Source of the DNA: Lingula anatina
Lineage: Eukaryota > Animalia > Brachiopoda
Assembly: GCA_051362555.1 (NCBI GenBank)
Contig: CM120642.1
Span: 1,612,001 to 1,676,000 of the forward strand
Direction of reading: 5' to 3'
DNA: 64,000 nt
Part shown: positions 1 to 64,000 of the stretch, one piece after another
Numbering within the stretch: position 1 is the first letter of the stretch
How the letters are laid out: the number at the start of each line of letters is the position of its first letter
Notes under the pieces: model-generated
The model's input: the letters and a program-made list of their open reading frames with translations, nothing else
Databases searched by the model: none
Told to the model about the DNA's origin: nothing
Made by a program: the position numbers and the translations under genes

Positions 1-113
1 TCAACCACACCTGACACAATCCAAACATCAACCACACCTGACACAATCCAAACATCAACCACACCTGACACAATCCAAACATCAACCACACCTGACACAA
101 TCCAAACATCAAC
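1..113. repeat. 27-bp tandem repeat (tcaaccacacctgacacaatccaaaca), about 4 copies, truncated by the window edge, intronic
   Basis: Exact 27-bp period from base 1; ends about 35 nt before the acceptor at 148-149. Confidence 0.95.
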
Positions 114-149
114 CCAAATATCTGACAGGTGTATCTTACATTGACCTAG

Positions 150-353
150 GTAGTGCCCTACAGTGTCATCATGATGCTGGCCTTTGAATACATGAAGAGA
201 CCATTCCTGTTCTACAACAGATACACCACCAGTCCCTGGTTTGAGGAGTTCTGTCCAGGGGTGGACCAGTCCCTCAGGCCGCATGAGTTGGAGGAGTGGT
301 ATCGACAGAGAGCTAATTTAGAGCGCAGGCCACCTGTGCTCATAGATGATTGA
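150..353 (+). CDS. SLC25A43: Terminal coding exon of a mitochondrial carrier, SLC25A43-like
   Basis: ctag|GTA GTG CCC acceptor. VVPYSVIMMLAFEYMKR...SP...PGVDQSLRPHEL resembles my recollection of the SLC25A43 C-terminus (VPY..FE.CKR..SP..PGVDQSL.P.EL). TGA at 351-353. Confidence 0.8.
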   Translation, partial: VVPYSVIMMLAFEYMKRPFLFYNRYTTSPWFEEFCPGVDQSLRPHELEEWYRQRANLERRPPVLIDD

Positions 354-1020
354 CTTAGAATGTGTGATATCCCTGCTTTGAATGTGAACCCATGTTTTAT
401 GTCTAGCATTGCCCTATCTGGTAGTTTAAAGTTAACTGAACAATCATTGAAATTTTGACTTGTATAAATTTTTGATTAGGATAACTTCATACTTTTTTTA
501 TCTCTGCTGAGGATTTGACTCTTTGAATTTGGGATAATAAGATTGACTGAATTTTTCAGTGGTGATAAGGTTATCTCCAGTTATAGTTTGACTGTTAAGA
601 CTGTCATGTACATTTTGAAAACTGAAATGGGTAATTTTTTTTCTGAAAAAAAAAAATAAATAAATAAATAAATAAAATGATAAAAACTGAAAGATTTGTG
701 TGATTTTAGTGAAAAAATTAGCAGGCCCCAAATCACCCTGGCACTTTTTCCTCTTTTTGAAGTACATTAACAAATTGTGTTGTTTTACACTTGAAAAATA
801 CGTTATTATGACATTCGAACTGAATGGTTACAATAGTTCACTGCATTTTTACTGTGAGTCGATATGGATTTTTATATTTGCAAATATATTATTCATTTAA
901 AAAGTGTTCCATGCCTTTGAAATATAATCATAGACTAGATTTAAAAGGCATAATGGGGAAAATACAAAAAAATTGAAAATCTCACAAGCATATCCATAAA
1001 GTTGACAGTACTTTGCAATC

Positions 1021-1051
<31 letters not shown>

Positions 1052-2260
1052 GAAATTATGAAATCTTAATAATAATTTAGGGTGTAACATATTTGATATA
1101 ACTTGAAAAATCTAAATTAACATCAAAAATGTGTTTTTTCTTTCTGTGACACTCCATACAGTGGGGTTAGAAATTGCAAACACGCTTGAGCTGAGACTCT
1201 TGTTGAAGGAGTAACTGATCTGCGAAATGTCAAGTAAGTGGTTTGTGATAAAAGATGAAATGCAATTCATTACAAATTGTACAGTAACTGCATTGTTTGT
1301 GCTCAATGTCATTTCCTGGGACATAAAAATGCTTTTTACTCATTGTGGTGTCTGAAGAGCATTCTATATGAAGTTGTATTATTTTACACCCATTTAATTA
1401 AATATTGATAAATCTAGGATATTGTTAATAGAAATCTACATGATATGTATCCAGACTTTGAGTGACTTGGATTCAGGGTATATAATCTCCATGTGGTCTG
1501 TTCTGGGGACAAAACACACTGTTTGCTATTTAAATTTCACTTGATAATAAAATCCATACGTCCAATAGAATGCTGTAATAAATGCATTACTTGTTCATTA
1601 GTCTGATTTGAATAGTAATTTTATACCATCAAAGTGATGTGTTTTCTGATTTGCTACTGTATAGCCAGCAATTTTAAAGGAAGGGGGGGGGGGTCTTTTT
1701 CTGTATGGGTGGAGCATATTACCCCCTATGTTGACCCATTGAAGAAATGACATAGAATCTAGAACAAATGTTGATTAACAGCAGACCTTTTCCTCCCAAA
1801 AGGGGATTTTTTCGACCCCCCCTGCCCCTCCTGGGACTTCAGCTTGGTCATAATGTTAGATTTGTGGATATACATATATACGTATAGTTGGGTGTGGACA
1901 GGACAAATAATTTGCTGTGCTGGCTATGAAAAAGTTTCAGGTGAGCATGGCTTTGACATAGTATGCTAAATACACTGTGGATTTGCAAATGTACGTAGAA
2001 CCTTAAATATTTGCTTTGACTGTAGAGTGCAATAAACGCAGGGTAAAGGGAGCGAAAATAAACAAATAAATGAGGGTCTGTGAAGGCATTATATACAAGG
2101 TAGCAGAGAGAGCTACCAATGAGTAAAACTTGGAGTGCATTTGTATATCATTTTTCCCTTCTAATTCTTAAAATATGATAAAGATATCACATTCCATAAT
2201 ATTTTTGATGATATATTCAAGGTTATCAGAAGATTTTTATTTTATATTTCTTTATTTTAG

Positions 2261-2412
2261 AGGCAGTGTTGTAAGTGATAGCAAGGTGAAGTGGTCTTCT
2301 TGAGCCCCAAGTACAACAAGTGTGTTGTCATATGTATATCCACAGGTGTTGTACTCGTAAATAGCTTCAGCCCAACCCTTGCACATTCATTTGGGGATGT
2401 GACAAACAACAG
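2261..2412 (+). other. Candidate non-coding 5'UTR exon of SLC6 gene A
   Basis: Long T-rich tract ending tttag| and a strong CAG|GTAAGA donor; no ATG-initiated frame stays open to the donor; exon 6568 has an acceptor that needs an upstream exon. Confidence 0.4.
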
Positions 2413-2562
2413 GTAAGAGAAGTCAGAATTTTTGAAATGTGTAAATTATTTTCTTTTTTTTTTTTTGTGCTATAATACCAATTCATTTGTTTGTAGATTG
2501 AAGGTGTTATTATAGAATATCTTTTCAGGTGAAAAGAGCATTGTTTGATATAATTTTATATC

Positions 2563-2705
2563 CAGAGTTGCCAACTCTAGCTATACATGCATATTCTACA
2601 TGTTATTTAGTCTGGACCCCCATTGTTTACAGGTATTATTCTATTGTGAATAAGATATTAGAATATAGATTGTGCATTTTTATCACTGTTATGTTGGCAA
2701 ATCTA
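2563..2705. mobile_element. Short MITE-like element with cagagttgccaac / gttggcaaatcta inverted ends
   Basis: Imperfect terminal inverted repeats; related copy at 22048-22192 and a partial copy near 32630-32735 share internal sequence (ttgtt.acagg, actgt.atgttgg). Confidence 0.6.
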
Positions 2706-3799
2706 GAAATTTTAGCTCTGTACCAAGGATCCTTGTATCATGAAGTTAGAAGTTAGTTGGTTGGTAATATGTTATACTTTCCAGATAATAGCAAAAAATA
2801 AAAATGAATAAATAAATAAATAAACTATGAAACAAAACAATTAAACTTCAGATTGGTTACAAAATAATTTTAGGGGTGTTTTCATAAACAATTAAAATGA
2901 CTGATCTCCTCTAAATTTTCTTTAGCATTTTTTGGTCACAATTATTGTTAAGTTTTATACAGCCAGCTCAAAATAAATTTGTATGAACTAAGGCAATTTG
3001 TTGTTTAGATATGGTTGTTAGTGACTTCATGAAATTAGATCGACAAAAATAATTATCAACACGTCATAGTTTTGATCCAGGACAAACAGACAAGCACTGT
3101 TCTGTAAAAGACACTGCAATAATAAAAAGAAAAGGATAAAATGAGGTTGAAAATCCTTTTTTTTTTTGCGTTTTTTCCTTTCTAGCAGTCATTTGAGACT
3201 GCTGTGCCAGACAGATCTGGTAAGCAGCTCTAACATAGGTGATTGGAATTACGGTGACGATCCATAACATTGTCACACAAGATTACACGTCAAAGTAGAA
3301 AGCACCCAGAGCCAGTAAAGAACAGGTAGAGTGCACTCACACAACCAATGGCTTGCATGTGTGAAAGTATGCTGTGATGGCTTTCCTCAAGTTTTTCACC
3401 ATATGGGTTTATTGAACCATAAAGATAAGACCTTCCCCTTTCACACTTAGGAAAAAAAAAGGAAATGGCCTAGAGATAAGTGGTAGGTTATTGTGTATTG
3501 CATAGTGGTGTTTTTGAATATTTTAACTTGAAATTGGCCTTGAAAAATGGTTGAACATTGAAATGTGTTTTGATTGTATAGCAGGTGGATTTCGACAACT
3601 AATAGTTATATCCATTCAAAGGGCAGACAGAGCTGTCATCTGTGTCTTCCAGAAGACAGTCAGAATTTTTCAAGTTTAAATTGATGGGCATTTAATTTTT
3701 TCTGCCAGAAGGTGGTCAAAAATGGAGGATGGATCAACAAAGGTGATTTGAAAGACTGATAGAAATTGTCTTTTTTGGGGTTGCCCCTTCATTCATTTA

Positions 3800-3836
<37 letters not shown>

Positions 3837-4699
3837 TCTCTCTTAAGTAGAAGACGAGACATAAGGGAGACATCTACATAATAGACACAACTTGCTAATT
3901 CCATACCTCAAATGTGTATGAAAAGATAAGTTTATAAATTACAGTGGACATGCAGGTCTATTGTATTGGACAATGGTCAGTGCCACAATAATAAATATAT
4001 CACCAGGGTAGCTGGCTATCCATCTTTTCTTTGAAGGCTTTCAGATGCTGCTGAAGGCAGAGAGTGGCTATTAGTTTCTGGTTTGTGCAACAGCCTGTGA
4101 CATGTATTTAATTCCCATGGAGAACAGGTAGAGTGTGATATATAATGTATTGATGGCAATGTAGCATACAGGTATATTGTGTGGCTGAAATATTAAAGAA
4201 TGACCAGTGGATAAAAAGTCAGTTCAGAGAGATCCATGGTGATTTACATGAGTTAGTTGAAAACGGCATAATTTCAAGGCATTGATCTTAACAAAACTGC
4301 CAGGACACCACCTGAGTTTTAACAAGGTAAGAAAGTTTAAACATTTTAAGTTGAATAAGTTGAAAATAGCATGATTTCAAGCCATTTATCTGTACAAAAC
4401 CTCCAGGTGGCTTAACAAGGTAATAAAATTTGAAGACTTTTGAAGAATTTTTTCACCAGTAGAATTCTCACTGGGCCACAACAATTATTTTAATGACTTC
4501 AAATCCTTAGTGTAGTTTTATGTTTCATCTGTATTTATTCAGTTTGGTTGGCAGTTAGGAGCTATTTATACTTCATTTAAAATGGTGGATGATTTAGGTA
4601 TATATATATATATACTGGTATTGTCACATAAGTAATTGGACACCTGATTGTAAAATGTGTTAGCATCTAGCAGAACATGCATGGAATAAGAGTTATGTA

Positions 4700-4900
4700 C
4701 AGGCTTGCATATAGCCAGCAATTTTGAAAGAAGTTTTTTTTAATAGACTAATATGTTTACCCTTTAAGATAATTACCCCACCCCCCAAACTTGAAAAAAA
4801 GGCATAAAAGCTAGAGCAATTTTAATTCAGAGTGAATCTTTTCTGTTCAAAATGTGGTGCTTTTGAACCCCTCTAACCCCATCCCTCTGCCTACAGGCCT
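4700..4900. mobile_element. Degenerate dispersed MITE-like repeat (caggc...tagccagc ... ctgcctacaggc)
   Basis: Related segments near 1660-1830 and 20050-20225 share tatagccagcaa, agcagacctttt and cctgcctacaggc blocks. Confidence 0.45.
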
Positions 4901-6592
4901 CATATATGAGTAAAGGTTAGGAGTCAAATTATGAAAATGCAGATATGGTAGTATGTTTGCTTTCTGGGGCTCCAGTGTTGTACCAGGTCTCATTGATAAA
5001 TTATATTGACAACTGACATTGTAATTCAAGATCACGAATAGAGTCTTATGATAGCAAGAAATAGCTATTAGTTTTGGTCACCTCTTGCTGAATACCAGAA
5101 TAATATCTAAAAAATGCATTCAGACATATTGCAAATAATTTGACACAGTGTTTTAGATAAATTAATGTGGTGAAACTTAGCTGACGGATTTTTTATTTTC
5201 AGTTTTTTAACTGTTTAGGTCCTTTTTTTCCCTTTTTGTGCTATGATTGTTTTAATGTATGTTACATTTTGTTTGTTTAAAATTTCTAAATTAAAGAATA
5301 ATAGTTTAGTGAAAATATATTTTCAGGCACAAGTAGTTATGTTAGTAGCTACAGCAACAGAATTTTATTTAAGGAGAAACTTGACTCTGAATTTGAACTG
5401 AAACAAAAAAGTGACTGGCAGAATTTTTGGTCTTGAATTTGAAGTGAACAGGTCACTTATATTTACATTGTATTGAATTGTATTTTTACACCTTTCACAG
5501 ATGCCAATGAATGAAGTGCTTTTGCATTTGGTTCTGTACAAATATTTATGGTCATCTATTGTATTGCATTGAATATCATACAGGCTTAACTGAAATGTAT
5601 GGGCAGCGAGTTGTTTTGCTGAAGTGTATCGTGTTTTAATTTGTGCACACTGTTTAAAACAGCTACACTGAGCAAAACAAAGGGAGAGTATTATGATATA
5701 CTTGGACTGATTTTTGTATTAGGTTTAACTCATTCACTGACTTAAATATAAGGTCAGTGCACCCATTTAGGAAGCCAGCACCAAAAAGTTGTCACACACA
5801 GAGAACTGTAATGTAGCGAGTACCTAGCCAAAACTGTACAGAAGGTAAACTTACAAGTTGAGTGACATACAAATATTGGCCAGCCCAGGAGAAAAGACGG
5901 AAGGGACAGTTTAATAACAGAAATAGCTCAAAGACAGGGGCTCGGATTTAAGCTGGTTTGAGTATAGATATTGCCAAATTAATTCACCAGTGGTTTTAAT
6001 GAATATGCATGCAGGGTCTTCCTATGATGTCATCCAGACCCAAACTGGTTCAGTAAAGATTGAATACAAAGCATACAGTAAATACATGTGACAGATGGAA
6101 TACAGTGGGCTTCAAGTTCAACAAGCAAAATACAGTACACACTGCGGAAATGGTCACCTTATACCATGCATTATTGTTATCTCCAAAACAAATCTTATAA
6201 AATTAATTTTTCTATGGCATTTACTAAAATTGATATGTACATTGCCTGACTCAGATCTTTGTGTATCTGGCACAAACTTTCTGATCTATGCCACAAAAAC
6301 TCCTGAAAAGCAAAAATTGATATCATATTAAACAGGTCGTCATGGCACCTTGGATAAAAACATCATGTTCTCTCGTTCTATGATATTAAGTGCATATTTT
6401 CAGCTACATAAAACATTTGTTATTTTGTCTGAGAAACACCAGCTGTTTACAGTATTTGTTCTAGATATGTTTTCTTTAATATTGCTTGTTTATAAACAAC
6501 ATCATTAGGAATCACTGTACTGCAGGAACAAGTTATCAATTTCTGACATTTTTGTCATTTGTTTCAGAACTTAAGGATATTCTCATAAGAAA

Positions 6593-6817
6593 ATGACAGA
6601 GCATGAAAAGAAAGTAACATTGGACGTGCCAAGGACAAGGAGAGAAAAGAGATCTCCTCGTGAGTCATCTCGGGACAGTCAGATATCACAACTGCAGGTG
6701 CCCTCTGTGAGCAGAAGAGTTGTTATGCCAGGGCCTACAGCCAGTCAGATATCACAACTGGAGCAGGTGCCCTCAGTGAGCAGAAGAGTTGTTATGCCAG
6801 GGCCTACAGCCAGTCAG
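6593..6817 (+). CDS. Gene A first coding exon (cytoplasmic N-terminus)
   Basis: Acceptor tttcag|6568, aaaATG, 75 codons, CAG|GTAGGT phase 0 matching exon 11182. Confidence 0.75.
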
Positions 6818-9800
6818 GTAGGTACTAGGTGTAGAATTTTTTTGTTACTATTCAGGTATGCTGAAAACATTTTAAAAACAGTTAGACATTTTGACTGGCA
6901 GTTTGAAAAAATTGCCAGATGAAAGGGCTTTTTGCCAGACTTCTTTTTTCTTAAAAACTGTGGTCAGGCCCATGGGCTGATTAAACAATATTTCACAGAT
7001 GCTTAAAATTTTTATGAGTTATGATTAGTAAATCTAGACTGAAGGTTTTAGCATGTCTATTTCTTTGCAGTTAACTATGTTATGAAAAAAATTTTGACAG
7101 TTATTACATGTTGTATTTGAGAGATATTCAATTGCTAATAACAATGAAAAATGAACTATAGCGATGGCAACATATAATTTATACACACCTCCAACACAAA
7201 TAAAAAATATTAACAAAGGATGTATGATACTCATAAGTATAAAATCTGTTGTATGACACAATTTGAACAAGATGATGGAGATGATTTCATGATTTGATTT
7301 TATTTACTTTATGCTTTCTTTCACTTCAGCAGTTTTACACTCATGTTTTTGTCCTCAGTACTTTGTGAATGATGAGCAAACAACTTTATTAAGATTATCA
7401 TCATGAGATAGCATTCAATAGCCCTAGCAGTTAAGAGTCAATGGATCAAACAGGCACACATCTTGGCACTGTCTTGCTACTTTTCTTATAAAAACTGTTT
7501 CTGAGAAAAGTAATTAGCAGTCTGTTAGTATCATCTGAGAAGATAACCACCCTTTGATAGGTTTACCACATGTGTACATCAGAGGTATATGTGTATGTAT
7601 TGTCTGTAGTACAAGGTAATGACATGGTTGATTACTTCTGTTTTGTTAACCTCATACAAGTTCAATGTCCTTAGTGTACCAATACAAGGTCATTGTCCAT
7701 AATGTGCACATGCGCCCCCCCCTTTCCTCAACCCCCTCCCATTCACTATTCAGTAATTTAACCCAAAATCCAGATACAGAGCTGCATATCTTAGGTGCTT
7801 GCATTTAAAAAGCTCTGAACTTTCATTTCTGTTATATCAATCCATTGGAGGTAACAAATTATCTGCTGCATGTGGAAATTCAAATTGCAACTGATTGTAT
7901 AGGTTATTGTTAGCTTTCAGTCAAGAATTACTGCTAGCTTTCAGTCAACTGACCTCCACCCCCAACAGGTGTATTACTGGTCTATTACAGAATACTCCCC
8001 TTGGAGAATGAAGCAAGTAATGAAAAAAAAAAAGGGTCGAAATATGTTTATTCCGTAATTCACATCCTAGCACAATGGATTTAGCTGCAGATATTGTGGT
8101 AGGTGTGATGAAAACATTCTTTAACATGTTGAATGGGCACCATTGGGAAGACTTGGCTATCAGTAGCGAAAAGTGGAATTCCGCATTTTTTATTGAATTT
8201 TGATGGTTCTTAAGATTTGTCAAGGTTCAGTGTTGGGTCCCATGATAAATGTTCAGAGGTTTTTTAAACCTGGGCTCATGTCTGACAAGCTCAGCTTGTT
8301 AACATGAATCAAAAGTTTGTAATACCTATCATTTTTTTTCTCAGATATCTTTATTTAACAGCAATATTACTATGTTACACCAGTGATTTCAAAGTTCGTT
8401 ACTCACTGGTACATGTATGTTGCGCAATTTTCCTGTCAACCCCATGGCTATATCATGCTGACTACATGCATATCCTACTTGATGAGATAAATTAGATACA
8501 GTAAAACTACTTACACTACCTTTTTGTAACCTGTCAGGCATAACGTAGCCAAAAGCAGGGGCAGATTGAGGCTGTCTTCTGGGTCTTATGGAAGGCGGTA
8601 TGATTTTCAAGTTTACATTGACTGGTATCTAATTTTTTCTGTTGGAGGATGGTCAAAAATGGAGGATGGATCAAAGATAATTTGGAAGACTGTCAAAAAA
8701 TAACTCTGAATCTGCCCCTGGAAAGTATAATTAGTGGTGGCATGTCAAGATAAGCCAATTCTTGACAGATTCTTACTGGGCTCTGTTTCTCGAAAGGTTC
8801 ACTATGTTGCGCACATGCGCAAGCGTCTCTGTTTTATAACTCGCCCATACTCGTTCCATATAATGCATTGTAGCCTCTATTTGATATAGCGATTCGCAAT
8901 ACGTGATGCTTTCGAGATACGGAGCCCTGGTTCACAGAGACCATGGAAACCCTTGGATTTGCCCTGGTTGTAGTACCTATGTCTTTTATCTAACTTTTCT
9001 TCTTTTTTGTAAATGGTGGGGTGGAAAAGTTTTTTTTGTGAATTCCATTTTTGAAAAAGCCTACTCTCTAGGGGATAAGAAAAACATTTTTAATTAAATT
9101 GTGCAGTAGCAAAAAGTGATTCCCCTAATTAAAAAATACTGCTCCAAAGTGAATTTGACAATTTAAATTCACAATTAATTATCACTCCAAGGAGAAGCAC
9201 AATTTCATTGAAATTAATTGATAAAGAGAAAGGGGGCACCTGTAGATAAGACTAGTCCTACATATCCAAGTAGGTGATTACAATTTGACAGAGCAGGTGA
9301 GCAGTTCTCTTTTACCTGTAACCAATACCAGCTACTTAGTATTGAAGAACATGTACATGCTAACAATAGCTGTCCCAGTCAGGGCAGAAGATTGGTTACC
9401 TCAATGAGATGAGCTGTGACTGAAGTAGCAGTAGTAGAGCAACAGAGGAGAGGCTGTTACAGGAAATATAGTCATGAAACCCAGAAAAGCTGTGGTGTGT
9501 AGTAAGAGAGTGGCGATAGTGGTGAGTGATATTGTTGTCATGTGAATTCTCAGAAAAAGGTTCTCATGGTGTTTTTTTTTTTTTTTTCAGTTACTGGGGT
9601 GCTGATTGTTATTGTAATTTAGTTGTACTTGTTGACTTCTTTCCACATCGGAGGTAGCTTTATAGTATAAAACAGCAATAATGGTATTAGTCACAATTAT
9701 AATTATTACACTATATGTGTCTAAGAGAGTCGCTTTTTTCGCTTTTTTTGTGAAATGACCCTTGTACCAGTTCAAGCATAGAAGGTACCAGTACGTGACT

Positions 9801-11615
9801 GCTGAAGCAGGTAGCTAGTATAATACTTGTAGCATTATGTAGTACTATGTGTATCAAGGCACAAGATTTGTATTTCCATTGGATATAGGACCTAACTTAG
9901 GAAGACTCATCCCAAGGGGTAACCTTATTATTAAGGAGTAAGGCCCTTTAAACATCACATGGTGCAGTTTTCAGTACCACTCCAGTTTGACTGGACTGAA
10001 AGTGGAATTATGCTTTGGTGGATTTTAGTTCCCTTTCATAAGCCCCAGTGTACCAATTATTATTAATTTGGTTAACTGGCCATGTGAAGTGTAGAGAATC
10101 TGTTTTGGTAACTCTCTTATGTAATAGCGAAAAAAAAATGTGGTGCTGAAATGTATCGGTTCTTTGGGATGATCTTCAAAAGCCCCTTGAAAAAAAAAAA
10201 AAAGTTTAATGAGTTGAACTCATTCCCAGGCTTTCCATAAGGTGATATATTTGATATTCCAGACATAGGTATCATTTCTGTCTTCACGCACCAACTTCGT
10301 GTTTTCAGTATCAATTTCTCACATAGTCATCTCATTGGGTTGGCTCTACCTTTTATAGTTTCAGTATGTAAATTAAAGGCAATGTAGGAATAAGTATTAA
10401 TAGTAAAACTGCCCTTTTTTAAATATGTCATTTATTTGTTTATTTATAGAAGTTATTAATTATGATTATTATTATTTTCTGATTGAGGATAGGGAGATTT
10501 TCTTACTTTATTTCTGAATGGTATTGAATGAACTCCTCACGTGCTTGGTGAGCACCCTTGTTATAGTATATCTCATATTGTATCCAAAGTTATCCTTTGT
10601 TGGTGTTATTGCATTAGCTTGCACACCTGTGGGATGCTGTCATCTATCAGATAGTTGTCTCCGCTGAACCTGAAATTGTTCATTCAAAAAATAAAAAAAG
10701 AGAAGAAGACTTAGCGGGTTGCATTATAATTTAAAACTAGACAGTTAATAGTGCTAGAAAAAATGTTGCATTTTTTGCACCAGCATTTTGAATAATTTTT
10801 GTCAAAACTTTTTTCAGAGTTATGCAAAAAGAAGACATTTTGGTTCAACTTTCCAGCTACATAATCACTGAAATAATTGTTCAGCATGGGGATAAAATTG
10901 ATATTTCATTGAAGTAAATCTGAATTTTACAAGTGTCACTTTGTAGAATAACATTCTGTCAGCATGTGAGTTTGGTTGGGTGGTATAATTGAGGGATAAC
11001 ATAGATATTTAAAATATGCAACAAAAATAAAGTGAGGGCCAGGGTTATCAGCTTGAGCAGTGAATATGTTAGAGGTCAGTTATCACAGAGAGCTTTTCCT
11101 CTTGTAAAACAAACCATTTTTAGGAGATTTTATACCAAGTGCCTGGGAAAATTTAAAACATGATATAACATTTGTCTTTAGGCCCAAATCATCAATGCCC
11201 CCACCTACACCCACAGAGAAGATGATAACAACTATATTGGTGATGTCAGCATGGACCACCTGGAGAGAATGGTCTGGTCTCGTAAGCTGGAGTTCATCCT
11301 CTCCTGTCTGGGCTATGCCGTGGGACTGGGGAACCTGTGGAGGTTCCCGTATATGTGTTATAGGAATGGAGGAGGTGAGGTGGCTTATTGACTTTTGTTA
11401 AAGCTTTTTTTCTGTGTGTGTGTCTGCATGTGTGTGTGCGTGCATGTGTGCATGCTTTTTTTCCAGATTGTAATTCAGGGATGGAAAATAAGTATTATAG
11501 GTAGTTTTGTTGAATGTTACTTTTGGAATGTTTGGAATTTTATTTGATTTAAAGTGTTGATTACTCTCTCTCTTTCTTTCTCTCAGATTTAAATTGTAAA
11601 ATTAGTAATTGTCCA

Positions 11616-11655
<40 letters not shown>

Positions 11656-14600
11656 TCTCATTATGATAAATATTTGAAAAAGGGGAAAATGTCCATGCAG
11701 TCTGTAGAATTTTAATTAAAATATTTCATGAAGAATTGTTTTCTTTTTCAGGTGCTTTTTTCATCCCCTACCTGATCATGTTGTTATTCTGTGGGTTTCC
11801 ATTGTTCTATCTGGAGATTTCTCTGGGACAGTTTGCCAGCCTGGGCCCTCTTTCAGTGTGGAAGGTTTCACCTTTATTTAAAGGTAAATTGAGATTGAGC
11901 AACTCTTAAAGTTATTTGTATGCTTTATGTTTTGAGGTGATGTGAAGTAAAGTTTAGCATATGTTAAAGATGGTTAAAAATGAAATCAGAGACAAGGCTT
12001 CGTATACATAATCTGTAGCTTTGTGGAAAATGTCTTAAATTATGTTAACTTTTTTACCAGTTCAGTGTCTGTATATTTGTAAGCTTTACTGTCTAGTTTC
12101 ATTTATTGTTATCATAGGTGTTGGTTATGGCATAGTCACTGTGTCCTTGATGGTTAGTATCTATTACAACATGATCATAGGATGGAGCATCTTCTACCTG
12201 TTTGCCTCCATGCAGGACCCGGTACCTTGGAGCACCTGTGATAACTGGTGGAACACTCCGGGTAGGGTGCTCAGTTTTTTTGTGGTGCAACATTTTCTAA
12301 TATTTATTAGAAAAAAATTTAATTTTGTTAAATAAAAGATTTAAAATCAAATTACCTTGTCAATATGCAGAATTGTTTGGCTTTGTTGATGCTGTAAAAG
12401 CCTTCTCCAGGGAATGCTATGGATGATAGCCAAAATCAAAAATTTTGTGCATTTTCCTGCCAGCTTTATATTTTATGACCAAAGATAAAAGATGAGGAAA
12501 AAAGAATTTTTGAAAATTGAAAATAAAAATCTATATGATTCATTAATATGATTTGAACAATTTCTTTCCAGCCTGTACAATGGATGGAAGACAGTATCAG
12601 AATGCAAGCAACAATTCCACAATTATATTAAATTCTGTTATGGGTAATATTAGTTTAAATGACAGCGCTGATGTCGGTGACATCATAGTGTCATTGGACC
12701 CTTATGAGAATGTGACACAGAATTTGACATATGTAGGAAGGCTGAAGTCATCAAGTGAAGAGTACTTTTAGTGAGTATTCATGCAGAACACAAATTATGA
12801 GAGCAAGCTAAAGGCTTACGTCTGTTAATATATAAATATTAAAAAAAATCTTTAACATTTTTCTTTAAAAAACATTAGAGAAAGTCGTCTTAATTTGTCT
12901 GGAAATCCAGATATTTGGGTGTTTTATTAATGCTATTAATAATTGTGTATTTGTTGATTTCAGTAACTATGTCCTGGGAATAACTGATGATATCAGTGAT
13001 TTTGGAGGTATGCAGTGGTACAATGTTGGCTGCCTGTGCCTTGCATGGCTCTTGGTTTTCTTAGCACTGAGGAAGGGGATAAAAACTTCTGGAAAGGTGA
13101 GCTCTGTAATTCTTCTTCTTTTTCTTTTTTTTTTTTTTTGATAATTTACCTCAAAGTTTGTCCAAGACAAATGAATCACAAGCACGGTTAAAATTTTACT
13201 TTTGCCATGGATCATTTGGCTAACTTTTTATAGATTTTAAATTAGTAAAATTTTGTGTAAATATTATAAATTATGAATAATTAACAAAAAATACTTGACA
13301 CCAAAATAAATAAAATGCATGGTTTAACAACAATCTATTGCTATATTAACTATATCTCTCTATTTCTATCCAGGTTGTCTACTTTACTGCCATATTTCCC
13401 TATGTGGTGCTGGTGATTCTGCTTATTCGTGGAGTGTCTTTGGATGGAGCAGTAGAGGGCATCAAGTTTTTTCTCATTCCAAAGTGGGAACGTCTGAGAC
13501 AGGCAAAGGTAAGCCAAAATGGAGGTACAGCCCCTTCATAACTACAGAACACCCAGTACTTTGTCTCAACAGTTGGGTCAATTTTCAACCATGGGGGTAA
13601 AAAGTGTCCATTTTTTTTTAAAAGAACCAAGTGCCCCCTTTGAAATTTTACAGGCTTTAGAATAACTTCTTCAGAATTTGACAAGTGACAATTAAATTCT
13701 CATCAACAAAAGGTATTGATCATAATTAATTATAATCAAAATAAAGTTTTAAATGAATGCTTTGCTTGGAATATAAAAACCATGAAAACAGTTATTGCCT
13801 TTTCTTTTCTTAAGGTGTGGAATGATGCTGCCATCCAAGTTTTCTACTCCCTGGGGTCTTGCTTTGGTACCCTGATAACACTGGCAAGCTACAACAAGTT
13901 CCACAACAACTGCTACAAGTGAGTATATGCATGACTGACTTCAAGGAAAATGTACTGTAATTTAATCAGGCCTTATAGTCAGTTTAAATTAACTATGAGA
14001 ACTGGCTAATCTTGACTGACTAATTTCGACTGAAATTGCATACATGAATTTTGTAACTGTGTTAGTTGTGATTGTATTATTTCAGAGATGCAGTCATAGT
14101 GTGTATGGGGAATACCCTGACCAGTGTGTTAGTTGTGATTGTATTATTTCAGAGATGCAGTCATAGTGTGTATGGGGAATACCCTGACCAGTGTGTTAGT
14201 TGTGATTGTATTATTTCAGAGATGCAGTCATAGTGTGTGTGGGGAATACCCTGACCAGTGTGTTAGTTGTGATTGTATTATTTCAGAGATGCAGTCATAG
14301 TGTGTGTGGGGAATACCCTGACCAGTGTGTTTGTTTGTGATTGTATTATTTCAGAGATGCAGTCATAGTGTGTATGGGGAATACCCTGACCAGTGTGTTT
14401 GTTTGTGATTGTATTATTTCAGAGATGCAGTCATAGTGTGTGTGGGGAATACCCTGACCAGTGTGTTGGGAGGGGTTGTGATCTTCTCTATATTGGGCTA
14501 CATGGCACATGTGTCAGGGACCACAGTGGACAAAGTGGCACAGGAAGGTGAGTTAGAATATGTGAAACCCAATCACATGGTGTTAATGAACAGACACAAT

Positions 14601-17551
14601 ACAAGCTCAGTGGCAAGGAAAAGTTTTCCAAAAAATTAATCAGTAATATTCAAGTTACATTTTTCTTATTGACATTAATCATTTATCACTGCATGATATG
14701 TAAACAGCCCTATATCCCCTTATAATAAAGCATGTACACATGAAGATGAATATGCATCATGTAACATGGATCAAGTACATGAATAGTTCATACTAGTGCA
14801 TCATTTGAATTGCATCAATTCAATAATGTAACAATAATTATTTCCTCCTGCATGTTAGCTATTTGAATGCATTTAAAATCTAATCCTTGCCAGTGCATGT
14901 ACATCTCCTGTATACTCCCCATTGTAGGGTCCGGCCTGGCTTTTGTAGTGTACCCAGAGGTAGTAGCCAAGTTCCCTGTCTCTCCACTCTGGGCAATACT
15001 GTTCTTTATCATGCTGCTCACACTGGGGCTGGACTCCCAGTTTGGGATGATTGAGACCCTTGTTACTGCTATTCTAGGTAAGTTCCCTCTCCCCTTTGCA
15101 TTAGTGTAATTCTCAGTCTGTTAATATGTTTAAAACAGAAGTTGCATGACATTTTCTTTTGCCGTGTAGTTATGATATGCAGGCATGATTTATCTCCAAT
15201 ATTTAAAATGTAGTAATTGACATGATTCTGGATATATTTAAGGGATAAAATTTTCACAAATTTAAAATATACATAGCATGAAGTTTTCTGATGCTTTGCT
15301 AATCGTGTATGTATATTCCATTTATCTTTAAGAGGTAATATATGTAGTAACTGGCAAGGTTTTGGACATATAGCAGATAAGAATGTATTTTTCTTTGTGT
15401 TCCAGAGGAATATCCAAAACAATGCCACAAAAGAAAGACATGGGTTATACTTGGAGTGTGTATTGTGATGTTTATTTTGGGATTACCATTATGTACCAAG
15501 GTAGAGTACCTTGGTCTAGATAAGTTATAAAATGGATGTATTCTTCTAGAAAATATGGATAGAAGATGACAAAATACAATACAATAAAATAAATACAATT
15601 TAAGGGTTTTACTTATTGTATTGTATTGCATTGCTTTATATTATATTATATTATATTATATTATATTATATTATATTATATTATATTATATTATATTATA
15701 TTATATTATATTATATTATATTATATTATATTATATTATATTATATTAGGGAGGGATGTATTGGCTTCACCTGATGGATCTGAATGCAGCAGGCTGGTCA
15801 GTCCTCATTCTGGGCCTGTTTGAGTGTCTGGTCATAGGCTGGGTGTATGGCTACAATAGGTTTGCTGATAACATACAGATGATGATAGGGAAGAAACCGT
15901 CCCTGTACTGGAGGGCACTCTGGCAGTTTGTGACTCCAGTGATTATTTTGGTAAATTGGTTGTTTTTCTAATCTTTATTTATTTATTCTTCTTGTCATTG
16001 GCAATGTTCAAAGTTTTGCAGAACTTCCTTATTTGAGAGGGGAAAGTTATTTGACTACCAAAGCCCAATAAACCTGTGCCTTTTTTAAAACATTGTTACT
16101 TGTAATAGTGTGAGAATTTTGACAAAAGTTCCAATCTAAAATAGCCGCTGCAGGGAAAAAACACTGAAAATGTCTATATTTTTGTGCATTTTTTCCTTTG
16201 CAATTGAAAATAACCATAACTTATAGCCACTGTTAATTCTGCCTTGACTAGTTTATTCTGATAGTTTGTCCTGTCTAGTTTATTTTGTTTATATTGTCCA
16301 GTTTATTCTGGTGTTCTCCTGGGTGGACTACAGTCCAGCTTACTATGACCAGTATGAGTACCCATTCTGGGCCAATCTCCTGGGTGGGGCCATGACCTGT
16401 CTGCCTCTGGTACCTTTACCTATCTGGATGCTTTATGCCATCTCCAAAACTGATGGACCAATAAAGAGAGTAAGTAGACATTTAGGATGTGTCTTTTGTT
16501 TGTCAAAGTGAGGGAGTCTTGTGTTTTGTCAAGTGAGAACCTGCAAATAATTTTTAAGGTACAAAATGTGTTTATTTATGTAAAATAGATGAGATAATTG
16601 GCAAGAAGAAGTTTGCAGTTTGTTATGTTTAAAACAGGAGTATTTTTTCTGATGGCAACTACTGTAGACATAATGAACTGTTTATAAATATTTTGTCAAG
16701 CTATTAAACTAATTCTACTGGATGACACAAAAAAAGATCACTCAGATTTTTTGAAGCTTTCATAAGTTATGTACTTTACCATTGTCGACGTTGATTCATT
16801 GTTTCAGCGTATCCAGCTGCTAACTCAGCCTGCTGCTGACTGGGGCCCAGGACCCAGTATAGATGAAGACATAGTGGCCTTTCTGTCCCCCAACACCCCC
16901 TATTACCTCCAGCAGTCCACCTCCACCCTGACCTTCCAGAGACACCTGTCTGGGGGGATAGACAACAAGGGCTTTGAGCCTTCACTGGATTTTGATCTGG
17001 ACTCAGAAATTACATCTACTAGCACCGTGAAGTTGGATAAGACCCTCTCCGCTTTGGATGTGAAGTCGCTTGCTAGTCAAGTCCGGGTAAGTTCACTTTG
17101 TTACCTGCCTGTTTGCCACTGTTTTCCATGTAAGCACAATGTTTAATGAGGGATGTAACGTGCTCCCAATAGTTATTTTGTAGGTTATTGTCTGTTGGAT
17201 TAATTATTACCTATAGTGCCCTGTAATGATTATAGGGAATATTCTAAGGCCGCAAATCTTGCAGGAGAATTTAAATCCTTGCAGAATTTTGATTGGATGT
17301 GTAGTTTGTCAGTAAAATTGTTGCACGAAGGAGTCTTGAGATTTTACTATCAAGTTAACAGTTTAAACAGGAAGACAGATACTCATCCTTCCAGATAAGA
17401 AATGAATTGTGCTAGGTGTAACATAGCCACTAAGAAGAAATCACTAGAATGTGTTGGGATGAGACTTGTGTGCCCTCTGTGTATTTTCATTAACCTGCTT
17501 CTTATATATCCATTACTGCAGACAAGTGTCTATATCACTACCATCTGCTGA
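6593..17551 (+). CDS. SLC6 gene A: Na+/Cl- dependent amino-acid transporter (PROT/GlyT branch), about 770 aa, 15 coding exons
   Basis: Exons 6593-6817, 11182-11374, 11752-11883, 12118-12261, 12572-12770, 12964-13096, 13374-13508, 13815-13918, 14423-14547, 14928-15077, 15406-15500, 15750-15950, 16302-16469, 16808-17086, 17522-17551. All introns GT-AG, phases consistent, total 2313 nt. Motifs [53 protein letters not shown]. First and last exons are less certain. Confidence 0.93.
6676..6817 (+). repeat. In-frame coding tandem duplication, 66 and 69 bp units
   Basis: SQISQL(E)[16 protein letters not shown] occurs twice; cagtcag recurs at 6676, 6742 and 6811. Confidence 0.92.
8779..8926. mobile_element. 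148-bp MITE, PIF/Harbinger-like
   Basis: TIR ggctctgtttctcgaaag / ctttcgagatacggagcc (16 of 18 match); 3-bp CTG duplication at 8776-8778 and 8927-8929; CpG-rich compared with flanks. Confidence 0.8.
11182..11374 (+). CDS. Gene A exon, TM1
   Basis: [37 protein letters not shown]; tttag| and |gtgagg. Confidence 0.95.
11752..11883 (+). CDS. Gene A exon, TM2
   Basis: [44 protein letters not shown]; canonical splice sites. Confidence 0.95.
12118..12261 (+). CDS. Gene A exon, TM3 and start of EL2
   Basis: GVGYG...[18 protein letters not shown]...[11 protein letters not shown]. Confidence 0.95.
12572..12770 (+). CDS. Gene A exon, EL2
   Basis: CTMDG...SSSEEYF; ends TA|gtgagt, which splices to T to give Tyr. 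Confidence 0.92.
12964..13096 (+). CDS. Gene A exon, TM4
   Basis: [18 protein letters not shown]...[22 protein letters not shown]. Confidence 0.95.
13374..13508 (+). CDS. Gene A exon, TM5
   Basis: [41 protein letters not shown]. Confidence 0.95.
13815..13918 (+). CDS. Gene A exon, TM6
   Basis: [34 protein letters not shown]. Confidence 0.95.
14058..14467 (+). repeat. Tandem array of splice acceptor plus first 45 nt of the TM7 exon, 6 copies of 67/68 bp
   Basis: tttcag|agatgcagtc exon starts at 14086, 14153, 14220, 14287, 14355 and 14423. Confidence 0.97.
14423..14547 (+). CDS. Gene A exon, TM7
   Basis: [29 protein letters not shown]...VAQE; 125 nt, same length as in gene B. Confidence 0.92.
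14928..15077 (+). CDS. Gene A exon, EL4 and TM8
   Basis: [50 protein letters not shown]. Confidence 0.95.
15406..15500 (+). CDS. Gene A exon, TM9
   Basis: [32 protein letters not shown]; ttccag| and |gtagag. Confidence 0.9.
15636..15747. repeat. (TTATA)22 microsatellite abutting a splice acceptor
   Basis: Perfect pentamer run leading directly into ttag|GGA GGG ATG. Confidence 0.97.
15750..15950 (+). CDS. Gene A exon, TM10-11
   Basis: [10 protein letters not shown]...[33 protein letters not shown]. Confidence 0.94.
16302..16469 (+). CDS. Gene A exon, TM11-12
   Basis: [28 protein letters not shown]...PIW. Confidence 0.94.
16808..17086 (+). CDS. Gene A exon, C-terminal tail
   Basis: [14 protein letters not shown]...; CGG|GTAAGT donor in phase 0 (read-through would stop at 17146). 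Confidence 0.85.
17522..17551 (+). CDS. Gene A candidate terminal coding exon, TSVYITTIC*
   Basis: Pyrimidine-rich tract and ctgcag| acceptor, phase 0; AATAAA at 17761 and 17812. Confidence 0.55.
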   Translation, partial: TSVYITTIC

Positions 17552-18752
17552 TGTCTGATATATTCTTATTACTATCTAGATTTTTATATGAGTTTCTAGC
17601 AAACCTGGTCATTATTCACTTTATTTGATTACTAGTAACGAATTTGTTTGTTTATTATTTTATTTTGAAAGAAAACAAGCTTATTTTTGTGGTTTTATTT
17701 TAAAGACTTTATTTGGAAAAGTAAGAAATGTTGGATAGTCAATTGATACTACAGGTAGCCAATAAACTAACTGATGTTTCTAGAGATATATCTCATGTCA
17801 GTATAGATTGAAATAAATGCCAGCTTGCTGTTCCAACAGGTAACAAAAACACATGGTGCCGTCTGCTTGAAAACTGCCGGCACAAAGCAAATAATTAATG
17901 TTTAGATTTAAAATGCATTATTTAGATAATGTCTACAGTTGTCAGTGCAGTGTGGTAGTATTTTCATAGCCTTGTGGCAAAGTATGTCTATGATATAATC
18001 CTCAGCTGTAGTCATTCTGACAGTCAGTGCACAGTTTTTACGACAGTGACAGAGTACAGCCAATTTTTCAGGTAGGTGGGTATTTAATATCTATAAAAAA
18101 TATTAAATACAGGTAGGGAAACTATGCATAACTCTTCAAGCTGGTTTTTACATGGTTTTTAATATATTGGTTTGCATATATTAAATAGATATACATCACC
18201 AGCATGAATTGAGGAATATAAGAGTCCTGATTTTCCCAGGTTTATGATTAGATGAAGTATTATTTTGCAGAACTTGCTAGATAATTACATAGGCTTGGAT
18301 ATGAAACTATCAAGGAAATGAGGGCTTCATCTCTTTCATTTATTATTTATGTAAGTGAAAAATTTCCATTTTATCATTTTTAACACGCTATCACCTGGTC
18401 ATGTGTCTACAGGTGTATTTATGCTTGATTTGAAATGATCAAGGTCTTGAATGAGGTGGAAAAGTTATTGCTTGCAAACAAATGATTGAAAGATTCGCGT
18501 AACAGTGGACTTTAATGAATAGCCCTGGTATGCAGCTTAACAAATGGCATACATAAGCAGAAATTCAAACGTGCACTTTATGGTACGTGCCTTACCGTTC
18601 CTTAATATTGAAGAAGAGAGAAGAAGGGAGCGAACAGAACTTTGCTCTTGATTGAACAGCACTTTGCTCTTAAGTCCTTGGTTGATATTTATACTGCACC
18701 GTGTGGTTGTGCCTGTTTGTTTGCTACAGGAAAGGCCCTGTGAAGTGTCACA

Positions 18753-18830
18753 ATGGAGGGTCGGGGGGAGGTGGCTCACAGCCCCAGGACTCAGAGATTC
18801 ATACACTCAATACTGGAGACTGTACTCTGT
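18753..18830 (+). CDS. Candidate alternative first coding exon V1 of gene B (MEGRGEVAHSPRTQRFIHSILETVLC)
   Basis: acaATGg, 26 codons, |GTAAGT in phase 0; acceptor ctacag|18730, possible upstream donor at 18071. Confidence 0.6.
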
Positions 18831-18938
18831 GTAAGTACTGGTGGATTGTGTGGATGTGTTGTGGTGGCATGGTGTGTATTGGATGCACTTTTGCAAGAGA
18901 AATTTGGAAGTGTTATATTTGGATAAGAACTATCCATT

Positions 18939-18984
<46 letters not shown>

Positions 18985-20433
18985 GCATTAGTCTAGTTGG
19001 ATTGCATTCCCTGAATTAACGAAAAATCCAATCTCACATACTACACACATCTAGGACTTGGACATGATTTGATTTTCTCTTTGATGTATATTTTCAGACA
19101 TTTATGTATTTCGTGAAGAATGGGAACTTGTCTCTTGGGTTTATAATACGTCATACCAAGGTTATCTCTCTTTCCAGCTTATATTTTAGGTGTGCACTGT
19201 GGCCAATTTGATGAAAGGGTATCCTAAAACCACCTGCCTCTTCAACATTTTCTTACATTTTTTTTCTGTAGTTGGTCTCTAAAACACACAAAGAAAAAAA
19301 AACTGATGTTCTTCAGATAGATTTAAAAAATAATGCATAGAATGTCATTTTGCCAAAAGCACTGGTTTATTCCTAATAGAATATTTAATATGATTTATGA
19401 TTATCTTCGTTCCCATTCTAGTTCAGAAAGACATTTACCAGATAAAAGGAAAAGCTAAAAATAAATACATTATTACATTTTATGATATTGAGAGAGGAGA
19501 TGGATTAAAGCATGGAGGTGATAATGAGATTGGACATTGATTAAAGTGGTGTTGTAGAAAAGACCAGTTGTAGGTATTTGTGGATCGTTTTAGCAAGGAA
19601 TCGCTGTGATCAATCAGCATTAAGTGGACTGCAAGTTAATAGGAACTGGGTGTGCCAAAAGTATGTGTATTTTGTCAGATTTAGCTAGAGTAAAAAAAAA
19701 AAAAAAACATCTGATTGTAGTAAAATGCACTCACCTCTATACTTCTGATACTTAATATAAATGATAAGAAGTCCTTGAAAAATCAGCAATGCTATGAAAT
19801 GGAAGAAATTGCAAGCAGATAGTAATAATTGAACAGATGGAGACGTCAATAAATGATATTTGATTTATCTGAGTGCTTTGAAGTATAGATACTAGGTCCT
19901 TTGAGTGTATTTCTCCTTTTATTAAAAACCACAGAAATCACAAGAAATTATCTTCCTAGTAATAGATAAAAAGCATTATGGATATGGGGTTAGGGGGTGC
20001 ATTGAGTACTTTGTTATCTTGAGAAAACTCAAAAGAGAAATATGTAGGACTATAGCCAGCAAGGGGTGATCTGGTATTTGCTTTACCTTTGTTGGCCAAA
20101 CTTTAAGAGAATTGTCATAAAACCTAGATTAAGTTTTGATTCAGAGCAGACCTTTTTCTGACCAAGAGGACAGGCCTTTCTAACCCTCCAATACCTCCCC
20201 ACCTCTACCCCCTGCCTACAGGCTTGGTACATTATTTTAAAAATCGTTTAAATTTTACTGTCACATTTATCTGGGAATGTCACTTGTATCACATGTGTAT
20301 ACTTGAAGTACGTCAAGGACTGTTAGGAAGAAAAACAGATCGATCATTTCTTACAGATTGGTTCATATCTGATCAGTTTCCAAGAACCAGATCATAAACA
20401 TGCCTTAAGCAAAGGTCAAGCAATATGATGCTC

Positions 20434-20750
20434 AAAATAGACAATTTGTTACTGATTGTGTAAAAAGTCTCATAATGAAAGTTAATGAAAATAAACAATT
20501 TGTTGCTTGTTATGTAAAAAGTCTCATAATGAAAGGTACTGAAAATAGACAATTTGTTACTTATTATGTAAATAGTCTCATAATGAAGATGTTGAAAATA
20601 GACAATTAGTTACTTTGATATAAAAAAGGCTCATAATGAAAAATACTGAAAATAGACAATTTGTTACTTATTATGTAAAAATTCTCACAATGAAGATTTT
20701 GAAAATGGACAATCAGTTACTTTGATATAAAAGGTGGCATAATGAAAACA
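20434..20750. repeat. Degenerate 53-54 bp tandem repeat, about 6 copies, last four alternating A/B
   Basis: gaaaatagacaatt..ttact...ctcataatgaa recurs near 20434, 20487, 20541, 20594, 20648 and 20701. Confidence 0.85.
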
Positions 20751-20992
20751 ACTGGTAAATCAAGAGGGTATCCAGTAGAAAGTGTTGTGAGCAGTATTGA
20801 TCAGTTCACGTTGACTCATACACTGCTGTGAATTGGAACTATTTCTGTGAAACAGCCAGAGTTCATTTAACTGTCTAGTGTTTTAGCCGGACTAAGGTAT
20901 TGTTCTTACTCACTGTTAGAGAAAGTTGAGGGAGACGGACGCTCCCTGTCTTATGCTGCAGAACTGTCACAGCACATGTTGTAACCATTATA

Positions 20993-21031
20993 ATGAGGAT
21001 ACATTTTGATGAGTTTATTCGCTTAGCCTGG
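20993..21031 (+). CDS. Candidate alternative first coding exon V2 of gene B (MRIHFDEFIRLAW)
   Basis: ataATG, 13 codons, TGG|GTAAGT in phase 0. Confidence 0.5.
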
Positions 21032-22047
21032 GTAAGTAAAGCCTTACGTCACATTATGTCAGTATGTGAGATATAAGAATATATGAAGTACAGTACACAT
21101 GTATGAGCAGTGTGGCAATGTCCAGGTATGACCGGCCTTCAAAGACTGAATTCATGATGGGGGAGGGGTAAAGTAGGCACTTACAGACTTTTTTTAATGT
21201 GTTAATATATATCAAATTTTAAAATAGTAGGAGGGTGTGTGGTAATTCATATTTTCCTTTACAGTAAGGACTTGCGATGCAAATGCAGTCCAGACATATT
21301 CAGTTTTTATGTTAATTTCTGTCTCTGAAAACGGACTGCATTGAGGCAAATTACTGAACAAATATCTGAGTATAAGCTTCATGATAAAAAAACTTTATTT
21401 GCATTTTTCTTCCAGAGACATTTTTGTATTGACAAGCATATGTTGTCGTTTTATCATGACTCACCATACACTATGTTTGAGATTATTCAGTGTATTAGTG
21501 CTGTGGTCTGTTGAAGGAAACCACTTGACTGACTGTAAATCAATTTTCTTTTTTTTAATTTTTACTTCAGAGTCCCATTTTCCCCCCTTTTTCTTCAACC
21601 AGGGAGGTATTAAGCCCTTTTTCATTCAGTTTTAATCCCTCCAATATGTTTGCATGGTATTTAATAACCTTTGGTCTAAAAATATTTTCTAGTTTTTTTA
21701 TTGTTTGAACTTCAGTATTTAAATAGTATTCAGGGAACTTTTGTTTGCATAACATTTCTTTTACTGTCATTTTCTTTTTCAGTGATATGCCATTGTTAAT
21801 TTCTGTCAAAACATCAATTTGTGAGATGTCATCATACTCCTATTTTATTTATAAATCATTTATTTTTTATTTTGGCATAATCATAACACACAAAGAGTCA
21901 TTTAGTTCTTTCACAGCTCTGATATTCTGAGACCAAAATTAATACTGTTGTCAGTAAATATTAGATGCACATTGGTTAAAGAGTTATAAGTACTAGACAC
22001 ATATAAAGAAAGGCTAAATAGTTTGTGTCATTAATTTAATAGTTGAC

Positions 22048-22192
22048 CAGAGTTGCCAACTATGCAAATTCTACGTATTAGTTACGATAGACCCCTGTTG
22101 TTCACAGGTGTTATTCTGTTGTTGAGGGAATGTTGGACAATATATGTGTGTAACTAGACACATTTGAGTAAACTGTCATGTTGGCCACTATG
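22048..22192. mobile_element. Second copy of the cagagttgccaac MITE family
   Basis: Same ends and internal blocks as 2563-2705. Confidence 0.6.
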
Positions 22193-22656
22193 GTTAATTA
22201 CTAGCCTCGTAGAATATTTGTAACGAGTCCCTCCTTTGATGTTTGTTACATCCATCATGATTCTGCCCCTGGTCTACAGTTACTGCAGCTGTAATTATCT
22301 GATGTGAGCTTGGATGGATGGATGGCTAATTGACATGAAGTGGCTCATGTAGTTACATCCTTGCTGTTAGACTTAGCTTACAGCTATGCATAATTACGTA
22401 GGTTTTTTAATTGGGAAAAGACATAATTAACTGGTAAGGTAATGTTAAAACAGTGTTGAAATGTTGAAGACCTAGGGGATGATGGCAAAGAAGAAGGTTA
22501 GTGTGATACATTTTGTAGACTGACATGGCATTTTCAACTGTGTGAATTTTTTTATAAGGAACCAGTTTGAAAGACTGCATTTCTTAGGCTCTGATGTTCC
22601 CTACCAGTGTCCTCAGTTTGCATATGTGGGTGCTTGTGTGTGTCAGTGGTGTATGG

Positions 22657-22983
22657 TAGGGTTGCATACCAGTACTCTGTAGGTATTCTGTACCGGTACA
22701 GTACCGTAAAAATGGATTAGTCCAAAATACCGGATCATGAAGTACCGGTACTGTGCCGATATAAATTTACACCGAGTATGTGCTTATTTTGTGAGCATGC
22801 CCCAGACCCCCTCTCCCCCTCCCCCAGGAAGCATGCGGCTGCGCCGCTTGGGATCAGGCCTTCGGTCCTCCATGGGACCACTGAACACTGGTTCAGGTAC
22901 AGATACACATCCGGACCTGTACCTAAACCTCTGTACTGGTACCTGTATCTGTACCTGATGTTATGTTTAGGTACACAGCCCTA
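22657..22983. mobile_element. 327-bp non-autonomous hAT-type element
   Basis: Ends tagggttgcatacc / ggtacacagcccta; perfect 8-bp duplication GTGTATGG at 22649-22656 and 22984-22991; subterminal taccgg/gtacc repeats. Confidence 0.88.
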
Positions 22984-25900
22984 GTGTATGGGTGTACGTG
23001 CAAGTGCATGAACTCTGTTTGTGGTTGATATACCTCTGTCATCCAGACTAAATATTGCTGGTACAGATGCCCAACCAATGTTTGGTCACTTTGCTCAATC
23101 TAAGGACAGCACTTGAAATTAAAATGTCTCAGAGAGCTAATAAGATAAAGACCAAGCATTTCATTAATGTCCAGTGTTAATGGTTTATAAGGGTAAGTTA
23201 CTCCTGGTTTACTTAGGGCTGTACTGGTAGTGTTATCTAGTGGTCCTCACAGTGCTTTATCCATGCCTGGCATTTGATGCACCACATGGCATTATACTTA
23301 TATCTTATTGGTGTTTTCCATAGTTGAACCCTGGAGAATTTACTGGTCAGTTTTTTTTTTTTTTTTGCAATCTGAAGGTGAACTCTGGAAAATATGCTCA
23401 GGCAGTCAAAAAGCAGGAAATCTGATAAGAATGAGGAAATGAAATATTGAATGTTTTGAGGAGCGGACCCCAGTATTTCCTCATCAGATATTCAGCTAGG
23501 TACCAGGACCAGTTGTGTAATGAACTGAAAAAGTTATTTATTAGTAATACCATAAGCAGACACCGTGAAAATTCAACTGGTGGCAGCTTGCCAGGAAGAA
23601 TGAAATGAGTGGTGGCTTCCTGATACAAAAGTGTATCAACTGTAGTTAACATAGTCGAGGTCTTGGAACAGTGTCAGGACTGCAGAGCTGCCAATGTGGA
23701 AGTGTTCAGTCAAGCTGAATGGTAGATATCTACTGCCATATATGGTTCTTTTGCTGAGTTAATTTATTTCTTAATGAATTATGAAGGGGAAAAATTTGTC
23801 TACCAGGTGTTTGTTGAGTTATGGTTTTAGGTGTCTCATTGAGATAGTATTTTTAATATGCTGATATTTGTTATGAAGCAGAAATGTCATGCTGCTTTCT
23901 TCTTTGAAGTAGAAATAGACAACATATAGGAAGCAGTAGCTGTCAATCATCAATTCATTATAGATTATCATATGTTAGTGATTTGCTTGATTTATTTATG
24001 TCATGTAAAACTAGGTTTCATTAGTTCTTTTACACATATAGTCTTGGTTAAAATATAAAATTCATTCTGAATGTGGATTGTGATATACACATATATTAAA
24101 GTGCATAAAAATATGATTTTAACCTTTGCTTTAGAGATACTATTATTGTATATTTAAATGAAAAACTATTTTTAAAGGGCTGAGTGTAGTTGGGTGGTGG
24201 ATGTATTGTAACTGCAAGTTTTAGAAAATGTTGGGCAACACTACCCTGAGTGTCAGAGAAACGTAAAAGCTAGCTTGCTAAATATACCTCGTGGTGGAGT
24301 CGCTTTTACGATTGTTGGTATTGTTGATATGGGTTATATATGAAATCAAGATCGAGCTGACAATACCGGAATCTAGAACCTAGGGTAGGTAACACAAGCT
24401 AAGACATCATTTCCAGAGTGATCAAATGTTCAGTGTAATTTGGGAAGTGGAAGGCCATTAGTGAAAGTGTTGACTTAACAGGTGCAGAAAAAACAATTAA
24501 GCGTAGAAGTAGTGGTAATGCCACATGCAGCAGCGATCAGTATACTCAGTGTTACAGATCATTAACTTGTATATGGTCCATGCTGCTTGACCGTTTGTTG
24601 GTCATTTCATAAAAAAAATGAGCATTTGAATCATCTCAGTGACGCAAATATTTTGTGTAATATTTGCATAATTTTGACTTGCTGCATTATTTTAGCTGTT
24701 TTATAATTTAGTACCTTCCAGTATGAAAAGGAATTTAGAAAAAAATAATAATAAAACAGTTATGCAAATATTGTACAATATGTACATATCACTGATGTGA
24801 CTTAAATGTTCACTTTAGTGTGTGTGTGTGTGTGTGTGTGTACATCATGTTTGTGGGCATATGTGTGTGTTTTTTTCATATTTTCATATGAAAAGTGCCA
24901 TACATTATCTCTAGTACCATACAAAGCAATGAAACCTACCAGTGTAAAGATCTCACACTTCAGCTGACCCCTCTGCAGGGTGTCCTCGCTGTCTGCAGGA
25001 AGAATCAGAACAGCAGGACTGTCTTATCTGTAGTTTTAGGCTAGGGATGAACCAGTGAACTACTGGAGAACAGTGGGAGACATGTCCCGGAATGTCAGGC
25101 ACCTTCAGTGTGAAGGAGAGGTCCTTGTTTTACATAAAAAAAGAAAATATCTGAAATCTTGACAACCTAAACTCAGCTAGTTGGGTTAAGAAAATCCGCT
25201 TGATTTCATAGAAATGTCTTTAACACTGTAATATACTGTGAGAAGTTCTCTAAACTCAAGCAGTGAAAATTTGTAATGGTCAATTTTCTAATGCTTGTTT
25301 GTTATGAGAATCCCAAGCTGATGAACCTTTTCAGTTTTACTCTGTACTATATAACATTACTGGTGTTTTTAATGCTGACTATATAGTGTAAAAGATACAG
25401 ACTATTTCTTTTTCTAGACGAAACTTGATATGTATGTCATATATCTAACTATTGTTTTGTCTATTGAATAATTTATGTGCCATTTGCTATTTAGAAAGTA
25501 TTGAGGCAGCCTGGGTGAAGGGTACTTTTAAGAACCAGGGTAACAAGTGCATAGTAAGACTCAGAGGAAGTCATCACTATTGGAAACTGAGGAGTTTTTC
25601 AAATATAAAATTGTGATTAATTTTACCCTATTGCATGTCATTATTTTTTGCATTTTTGTCTTTAACCATTGTGTTAGCTGTGAATGAAGCATCCATTGTG
25701 TTGTTGTTCTTTGTCTCATCCCAACACAATGGCACGTGGTCCCTGATATACATATTACAAGAGCCAGATAGAGTGTCATGATTAAAATGCAGTTACGTGC
25801 TATTTATTTACCTAAAATGCTTGAAATGTTTTCAGGCATTTATAATGGACCTTTGTTGCGAAAGTGTTTGCAAATAAGTCTATTTTGTTGTTAACTACAC

Positions 25901-26276
25901 TGTTAGTGCAAGCTGTGGAATTTGGCTTGCTTGAGCGGTTGGTTTGAATGCCTTCAGTCAGGGTGTTGCTTAGTTTTGACATGGTGTGCACTTTAATGGT
26001 TAAAGACCTTTGTGACGTGGATGTATGGTACCTGTTACATCTTGGTTCTGGCACTAATACCAGTGTGGACATAGAGAACTGGTTGATACATAGGTTTGGG
26101 ATAGGTGTGGTTGTGTCACATATTAAACAATCGAATGGACTCTGTGGTGATTGAGATGTATACAGTAGATTGTTGCCACAGAGAAGATATGGAAGTGAAT
26201 GCTTGCCACGGTGATCTGTGGGTGTAGATGTACCTGTTTGCCACATAGTGATAGAGATGTAAATTTGTGATATAAG

Positions 26277-26590
26277 CAGTTGCCACAAAGTGATATAGAT
26301 GCACATTTGCCACAAAGTGATAAAGACAGTTGCCACAAAGTGATATAGATGCACATTTGCCACAAAGTGATAAAGACAGTTGCCACAAAGTGATATAGAT
26401 GCACATTTGCCACAAAGTGATAAAGACAGTTGCCACAAAGTGATATAGATGCACATTTGCCACAAAGTGATAAAGACAGTTGTCACAAAGTGATATAGAT
26501 GCACATTTGCCACAAAGTGATAAAGACAGTTCCCATAAAGTGATATAGATGCACATTTGCCACAAAGTTATAAAGACAGTTGCCACAATG
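26277..26590. repeat. 50-bp minisatellite, about 6 copies, built from 27 and 23 bp subunits
   Basis: Units start at 26281, 26331 and so on to 26581; both subunits contain ttgccacaaagtgata; degenerate copies extend back to about 26170. Confidence 0.95.
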
Positions 26591-28769
26591 TGTATACATG
26601 TGCTGCAGGGTGACGTAGATAGAGATGTACATATTTGCTGTAAGGAGATAGATCACGCAGACAAGATGAACTGAAGTAATTTGTGGCTTTTTGCTTGTAG
26701 TGACATACTATTGGCACTTATGTATACAGTAACTCAGTTAAGAAAACAAGCAGTGCTATAAATAAAGTGACTGTAATCAACAGACAGAGAAAAGGAGGGA
26801 ACCCCAGGTGTAATTGGATGTATATCATATAGTTTTTAAGTGGGCAGTGATGTAACAACACATTAAGAAAACTGTCATCTGGCTGCAAGAGCTGGTTTGA
26901 TGTTAAGTTTTCGTTTTACACCTTCATTAGGACTACCTGGAAACATGTTAGACATAACAAGATTCTGCTGGAGTAAATTGCATTAAATGTTCTCAGCTGG
27001 TTTCTGAAACCAAGGAGTCTATATATACGTATATCAGGTCGTAGCTGCAATTTACACTGTATACACTAGCCCCATACTGTGAATGGAGAGGATCCTGTGA
27101 GGAGGCCTTAACGTGGGCTTTGGAAGTAGTCAAAGAAGAAATTGCTCAATAGCTCAAGGAAACTGCAGGGGCACTTTGTATATCTTGCTACATCTTTGGG
27201 ATTTATGGAAACTTTTAGAACTTCAATAGCAGTGGAATAGAGCAGTTTTTACTTATTGCTGTGACTTTGTGGTTAACATAAGGTTTAACCATGTCACTAC
27301 CCCAGGTGGCTGGATCAGTGTTCAACTTTAACATGGATTTCAGTGTTAATCTCATGTTTTGATACAGCCACTAGAAAATTTGGATTTACATAAGATTACA
27401 CTGTATCACACACGTGCAAAGACCTTCAGTTGAATAGAAAACCACCATCATGCATAAATTTTACTTCTAGTGGGATTAAAAATGACTGATCACTTTTGAA
27501 TTGACTAAAACGTGCTTGATTCATGGGGCAATAAGTGTTTTCAAGTAGTTAAGGTTTTGGTAATCATTATTCTGCCTGAGAAAGGAATACATAAGTACAC
27601 ATGTACAATCTACGGACTAGGAACTTAAGAGTTGATCTCCATAAAAATTCACGCGTGACAAATGAATGTGGCTTCCTGCTGTTATGTTTCCTTTAATGGC
27701 TGAATTTGTGTCCCAAGGACAGAAGACTTCATTGTTTTACTTTTTTATTGGAAGAACCTGTGTTCATGCATACTTTAACATAAAACATAGCTTGTGACTA
27801 GACAAGCTGATGATTTTTGTAATGTGATTTGTCTTCAAGAAATTTACATGAGAGAGATGTACATTTGCTTATAAAACAATGGATTCAGCAACCAAGTCTG
27901 AAAAACAGCAAGTACCTTCCCAGGCTCAGGACTTGAGATGCTCTTCTGCCTCGTAGAAGTCATGTAAGTCATCTGTTGATGGATATCTTGGAGATAAGAC
28001 ATCAGATTTGATATCCAATGTGGAATGTTCAGGTCACTACAGAAACAGTGGGAGTATGATACTTCTGTAGATTAATACACCAGAGGATTTGTTCTGTGAT
28101 GTCTTCTTTCCATCCCAGGCTATCATTGGTGGGGTCATGTCCTGTTTTTTTCATACTTGACTGTTTATTTCTACTTAATTTTAAAGGTAATGGTTTTCAC
28201 AGAGGACAGTGTCAAACAAGATTTTTTTAAATTTGGGCATGCAAGAATTTTATATATGATGGTTTGTTTTATCATGTTGAAAACATTGGAAAGAAACAAA
28301 CACTTTTTGTTTATTCCCTGTGGAAATGATGTTTTTTGAAAGAATGTCATTAATGCTATACACTGCAGTGGTGTATATAAACCAGCCCTTTTTGAGGACA
28401 TCTCATAAACAGAGCTAACCAGCGCCATAGAAATAACCTTCATCAATGAGGCAAGGTGTGAAAGGCGATAATGTGTTACCATCTCTTCTACAACTATATA
28501 ATTTTGGATTAGATGCAATTTGTTACGATTTCTCCTATTAATGAAGAGAAGACACATAAAGCTTTACACATAGAAGTGCATGACATGCGGCATATATGTC
28601 AACACTGGGGTCAAAATGTTCATGACCCCATGCCCATTTAAAAGAAGATAATATATTATGCCCCTACCAAATTTAACTTGTACAATTTGAAGAAAAAGGG
28701 GCACTAAAAATTCAACCTAGGTCAAACGTACAAAGAAGTCACAGAAGTTACAAGGTGTTCGAGACAAAG

Positions 28770-28862
28770 ATGGCTATAGAGAAGAAGGTTGGATTTAGGG
28801 AGAGGCTGTCTATTAGCTATGTGAGGCGGGCGTCTGTTAACTTGGCCAGCATGCTGCTGCAG
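28770..28862 (+). CDS. Candidate alternative first coding exon V3 of gene B (MAIEKKVGFRERLSISYVRRASVNLASMLLQ)
   Basis: aagATGg, 31 codons, CAG|GTGGGT in phase 0 followed by T-rich intron-like sequence; RRAS motif. Confidence 0.6.
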
Positions 28863-30940
28863 GTGGGTTTGATGGACAAACTTTGTTTTTTTTTTTCACT
28901 AAAATCTTTGCTTCAAGTTATCTGTGTGTCATTTTTTTTCAGAATTTACTGAAAACTAAACTGTTGTATCTGCATACCTTTGCATATTTCAGTAGCATTT
29001 CCAGCTGTTAATTAAGTGCTTGGTATTTAATTCATTTTTATATGTATTTATATATTCATATATACTCATTATTATATTTCTGACACCCAGGGTCTTGAAC
29101 CGCTTGTAGACTAGCTGTCTCTGATACCCCTGATATTTTTTAATATATGTCATATGTCAATCTTTCTTATACAATATTTCTCTATAGAGGTGCCTCAAAT
29201 TTCAGATTTCAGTATTTATTTATTTTTGAGAAACTTCTTTTGACTCACACCTTGAATTCTAAAACAGCTCTGGAATTTCAAAGGAAGAAAAGGTGTCCTA
29301 ACCGTCCCGGGGGTTTTTGAGGTGTGTTTCAATATTTATAATGAATTGTTCCTATTTGAAAGGGGCATGGCATGCTTTTGATGGTGGAAATGTAAGGAGA
29401 TTTAAGGTAGTGTTCACAAACTGTCTCAGTTGAACCATTAATGGACTAAGTGACATCACTGGATGGGTGCAGTACATGGAGCACCTTTCTCAACCTGGAT
29501 CTTAAAACCACATGCTAAAAAGAAAAGGTCATTCGGAGACAGAGGCCCTTCTTACATTGAGTCAGTTTTCTGTACTGCAGAACTTTGAATGGTCCTTATG
29601 CTATGAGGGGCTTTATTCCCTTTCACAAACCCCAATGTACCAGTAGATGAACTTAGCTGACTGTGTGTGTGTGTGTGTGTGTGCGCTTGTTTGTGAGCTT
29701 CCTTTAGGTAACTTTCTCACATAATACCCAGGCAATTGCCCATCTCTCAAACTGGAATGTTTCGGAAAACAATACTATTCAATGTGTAAAAGTCCCACTT
29801 ACAAGGATAAGATCATGTTAGGCAATTCCAGGTCTAAGTGAGACCTGATGTGAACTCACATGTAGTCAGTCTAAGGACATGGGTCACCCACTGATATCAC
29901 ATACACATACCTGAGGTGGGGGAGGCCTTTCTGTAGAAAGGAGGCGGTACAGTCAAGTAACTCAGAGAACTCAACAACAGATTTCCCTTCTCCAGATTCT
30001 TGGTATTGACTTGAAAGTAGCCTCATTGTTCAGAAATGTTTTATTTTAATCCCTAAGTAAACTAGATGACTGATTGAGACTGAAACTGGTGATTGATGAA
30101 CTAGTCATTAGGTGTTTATCGGGAGGATTCAGTTAATTGGGTCAGTTAACAAGTGATTTCATGCTTGATTGGATAGCAGTGGAGTGATTTGCTTTGATTG
30201 GACCATTACTATTCAAATACAACTTTACAGCAACACATATATAGAAAGGGTTATGTATGGAAAGGTACTACATTGGCATGTTGGGATATGGCAATTTTAC
30301 GGAATATCTGAACTTTGGTATCGAGTAGAGATGGTGTATGAGGTTCAGTGACACTGGAATCGGAGAATTAAGTTTTGATGATTCTGGAAATGGATTTTCA
30401 GATGACTTAATTTTGTCGTATTTGTTCAAATTAGTAGGGGGTGTGTGACTCAATTTATGTATTGAATCTGACTGACTCATAAGCGACAGCAGGATTTAAC
30501 ACCAATTACGAAATCACTGTCACCAGGAGCAGAGCGACAGCATTTTCACAAGTTTCAAAATTACCTACACGAAGGTGTTGCGCAACTTAACCACTGTTTG
30601 CACTTTGACAGTTTGGGAGAAGAAAACGGTGTCTGTAAAACTTTAAGTTAATAATGGACCTTCATGTGCTGTGATTTTAACAGAGCATTAGCTGAGGGTA
30701 CGTAACATTCAGTGTGTTTTTTTGCTGAAGATAGTGAAGACAAGACAGCTAACCAATTCTGGAAATAATAACCCTATTTGAGAGCCCCGGCCTCCACTTC
30801 CACTGGGATATGCGAGTGCTGAAGTCAGAGAAGATCTCTGTAGAAATTAACGGAAATTAACCTTATTAGAGAATACTTTTCAGAAGATCGAGGGATTAAT
30901 ACAAGAACTGGAATTATCCTAGGGATACCTGTCAGTCAAA

Positions 30941-31006
30941 ATGAATACAATGCATAAATCATTCACTGTCACAAGTCTTCAAGGACTGCTGACAAAGTTT
31001 GTAGAG
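30941..31006 (+). CDS. Candidate alternative first coding exon V4 of gene B (MNTMHKSFTVTSLQGLLTKFVE)
   Basis: caaaATG, 22 codons, GAG|GTATGT in phase 0. Confidence 0.58.
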
Positions 31007-34000
31007 GTATGTACGTCAAAAGTTTGTATACAAAGGTGTCTATTTCTGTCCAGGTTTTGCTTTCCAGGTAATTTATGGTATACAAGTACACGCATATTAT
31101 ACCTACAGTAGCCATTAAAGGTTATCATGTTTATTTTCTTTTCTTGTAACTGTAGATTACTTCAAAGCATGGGTTTTCTTTCCATAATTTCTTATTTGAG
31201 TGTTTTCCCTACCCTCATCACTGTAATATGTTCTCAAGTCTTATTTCACAGTCACTCACCATTGCTGTTGTAGACAGATCTCCAGTGTTGTAACTGTTTA
31301 CTGGACTGTTTGACCAGATGTTTAATACATTTCTCAACAGAAAGTGAAACCTTAAACTGAGCTTAATCCACTACCCTCCATCACAGACAAACAACAACTT
31401 GTACTTACTGAGTACATGATTTTAATCTGATTTTTAAAATGTGAATTAGTATTCTCTTGTTGTTGTTTAACCATGAGGGGTTCTCAGAATATCCAGAATA
31501 TTAAGGCAGTCTAGTAAAAAGGGGAAATGAATAATAAAGGACTGGAGTATTTGTAATCAGAAAGAAAATTGAAAGAAAAAAATATTTTTTCTGCTTATGA
31601 TTTGTCCAATGCAATCGAAATCCAAGGCTCTTTCCTATCATCATGGTGTAACACTTATAGTCTTGCATTTACTGTATTCTCAGCATATCCTGAAATTACA
31701 TTTGAAATATGTAGATTGTATTGATAAAAATCAAATTAGGAAGTCCATAATAAACACAATATTCTTACCAGGAAGGAAAGGGCAGGTACTCTGTCCAGAG
31801 GCTCACCCCAGTTTTACCATTCTACATGTGTAAGGGTGACCTTTTACCAACAGATCCTCAAAACATGTGGCTATTGATCTACTAGTAGGCAACTGAGAGG
31901 TCTTTGTGCAGATGCATAGTTTGATACCAGTATTGCATCCACAGTTATGATTTCACTGGTATACATATTAGATCTATGATATTAAAACCCACAAGGTAAG
32001 CATTTATTTAGAACAGTCTTATGGGAGAAATATAAAATGGTGATTTTATTTGTCTTATGAGGTTTTAAGTACCGGTATAGGAATGGGAATAGTTGCCTGT
32101 ACTAGTATTGATTAAGGCAAAGATAATTGTCTTCTGCTTGTATTGTATGTTGTTTCATTAACTGATATATGTACCAGTAGTACGATAGATGAAGTGCTTC
32201 TTCTGGTAAGTCAGGTTCTTGGAAAAAAAAATATTTGTAGAAATCTTTGAAGAAAACTTAAAGCAAAAATCTGAAGGGCATCAAATAAACCATGTACTTA
32301 GTGTCGGATAAGAGGGTGTTTTTTTATATTTTTAAGTTTAAAGCTGTCTGTGTTGCATGCAGTAATCATTGGTGGTAAAAATAGTTTAAACTCGTGACTT
32401 AGCTTGTGTGCTGGTTTTGGTTTTTGGTGCTCTACTGTTCTCTGCTTTTTTTTTCTTTATGGAAAAACTAAATCTGAAGGTCACGATATGAAACAGCATG
32501 ATGTAGACAAACATATTAAGTGAAAAGGAATTTATGTCAAATTACTCTTTCTGGGTCAGATGGACTGTTTCTGCTGGTGACTTCAACTCTGTGCATTTAC
32601 ACGATTTTTAAATTAACTTTAGGACAGACTGGCATTGTTTACAGGTGTTTTTCTGTTGTTCATAAGGCATTATAGGCAATAGATGATCTACCAGTACATT
32701 ACTAGTATTGGAGTACTGTCCTGTTGACAACCCTGTAACTGACTGGCCCCCAGTGTTGAGCAGCTCAACCTCAGGCACTTACAGCTAGTATTTCCTACTT
32801 TCTAGTCTGGAGGCATGTGGAGCTTGTAATACTGTGGTTTTAACACAAGTTGTTAATGTCAATACCCATTACTCGGATTACTGCATGCTAACTACCATAA
32901 CTATACAGGCCTGTCTGCATATATATATATATTTGTATATACTACAGGGGAGTTCGAGAGGGGGGGGTAGGATTTGAAAAAACTGCCTTTTGAAACAGTG
33001 TATGGCCCTTTACAATGTGTTCAGTATGCTAGTAATTAAGGTGCAGAATTTCTGAGGAAGTTCTGAGGGAGCTTCATTTCTAAATTGCCCTAGATCACGA
33101 GTTAAAATTTTCGTAAGAAATGTAAATGGAATATATATTTACAAGTAGGGGAAGTGGATAAAAAAAGTTAAGTGTTTGAGTTGTGTTTATTCCAGTATTA
33201 TAGCTAAAAGACACTGATGTGAAGTGATACTTCCCTGTTAGAAATGACTACCTTGACTCTACCTGGCAGGTGCTATAATACTGATATGCTGGTTAGTAAG
33301 TGTAGAGATCAGAGAAATGTTTATGTTGGACTATGTTACAAAACACCTGTGAGATTACTGGTACAGGTGTATGGAGAGGAATACCAGGGAAGATTACACC
33401 TATCTGTTATATAATATCAGAGTTATATAGCCAGTTTAAAAAAAAAAAATTAAAAAAAATAAAAAAAATATTTATTAATTAATTTATTTATTTATTTACC
33501 TCATAATGATAATGATTTTGATAAAAATTATAATTGGGCATGGGTGGAAAAATGGAAGGATCACATATGTTCCAAAAAATTACTCTTACGTTTGATTGCA
33601 ATTAAGCTGTTTGTTTGATGTAACTTTATACCATTAGGACAATTAGGCCAGGAGAATATAGCATAATATATATTTATACATACAATATTACAGAGAATCT
33701 TGATTGCAGTCATATTTATGTGTAAAAGAGATGTATCTCGGTGTTTATGCTTGTGCCATAGCTGTTTACCAAGACTCCAGTCCTGTGCACACTGGATCAT
33801 TATCTGAGCAAACAACACATTATCAGGAACACTACTTTACTTGATTGCAATCGAGAGGTATCGCTCACATGTGATAAAGAGGTGGTACAATTGCAGTCGG
33901 ACAGTTATGTAAGTAGATCAACACAAAGATTAATACCTTGTCAGATTAAATGATGATCCAAGGTAAACTGAACAATACTGATAAACAACAGGGGCCTTCT

Positions 34001-35172
34001 GAGGTGCTGGGTCTGATCTCATTGTGCGGACAAACTTCTCTGATCCTCCTTTTAGCCAGGTTATTATAAATGTTTCCCCAGCATAAACCATTTATTTAAT
34101 TGGCAAAGTTTAGATTTTCAGCTACACAATTGACAAGGTGGAGATGATGTTTTATTTTGCGGAAGCAATGCATAGATGATGAAAATGGATATGATGTAAA
34201 ATAATTTTAGGATGCGGTGGGTACACTTTCAAAAATTGTTGGTACCAGATAATCTTTGCTCCTCCAGAAAAAGTGCTTCTCCCATCATCAATTTTTGCCT
34301 CCCACTTTTTTTTTCTTACAGAATAGTGGCTCTGTCTCTAATTAGAAAATGCCTCAGTATTAAGAAATTAATCATTTTAATAAAATGTTTATCAAGTAAG
34401 GAGAAGAAAAAAAAAAACAAACAAAAAAACAGGTCTTCAGAGATTGCCTGTAGTCAGAGTTTAATAACTTCGCAGAGGGGCGTCACTTGTGGCAATCCTC
34501 ACCTGTCTTGCGCAATTTGCTGCTTTTCCTCTGAAGTTGAAAACTTGTTCCAACTATTTAGCATGCATACAAATGTCTACCTTGTATGTCAAAGCAAACA
34601 GATGACTTTTCTTCTACTTAATTCCTCCTTGTTTGCATTTTAAAAAGGGGGAGCTCAAAATTGGACTTGACCTCATGTTACACCTTGACAACTATGTAAA
34701 TACAGCCTCCGAAAGTGGTATTTCTGTAATAAATTAAACGTATGCGCTGGCCGCATATTTTGCCTAATGCAGGATAAGCGGGGGTAGGATCCATTAGCAT
34801 ATTAAAAACATATCCATTATGTGGAAGTAGCACAACAGACTGGAGTGCAGTGATGACAACAGCAAGGCAGCTATCACCTTGAGGCAGGAGTCCTAGCTGT
34901 ACCTGTATATGAACCCTCTGTGGGTCCTCTCAGTTTAAAGTCCTTATCTACCTTGATACAGGTACCCACATATAAGTAGCACACAGGAACACACTGAGAT
35001 CACACACAGGGCTAGTGGCTGCTACTGAGAGGGCCAGGAAAATACCAGGACTCGCATCAATTTGTCACCACGTCCTTCCTGATCTTGAGGCTCTCGCTCT
35101 CGACTTACTTCAAAGGAGAGGAGATCACTGGCGACACAGACACATGAATGAGCTTAGTGAAATGAGGCAGAA

Positions 35173-35277
35173 ATGGAGAGTCATGAGAAGAGAGTGAAAA
35201 AGTACCAGGATCCAGCCTCCAAAAAGGAGTCTGAATCAGTGGAATGGGTCCCCCTGGTGCTGAGCAAGTTGTTTTCT
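35173..35277 (+). CDS. Candidate alternative first coding exon V5 of gene B (MESHEKRVKKYQDPASKKESESVEWVPLVLSKLFS)
   Basis: gaaATGg, 35 codons, |GTAAGT in phase 0; TATA-like tataag at 34971. Confidence 0.6.
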
Positions 35278-37000
35278 GTAAGTTGTGCTTGTCATTTGTG
35301 GAAGTTCTTGAATAGATGGTGGTGAACTTACATTGTACATTGAAAGAATGACTCTGCCAGATTTAGATACTACTAGTTTATATCTTCCTTTGGACAAAGC
35401 CATACTGGAATACCACTGGTTTTTGTCCTTTTAAGTATAACATAAAGTGTCCAAGAAGTTATTGTACACAGGTTTAAAAGATTTAGAATGTTAGATTATT
35501 TGTGTAAAGACTCCTCTGAGATTATGCATTCAGGCCAAGCCTAGACATGTTGTACTGTATGCTTAGTCCTTGATGTTCTTTAGTCCCCGTGTTAACTTAA
35601 TTGACTATACAAATGAGCTGATGCATTGTGCTGGGAAGTTCAAGCACAGGTTTTACCTGTATTTATCAACATAATAAATGGTGTTCTACAAGAGGCAAAG
35701 TGCAGGGATGGAGGTTTTGTCTGTGAGAGAGGATGAGGTTCAATGGAAATTCCACTTATTGTGCATCCTATTGGGAAAGTTTTCTGGCTGAGTTGATAAA
35801 TTATTAGTAAAATTGGGACAGGAAGTGGTGGCCTTGTCCTCTGTCCCAGTATGTACGCATGTTGTATATAAAAACATGGCCCATGTTATTTGATTAAGGA
35901 ATTATTTGCCCTTGATTTGATATAAACTGTGGAGCTCAGTGGGCCACAGTCTGCACTCTGTGACTCCACTTTGATAAAGCAGATTAAGAAATGTTACATT
36001 TTTTTTTTGTGGCATTTGATTGATGTTTTATACCTTTGTTTGTTTTATGATATGATTCTAAGTGAAAAAATATTCCATCAACTGTGGCATTCTCAAAGTG
36101 TAAACTTAACTTCTCAGCAATTAGCTGCAGAGACATTGGAGACAACAGAACCGTGCACAGGTATTAGTTGCAGAAAAACAGTCCTGAAATCACTTGTATT
36201 ATCAAATGATGATTGAGAAAAACACGATTATAAGTACATGTAGGCGGTGGATGAGAGAAGGTTAAAAATGGGAACAGTGTGTCTGTATATTATTGATTTT
36301 CTGCTGCTGTCCCTTCATTTATAACTGAAATGTGTTAGGAGGTTTCGCCCACCACAACAATTCCATTTTCACTTCGCATTTTTCATTGCTGTATAATTTC
36401 AGTGCCACATGTGGAAAAGAAGTCCCATTCACAGCTGGCTCTTAACTAGGTTGCTTTATTTTAAAAAAAAGTAAAAAACAAAAGAGCCCCCCTCCCACCA
36501 CCACCACCGACCCAACTCGGATTTAAAGTGCATGTAAGCATTCAGTAAGTTTGTAGCCATTCAAGTGGATTGCCTCAGGTATAGAGTAGATTAGTAGAAA
36601 ATCCACTTCATTAAAATGAGTAGAAACACTCCACACCAAATATAGGGCTTGTTTTGTGGTGAGGACTTCACAGGAAATGTGCTGTTCACTAACATGCCTT
36701 TACTAAACCAATAACCAGGCGCAATGGATCCAAATGTAGCTGGCTCACCAGCCAAACAGCAATTTGACTTCTGCTCTATTGTTATGTTATTTTCCTAAAA
36801 AGCATCATATCACTTTGCTCATCAGCTAATGGGCAGTATTTCCAATCTTACAGTGTGATCATTATAAGCCTACCAAGGCAATTTCAAATGATGGGGTACA
36901 TTGGCATTTTTTTCCAAAAGGTGGTTATGCCCCCTTTCCCCACCTTCAATACTTACAAACAAATGACTATTGTTGCTCTGTTCACATCAAAATGTTTAAT

Positions 37001-37043
<43 letters not shown>

Positions 37044-37655
37044 CAATTGCAATTATGTGGTCTTATTGTTGCCAAATGTCATCATGTTGAATAAGGAATA
37101 GGAAAGATCAACTCCCCTGATTTTTATCTCGCTGAGGGATAGGCTTCTGATGATGATATATTTGTTTGTCTTGTCAACTTGGGAGTTTTTCAGGACATGA
37201 ATAGTTAAAAAAGGATCTAAGATAAGGAATAGGATATCAAATTAATTATAACGATTGCCTGTAAATTCTGCAGATGTTTGTGATACTCAAGGGATCAACT
37301 GAACTCTTTTAGCAATCCAATATACTTAATATATAATAGAACTGGGGAATTTTTCAGTATGTGAATAGTGTAGAATCTAATATAGGAAGTGGTTCACATT
37401 GGATGTGATGATAATGAACTGAGAACTACATCCAGGTATTTATGAATGTCTTTGGGGGGGGGGGGGGGGGGGGGGTCAACTGAACTATTTCAGAGTCCAC
37501 AATACAATAGTATACTTCTTTCTGTCTCATATTTTATGGCATTATAAATTTTCATTTCTATCAGATCAATAACAGGGCAGATAGTGTACTTTTACGCCAC
37601 TTGTATGTGTGTTTTTCAATTTCTGGTATTTATTTTATTTGTATTATCTCATTGA

Positions 37656-37656
<1 letters not shown>

Positions 37657-37698
<42 letters not shown>
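37657..37698. repeat. (TAT)n microsatellite
   Basis: Perfect trinucleotide run. Confidence 0.95.
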
Positions 37699-37700
<2 letters not shown>

Positions 37701-38674
37701 AACTAACTCATTTGATGATAACTGTGTGGTTGTTTCATTCATGCTGTAAGTCATTTTCCATCATTATATATGACTGTTTACAGCCATGAAAAGTGCATAT
37801 TATATATCATAGGTACTTGCTTAGAGAAGGTCAAGATCTTACGACACACAACATTTGTCCCTCCTCCACCTAGGCAAATGTTTGGTTACACTAATGGAGT
37901 ATGTTGTTGGACAGGTGTAATAATGGTCATCTGAAGTGGAGCATGCTGTTCTCATATTTGTGACAATATTGTGAAGGACTGTTGCCTTTTAAAGGAGAAT
38001 ATTAAGTAGTTACTCTTGCATGTAATAAGATTTTAAAAAGAAGTTGTATTTGATTCTTTCACTCATCAAACATGCTGTGAACTTTGTCAAAGTTATTTCT
38101 TCTAAACTACTTCAAGACAATCTGAGGCTAGTTAACTAGGGAAAAATTGGTTGTAAAAAGCAAGAAAAGGGAACAGCAAAAACACATTAAATAATTATAG
38201 TTAATTAAGGTAAAGCAGCATGCACTGTGCAGTACTGAATTACCCTATACAATCTCTGCAGTGAAATTTCAACATCAGGTTATTTTTGGGGAAATAAATT
38301 TTTGATTTTAATATTATAATATTCAATTTGTTTATCTTTTCATAATAATTATTTTATTAAAATTAAGTAGGATAATTTGTTGGGAAAGCTCTTTACTCCA
38401 TACATGTACAACACACACACTAGTACATGTACTAACAGGTAATAGACAGGTATTTGTAGCCCTAGGATAGAAAGGGGCACAGCATTAGTCACAGATAATC
38501 ACATGTGATAATCAGCTACTTTTTGGGCCTTAAAAAGCTAACATTGTTCAAATATGGACAAACAGGACCTGGAGGAGAGACTGCGCAATTTTTGTGCCAC
38601 CCTTGGACACAACTAAGATCTAATAAACGGATATTAGATCTTAGGACATAGTAACAAATTTTGTCCATGTGCCA

Positions 38675-39185
38675 CCAGATTATTTTGTTGTGATAATAGA
38701 GAAGAAGAACATAACAGCAGGTGACTCGAGGGTCAGTTTTTTGGTAGACAGGTGAAATAGGCTGGACATATTGTTGTGTATCTGATTGAGGTGAGATAAA
38801 CAACACTGAATTCAGTGAAGAGGGATCAGATCACAGGAGTCACCACTGTGAAGGAAGACAGAATATAAGTATTTTCAGGAGCTGAGGAGGGGCCATATTG
38901 AACTGTAACCAAAGTGTGCTGCCAGATTTTATGACGTGAAAATAGAGAAGAAGAACATCACAGTGGGGGACTCTATGGACAATCTTTTGATGGAGGTGTA
39001 CATATTGCTGTGTACCTAGTTAGAGTGACATAAACTACTGATAGAGGAGGGGCCTATTTAGAATCGCCACCATAAAAAAATTGAGCCTTAGAGGTGTCAT
39101 GTTGAACTGTAACTATTACAGTGGCACCACCTGATTACTCTGTTGTGAAAGTAGAAAACAAAGACCAGACAGCGGGTGACTCCAG
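38675..39185. repeat. Three degenerate direct repeats, about 210-245 bp apart
   Basis: gatt...gtga..atagagaagaagaacat.acag..gg.gactc block near 38677, 38922 and 39131. Confidence 0.65.
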
Positions 39186-42100
39186 GGATAAATAGTCTAC
39201 CAAGGGCACTGGTCTTGATTGCAGGTAATTAGTGAATGCTGTGAATGAGCTAGGACAAAGACAGTTAGTGCACTGGCAGATGGGCACTTGGAGACCTGAT
39301 TTGGACTAACTGTGGGAGATAGTGAATGAAGGTTTATTTCACAAACCATACCATTTGGATACTGCTGCATTTGCTACTCCAGCATGTGTGTTTTACCTGA
39401 TGATTTTATGAGATGACAAAATGCTTTGTTTCTGAGTAGGATAGGAACTGTGTCGTTATGCTGGGAGGATATCATACAAGATTTATTGTACCAGACTGCC
39501 TATGTGCATTAGTGATTATGATTTAATAATTCTTAAAACTTCATTGATACCAGTACAGGATTAACCAGTCTACTCACACTGGATTAGAACTGTTACCACA
39601 ATGGAGGATGTTATGAATGTTACCACGTGATATTTCAAAAACAAAGGAAGTAAGATTTGTGAAAGTTTTCATGTTTTGTTCTACGTTGCTGTAGAATTTA
39701 AAGAAATGAAAATACCCTAATAGAGGAGACACTGCCATCAGTTTGTAGAAATTTTCCTCAGCTCATTTTAAGGAAGCAGGAAATTTGGGCAGATCCGAAA
39801 TTTTTGAATACGTGTCAGGAGGCATATGTAAATTACGCAACAGGACTGAAATCTCATGACCTTGAAAAAAATGTGTGCATCGGCCTATTGTATTTTAATG
39901 TAAGCTGAAGACCTTCACCAAATATGTGTCTAGAGAAAAATAAAAAAGGCTTCGTTGAATCATTAAATTAATTGGCAGTACAGATCAAGACAAGAATTCC
40001 CATATTTGTAAAAGGACGAAGTTTTATGCCATTATAAGAAAAAAATAGAACTAGAGAGACCCAAACACAGTCATTGAGTGGGGTTACATTATGCATAATT
40101 TTCCTGCCTAGGAGTCCAAGGTTGATTTCAAACCCAATCAACATTCCTGGAGACACTGGCATAGTAGAAACAGAATAATTGTGTCCCTCATAAATGTCTG
40201 GGTTCAAATCAACGTTTCTAGAGTCAGTCAGACATGAAATGAGCACACACTTTACTATGAAGTGGTTATAGGATATATGGTTACAGAGGAAGCCGAGTCT
40301 TTAAAAATAAATTTGTGTACGTGGACTGGCTGTTCAGTGACATGTGAAGATGGAATGTGTTTTCTTCTGAACGTGCATAAGATATTTAAGACTCTTCAAA
40401 CTGGGATGACAGTAACCAGTGAGAACATTTGCGGAATACGTATGACATCTTGGATTGGTTCCCAGTTTCATTTTATTTTGACATACATGTAACTTTGACA
40501 TAACTTTGGTTGGTAAAAAAGTTTACACATCGTTTGCACTCGCTGAAGTCCTCCATGGCTCCTGCATAATGCAACTTTTCATGCTTCTGGATCAGGGATG
40601 TGAATGTCATGTTAGACTTCCCTGGGTAAAGCAGTAGTTTTAACATTGTTTTGCTTACATCTTGGATCCATTCCCATTGCTAAAACGCATGTGATAAATG
40701 TTATAACTATTTCAGTCGTGGGAGTTTTTTTTATCGCATATGAACAGTTGACAAGCAGTCTTTGAAAAAAATTTCAAAACTGGGAGTTACATGTATGTCA
40801 AAATAGGAGTTGTACTTTTATAATTTATTGACAGGACAAAACTTATTCTATGAATTGAAGGAGGTGTGACACTGGTCCTCAGACACTGAAACTTATAGGA
40901 GGTGCTCTAGCTTTAAATGAGCCAAACTACCTGTTACCATCATAACTACAAACTACAACTGACTTTAATTTGTGATCAAGTTCATTTAGCAGTTTTGCCT
41001 TCTTTTTGACTGCTGTATATTGTGAGTTGTGATGGCCAAGGTAAAGGATATATCTCAGAGCAGGGATGAAGGGGAGGAGGCAGGGGGAGTCAGACAGGGA
41101 CTACAGAGTGCTGTGTCTAACGAACACTGGATGGCATGGGCTGTAGCACTGTTTGCTGTGAGTTGAGGTCTTTAATTTTTTTGAAGTGTAGATGTCACAG
41201 TTTGGAGATCTTCTTTTTACAGTTGCTCATTGTTCACGGCTAATTAATATCCAGATGTTTGTGTTTTGTTGGATACCACTTGGTTTGTTTTCACTGGTGG
41301 TTTGAAGTATTAATCTTAAGTTAACTCATCATCTGAAATAACTTCAATATAAATATGCATAATCCATAGAACAGTCTTCACACGTACTCTCACATGCGCA
41401 CACACACACACACACATGTGTGCAGGCGCGTCCGCGCAACCCAAATACCTTGATAAACTCACAAACTTAGACTTTATTTGATATGCATTGTGGATTGGAA
41501 ATTCCAGTTTCAGGAGAGTGTTTAATATGCAAGTTTAGTTTGGTGGTAATTTAATGCTACATTATTTCGCGCAGCCTCAGTCACAAGACATTGGTTGATA
41601 TGCACAGTCACGTTTATTTAAAATGTGTTTTTGTTTTCTTTTTTGTATTCATTCAATGAGTTACAAGCCTGATGCCAAGAGGGCTGCTGAAGTGCACCAG
41701 TTTTTGTATATTTATGTACTAATTAATCAATTTTACTTGCTATTTTTAAGCATTTGGTCACAACATGTGAGAGATTTTGAGTGTCATTATGTCACGATTT
41801 GTAAAAAGTAGTTTTCTCCTTAGACAGAAGTCTATATCAGTAGCTCCAGTTTACCAAGCACATTATTATTCAAACCAAGAATTTTCATATTGGTTAAGAT
41901 TATGTGTTCTTTGGGGAAAAGGGGATGTTCTTTAGGGAAAAGGGGCTCCAGTCCCGTCAGCATGCATGGAAAGACCAGGTGTCCTATATTCCTACAGTTG
42001 AGCATAGGATCAACTAGCACAATTTCATTTTTTATCACAATCTGACACAGTCATCAGAAGACTATGACCTTGCAGTTCTGTAGAAAAGATAAGGTGTTTT

Positions 42101-45100
42101 GTTCATGTTGTGAAGAATGTAATCCAGTCTTGATGTTATTAATAGTAGAATGGCATATGAAGAAAGAGAAAGGCAATTATTGTGAAAAAAGGATAATATG
42201 TATGCAGGTCGGTAGTGATGGCAACCTTGCATATGATAATAGTTGGCTTGGATACATATGTTAAATGTATCCTGGATGCATGAGAATTTGAAAACTAAAA
42301 CCGACAGGAATGTTTCTTTTTGCTATAGTTAGCGTTGTATCGAATGTTAGGATAAGCCCTAGAAATATTTATTTAGAAAAAAAGGAAAGGACTAAGCAAG
42401 GAGGAGAATGGTATCTTCTGCATGAGTGAAGAAAACAAGACAAGGTTCCCCAAAAGATTGTATGTCTTAAAAAATCAATCTTAACAGAGAGATAAACACA
42501 CCTGATTGGACAGGGAGAGAAAGATGATTTATTTTGATGTAAAAATCCCTTCTCTCCAATCCAAGCTGGAACACAAGAGATTTCTATCTGTTCATTTGGT
42601 GCATCAAAGATAGATTGGAAATATCCAAGAAAGAGAAAAGAAAACACTGGACTAAATGTCAAGTGTTACTGCTGGCCTTTTATTCTGTAGTTGATAGATG
42701 CAACAGGAGACAAAAACTCCTACGTGAAAACTTTGATGTTAGTGTAGCAGTTAATGTAATGATTTTTTCCTCGACAGAAGGGGTATTGAGAAAAAACTTG
42801 ATGTTGTTTTTTGGCTGTCTGCCTGCTCCTTCACAGTGACTGTAAATTCAAAGCATGCCTGTAAAATTTATGTATTAACCCTGTCAAAAATGATACTGCA
42901 GCAATAAGGTACTAATTAATTCTCTGTTTGCTATGAACTCTTGAAGTGTTTTGAACACATGGAGTCTTATTAGGCTCATCCGTTTGTGCTGAAAATAAAT
43001 GCGTGCAAGCAAATAATCATATTGAGAGATGTGCAGGTATGGAATTTGAACCTCAGCAGTAGCACTTAACTAAATTGACTTATGTAGTAACAAAAAATTG
43101 ACACACAGCATGAAATTCAATTATGCTGGTATAAAAACCACTTCCATGCCATTTTTTATTTGATTTTATAGACCTGTATACATGAGGTTACTCACCTGGC
43201 CTAGGCTCATACATATATATAATACTATGTGTACTTTTAGGTTTAGAGCACATTCAGAACAACAGACTAACAGATACACGGATCAAATATGGCAACCCAC
43301 TAAAAAGCTTGCTGCTTAATTCCTAATTAGACATTGAATCTATAGATTCCCCTTGGGGATTACACAGTAAGCATTCAAGAAAAAAAGTTTTGAAACAATG
43401 CTGACAACAGGCCAGAACTATCTTCATATAGCCATTGTTAAAACAAGTCAGAGCTTCTCATTAGTGAATCTTACTCTTAAATTAGATGTCATATCGAGGT
43501 AGCAGGTATATTAAGCAAAAACCTCTACACTGGCAATTGTTCGATAAGGCTAGATAAAAGTAAAATGTCAGCTAAGGGCACTCTTTGTAAACAGTGTCAG
43601 TAGATGGAATTTATTTTTGTATTTAAAATATTTGATGTTTTATGAGCTTAACAGACAAATTTTAGGGTTGGTCAGGATTTTTCATTCATTATTTTTTCTT
43701 TCTTTTAGGGAGCGGGGGAAGGGGGAGTCTAAGCCACAATGTGAGCAGTTTAATAGTGTAAATAAACAGTGTAAATAAATAGTGTAAATAAACATTAAGA
43801 TTTTTCCTGGAATCATTCTTAAATTTCTGCCACTTTTATGACCACTATAATACCTAATTTCCATTTGAAAAAAAAAAAAAAAGGAGTAAAAATCAGGTTT
43901 CTCAAAATGAGGGTTATTCGCACTGGTAAATCAACTTATCAGTATTGATTGGCCTAACGATGGCATTGTCACAGCAGATACTGGTGGTTGTGTGACTTCA
44001 GTCATACAGCTTACTGATTGAATGTTGTTCTTAATACAAAGAAAGGCTAAGATCAACTTAGGTCATTGCCATGGATGCAAGTGACATCTCTTTATCATGA
44101 AAAGTTGAGTTCGTGAAGCGTTTTTTATCTTTGTTTTCCAGAAACATCCTTATTACTTTACTTTGGCAGGATGAAATATGGATTCATTTAAACGTTATCT
44201 TAGTTATCTTACAGGAAACTGTTGAATTGACTTGAGGAAAATATCTTTTCTGATTCCAAAACCTGGGCACTGGTGCCAGAATATCTCGGCTGATTCTGAT
44301 ATATTGGTAAAGATTGCAAGGCATTGGCACTGATTTTTAGGGCAACTAGACAGTGATTTTAGACATTATCAGAATAACCCAACAGAAGTTGTTAGCAAAT
44401 TTTTTTAAGTTGCAGCTGAGTATTGGGCTTGGGGAAAAGATTGACTTTATTAGAGGTGAGTGAGACATGCCAAACAGAATTCACATGAATAATTGGAGGA
44501 TATAATATCAAAGCAGTTAAAGCACCAAGTAGTACATTCAATGATTATATAATGATGTATATTATGTGTCCTTTTTGATATGAAGTCCTTTACAAATGCT
44601 ATTAGGATAAGAGTTATGTTGTTGACGTGCACATTAGTCTTGTATATCAATACCTTGTTACAAATACATGTAAACATGGTTTGTTCCCAGTTTAGAGTTG
44701 GTTTCAGCATCTACTTGTCTGTAAGATGCCTTGTAGTAAGACGTATGCAATAATTACACAGGTATGGCAGGGGATATTATTGGAAAAGATGGCCAGTTGC
44801 CAATAATTTTTATTACTAGTATAATATGTATGCAATACATTTTTAAAGAGGAAGGAGATGTTTTCATTTAAACTAAGGGAAGTAAGATACTAGTATGTAC
44901 AAATACATTACATATTAATGAGTTGGGCAGAAAGTTTTTAAATAAAACTGATAGTAAGTAAACTTTAAGGAGAATTTAGGTGTATATCAGGGATCCAGGT
45001 TCTTGCTGATATCCATGTCTAAATGTTATGTGCATGGGATGTTGATATTTCTACCTGCATTTACGGTGCATTCCCTGTGGTGTTGTCTTGTAAATTGATA

Positions 45101-45413
45101 AGCAGAATCTGGCCTTTATTTTTCAGTGAAATGTGGTGTGCTTATAGATAATTTGACTTATATTTCATTTTTTTAATCTGTGTAAGGCTTACATAGCACT
45201 TTAGTTAAAATTGAGCAATCTTGTACCCAAGAAGTTATGATTTTACTCCATGAATTTATAGTCCAGAACCTTCATGTGAATGGCGTAGTAAAGATTTATG
45301 TTGGCCTAAAATTGCACATGTGGTGTTTAGCACCAAGTTGGATATATATGCAGGAGGTGGTGAGAGCTGGCATGTAAAAACCTTCTTTACAGCCTACTGG
45401 CAGGACCTCCAAA

Positions 45414-45671
45414 ATGCTGGATCCTATGGTGGGGTTGAACATGAAGTGGGATGGGAGCAGGCGTTATTATAATGGCTACGGTTACAATAGCAGCCATAAT
45501 ATCAGTGAAAGCAATAGCAGTAACAGTTTGGAAAGATACCTGAAGTTTGGCAGTAATAGTAGTAGTAGTGAGGGGGATGGTCTTGATGGTGCCAGTGTGA
45601 GCAGCAGTAGTAGCAATAGCAGCAGAGCTCTATTGGAAAAATTTGCTGATGTGTATATGAAAGTCATGGTG
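45414..45671 (+). CDS. Candidate alternative first coding exon V6 of gene B (86 aa, Ser/Asn-rich)
   Basis: caaaATG, 86 open codons, GTG|GTAAGT in phase 0; closest to the constant exon at 47177. Confidence 0.7.
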
Positions 45672-47176
45672 GTAAGTATATAGTTTTTTTGTGTGTGTTC
45701 GCATAATAGATGTCTAATACCTATGCCAAGAAGGTTATGCTTTGACCTTTGTTAGTATTTTAAATTACAGCCCAACTCAAAATGTTATAGACAGAGGTTT
45801 TAATGATATTTTCTGGATAGGTCAGATATATGCTGATTTGGGTGTTGGTCAATTAATTAATTAATCAATTGATAATAATGAAAATTAAAAAAGCAGAAGT
45901 CTGTGCTCAGTAAGTGTTTTTCTGGTAATGTTACCTGTATGTGTAAATTTTTCTTTGATTTAGTTTAATTTAATACGGTTGAAATTTTCTCAGAAAGGAT
46001 TTCAAATGGACATTAAATGTTGTGAATGATAAATAGGTATCGGTATGTGCAAGTGCATCTTTACTACCATACGTTATATTATGTGTTCATTCATATAATG
46101 GTCACACAAAGCTATGTCCAATGACAATTTTTGCTGTTTATTTGTGGATGTGTGAAATATTTTAAAGGGAATTTTTGATGTTTATGAAGTGTGTTTGTGT
46201 GTGTTTACATTTTTTGAGTGCAGGTGAAAGTGCTCAATAGCTGTGATGTTTACTGTGTACTAGTAGCTGATCAACTCATATAGATACTTGTAAGAAAAGG
46301 TCGGACTTATATATACGGGTAGTATACTAGACTTGCTGTGTGATCAAGCAAGATTCCATGGGATTAAAAGGAGAGTGGGGTCAGGAATAATGGCAGAAGA
46401 GCAAGTGTGGTGCAGCAACTAATGAAATCTGATTAAATTTATCCATAGATATTTCTGGGTATTTTTTCTCATTATAAGTCCTGTAGAATTAAGCTAATTT
46501 GTTTGCCGTGTCCTGATGCCATTATCTCTGCTTGGGTTCAATATATTGTTGACAGCAGGCCAATCAGATATGTAAGAATCATTCCTGTAGAAACATTCTG
46601 GGCGTTCCTTATTTCCTTGAAACATATGCTCTAGGAACAGACAGGTAGAAAAGTAAGAAGATATAAAGCTGTGTGCTAGTACAGAATAAAATGAGTTAGA
46701 TGTTGGTGAGGTCTGAAATATGCCAACAGATGAACTGATTGCCCAGGTTGCAAAGTAATTATATAAGAAGATGAAAAAAAGGTATTAAGCTGTGTTCAGA
46801 ATAAAATGATTTAGATGTTGGTCTGAAATATACCAACAGATGAACAGCTAGATTGCTGAAGTTGCAAAGAGATATCTGTATACTTTTCCAGACATGTAAC
46901 AGCTTGGTATAAAACTGTTCTATCCAAGCAAACTACAGCAATAACAAAGTCATCCTTATATTTTATTTTTATTTTTATCAGGAAGGCATTTACCATAAGA
47001 GGGCATACACAATTCATATGGATATATTTCAGCTCATTAACTGTTAAATTTCTATGTAATATATCCAAATTTAATAATAACCAGGCATCCACTGGTTCTG
47101 AAATTAGGGTTACTATGGTAACAGATACACACCTGAACAACCTGACTAAAATGTGTCTACATTTTCATCTTCCCAG

Positions 47177-47393
47177 GGCCGGGATCAGAGCCAGACCGAG
47201 TCCGCCATGGAAGATTTCCGTGGCGTCATAGAGGCGGAAACAAGCTGGGCGGACGTCCACAGTGGAGAGGATGAAAACAAAGAGCGTGGCAACTGGACGA
47301 GTAGGGTGGAGTTCTTCCTGGCCTGCCTGGGGTATGCTGTGGGACTGGGAAACATATGGAGGTTTCCTTACCTTGTCTATAGGAACGGTGGAG
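47177..47393 (+). CDS. Gene B exon, TM1
   Basis: ttcccag|GGC in phase 0; [41 protein letters not shown]. Confidence 0.95.
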
Positions 47394-48606
47394 GTAGGAT
47401 AACAGTGATATTATAATGTTCATGTTAAAAAGAGCTCCTTTATAAAAACACCTATTTTAAAAGACTGTTGATTTATGTAAAAAAAAAGACCTCTTATGGG
47501 AAGCTAAGTTATCTATATGTGAAGAACACCAGTTATAAAAGATTGTTGGACAAATGATTCAAAGATTGAAGTGGTGATTTGATTTATTTGTCAGATGGAA
47601 TGTAGTCAGGTAATGGGAAAATAATCCTGAGCAAGATTTTGGGCTGAAACATTTGATGTTATTGATGTTTTTTAATATAGATACAACATGCTTTGTGATG
47701 TAATGTATTTTTACAGGAATTTTGGGACTGTATGATCCCTTGGTTTATTGTAAGCAGATTTTTGGGTTCATTATGTTTTTTTTGTAAACATATCACGCAG
47801 TCTTGTACAGATTTATACTGGGCGTCAAGAAACAGAATTTGTATCTCTATAAGAAATATTTCTTAAAGCTGAATAGAATGTGGTAAACAACACAGATTGA
47901 TGTATTCAGTGATAGATTGTCGCAATTTCCTATGTTTTTACCAAACGACCACAGCCTTTAGTGTCAGGAGGTAATTGCTAACTCCAATAAATCAGAAGAA
48001 CTATCAACAAGAGCTCAGTAGCCTTTGCTATAAACCCATGAATTAGACACCTTTCATGCCCAGAGAGTGATAGATATCCTCATAACTTGTTCTCATTTTC
48101 AGGTGCTTTCTTCATTCCATTTGTAATCATGTTGTTGTTCATTGGAGTTCCTCTGTTCTACCTGGAGCTGGCGTTTGGGCAGTTTGCCAGCCTGGGGCCC
48201 ATCACCATATGGAAGGTGTCGCCCATCTTTAAAGGTGGGTGTGCTGTAAACTCAGGGTTAATGTCTTCACATTTTCACCATCCTGTCATCATTATAATAA
48301 TCAATATGATCATTATCTACAGTATGATCGTCAATGTGAAGATAAGCACCATCATCAATATTAGCATCGTTATCATGATCATGTACAACCATTATTCATT
48401 TCTTTGTGGGTCTTTTTTTTCTTTCCCTTATTTTAGTTTTTGCATCTGTTTACTGTTCAGAATTGTTAATCTTCTTTACTATTTGAATGTTTGTAAACAA
48501 ATTTGTATAATGAGCCTTTTCAATATATTTTAATTGGAAATTAATTTTGAATTCAGAAAAGATGACTAATCTGAAACAATGAGATGTTCTCTAAATTATC
48601 ATTATA

Positions 48607-48650
<44 letters not shown>

Positions 48651-49598
48651 ATGGAATAGAAATTATTTTTATTAAAGAGATATTGTTATTATATTGTAGG
48701 AGTTGGATATGCCATGGTGATAGTCTCCAGTCTTGTTGCCATATACTACAATGTTATCATTGCCTGGACATTATATTACCTCTTTGCCTCCATGACTGCC
48801 GACTTGCCTTGGGCCCACTGTAATAATACATGGAATACACCCTGTAAGTTGACACATAAACAGTCTTTAATCTGTAATACTGGATGAAATGATGGTTGTG
48901 ATTTTGTTGGGAGTCACCCTGAATAATTAAATTAAGTAACGTCAAGAATATGATAATAAATGTTATTGACGTTGATTGTGTAATGTATATTAAAATCAGA
49001 TTTATTGTTTTCTTTCCATTTTCTTCCAGTGTGTTCAGAGAATGCCTACTCCATACAGTCCAACTTGACCACCACCACCACAGCAGCTCCTACTAAATCC
49101 ACACCTCTCTCCTCAGTATTAACAGACAGCAACTTGACCTCCAGTCTCCCCAATATCTCCAGTGTTAACCTGGCTGCCTTCCTGGCCAGTAACACTACCC
49201 AGAGTCCAGATACAGAGGTGGACATAGGAGAGACCATCACCACAGCGATAACGGCTGTAGTTAACGCCACACTGCCACAGTTTAGGAGTCCCAGTGAGGA
49301 GTACTTCAGGTGAGTCCAGTTATACCACAGCTGGCACTACAAACAATAACGCCTTTATTTTAATTACAACTGGTGTAGGCTTGCCTGTATTTGAATGTCT
49401 TCAGTGCAGTCTATGGTCTTCTTTGTCCTCTTGTAGAAGAAATACAAGTGCAATTTTCTTAGTTCTTTGTTCAAAGTGCCATCCAAGGAAGAAGTCATTT
49501 ACAAGCATATTTTGATGATGAAGAATATTTCAGGACAGGTTTGAAATGGAATAATTAAGAATCAATGAAGTATTGGTGGTGATCAATGAACTGATGAC

Positions 49599-49649
<51 letters not shown>

Positions 49650-52600
49650 TGAGACAGAAGGCCTGATCATTGCTGCACAAGACCAGAGTCTGGCCACTAG
49701 AGCCTACCACCATCACATCATCAAAGATGGAACTGACCCACAATGTAGGATCTGTGGAAGATACGAAGAGACCATTGACCACATCATCTCAGGCTGCCCA
49801 GAACTGGCAAAGACAGAGTACATTCACCGACATAACAAAGCAGCAACCTACCTGCATTGGAAGATCTGCAGAGAATACAAGATCAAGACAGCTGACAAAT
49901 GGTATGAACATCAGCCCAACACAGTCACTGAGAACAATGAGATCACCATCCTGTGGGACATGCCCATACAGACCGACAGAGAGATCAAAGCGAATAGACC
50001 AGATATCGTTATCAAGAACAAGAAAAACAAGGAATGCACCCTTATAGACATGGCAATACCATCAGAACGCAACACCTCTGTCAAAGTAACAGAAAAACTG
50101 TCAAAGTACAAGGACCTGGAGATCGAGATCAACAGAATGTGGGGTACAAAGACCATAACAATACCTGTGGTCATTGGAGCTCTGGGACTTGTGAAGAAGG
50201 GATTAGAGAAATACACCGACAAAATCCCTGGAAACATCAACATCCACGAAGTCCAGAAGATAGTTCTCCTCGGCACAACACACATACTACGAAGGGTGCT
50301 ATCAATGAAGTAGAAAGGAACAACTACCCTCTAGCGCCTCAGGACCATTGTTTGGGCCCGGCTCTTTAGGACGTAATAAACAATGCAGAAAGAGACGACA
50401 CATGATAATAATAATAATAATAATAAAGATGATGAAAATTAATTTCCCTTGGAAAAGGTCTGCACTCTCTGAGTGCTTCTCTAGTTCTTAAACAAATCAT
50501 ATTTCAGCCTAATAAACAAGTCTTTGTTTTATCATTCTAGTTTACATGTCCTCAGCAAGTCAGAAGGTATCCAGGATCTGGGTGGCATGAAGTGGCATAT
50601 TCTACTGTGCCTTACTCTGGCATGGATATTAGTCTTTGTGTGCCTCATTAAAGGCATCAAATCTTCAGGAAAGGTAGAGTATGCTCCATTAGTGTGTGAA
50701 TATTAGTCAGATGTGTAAGGATACCTTTGAGATAACCATGAGGCCCAAAGAAGATATTTTGAACAAGTATAAATTGCCAGATGAAAAATGAAAGAATTGC
50801 AGTGATTGTGTAAAGTATTTAGAAGTATAGAACATGTAACAATAATAGCAAGTGGAGTAATGGTAATAGTTTTAAATGGTAGTTACATCATTAATACTTT
50901 GTAAATAATTGAAATATTTCTATATTTCAGGTTGTGTATTTTACAGCAACATTCCCATACATCCTCCTGTTCATTCTGTTCATACGTGGAGTCACACTGA
51001 GTGGGTTTGAGGATGGCATCAGATATTATTTTACCCCTCAGTGGGAAAAACTGGCCTCAGCTCAGGTGTGGAAGGATGCCGCGGTGCAGATCTTCTTCTC
51101 ACTGTCCACCTGCTGGGGAGGTCTGATCACTCTGGCCAGCTACAATAAGTTCCATAATAACTGCTACAGGTTAGTAGGCATAGGGAATGGTTCATTACTG
51201 ATTTAACTGTGAAAATTGAAACGTGTTTAAAATTAGAATTATGCTGTTTTAGGGCCATGTCAAATAATGTTTCGAACTGAAGCTGTAATTAGACTTTGAG
51301 TCCCTTTTTCACATAGTATGTACCTTTCTGTTTCACAATCTGCCTTTAACTGATTGGGCCAATTAAAATTAATCTGGATATTAGTAACTGACTGTGCTGA
51401 GGATGGGATTTTGATGACTCTCTATGTAAATTGCCAGTCTCAAAAATGGTGCAAAACAGAAAAGTGAACCACACAATGTGAAAAGGGCCCCAGTTTGTGA
51501 TGCAACTTAAAAATTTGAGTTTTCAAACAGTTTATGAATGGTATTATGTAAAATGTTTATGTTTATGAAGCATACTTAATGGACTGGGACAAAAATCAGT
51601 TTGTTCAGATTAATAAAAGTTTTCTCTTGGATCAAAGAATTACTGTATATTATCTAAAAAGTTTCATGAACAAGTTGCTGTGTATGTTAATTTCAGAGAT
51701 GCGGTGATCATAGCTCTGGGTAATGGTGCCACCTGTGTGTTTACTGTATATTATTTAAAGAGTTGTCATGTGTTATAATTTCAGAGATGCAGTGATCATA
51801 GCTCTGGGTAATGGTGTCACCTGTGTGTTTACTGTATATTATTTAAAGAGTTGTCATGTGTTATAATTTCAGAGATGCAGTGATCATAGCTCTGGGTAAT
51901 GGTGTCACCTGTGTGTTTACTGTATATTATTTAAAGAGTTGTCATGTGTTATAATTTCAGAGATGCAGTGATCATAGCTCTGGGTAATGGTGTCACCTGT
52001 GTGTTTACTGTATATTATTTAAAGAGTTGTCATGTGTTATAATTTCAGAGATGCAGTGATCATAGCTCTGGGTAATGGTGTCACCTGTGTGTTTACTGTA
52101 TATTATTTAAAGAGCTGTCATGTGTTATAATTTCAGAGATGCAGTGATCATAGCTCTGGGTAATGGTGTCACCTGTGTGTTTACTGTATATTATTTAAAG
52201 AGTTGTCATGTGTTATAATTTCAGAGATGCAGTGATCATAGCTCTGGGTAATGGTGCCACCTGTGTGTTTGCTGGACTGGTCATATTTGCCATCATGGGG
52301 GTCATGGCACACGAGATGGGAACAACTATTGATAAAGTCATATCAGAAGGTAGGCTAAAAGATGTGATCTTAGACTGCACTGCTTCAGAAATAAGAACAA
52401 TAAAATTGAATTACATTAGATTACATTATATAGTGTCCAGGTAATTAGTACATTTAATATAGCTAAAAAAATTAGTCTGCTATTGAAAAGCAGACATTGG
52501 CCCTGCTTTGATATATTCAAAATTAAAGGCTCTGTTCTCACAACTTTTAGATCGATCTATCACTGCGGGGAGTCTCACTAGATTACTGTCAGATAATCCC

Positions 52601-55600
52601 CCTTAAGTGTCCGTTCCCGCCTACTACAAGCTTTAAGGGGTAATTAACTTTCGTGTCCGCCCGGCTGACAGCTATTTAGCGTGAACCCCCAGGGAGTTAG
52701 GTCGATCCAATGTAGGTCGATCTAATCTATGAGAATGGGGTGAAAAACAAAAGGCAAATCTTTGAGTTCATCACATGAAATTGCTTTGAAAAGTTTCCTA
52801 ATTTTCTTTAAAAAGAACAGTAAAATCTGATCATAGATCTATATATATAAGGTTATTGTACTGTTTCAGAGGTTGGTCTTGCCTTTGTCATCTACCCAGA
52901 CGCAGTGTTACGTATGCCAGTGTCTCCACTCTGGTCAATACTGTTCTTCTTCATGCTGCTCTTTGTGGGACTGGATACACAGTTTGCCATCGTGGAGACT
53001 GTGTCCACCGCCATTGCTGATGAGTTTCCACACAAGTTTGACAACACCAAACCCAGGAGGAAAGTGTTGCTGATTTTGGTGCTCTGTTTGATATATTTTT
53101 TCTTAGGATTGCCAATGTGCACTCAGGTGAGTTGTATGTCATATGTTGTTATACAACAGAGCATTTTCTTTTCTCTGTTGTTTTTATTTTGCCAAATACT
53201 TACGGTTTGTGTAAACAAATTTGTTGAATTTCTTTTACAGTTTGAAAAATTAAGACATTCAAACACTTTTGTCTGCCAGCAGCAATACCATGAAGTAGTA
53301 AAAAGCAAAAAAATTTTATTGAATTATAATAAAAAAATTCAAAATTTTGTTATTGTTTATCCACCTAATATATCTGTCTATCTGTCCAGGGAGGTATCTA
53401 CCTAATGCAGCTAATGGACCACTATGCAGCCAGCTGGAGTGTGCTGATCATAGGGATCTGTGAGTGTGTAGCCCTGTCCTGGGTGTATGGGGTGGACAGG
53501 TTTGGGGCTGACATCAAGGCCATGATTGGCAGGGAGCCCAGCTTTATGTGGAAGTGCCTCTGGAGGCTGATAACACCCATTATTATCACGGTGAGTTGGA
53601 CTGTGTGGTGAACAGGTATGAGCTTTCCTCCTTGAAAACTAAGTGAAGTGATAGGGGAAACAGGCTGGGATTATCTTGACCCAGTGATACTACAGGATGC
53701 TTGTTTCACCCTTTTCACTTTTACTTTCTGTTTCCGAGTACCCCTGAGGCAGTGAGCTCCCCTGAATAAGAGAAAGTCTCGGACCAATACTAGAATACTG
53801 GAAACTAAACTCTATAATCAGCATGATACAAAACATGTGCATCACATTCACTGAGGCACTTTTTGTCTAACAACCCACGACACAGACATACTCTGTTGCT
53901 TTGCGTTTCTCTAAATGAATATTTGTTCTTTCAGTTTGTCCTTGTGTTTTCCCTGGCAGACTACACGGCCGCCTCCTATGTGGAGTATTCCTTCCCGCTA
54001 TGGGCTGATATCATGGGCTGGATGATGGCCCTGGTCTCCATTGTAGTCATTCCTGTGTGGGCCGTCTACATCATCTGTAGGGCACATGGATCTCTCTGTG
54101 AGGTGAGACAATAGGAGTTCAGTGTCTCTTACAAAGTATATAATTAGTTGGTGAGATAAAATGGAGTTTAAGAATCTTAATAGAAGAATTGCAAGGATGG
54201 ATCTCTCTGCGAGGTGAGGCAAAGAATAGTTCAATGTCTCTTATAAAATATAAATTTAACAAAGGAAAAGAAAAATATAATCTAAATTGAAGAAATATAT
54301 TCCTAATAAAATATTTCATCCTTCAAACAAAAAATGACCTTGGTAGTTTGAATACCACTCTTTCTTATTAATATTGTTATTACCTCTATTTCTCTATACT
54401 ACGATATTATTCAATATTTCAGAGACTAAGAGTGGTATCTCACCATACAGTGGACTGGACAACTACTATCTCTATACTATGATATTATTCAATATTTCAG
54501 AGACTAAGAGTTGTATCTCACCATACAGTGGACTGGGGTCCAGCACTGGAGCAGCACAGACTGTTTATAGCACAGCTACCCAGGATGTACAACTATTATC
54601 TCAATGCTCTTAGCGAGGACTCCACCACTGAGTTTGAAGGCATACAGTCCTCAGTGGGTAAGGAATCAGGCAAGCAGTAGTGTTAAGGAAATCTTAGGAT
54701 TGTTTTTAGATTCTGTATGGAATGGATGGTTATGAATGTTAAATTTTTTTTAATGTTCACGAAAGGTTTGTTTGGGGTTTGTAGAAAGGATTCAATGAGA
54801 ATGGAAAGGCATGTGGCATGTTAACATTCAACCTGCAAAGTCAGTGACACTAAGACAAATTCTTTCATTGTCGTTTTATTTTTTTCTGGGCACAAGAAGT
54901 CTCATAAATTGTATGGATGAGGACTGAAACTTTTTCACTGGAAATGTGTGAATTATAAAATATGTAAAGCAATTTGAAAGTTCTTTTGTGAAAAGTGTAA
55001 AGCTGAAGTTTCACTTCCTGTAAAAACATTAGTGTCAGGGCCTAACTTGATGGTTGAAGAGTGAGGTTTCATGCATGGTTTTTCATTCCAAGCTGATGTG
55101 TGTGAAATATAACACATGTAGCAGTTTGTGATGTTTTATTGTGCAGAAAGTTTAAATACACAGAAAGTTTCACCTTCCTTCATTGGCTTAATCTTTTCCC
55201 CCATCTTTTTGTTGCTGGTTAGAAATAAAGATTTCTGTGCTTGTTTTTTGATCTTGGATTTGGGCATACTTCTAACTCAGCATCTGTCACATGGTTGATA
55301 ATGATGGTTGTCAGCAGAATGTCTTTTTCCTTGAGTAGACTAGTTAAAGTGTGTTATTTTCATGTCTGCATTCTTGAAAGATCTGCAGGTGGTTGTCAGA
55401 CTGTTGGTTGACATGGTTGACAAGGTTGACTAAAGTGCATGAGGAGATATGTGTTTGGCAGTTGTAGCTTTACTTTCCAGATCTTACTGTTCGCAGTATG
55501 AGAGAATTACTGAGGAATGGCCAGTTAACTGAAGGTAACTTGAGACTAGACGACATAGGCATGGCTACTAACAGATTATCAAATTGAATGTGCATGTGAA

Positions 55601-57943
55601 TGATCAGGAAATGTTAAAAGAAATGGAGAACATCTTTGTAAAGATGACTGGAAATTAGATGATTAGTAGCTGCTTGATATCAGTACTAATTTGATATAAA
55701 AACTAATATTTTATGGCAGGACACTAAAAGCATTCATAACAGCTAGCATGCTTATAATGCAAGATTTTACTGTTAACCTGCACTTTATTTACGAGCTTCA
55801 CCTGTGGTATCATTGCTTAAATTGCAAGCTGTTGATTACTGCAACTAACATAATATTTTTCATGGATGAAAATAACATAAAAAATCCTTCAAAATGAACA
55901 TTTTAAAAACTTTCACAAAATTACAAAATTGTGGCATTTAATCATTCAATAAACAACACTTGCTTTACAAATTGTAGAATAGGTTGCTTGCTTATTTCTT
56001 TTCATTTAATTACTGTTAATTCAATGTTAGTGGCATGACTTCATTTTATTAATCATTGCCATCGACAATTTCCTTTGCTTCAAACTTTTATACTTAAAGT
56101 GGTGTGTGATTGATAGATGGTGTTATAATTGCACAAGTAGTTGGGCTAATTGCACAGTTTTTATAAACATGATGCATGATCGAGGTGATTTGGCTTTTAG
56201 TCAGAGGATAAAGGTACATCCACCTTATTTATGTATGTATATGATATTTTCATCTGCAGGTGAATGCATTGGTAATTGCATATGTTCATATTACTGATTT
56301 GAAGTTAATTAAGTTTTTAATTTTTCTTTTACTGTGAAATATTTAGCAATGTGATATTACATTATGCTCAAACTTTATTTAAAGGTTTTAAAAAATATTT
56401 TAACCAATTTTATAAGGATATTCAATGAAGATGAACATGAAGCAAATGAGAACACCCAGAAAGAGACAGGCTTTCAATACATACATCAACAGTTTTACAC
56501 TTATCTTGCCTTGACATAAGCCTGTAGCATTTAATTCAATTTCCAAAATTTGTAGAAATGCAAGTCTTGACAATTTCTCATAAAATCTGCTCCAGTTGGG
56601 GTAAGGTGTTGGTCATTTTAGTGATGACCCCATGTGTATTACTGGTCAGTCTTGAATGGTCATCATATCAACCTTTGCAGAGTTAACAGTGAGAAGCATG
56701 AGAGAAATGCTGAGGAACCATCAGTTAGCAGAACAGGAGAAGAAAAGGAAGGCCTCCTTGTCTAGTGTACCTGCCAAGAGACCTTCCACAAAGACCAGAA
56801 AGACATCTCCCTCTGGGTCATCCTCCACTAATAAAAGTGACCTAATTACTAGAGACAGTGAGTGTTTGTTCTTGGATGTTTGTAGGTGTTACTTTGCAGA
56901 ATTGTTGAGTTGTTTCATGTTGTGCTGATTATGTGGCAAAAACAAACATTTTCTTAACTTCGTTAAATGAAAAAAAAAAAAAAAGATTTTTTTCATCCAT
57001 TATCAGAAGAATTAAGGAAGTTTTGTTAGCTCATGGCTGCCTTTGATAGTGTTATTTGTATGTAAAATTGCAGCAATATATTTATTGAATGAGGAATAAA
57101 GTGTTATAAATCATTAGTCACTTTGAAGTATCACTTTTTTATCACTTTCTAGTGCCACCAGAATACCAGAAAGCCATAGAAGAGGGAGAGATGATTCTTG
57201 TACGTAAACCCAAAAAACCTGTCCCCATGGAGGACAAATGTATTCAGACTGACCCGGTCAGTAACGGGGGACTGAAGAACACTCCAAATGGCAATGTGCA
57301 AGGTAGCAGTATCAACAACACAACCATAGGCGGCGACACAGTCACAGCCTCTGGTGAAAAAATCCTCAACAGTTGTCTGAAGAAAGGTGGGAATTCTAAG
57401 AAGCGCAGGGGGAGGAACATAAGGGTGTGTAAAGTTGAGATAGAAAGCCCCACATCAGAACAAGTGAAAGACAGTTCAGCCTTTGCAGTGGAAAATGAGA
57501 TGTCTTCATTGCCGCCCACGAGATCAAAGGCATCCTCTCCAAGATCAAATTCACATTTGCTCCCATCAAATAAACCACAGTCCTCTGTACCTGTAACAGG
57601 GACACCTTCACATCATCATTCAAACTCATCTTTAAACAGTAAACACAGTGAAACTTCCACAGCAAGGCCCATGGCATTCCATTCTGGGAATGGGGACTCT
57701 CATGAAGAGCACTGCCCTCTATCTACAAAACTGGACTTGAGCTTGAACTCTAGTGGGGACAGTATTGGTGCTAATGAACAAATTCATTGTCTATGCAATA
57801 GAAAGGGTTCTCCTCGCCAAGCCCATTTTTCCATTGGAAACCAGCCTGTGGCTCAGTCAAGTCAACAAACAGCAAACAGTGCAGCAAGCTGCAATTTGGA
57901 CAATAACGATGATGACGACAGATTTGAGGAAACGCAAATGTAA
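47177..57943 (+). CDS. SLC6 gene B constant region: GlyT2/GlyT1-like glycine transporter with a long C-terminal tail
   Basis: Exons 47177-47393, 48103-48234, 48700-48843, 49030-49309, 50541-50673, 50931-51169, 52225-52349, 52870-53126, 53390-53590, 53935-54102, 54501-54657, 55481-55534, 56681-56857, 57153-57943. All GT-AG and phase-consistent (3075 nt). Motifs [57 protein letters not shown]. In-frame gccATGg at 47207. Confidence 0.93.
48103..48234 (+). CDS. Gene B exon, TM2
   Basis: [33 protein letters not shown]; 132 nt as in gene A. Confidence 0.95.
48700..48843 (+). CDS. Gene B exon, TM3
   Basis: [31 protein letters not shown]...[12 protein letters not shown]; 144 nt as in gene A. Confidence 0.95.
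49030..49309 (+). CDS. Gene B exon, long Ser/Thr-rich EL2
   Basis: CSENAY...FRSPSEEYF; phase 1 to phase 2. Confidence 0.93.
49649..50405 (+). mobile_element. 5'-truncated non-LTR retrotransposon (R4/Dong type, restriction-like endonuclease) inserted in (TAA)n
   Basis: CX2CX8HX4C knuckle ([18 protein letters not shown]), RHN, RPD...D...K..KY endonuclease motifs, stop at 50313, short 3'UTR; (TAA)n on both sides (49599-49648, 50406-50426). Confidence 0.92.
50541..50673 (+). CDS. Gene B exon, TM4
   Basis: [44 protein letters not shown]. Confidence 0.95.
50931..51169 (+). CDS. Gene B exon, TM5-6
   Basis: [10 protein letters not shown]...[18 protein letters not shown]; 239 nt equals 135 + 104 in gene A. 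Confidence 0.96.
51640..52270 (+). repeat. Tandem array of splice acceptor plus first 46 nt of the TM7 exon, 7 copies of 88 bp
   Basis: tttcag|agatgc exon starts at 51697, 51785, 51873, 51961, 52049, 52137 and 52225. Confidence 0.97.
52225..52349 (+). CDS. Gene B exon, TM7
   Basis: [30 protein letters not shown]...VISE; 125 nt. Confidence 0.92.
52528..52742. mobile_element. Fold-back MITE-like element
   Basis: Nested inverted blocks: ttctca/tgagaa, ttagatcga/tcgatctaa, ctgtcag/ctgacag, ccccttaa/ttaagggg; CpG-rich; left end ggctctgtt matches the 8779 MITE. Confidence 0.65.
52870..53126 (+). CDS. Gene B exon, TM8-9
   Basis: [38 protein letters not shown]...LGLPMCTQ. Confidence 0.95.
53390..53590 (+). 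CDS. Gene B exon, TM10-11
   Basis: [34 protein letters not shown]...; 201 nt as in gene A. Confidence 0.95.
53935..54102 (+). CDS. Gene B exon, TM11-12
   Basis: FVLVFS...[21 protein letters not shown]; 168 nt as in gene A. Confidence 0.95.
54391..54536 (+). repeat. 78-bp duplication of an acceptor plus exon start
   Basis: aatatttcag|agactaagag occurs with exon starts at 54423 and 54501. Confidence 0.95.
54501..54657 (+). CDS. Gene B exon, proximal C-tail
   Basis: [20 protein letters not shown]...; G|GTAAGG donor in phase 1; alternative G|GCAAGC at 54669; read-through stop at 54678-54680. Confidence 0.85.
55481..55534 (+). CDS. Gene B candidate 54-nt cassette exon ([18 protein letters not shown])
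   Basis: ctttccag| and G|GTAACT, phase 1 at both ends; homologous to the start of exon 56681. Confidence 0.7.
56681..56857 (+). CDS. Gene B C-tail exon ([18 protein letters not shown]...)
   Basis: ctttgcag| and |GTGAGT, phase 1 at both ends, 177 nt open. Confidence 0.75.
57153..57943 (+). CDS. Gene B terminal exon, about 263 aa low-complexity tail ending EETQM
   Basis: tttctag|TG joins the phase-1 A to give ATG; long ORF; AATAAA at 58848. Confidence 0.75.
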
Positions 57944-58847
57944 TACCAAGGGGGCCTCACCAGCTCTTCATCAACATTATCATCATCACCATCATCATCA
58001 TCATCATCAAGTCTGTTCTTGCACATAATGGGGTTGGCAGGATTTTCATAGCTGTCAAATGCCTCTTACACTCACGGTGGTTCTCTTTCCTATTATATCT
58101 AGGCCACCTGCTAAAACTCTAATTATGGTTTCATGGGGACGTTTCTAAAGCAGCCAACACATTAGGCTACTGTATACAACATATCCAGGTAAAATATGGC
58201 ACTGACTTGCTTAATTTTGAATAAGTTCAAGTGCCCTTATAGCCTGCCTGTTGCGCAATTACTCTTCAAGATATAAAATAATGGGAAAAATTCTCTGTGG
58301 ATTGCTGGGAGCCATCTTTGAACCAGTATTTTCTTTCTGTTGTTTCTTTTTTGAAGTATTTGAAGACTACACATATATGCAAACTATATCCTGCAGATGC
58401 ACAAAATCTTCCATACATAATTATATTCATATTACCATAAAAAGGGGGAATTCAACATTATTTACAGAGCCTCATTATGTATAAGCAAATATAAGGAGAA
58501 AATCAGTGTAAACCATTTCAAGATTTTCATCAGTTTGGTTTCCTCTACAATAATATAATAACTTCAAGCAGTGTAAGGTTAAAATTTATCAGCTGGGAAA
58601 AATGCCCAGTGGCAACATTCCATTAGTTGATTGGAAGAAATCTGTTGTTAACTCGTTGAATAATTGTGGACTGTCAGATTGTTATCTTTTTATATTTATA
58701 TATCTATACTTTTAACATGTAGCCTAATTATGGTGCTGAAACTTGGGAAGCACAATTGAAATTGATATGACTGGTTTGAATGCTCACTTCTTCAGATTTT
58801 ATGTCCGAGTTTACTTACATGAAATTTGTTATTTAGCATTGTAGAAC

Positions 58848-58853
58848 AATAAA
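58848..58853 (+). terminator. Candidate polyadenylation signal of gene B
   Basis: AATAAA about 900 nt after the stop, followed by T/GT-rich sequence. Confidence 0.5.
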
Positions 58854-60257
58854 ATTATATATGATTTTACAGTCTTGTCTATCATATATCTATGTCAACA
58901 GCTGTGTCATATTGAATTTTACAAATAGAAAATCGTGCACGCTAATATCATTTTACATTATTTAAAACACCTGGATGTATTTATGTAAATGATCAAAGAC
59001 CACGGTACATTTTATTGTAAGAACTTATTAATATTACTTTACTCTTTACCACCACCTTTTACCCATTCTTAATTGCTCCCTTAGGGAAAAATTAAATTGG
59101 CCATCCAAATAAAAGAACGATCTTTTTAGAAACTTTGACAACAGATTCCATTTAATTTCAGTCAACACAATTTAAAAGTGGGGTTGCACTCAAGCATAAT
59201 TAATAAAATGATTAACAGAAGGCTTGATCTTGTTTCCTTATAAAAATCTTGCAAAATTAAGCACTGATGAAAAATTAATGTTGATGTTAATTTTATTCAA
59301 ATGTGTATGTAATAAAAACCTAACAGATGCAGCACTATATATTTAACTTTTCAGATGTCAATTTAAAGTCGAGTCCAAAAAGTTATTTTTTTGCAAAGTA
59401 GCTAAAAAAAATCAACATTATGCTTAAGAATAGCGCACAGTTTAAAATGTTCTACATTTTCAGTCTAGGTTGAAGTAAAAAGTGCCTGGTCAGCAAAGTA
59501 GACTGTATCACAGCACAAACATCACAACTTGAAGGTTTTCAAGGGAAGCCATTCATATCACCATATGATTACCATGAAAACTTGTAACAACACTCTGGAG
59601 TATAGCACCCATTAACTGACTGACTAAATATTGAACAATAGAATTTTACAAAAAATTCAGATAGAATTTTATTCCTTCATTATTCATTACAACACAAATA
59701 ATTATCACAACTTTTACTCTACATGTTGCATTTAGTTCTTTAAAAAATCTTAGAACTAGAATGCTGACTGGGAAGAGGAACTGCATTTGAGCACCATTAT
59801 ATATAAAGATATATAAAACACAGATATTTCACAACAAAGTTAATGTTTCATAAGCTGAATTTAAAACAAAAAATATACACTTAACAAACATTTATATTAT
59901 CCAAGGAAGATCAGTTACAACAATAAGTAGTATTGTTCAGAAGAGTACATCATCTTAAAATGGAAAGGCACTGCTTTCAAGCTTGAATATCAGTTAAAAA
60001 GAAGAATAAATTCTTATATGATAAATTTCACAAAAATCTCGATGCCTTTTAGATAACAAACATCCTTACCTCCCACTTCATATAATGTAATGTTAAAATC
60101 TTATTAACAAAAATATTAGTTTCAAATCAATATGTGTACTGTCCTGGCTTTGTCTTTGAATTAACCAAGACAGTAAATAAAACCAATATATCATCACAAA
60201 CCACACATAAAATATGTCCAGCATGTAACCATGACAACATGTAACCATGACGACCAG

Positions 60258-60347
60258 TTACCATGGCCAGCATGGGTCATCACAGTGTTGTTTGTATGTC
60301 TCCAGTTTCCCTGCATTGACCTGCATCAGTGCTGTGTATGTGGTCAG
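60258..60347 (-). CDS. Candidate terminal exon of an unidentified convergent gene
   Basis: Minus strand gtcttgtttccag|CTGACC; open in phase 1 (DHIHSTDAGQCRETGDIQTTL*, stop 60280-60282) and phase 0 (LTTY...CWPW*, stop 60258-60260); T-rich UTR-like sequence on minus down to AATAAA at 59011-59016. Confidence 0.4.
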   Translation of the reverse strand: MTTYTALMQVNAGKLETYKQHCDDPCWPW

Positions 60348-60454
60348 CTGGAAACAAGACAGATTTGAATGTATTTAATATTTTTCGAATATTTGAACTA
60401 TTTCCCAGCATATTAAATTTTCTTAAAATCGATGCAATTCTAGACTTGTATTAA

Positions 60455-62137
60455 GAGCGCGTCCATGAGAAAGCCAGACAGATCGGTCAGAAGGCGGCAA
60501 GGTGGGGGTCAGCATATTTTAATAATTTTTGGTGTGGTAAACCATCAACATAAAAGATATTGTGAGCCACTGGCTTTCTTATTTTGGATCATTAGTTTTA
60601 GAGATATGGGGGCAGATCTTTTATTGGCAATTTTGCCAAAATATAGCATTTTTTAGCTCTTGAAAAGTTATGATTTTAAATATTCTTTTAAAAACCATGT
60701 ACATCATAAGGAATTATTTAGGTTAGCCACATGATAGGTTAAGGAAAGACCTTTAATACCAAGTACAGATTTTTTGAAAAGGCACTGTCATGACCACACA
60801 AGGTTGATTCTAATAAGTCATGTTTTCCGTATGCTTGACCCCCTCCCCTTCTTTAAATGCACACAACTTCTTTTTTGCAGGTTGTATCCATATAATTTTG
60901 GTATGTGCTGATAGAAAAGGATTGAAAAATAAATTCTGTAAAATAAAATCTGTGTTAAACTTTGTAAAATAAGAACTATAACAATTTTAAAAATGGCCTA
61001 AAAACGAATATTTTTATACTACTTAAATGCTAAACTGTTTCTTCAACTAAATTAATAAGTCAAAACCATGTATAGGTTTGTGAAAAGCCCTTGAAATAAT
61101 TATGTTTGCCCTGCAGACGAACTTATGAAGCGAAAATACATTTTTTAATTTGTTTATGTTGTAGAAACTAAATGTAAAATAACGATGCTAACTCTGTGAC
61201 CTATTTTCAACATGGCGGGTACTAGGATTATCACCGGAGCAACTGTGGAGCAAAGCACATCGTCTTCACAGTGTTAAAACATAAAACTTTCTTAAATTTA
61301 TGAAGAACACGCACTAGAGATGCTTAGGTACATCTCAGAAGGATTGGTGTGCACCAGAATATAACAAGAAATGACCATAGCAGCTGGTCGTCCTTAGAAA
61401 GTGCATTTTTTGGTTGAACCACTTCAGACTTATGACTGTTGTCAGGCTTGGGTCATCGATTTAGCTCTGGATGTTTGTTGTAAGGTAAGTGATCAGTGGT
61501 GGCACACATATACTAGAATCAGATACACTAAAAACTCAAACCAGTTTAAATAATAAGTTTGAATATTATTCAGTAATATAAATAATATTAAGCAAATTTA
61601 AAAGACGTACTGGTATTAACCCATTGTAGCCCTCGTCATCAAAACAAACGGCAGCCATACTGGAGGGAGACCGGAATCGTCTGCTGCGCATGATCATGTC
61701 TGCATGTACAATTTAGCATTTAATTTCTGTGTTTTCTTTGATATTAAACCGAGTAAAATGATGAATTACTGCAGGGTATATGATAGAGAGAAGATAAATA
61801 ACTTAACAAGCGTTCACAGACTGCCTGCAGTGGTAACAATCCAAGGTGTAGGGACGAAAACCGTAAACGGAGGAGAGATTGAGGAGTGGCTTTGAATCAA
61901 GACTCATCGGACAAGTAAAGGATAAAACTAATTTATTTTACAGCAAAGAATGAAGACCCAGCTGTGCAGCCTTTACCATAAAAGAAAAAAATGTAGAAAA
62001 CCAATGACCGAGGTGTATAAGATATGAGCGCATGTACACTGCATATTAGTAGTGCCCAAAAATCTTGGTGGAGAGTGTGTTGTAAAAACGTGTGGAAATA
62101 CCCAGGCAGGGTTTCGACTTTCATTATGAAGACTCAC
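60455..62137. mobile_element. Possible non-autonomous DNA transposon, about 1.7 kb
   Basis: More CpG than flanks; weak inverted ends (taagagcgcgtccatgagaaagcc versus taagtgagtcttcataatgaaagtc on minus); TTAA/TTAT flanks; no transposase seen. Confidence 0.3.
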
Positions 62138-62585
62138 TTATTGCCTTGGGTGTAATTTGTTATCAGTTATGGTGCTCTTTGGATTTTATCTGCTGTCATC
62201 TACCTCTTTAATACCTGGTTAGCATTATTGTCAATTAGTGTCAAGGCTACAGTACAATGTACACAGCTCAGCTGGGCCAATTAAATCAATTACCTGTGTC
62301 ATGTGTATTTGGAAGTTAGTGGCTTGATTTTAGATTTAGTGTAGTGTTAAGAGTAAATCTGTTTTGTAAGTATATATTCTAGCTCAGGTACCATTTAATT
62401 GAATGAACTTATGAAATGAATTTGAAAAATGTTGAATTCTGTGTTTTCCTACTGTATTATGATGCAAGTTACAATATGAATAAAAATAACTATTGTTACC
62501 TTTTTTTGTTAATTTACATTTAGGAAATTGATCTGAAATTTTCCCACCAAGCCACACTGAATGATTGGGTGCAAATAAATCTTGG

Positions 62586-62628
<43 letters not shown>

Positions 62629-64000
62629 TGACAGGTACAAAAGGCAGCTAGATGGCACACAAGGTAGAAGCAGCGAAAAAAATATTCTTACATCTTTGTG
62701 ACCAGCTGAAGAGACAGGATCTGAACATCAGGAGAGTGAAATTCAGTGCATGACAGGAGTTATTTAATTGGATTTGTTTATTTATTTCATTGTTCATTTG
62801 TTGTTTTAAAGTTGTTATCCTGATAGCTTGCATACAACAAGGACAGGTTTTCTATTTATTTAGAATTGTGAGCAGAAGCACAAGAAGAAATGAAAACACT
62901 TTTTTCTTTCTCATATGTTTAAAGGCTAAATGGAAAAGTTTGCAAGAAATATAAAATTTTGTATGGTGCACCTCCCACAGATGGTCTGATATGCAGAAAC
63001 AGATGGCTGTTGTACATGTAGGTTGTCACTGTTGTGCATTTTTAAATTGTGACCACCAGTTGTGGAATTCTCCTAAATAAAATTACAAAGTGCTTAGTAA
63101 CACCATCTAAGGCCTAATATGTACATACCCACACAGCACATATCAATTGTGAGTCTTCAATCAAGCATTTCTCTAGACATAAATTAAAAATATACTAAAC
63201 AGGTTTCTCAAATTATGGTGGCTTGATTCGACTTAATATGCTCATGTACATGTTGCATTGCATCATTAAAAGTATGGAAATATTTTTCATGTCAGTGTTA
63301 TCAACCAAAAGGAAAGGGACCCTGATAATCTGTCATTGAATTGTGCAACAATGTTTTGCATTTCATGTTTACTTTTATCCATACAAAATGTGCATTTTCC
63401 TATATTTTCAATCAAATAAAGATCAATTCATGAACTGACTTGTTGTTATGTTACATTGAATGTCATAAGTTTGAAAAATACATTGCTTCTGTGAAGGTCT
63501 GGACTAATAATAAAATGCTAACAATGTTGCTACTGTGAATGGTTGAATTCATGGTAAAATATTGAACTCTCAAACAACAGTCATGTTACAAATACTTCCT
63601 AATGAACCAAAATGAAGCACAAGAATGCTGAAATAATTTCTGACAGCTTCATGATGTACAGTTAAATCATATCTGACAGCAATATTTCTTGTCACAACCC
63701 TGCATACTCTCTTCTTTGAGTCCGTAAGGTTTGATCCCGATAGTCAGCTCAAATTTCACATTATATCTATCCTTTATGTACAAAGGCTTCTATGAAAGGT
63801 TGAACTTATGATTACACAGTAAACTCTCTAAAGCTATAACTTTTATTACCCAATGAACAAGAAAAATGAAGTACAAGATAACTGAACTAGCTTCTGACAA
63901 CATTCCACGATGTTGGGATACAGGGGTAGGTCAGGATTTCACGTCTTTGGACTGTCTTGAGTTTATATGGGTCGATCACGCTGATCAGCTGAAGTTTTCA

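What the first reader, a model, noticed from the sequence alone, without database searches (positions are those of the whole stretch)
14058..52270. The same splice acceptor is tandemly amplified in both paralogs, with the same exonic breakpoint
Gene A has 6 copies (67/68 bp) and gene B has 7 copies (88 bp) of intron end + AG + start of the homologous 125-nt TM7 exon. Each array matches its own gene's exon, not the other array, and the unit lengths differ. Yet both break 45-46 nt into the exon at ACC-(A/T)GT-GTG-TT. Only the last copy continues into the full exon. I translated the upstream acceptors and each reaches a premature stop (TAG or TGA in A, TAA in B). This implies either independent origin at a shared hotspot or concerted evolution of an ancestral array. 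Inference: a copy-number-variable set of decoy acceptors could tune productive splicing against NMD. A neutral slippage hotspot (tgtgtt microhomology at 14058) is the alternative.
Basis: partly seen in the sequence, partly recalled or inferred. Interest (0 to 1): 0.85.

Follow-up and report, generated by a model that had tools for sequence, protein, structure and literature searches.

The report
Twin mirage repeats in brachiopod transporters
In two distantly related transporter genes of a likely brachiopod, the end of the same intron plus the first 45 bases of the next exon are repeated six and seven times, yet the spliced RNA reads that can be followed run into the normal last copy, so these are likely tolerated repeats of a kind already known from lancelets rather than a splicing control switch.

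Summary
The arrays are real: 6 acceptors spaced 67/68 bp in gene A and 7 spaced 88 bp in gene B, and every upstream acceptor leads to a stop. Public DNA runs show both repeats. The genes are SLC6 glycine-transporter-like paralogs matching Lingula anatina records, only 54% identical in protein, so an inherited array is unlikely. In three RNA studies, 0 of 32 gene B junction reads ran on into the repeat; no gene A junction read was seen to do so. This is a 'mirage' minisatellite as described in amphioxus (PMC3087553); this scan has met the type many times in other invertebrate DNA. Two more splice sites of gene B are duplicated. A rough post hoc estimate puts the same-exon, same-breakpoint coincidence at 1-4%. 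The decoy/NMD-tuner idea is unsupported but untested under NMD block. One loose end: one polyA library holds sense RNA covering gene A's array and the adjacent intron end but not the intron start, about as deep as the spliced junction.

The parts
14058..14467 (+). Gene A array: 6 copies of 28-29 nt intron end with AG plus first 39-45 nt of the 125-nt exon; units 67,67,67,68,68
14423..14547 (+). Gene A functional 125-nt exon (last acceptor)
   Evidence: open frame; RNA loose ends into the full exon; RefSeq protein P0134
13815..13918 (+). Gene A upstream exon and donor
   Evidence: joint 13918 to acceptor in 10 and 6 reads
13967..14057 (+). Unique intron end covered by sense RNA in run X12 (depth 0.6, 2.2, 8.1 rising to the array; 0 at 13938-13966); holds branch-point-like CTAAT/CTGAC motifs at -77 to -63 and an initiator-like TCAGTT at 13979 (both motifs recalled)
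51688..52274 (+). Gene B array: 7 acceptors, 88-bp unit of about 42-44 nt intron end plus 44-46 nt exon start; first copy has a divergent intron end
52225..52349 (+). Gene B functional 125-nt exon (last acceptor)
   Evidence: RNA; 12 of 12 listed RefSeq isoforms carry the full exon
50931..51169 (+). Gene B upstream exon and donor
   Evidence: 32 junction reads
54391..54536 (+). Third acceptor-spanning duplication (2 x 78 bp, 36 nt of exon); upstream copy at 54423 is in frame but hits TGA
54086..54245 (+). Degenerate donor-spanning duplication (donor 54102, copy at 54213, offset 111)
6593..17146 (+). Gene A, SLC6/SNF transporter, 14 coding exons modelled, 780 aa
45414..57943 (+). Gene B, SLC6/SNF transporter; matches RefSeq proteins P0006 and isoforms

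Best explanation
Both arrays are tandem repeats of intron end, acceptor and the first 45 or so bases of the same exon ('mirage' minisatellites), which likely arose separately in each paralog by a short local duplication followed by unequal exchange, and which are likely tolerated because spliced reads use the last copy. Steps: (1) shown - each array matches only its own gene; (2) inferred - a slip or repair event at a 2-6 base microhomology made two copies, and unequal crossover or slippage expanded the inner copies; shown signs are homogenised inner units with divergent end copies and unit variants that differ between samples; (3) shown at modest depth - mature RNA joins the upstream exon to the copy that continues into the full exon; inferred - exon definition favours the only acceptor with an intact exon and donor 125 nt downstream, and rare upstream use is removed by NMD; (4) inferred - the shared breakpoint reflects a survival filter (a unit must keep a working branch point and pyrimidine tract and must not copy most of the exon, which leaves exon parts of roughly 15-60 nt), a conserved GT-rich codon run (Thr-Ser/Cys-Val) that resembles TG-rich intron ends, and chance.
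For: Gene B: joints in 13, 8 and 11 reads (11, 7, 9 start places) in three studies, depth 0 on the unit's intronic part 51747-51784 and no RNA go-back joint; 95% upper bound 8.9%. Gene A: X15 6 junction reads, 4 run into the full exon, 4 of 4 carry the last-copy G, none in the unit's intron part; X12 10 junction reads, longest short side 45. Paralogs 54% identical over 578 aa, against 48-54% to homologs of other phyla; this exon 77 of 125 nt identical, duplicated part 30 of 46, rest 47 of 79, so no inter-gene conversion. Last-copy intron ends rank 55, 102 and 197 of 276 intron-end pairs at three lengths. Inner B units share GTC while first and last have GCC; A has 67- and 68-type blocks with interleaved A/G, as in amphioxus mirages (PMC3087553 passages). 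The G of B's first copy at exon nt 7 is the functional allele in X18 (16 of 16) and 5 of 13 in X12. Two more duplicated splice sites in gene B; 4 of 47 sites against 100 of 6562 control AG/GT positions. Human CBS 844ins68 uses the distal site of a 68-bp junction duplication (PMC2630376 passage).
Against: The coincidence remains 1.3-4.4% under simple models (post hoc). Enrichment at splice sites is not significant once the two index sites are dropped (2 of 45, p 0.15). Run X12 has sense polyA RNA over gene A's array (80 go-back joints from 23 starts, depth 58-75 on the collapsed unit, 8 on the adjacent unique intron, 0 on the intron start and on the previous intron), so the array is not invisible in RNA. 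A's first-copy intron end against B's unit ranks 8 of 276 at 24 nt (26 and 82 of 276 at 30 and 45 nt), a weak hint of shared ancestry. Microhomology in B is only 2 exact bases, and a TGTGTT at -16 in B's unit was not the junction used. Read depth is low, 6-25% of each run was read, NMD was not blocked, and array carriage in the RNA animals is unknown for B and for X15.
Confidence: 0.7

Rival explanations
1. Sequence-determined hotspot: something conserved at this exon start (TTTCAG|AGATGC...TGTGTT) makes it prone to duplicate, so both paralogs were hit for a mechanistic reason, though still without function.
For: Overlapping breakpoints at a protein-conserved motif (Thr invariant in 126 of 126 homologs). 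All 3 acceptors reading TTTCAG|AGA among 24 are duplicated and none of the other 21 strongly.
Against: 6-base microhomologies occur at 8 of 24 acceptors. No shared DNA hairpin: z between -0.8 and +1.1 at these sites with DNA parameters. The AGA pattern is post hoc and two of the three sites are homologous. TGTGTT also occurs in the first 60 nt of two unduplicated exons.
Confidence: 0.13
2. Functional decoy array: copy number tunes productive transporter mRNA by diverting splicing to upstream acceptors or stalling it, with the product destroyed by NMD.
For: All 11 upstream acceptors are intact and give stops. X12 holds array-covering sense RNA of gene A whose 5' ends lie near a branch-point-like cluster upstream of copy 1 (5 molecules end at 14030; motifs at 14009-14023). 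A's acceptor lies in the loop of a predicted 13-14 bp RNA hairpin (z -2.1 to -2.7).
Against: 0 of 32 B junction reads continue into the repeat; no A junction read with a short side over 45. Stops are expected by chance from intron sequence. The X12 signal is absent in X15 (8 reads laid), includes probable duplicates (17 molecules share one start) and fits an internal start site or decay fragments equally well. The hairpin is one of 27 distinct acceptors folded and is absent in B.
Confidence: 0.09
3. One ancestral array predates the gene duplication and was kept in both genes by concerted evolution with each functional exon.
For: Same exon, overlapping breakpoint; some likeness of the unit intron ends (rank 8 of 276 in one of the comparisons); A and B group as sisters at 88/80 support.
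Against: Branches of 1.17 and 1.59 changes per site and 54% identity; unit lengths differ by 21 bp; likeness vanishes at longer lengths and for last copies; units turn over within the species.
Confidence: 0.06
4. Assembly artefact.
For: No read or contig spans a whole array; copy number in the window is unverified.
Against: Unit-to-unit junctions in DNA runs X3 and X1 and in RNA run X12; structured variants among units.
Confidence: 0.02

Closest known systems
Amphioxus 'mirage' minisatellites (Adh3, globins BflGb6/BflGb9, troponin C, PGBD5); PMC3087553 and PMC3902484, passages read; Canestro et al. 2002 known only through these citing papers
   Same: Tandem copies of intron 3' end plus exon 5' start with intact AG; 6 copies in BflGb6 haplotype 1; homogenised inner units with divergent boundary copies; normal mRNA.
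   Different: Brachiopod rather than lancelet; the same exon is hit in two old paralogs with overlapping breakpoints; one library shows array-covering RNA in gene A.
Human CBS 844ins68 (PMC2630376, passages read)
   Same: 68-bp duplication of an intron/exon junction; the distal site is used and normal mRNA results.
   Different: Two copies only, no array; single gene.
Internal tandem repeats at exon-intron boundaries and Rogers-type intron gain (PMC2812944 passages; PMC3087553 passage)
   Same: Variable repeats at exon-intron boundaries in paralogs.
   Different: No new intron or alternative exon seen here; neither unit contains AGGT.
SLC6/SNF amino-acid transporters, GlyT1/GlyT2 group (host genes)
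   Same: Pfam PF00209 on 5 of 5 exons scanned; best solved-structure hits GlyT1 and GlyT2.
   Different: Substrate not tested; RefSeq names differ (glycine transporter 1; proline transporter-like).

Membership tests
Mirage minisatellite | Head-to-tail repeat spanning an exon-intron boundary and carrying the splice signal | tested here: met
Mirage minisatellite | Minisatellite-size unit (10-160 bp in the amphioxus cases) | tested here: met
   67/68 and 88 bp; range from PMC3087553 passage
Mirage minisatellite | Concerted evolution of inner units with boundary copies left out | tested here: met
   B first copy divergent, inner GTC against GCC at both ends; A 67/68 blocks
Mirage minisatellite | Copy-number variation between haplotypes | tested here: inconclusive
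   Unit sequence variants differ among window, X3 and X12; X1 depth fits about 5 inner units on one haplotype or 2-3 on each; no spanning reads
Mirage minisatellite | No interference with normal splicing | tested here: inconclusive
   Met for gene B (0 of 32) and gene A in X15; unexplained array RNA in X12
Mirage minisatellite | Somatic instability (reported for Adh3) | not testable with these tools
   needs single-molecule typing of tissues
Rogers-type intron gain by tandem duplication | Duplicated segment holds an AG/GT proto-splice site used as new donor and acceptor | tested here: not met
   No AGGT in either consensus unit; no new joint listed in RNA
Regulated unproductive splicing coupled to NMD | Alternative acceptor is used at a measurable rate | tested here: not met
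   0 of 32 for B, none seen for A, in steady-state RNA
Regulated unproductive splicing coupled to NMD | Unproductive isoform rises under NMD inhibition | not testable with these tools
   no such library
SLC6/SNF transporter (host genes) | PF00209 above the curated cut-off | tested here: met

The most novel reading that the evidence does not exclude
The acceptor of this transmembrane exon is a sequence-determined mirage hotspot across SLC6 paralogs, and in gene A the array acts as a copy-number-dependent sink: branching at the strong motif cluster upstream of copy 1 stalls about half of the transcripts in some tissues, giving the first mirage with a measurable effect on RNA output.
Probability: 0.08. 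Interest if true: 0.65.

Novelty: new member of a known kind. Interest (0 to 1): 0.27.

Why it matters
As it stands it extends mirages to a brachiopod and gives a tidy natural test of acceptor choice: up to six perfect upstream acceptors are passed over for the one with an intact exon. The paralog pair is a small handle on the open question of why such repeats form at exon edges. It would matter more if gene A's array-covering RNA proved to be a stalled splicing product that scales with copy number, since mirages are so far described as silent.

Tried and rejected
Shared DNA hairpin as the cause: not found; the whole-array RNA fold z of -5.0 for A is inflated by repetition, and B shows none (z +1.5). 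Exceptional microhomology: rejected (8 of 24 acceptors). Gene conversion between paralogs: rejected. Significant splice-site enrichment within this window: not shown once index sites are removed; nine further sites with approximate coordinates scored 0. Plain intron retention or DNA contamination as the source of X12 array reads: unlikely, since reads are single-stranded and the intron start and previous intron have depth 0. X18 gave 3 reads on gene A, none at the junction: uninformative. No indexed RNA holder was listed; raw-read runs were used instead. A genome-wide count of mirages and a look at other paralogs' introns could not be made, as the whole assembly was not available. Literature: a search for brachiopod with tandem repeat, splice and intron-exon boundary listed one unrelated paper; a five-term VNTR/NMD search listed none; searches gave nothing used; these are limited to the open library. 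No earlier scan notes for this genome or for Lingula. The tree used 19 chosen proteins of about 130 fetched and has long A and B branches.
Full report
Observation. The window holds two SLC6 genes on the + strand. Gene A has six TTTCAG|AGATGC acceptors spaced 67, 67, 67, 68, 68 and gene B seven spaced 88. Exon models give open frames of 780 aa (A) and 691 aa (B, core part) only with the last acceptor; all 11 upstream acceptors reach TAG, TGA or TAA within 79-145 nt.

Host genes. A gene B exon is 100% identical to a Lingula anatina RefSeq protein and a gene A exon 99% identical to another, both on a 591-kb record. Small differences from RefSeq suggest the window is another haplotype or assembly. 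All 12 listed B isoforms and the A protein shown carry the full exon. A and B are 54% identical over 578 aa, no closer than to homologs of other phyla (48-54%); they group as long-branched sisters at 88/80 in a 19-protein tree. The exon is 77 of 125 nt identical, the duplicated part no more than the rest.

Are the arrays real? Yes. The stretches laid held the upstream exons, the intron and the first unit up to the second AG, so all copies collapse on one. DNA run X3 gave a unit contig at depth 207 against 34 on the flank (6.0x) and read G at 14105 in all four contigs there, where the window has A in 3 of 6 copies. DNA run X1, a different genotype, gave a contig going back 88 bases at depth 352, which fits about 5 inner units on one haplotype or 2-3 on each. 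Contig depth is a rough guide and nothing spans an array.

Which acceptor is used? Gene B: 13, 8 and 11 junction reads in three studies, depth 0 on the unit's intronic part in all three, no go-back joint in RNA, and loose ends running into the full exon in X12 (13) and X15 (11); nine loose-end rows were not shown. That is 0 of 32, upper bound 8.9%. Gene A: X15 had 6 junction reads, 4 continuing into the full exon with the last-copy G and none on the unit's intron part; X12 had 10 junction reads with longest short side 45 and 10 loose ends into the full exon; X18 was uninformative. Only part of the A junction reads are long enough to discriminate. Limits: 6-25% of each run read, no NMD block, array carriage unknown for B's RNA animals.

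The result against a silent array. X12 also has 80 go-back joints (23 starts; 17 molecules share one start, so duplicates are probable), all sense, with depth 60-65 on the collapsed unit's intron part, 8.1 on the adjacent unique intron, falling to 0 at 13938-13966 and 0 on the previous intron. Per copy this is about as deep as the spliced junction. It is not full retention or DNA. Candidates (all inference): an internal start (TCAGTT at 13979, a motif found once per 516 nt in the window, near where coverage begins), a lariat intermediate branched at CTAAT/CTGAC motifs at 14009-14023 (5 molecules end at 14030), or 3' decay fragments, since retention gives a stop right after the donor. I could not separate them.

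How surprising is the coincidence? Gene B has a third acceptor duplication (2 x 78 bp, 36 nt of exon) and a degenerate donor duplication; 4 of 47 splice sites are duplicated against 100 of 6562 control positions (p 0.006), but 2 of 45 without the index sites (p 0.15). With 2 of 11 B acceptors duplicated and overlapping windows at 7-24% depending on the allowed range, the joint chance is 1.3-4.4%, before allowing for a scan of very many windows. Shared ancestry of the intron parts is not shown (ranks 55, 102, 197 of 276 for last copies; 8, 26, 82 for A's first copy against B's unit). Six-base microhomologies are common (8 of 24) and no shared DNA hairpin exists.

Mechanism. Most likely each gene had its own small duplication at a short microhomology, then unequal exchange expanded inner copies (inferred). 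Shown signs: homogenised inner units, divergent end copies, and a variant of B's first copy that is the functional allele in other animals. The last acceptor likely wins by exon definition (established principle, recalled; precedent CBS 844ins68, PMC2630376 passage). In A, copies 2-6 have a branch-point-like CTGAC at -33/-34 supplied by the preceding exon fragment, and the two 68-bp units lack the extra AG at -21; this may be why the duplication was survivable (inference).

Comparison. The anatomy is that of amphioxus mirages: intron end plus exon start, 6 and 3 copies on two haplotypes of BflGb6, concerted inner units, regular splicing (PMC3087553, passages; PMC3902484, passages). The original Adh3 paper was not read; no supplements were opened. 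PMC2812944 (passages) covers boundary repeats in human paralogs. Earlier notes of this scan list many such arrays in annelids, urchins and molluscs, one with six copies and 47 exon bases (unchecked). I found no report for brachiopods.

Verdict. New member of a known kind. Interest 0.27: the paralog coincidence is mildly curious and the X12 signal is a testable loose end, but the decoy-tuner reading has no positive support.

Noticed in passing
window 54391-54536 and 54086-54245: Two further splice-site duplications flank one intron of gene B: a 78-bp acceptor pair and a degenerate donor copy 111 bp downstream.
   Followed up: partly
window 14423, 52225, 54501: All three acceptors reading TTTCAG|AGA among 24 examined are duplicated; none of the other 21 strongly is.
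   Followed up: partly
window 16250-16311: Weak, short degenerate copies of the gene A exon 13 acceptor (offset 23, score 10, below threshold).
   Followed up: partly
window 14066-14100: Gene A's acceptor AG sits in the loop of a predicted 13-14 bp G-U-rich RNA hairpin in every unit (z -1.8 to -2.7); not in DNA, not in gene B.
   Followed up: partly
window 15636-15749: A (TTATA)22 microsatellite runs right up to the AG of gene A exon 12 and replaces its pyrimidine tract.
   Followed up: no
window 6676-6817: In-frame 66/69-bp duplication inside gene A's first coding exon, ending at the donor.
   Followed up: no
window 49599-50427: A 220-codon retroelement-like frame between two (AAT)n runs in a gene B intron; weak zf-RVT hit below cut-off; resemblance to R4/Dong elements is recalled only.
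   Followed up: partly
window 55480-55535 and 56680-56740: Two similar 18-codon segments in gene B's tail, used singly or together in RefSeq isoforms: a duplicated small exon.
   Followed up: no
window 16885-16900: Gene A's last exon changes frame relative to RefSeq proteins P0134/P0135: an indel allele or an assembly error in one of the two.
   Followed up: no
window 51136-51169 and 13871-13914: Reads of further SLC6 paralogs lay here (71-73 reads in X18, whose next exon also starts AGATGC); their introns would be the natural test of the hotspot idea.
   Followed up: no
window 51441-51489: A short interspersed repeat in gene B's intron draws reads and contigs from other loci.
   Followed up: no
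window 50931-51169 and 52870-53126: Two gene B exons each correspond to two gene A exons: two intron differences between the paralogs.
   Followed up: no

What the first reader, a model, noticed from the sequence alone, without database searches (positions are those of the whole stretch)
18730..47393. Candidate array of six variable first exons feeding one constant SLC6 transporter
Between the paralogs lie six ATG-initiated frames (18753-18830, 20993-21031, 28770-28862, 30941-31006, 35173-35277, 45414-45671). All have a purine at -3 and all end exactly in phase 0 at a GT donor (four GTAAGT, one GTATGT, one GTGGGT), matching gene B's phase-0 acceptor at 47177. An in-frame gccATGg at 47207 would give a seventh, short form. 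This resembles the variable-plus-constant layout of clustered protocadherins and UGT1, and exceeds the few alternative N-termini known for GlyT1. The exons were found by eye, and short ones such as V2 could be chance.
Basis: partly seen in the sequence, partly recalled or inferred. Interest (0 to 1): 0.85.

Follow-up and report, generated by a model that had tools for sequence, protein, structure and literature searches.

The report
Ten alternative starts, one brachiopod transporter
An amino-acid transporter gene of the lamp shell Lingula has about ten alternative start exons spliced onto one shared body, likely separate promoters giving it different short heads in different tissues, and the array sits where molluscs join two such transporters into one double protein.

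Summary
The array is real and larger than reported. All six exons are at the stated coordinates, and phase-0 ATG-to-donor frames exceed shuffles (14 vs 3.8). The gene is a Lingula anatina GlyT-like SLC6. RefSeq isoforms X1-X12 already join all six exons, two missed coding exons, an ATG-only start and the internal start to 47177. It is plectin-like, not protocadherin/UGT1-like: exons are short, non-paralogous and share no promoter word. A nemertean SLC6 gene has six such starts, so the layout is not unique. Two new points: seven heads end in a hydrophobic, likely helical stretch; and gene B's tail motif ties it to the C-half of a tandem double SLC6 of molluscs and Owenia, while gene A ends at an in-frame GTAAGT donor. 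A-to-B read-through is untested (about 25%).

The parts
6593..6817 (+). Gene A alternative coding 5' exon (phase 0)
   Evidence: N-terminus of RefSeq P0133; candidate
9474..9521 (+). Gene A second alternative coding 5' exon (phase 0)
   Evidence: N-terminus of RefSeq P0132; candidate
11181..17086 (+). Gene A body, SLC6/SNF transporter; last mapped exon 16808-17086 ends in phase 0 at CGG|GTAAGT, partner acceptor unknown
   Evidence: tblastn exon map, Pfam SNF, sequence
18753..18830 (+). V1, 26 codons
   Evidence: RefSeq X7; not examined with reads
20993..21031 (+). V2, 13 codons
   Evidence: RefSeq X9; not examined with reads
21099..21125 (+). Missed exon, 9 codons, donor GTATGA; no hydrophobic end
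   Evidence: RefSeq X10, sequence
28770..28862 (+). V3, 31 codons, holds an RRxS kinase-type word (motif recalled)
   Evidence: RefSeq X6; no joint and almost no depth at its donor in 4 runs
30941..31006 (+). V4, 22 codons
   Evidence: RefSeq X8; low depth in 1 of 4 runs, no listed joint
31900..31995 (+). Missed non-coding 5' exon (start unknown, 31900 is a placeholder); donor AAG|GTAAGC; no open in-frame ATG, so translation would start at 47207; weak out-of-frame ATG at 31976
   Evidence: 4 joint reads in run X4; frames
35173..35277 (+). V5, 35 codons
   Evidence: RefSeq X5; 11 joint reads in 2 of 4 runs
41032..41157 (+). Missed exon V7, 42 codons, donor GTGAGT; most used start in the runs laid
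   Evidence: RefSeq X4; 24 joint reads in 3 of 4 runs
45414..45671 (+). V6, 86 codons, Ser/Asn-rich
   Evidence: RefSeq X1-X3; low depth, no listed joint
47177..47393 (+). First constant exon of gene B, phase-0 acceptor; in-frame ATG at 47207
   Evidence: RefSeq X12 starts at this ATG
47177..57940 (+). Gene B constant body: SNF domain plus a tail of about 380 residues
57227..57253 (+). Tail motif MEDKCIQTD shared with C-halves of tandem double SLC6 proteins (coordinates computed)

Best explanation
Gene B is one GlyT-like SLC6 amino-acid transporter gene whose first constant exon is joined by splicing to any one of about ten upstream exons, each likely a first exon with its own promoter, so that different tissues or stages would make the same transporter with a different cytoplasmic head. 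Shown: eight coding exons in annotated isoforms, three joints in reads, unequal use between runs. Inferred: separate promoters; phase 0 kept because all exons must enter one acceptor in frame; independent origin of the exons rather than duplication. Inferred and untested: seven of eight heads end in a hydrophobic stretch of about 11 residues, predicted helical, some 35 residues before the transporter core, which would dock on the membrane or a common partner and set location or activity, while the rest of each head adds its own signals. The array fills the 30-kb gap between A and B, which are probably the counterparts of the two halves of the double SLC6 of molluscs and Owenia.
For: Enrichment over shuffles. 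RefSeq X1-X12 differ at the GRDQSQ junction in 10 ways. All 3 of 3 listed joints go from a donor to 47177, none exon-to-exon. Joint use differs among 4 runs (chi2 49.8, 0 of 100,000 permutations, 39 reads). No strong acceptor within 250 nt above any exon (best 2.3-7.5 bits; random windows 75th percentile 7.0; 7 of 8 training acceptors 11.7-16.7; crude matrix). Frames are intact in both the window and RefSeq alleles, 6 differences in 264 residues. Last 11 residues are hydrophobic: within-exon shuffle 0 of 20,000 (6 exons), p=0.004 against 72 decoy frames (7 exons). AlphaFold puts a helix at V1 residues 11-25, at low confidence (pLDDT about 52). Best solved relatives are GlyT2, GlyT1 and PROT.
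Against: No 5'-end data. 3 of 4 reader donors in the laid stretch had no listed joint, and V3's donor bin had depth 0-0.03. Upstream donors were not examined with reads. RefSeq models are automated; that they rest on RNA-seq introns is recalled, not seen. Run differences may reflect individual or study, since tissues are unknown. The hydrophobic end was noticed after the fact, fails for the 9-codon exon, has only a marginal helical moment (p=0.046) and is absent from 6 Lineus heads. No homologue of any head was found.
Confidence: 0.75

Rival explanations
1. A and B are one gene: the donor at 17086 splices in frame to 47177 and gives a tandem double SLC6 like that of molluscs and Owenia; the array supplies internal promoters for single-domain forms.
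For: Perfect GTAAGT donor in phase 0 at the end of A's open frame; only 14 GTAAGT in the 30 kb. B's tail carries a TQT-type motif at +148; 11 of 12 long mollusc/annelid relatives have it at +119 to +153, against 2 of 185 single-domain homologues; similar C-end. Best tree has A, B and the double halves as one clade (73/79). The RefSeq allele of A shifts frame before the donor, which could hide a fused model.
Against: No fused Lingula protein found. Clade support is weak and A and B are unresolved. The doubles' linker is conserved among them but A's tail and B's head score no better than other SLC6 ends. A's tail holds DNKGFE, a word typical of free tails (53 of 183 tails). A+B linker would be about 116 residues against about 85. 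The donor could serve an unmapped last exon of A.
Confidence: 0.25
2. The exons are mutually exclusive internal exons, or trans-spliced, behind one shared upstream leader and promoter.
For: V1 has an acceptor-like AG at 18729/18730; continuous plus-strand depth lies above V7 (38839-41157).
Against: No strong acceptors; no joint into V5, V7 or the 31995 exon was listed; passages read list no brachiopod among trans-splicing lineages.
Confidence: 0.1
3. Only two or three starts matter; the rest are leaky cryptic starts or annotation noise with neutral peptides.
For: Only 3 donors seen in 4 runs; 8 of the 14 statistical candidates are in no model; no outside conservation found.
Against: Phase-0 excess, intact frames in two alleles, strong start contexts and the shared hydrophobic end would not be expected from noise.
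Confidence: 0.15

Closest known systems
RefSeq Lingula anatina 'sodium-dependent proline transporter-like' isoforms X1-X12 (XP_013386198-200, XP_013386202, XP_023930989-997)
   Same: Same gene; all six exons and the internal start are modelled.
   Different: Automated models only; no paper on the locus was found. The window is another allele.
Plectin (PLEC) alternative first exons
   Same: About a dozen first exons giving short unrelated N-termini on one constant body; heads set location (PMC8468861, passages).
   Different: Vertebrate cytolinker; promoters and targeting are proven there, inferred here.
GlyT1 (SLC6A9) a/b/c and GlyT2 (SLC6A5) a/b/c
   Same: Closest solved relatives; N-terminal isoforms (PMC8699752, passages).
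   Different: Three N-terminal forms each, against eight coding heads plus short starts; not orthologues in the tree.
Clustered protocadherins and UGT1
   Same: Tandem variable 5' exons, each spliced to common constant exons.
   Different: Their variable exons are large paralogues that encode the specificity domain and share a promoter motif (PMC1885805, passages); not met here.
Lineus longissimus GlyT-like gene, isoforms X1-X7 (XP_064650705-714)
   Same: Six distinct coding starts joined to one constant exon of an SLC6.
   Different: Different subfamily; heads unrelated to Lingula's (0 of 42 pairs p<0.05) and not hydrophobic at the end.
Tandem double SLC6 of molluscs and Owenia (e.g. XP_033-type scallop, abalone, chiton, clam 'uncharacterized' proteins P0157, P0158, P0160, P0143; Owenia P0004)
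   Same: Two SNF domains in the order of A and B; C-half tail motif shared with B.
   Different: One polypeptide with a conserved linker of about 85 residues; mollusc N-half is degenerate (about 29% identity to B). Lingula A is intact and annotated apart.

Membership tests
Clustered protocadherin / UGT1 type | Tandem variable exons each spliced to common constant exons | tested here: met
Clustered protocadherin / UGT1 type | Variable exons are paralogous and of similar length | tested here: not met
   9-86 codons; 1 of 21 protein pairs p<0.05; best DNA score 26 vs random 95th percentile 26.75
Clustered protocadherin / UGT1 type | Variable exon encodes a large specificity domain | tested here: not met
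   0 of 6 heads scanned match Pfam; the whole SNF domain is constant
Clustered protocadherin / UGT1 type | Conserved motif upstream of each variable exon | tested here: not met
   no exact 7-9-mer in more than 3 of 7 upstream regions, within the null; degenerate motifs not excluded
Clustered protocadherin / UGT1 type | Stochastic promoter choice per cell (protocadherins; recalled) | not testable with these tools
   needs single-cell 5' data
Plectin-type multiple first exons | Many short unrelated coding 5' exons spliced to one exon | tested here: met
Plectin-type multiple first exons | Each exon has its own promoter | tested here: inconclusive
   no strong upstream acceptors, run-dependent use, no start-site data
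Plectin-type multiple first exons | Heads target isoforms to different sites | not testable with these tools
   hydrophobic ends only suggest it
SLC6 amino-acid transporters (GlyT/PROT/ATB0,+ group) | SNF domain; best solved matches in this group | tested here: met
   Pfam E 5e-209; GlyT2 4.5e-196, GlyT1 1.8e-191, PROT 3.9e-186, others weaker than 1e-159
SLC6 amino-acid transporters (GlyT/PROT/ATB0,+ group) | Na/Cl-coupled uptake of a given substrate | not testable with these tools
   needs expression and assay
Lophotrochozoan tandem double SLC6 | C-half tail with TQT-type motif | tested here: met
Lophotrochozoan tandem double SLC6 | Both domains fall in the doubles' clade | tested here: inconclusive
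   73/79, not shown, not rejected
Lophotrochozoan tandem double SLC6 | Conserved linker | tested here: not met
Lophotrochozoan tandem double SLC6 | Two domains in one transcript | not tested
   no reads examined at 17086; no fused Lingula protein

The most novel reading that the evidence does not exclude
A and B are one ancestral tandem double SLC6 gene. Lingula keeps the A-to-B read-through splice, and has filled the linker intron with about ten promoters whose short helical heads replace the whole first transporter domain, so one locus switches between a two-domain transporter and many single-domain forms.
Probability: 0.25. Interest if true: 0.75.

Novelty: new member of a known kind. Interest (0 to 1): 0.52.

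Why it matters
SLC6 N-termini are known regulatory handles (recalled), but vertebrate glycine transporters have only three forms each. Eight natural heads on one body give a ready panel to test how a short cytoplasmic segment sets transporter location or gating, and their shared hydrophobic end, without common ancestry, would be convergence on one function. The side finding may matter more: a conserved two-domain SLC6 across chitons, snails, clams and an annelid, for which my searches found no paper, and a brachiopod locus that shows either its split or its unfused state.

Tried and rejected
No whole genome is held for this window. No RNA holder listed in the index; only same-species raw runs were offered. 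Paralogy among variable exons: rejected. Shared promoter word or TATA box: none (TATA-like in 1 of 7). V3 resemblance to a Lineus head seen by eye: not significant (p=0.13). Linker homology between Lingula A/B ends and the doubles: none. The TQT listing was mis-indexed and was redone. Exon threading failed for gene A and stopped at residue 397 of B, so its splice matrices rest on 6 donors and 8 acceptors and are crude; four of five trial acceptors were off by one base and are not used. ESM Atlas gave no usable hit for V6. Rfam: 0 matches in 37500-44000. The search of V6 against 1.84 billion representatives was still queued when I stopped, so it gave no result. Long two-domain hits whose halves are sisters (Solemya, Tegillarca, Antedon, Gigantopelta P0165) were set aside as likely merged neighbours. 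Trees used 88 and 31 of 238 extracted domains, picked by hand for taxon spread.

Full report
Observation. The six frames, donors, start contexts and the phase-0 acceptor at 47177 are as described. In 17300-47150, ATG-initiated open frames of 10 or more codons ending in phase 0 at GTAAGT number 5 against 0.72 in dinucleotide shuffles, and at GTRAG 16 against 5.5, with 0 of 100 shuffles reaching either; other phases and the minus strand are near background. Counting each ATG once gives 14 against 3.8, maximum 11 in 200 block shuffles. Six of these 14 are exons with outside support; eight are unverified, about four being expected by chance.

Identity. The first constant exon matches a Lingula anatina RefSeq protein at 100%. 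Twelve of its 13 cluster members were read. Their N-termini are V6 (X1-X3), 41032-41157 (X4), V5 (X5), V3 (X6), V1 (X7), V4 (X8), V2 (X9), 21099-21125 (X10), a lone Met (X11, exon not located) and the internal ATG at 47207 (X12, two accessions). So there are eight coding heads and at least two short starts. The heads differ from the window at 6 of 264 residues, so the window is another allele and the frames are intact in both. That such models need RNA-seq introns is my recollection. The body is an SNF domain closest to GlyT2, GlyT1 and PROT among solved structures; the substrate is not determined.

Reads. Four of nine same-species RNA runs were laid on 27500-47499, 6-25% of each being read. 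Three joints were listed, all GT..AG and all into 47177: from 35277 (11 reads, 2 runs), 41157 (24 reads, 3 runs) and 31995 (4 reads, 1 run; non-coding). Use differs among runs (0 of 100,000 permutations); tissues are unknown. In run X2 only 6 joints account for depth 40 at 47197, which hints at donors upstream of 27500 (inference; 66 loose-end rows were not shown). The region upstream of 27500 was not examined with reads, so V1, V2, the 9-codon exon and gene A's donor rest on annotation or sequence alone.

First exons or cassettes. No exon has a strong acceptor within 250 nt upstream (crude matrix), and no joint into V5, V7 or the 31995 exon was listed. Separate promoters are the likeliest reading but were not shown. 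The passages read on trans-splicing name no brachiopod (PMC12460157).

Kind of array. UGT1 and protocadherin variable exons are large, similar, near-equal in length and preceded by a shared motif (PMC1885805, passages). Here the exons are unrelated in protein and DNA, carry no Pfam domain and share no upstream word. Plectin, with a dozen first exons giving short targeting heads, is the closer model (PMC8468861, passages). GlyT1 and GlyT2 have three N-terminal forms each (PMC8699752, passages). Baseline from 8 other gene sets compared: a Lineus gene has six distinct coding starts on one constant exon, a spider gene about five, another Lingula gene three plus an internal start, Lingula gene A two, abalone double two, and three bivalve genes one. 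Gene B is the richest seen but not alone.

The heads. The last 11 residues of the six heads of 22 or more residues are more hydrophobic than within-exon shuffles (0 of 20,000), and seven heads exceed 72 decoy frames (p=0.004; helical moment p=0.046). AlphaFold models V1 residues 11-25 as helix at pLDDT about 52. The pattern was seen after the fact, fails for the 9-codon head and is absent in Lineus. I infer a membrane- or partner-binding helix that sets location or activity, at about even odds.

The double-transporter link. Searches returned 1400-1760-residue proteins with two SNF domains from a chiton, snails, bivalves and Owenia, with a linker conserved among them; one is encoded on a 6,099-nt Logan contig, likely a transcript. 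B's tail has a TQT-type motif where 11 of 12 of these long relatives have it, against 2 of 185 single-domain homologues, and a similar C-end; likeness to dynein-light-chain and PDZ-binding words is recalled. The best tree holds A, B and the double halves as one clade at 73/79, neither shown nor rejected (quick tree). Gene A's last mapped exon ends in phase 0 at CGG|GTAAGT, 17086, and the RefSeq allele shifts frame before it. Against read-through: no fused Lingula protein was found, the linker is not conserved and A's tail has a word typical of free tails. I put read-through at 0.25 and B's orthology to the C-half at about 0.75.

Literature. Nine searches (listings and abstract starts only) showed no paper on this locus or on the double SLC6. 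The Lingula genome paper has no 'transporter' or 'SLC' in its main text (PMC4595640, term search; supplements not opened and may bear on this). The 2004 survey of variable first exons was not held. Most subscription papers are outside the library. The scan's own notes held nothing on this sequence and one similar layout on an Rh transporter.

Verdict. A real, plectin-type array of about ten alternative starts on one SLC6 gene, already present in automated annotation, with two untested leads of higher value: the convergent hydrophobic ends and the tie to a tandem double transporter.

Noticed in passing
proteins P0004, P0005, P0006, P0008, P0009, P0119, P0143, P0156-P0161, P0254: Conserved tandem double SLC6 in chiton, gastropods, bivalves and Owenia; mollusc N-half degenerate (about 29% to gene B), linker and tail conserved; named 'uncharacterized'; no paper found.
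   Followed up: partly
window 16885-16900: RefSeq gene A protein changes frame here relative to the window, giving a different, shorter tail; assembly error or allele.
   Followed up: partly
window 6593-6817 and 9474-9521: Gene A has its own two phase-0 alternative coding 5' exons; the first holds a 69-nt internal duplication.
   Followed up: partly
window 38839-41157: About 2.3 kb of plus-strand RNA depth above V7 in 2 of 4 runs, no long ORF, no Rfam match, three diverged 66-nt repeats at 38683-39203; long 5' UTR, non-coding RNA or reads from a repeat.
   Followed up: partly
window 18318-18350: Eleven-codon ATG frame ending at GTAAGT in phase 0 with a hydrophobic end, in no RefSeq model; possible further start. 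Others at 20742, 22737, 29341, 33244, 41623, 44580, 45237.
   Followed up: no
window 18730-18834: Acceptor-like AG above V1; entered in phase 0 it reads 34 codons to a stop in another frame over V1, a possible last exon of gene A.
   Followed up: no
window 14058-14467 and 51688-52274: Both genes carry a tandem repeat (67 nt x6, 88 nt x6.7) that copies the acceptor and start of the same homologous exon (RDAVI...), and B has a 78-nt duplicate at 54391-54536 at another exon start.
   Followed up: no
window 55480-55533: 18-codon cassette exon in B's tail, skipped or replaced in RefSeq X2 and X3.
   Followed up: no
window 49555-50310: 252-residue open frame in a gene B intron with a weak zf-RVT match; looks like the end of a non-LTR retroelement.
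   Followed up: no
proteins P0181, P0265-P0270: Lineus longissimus GlyT-like gene with six alternative coding starts; multi-start arrays may recur in invertebrate SLC6 genes.
   Followed up: partly
window 1-350: End of another open frame with a 27-nt tandem repeat at the window's left edge.
   Followed up: no
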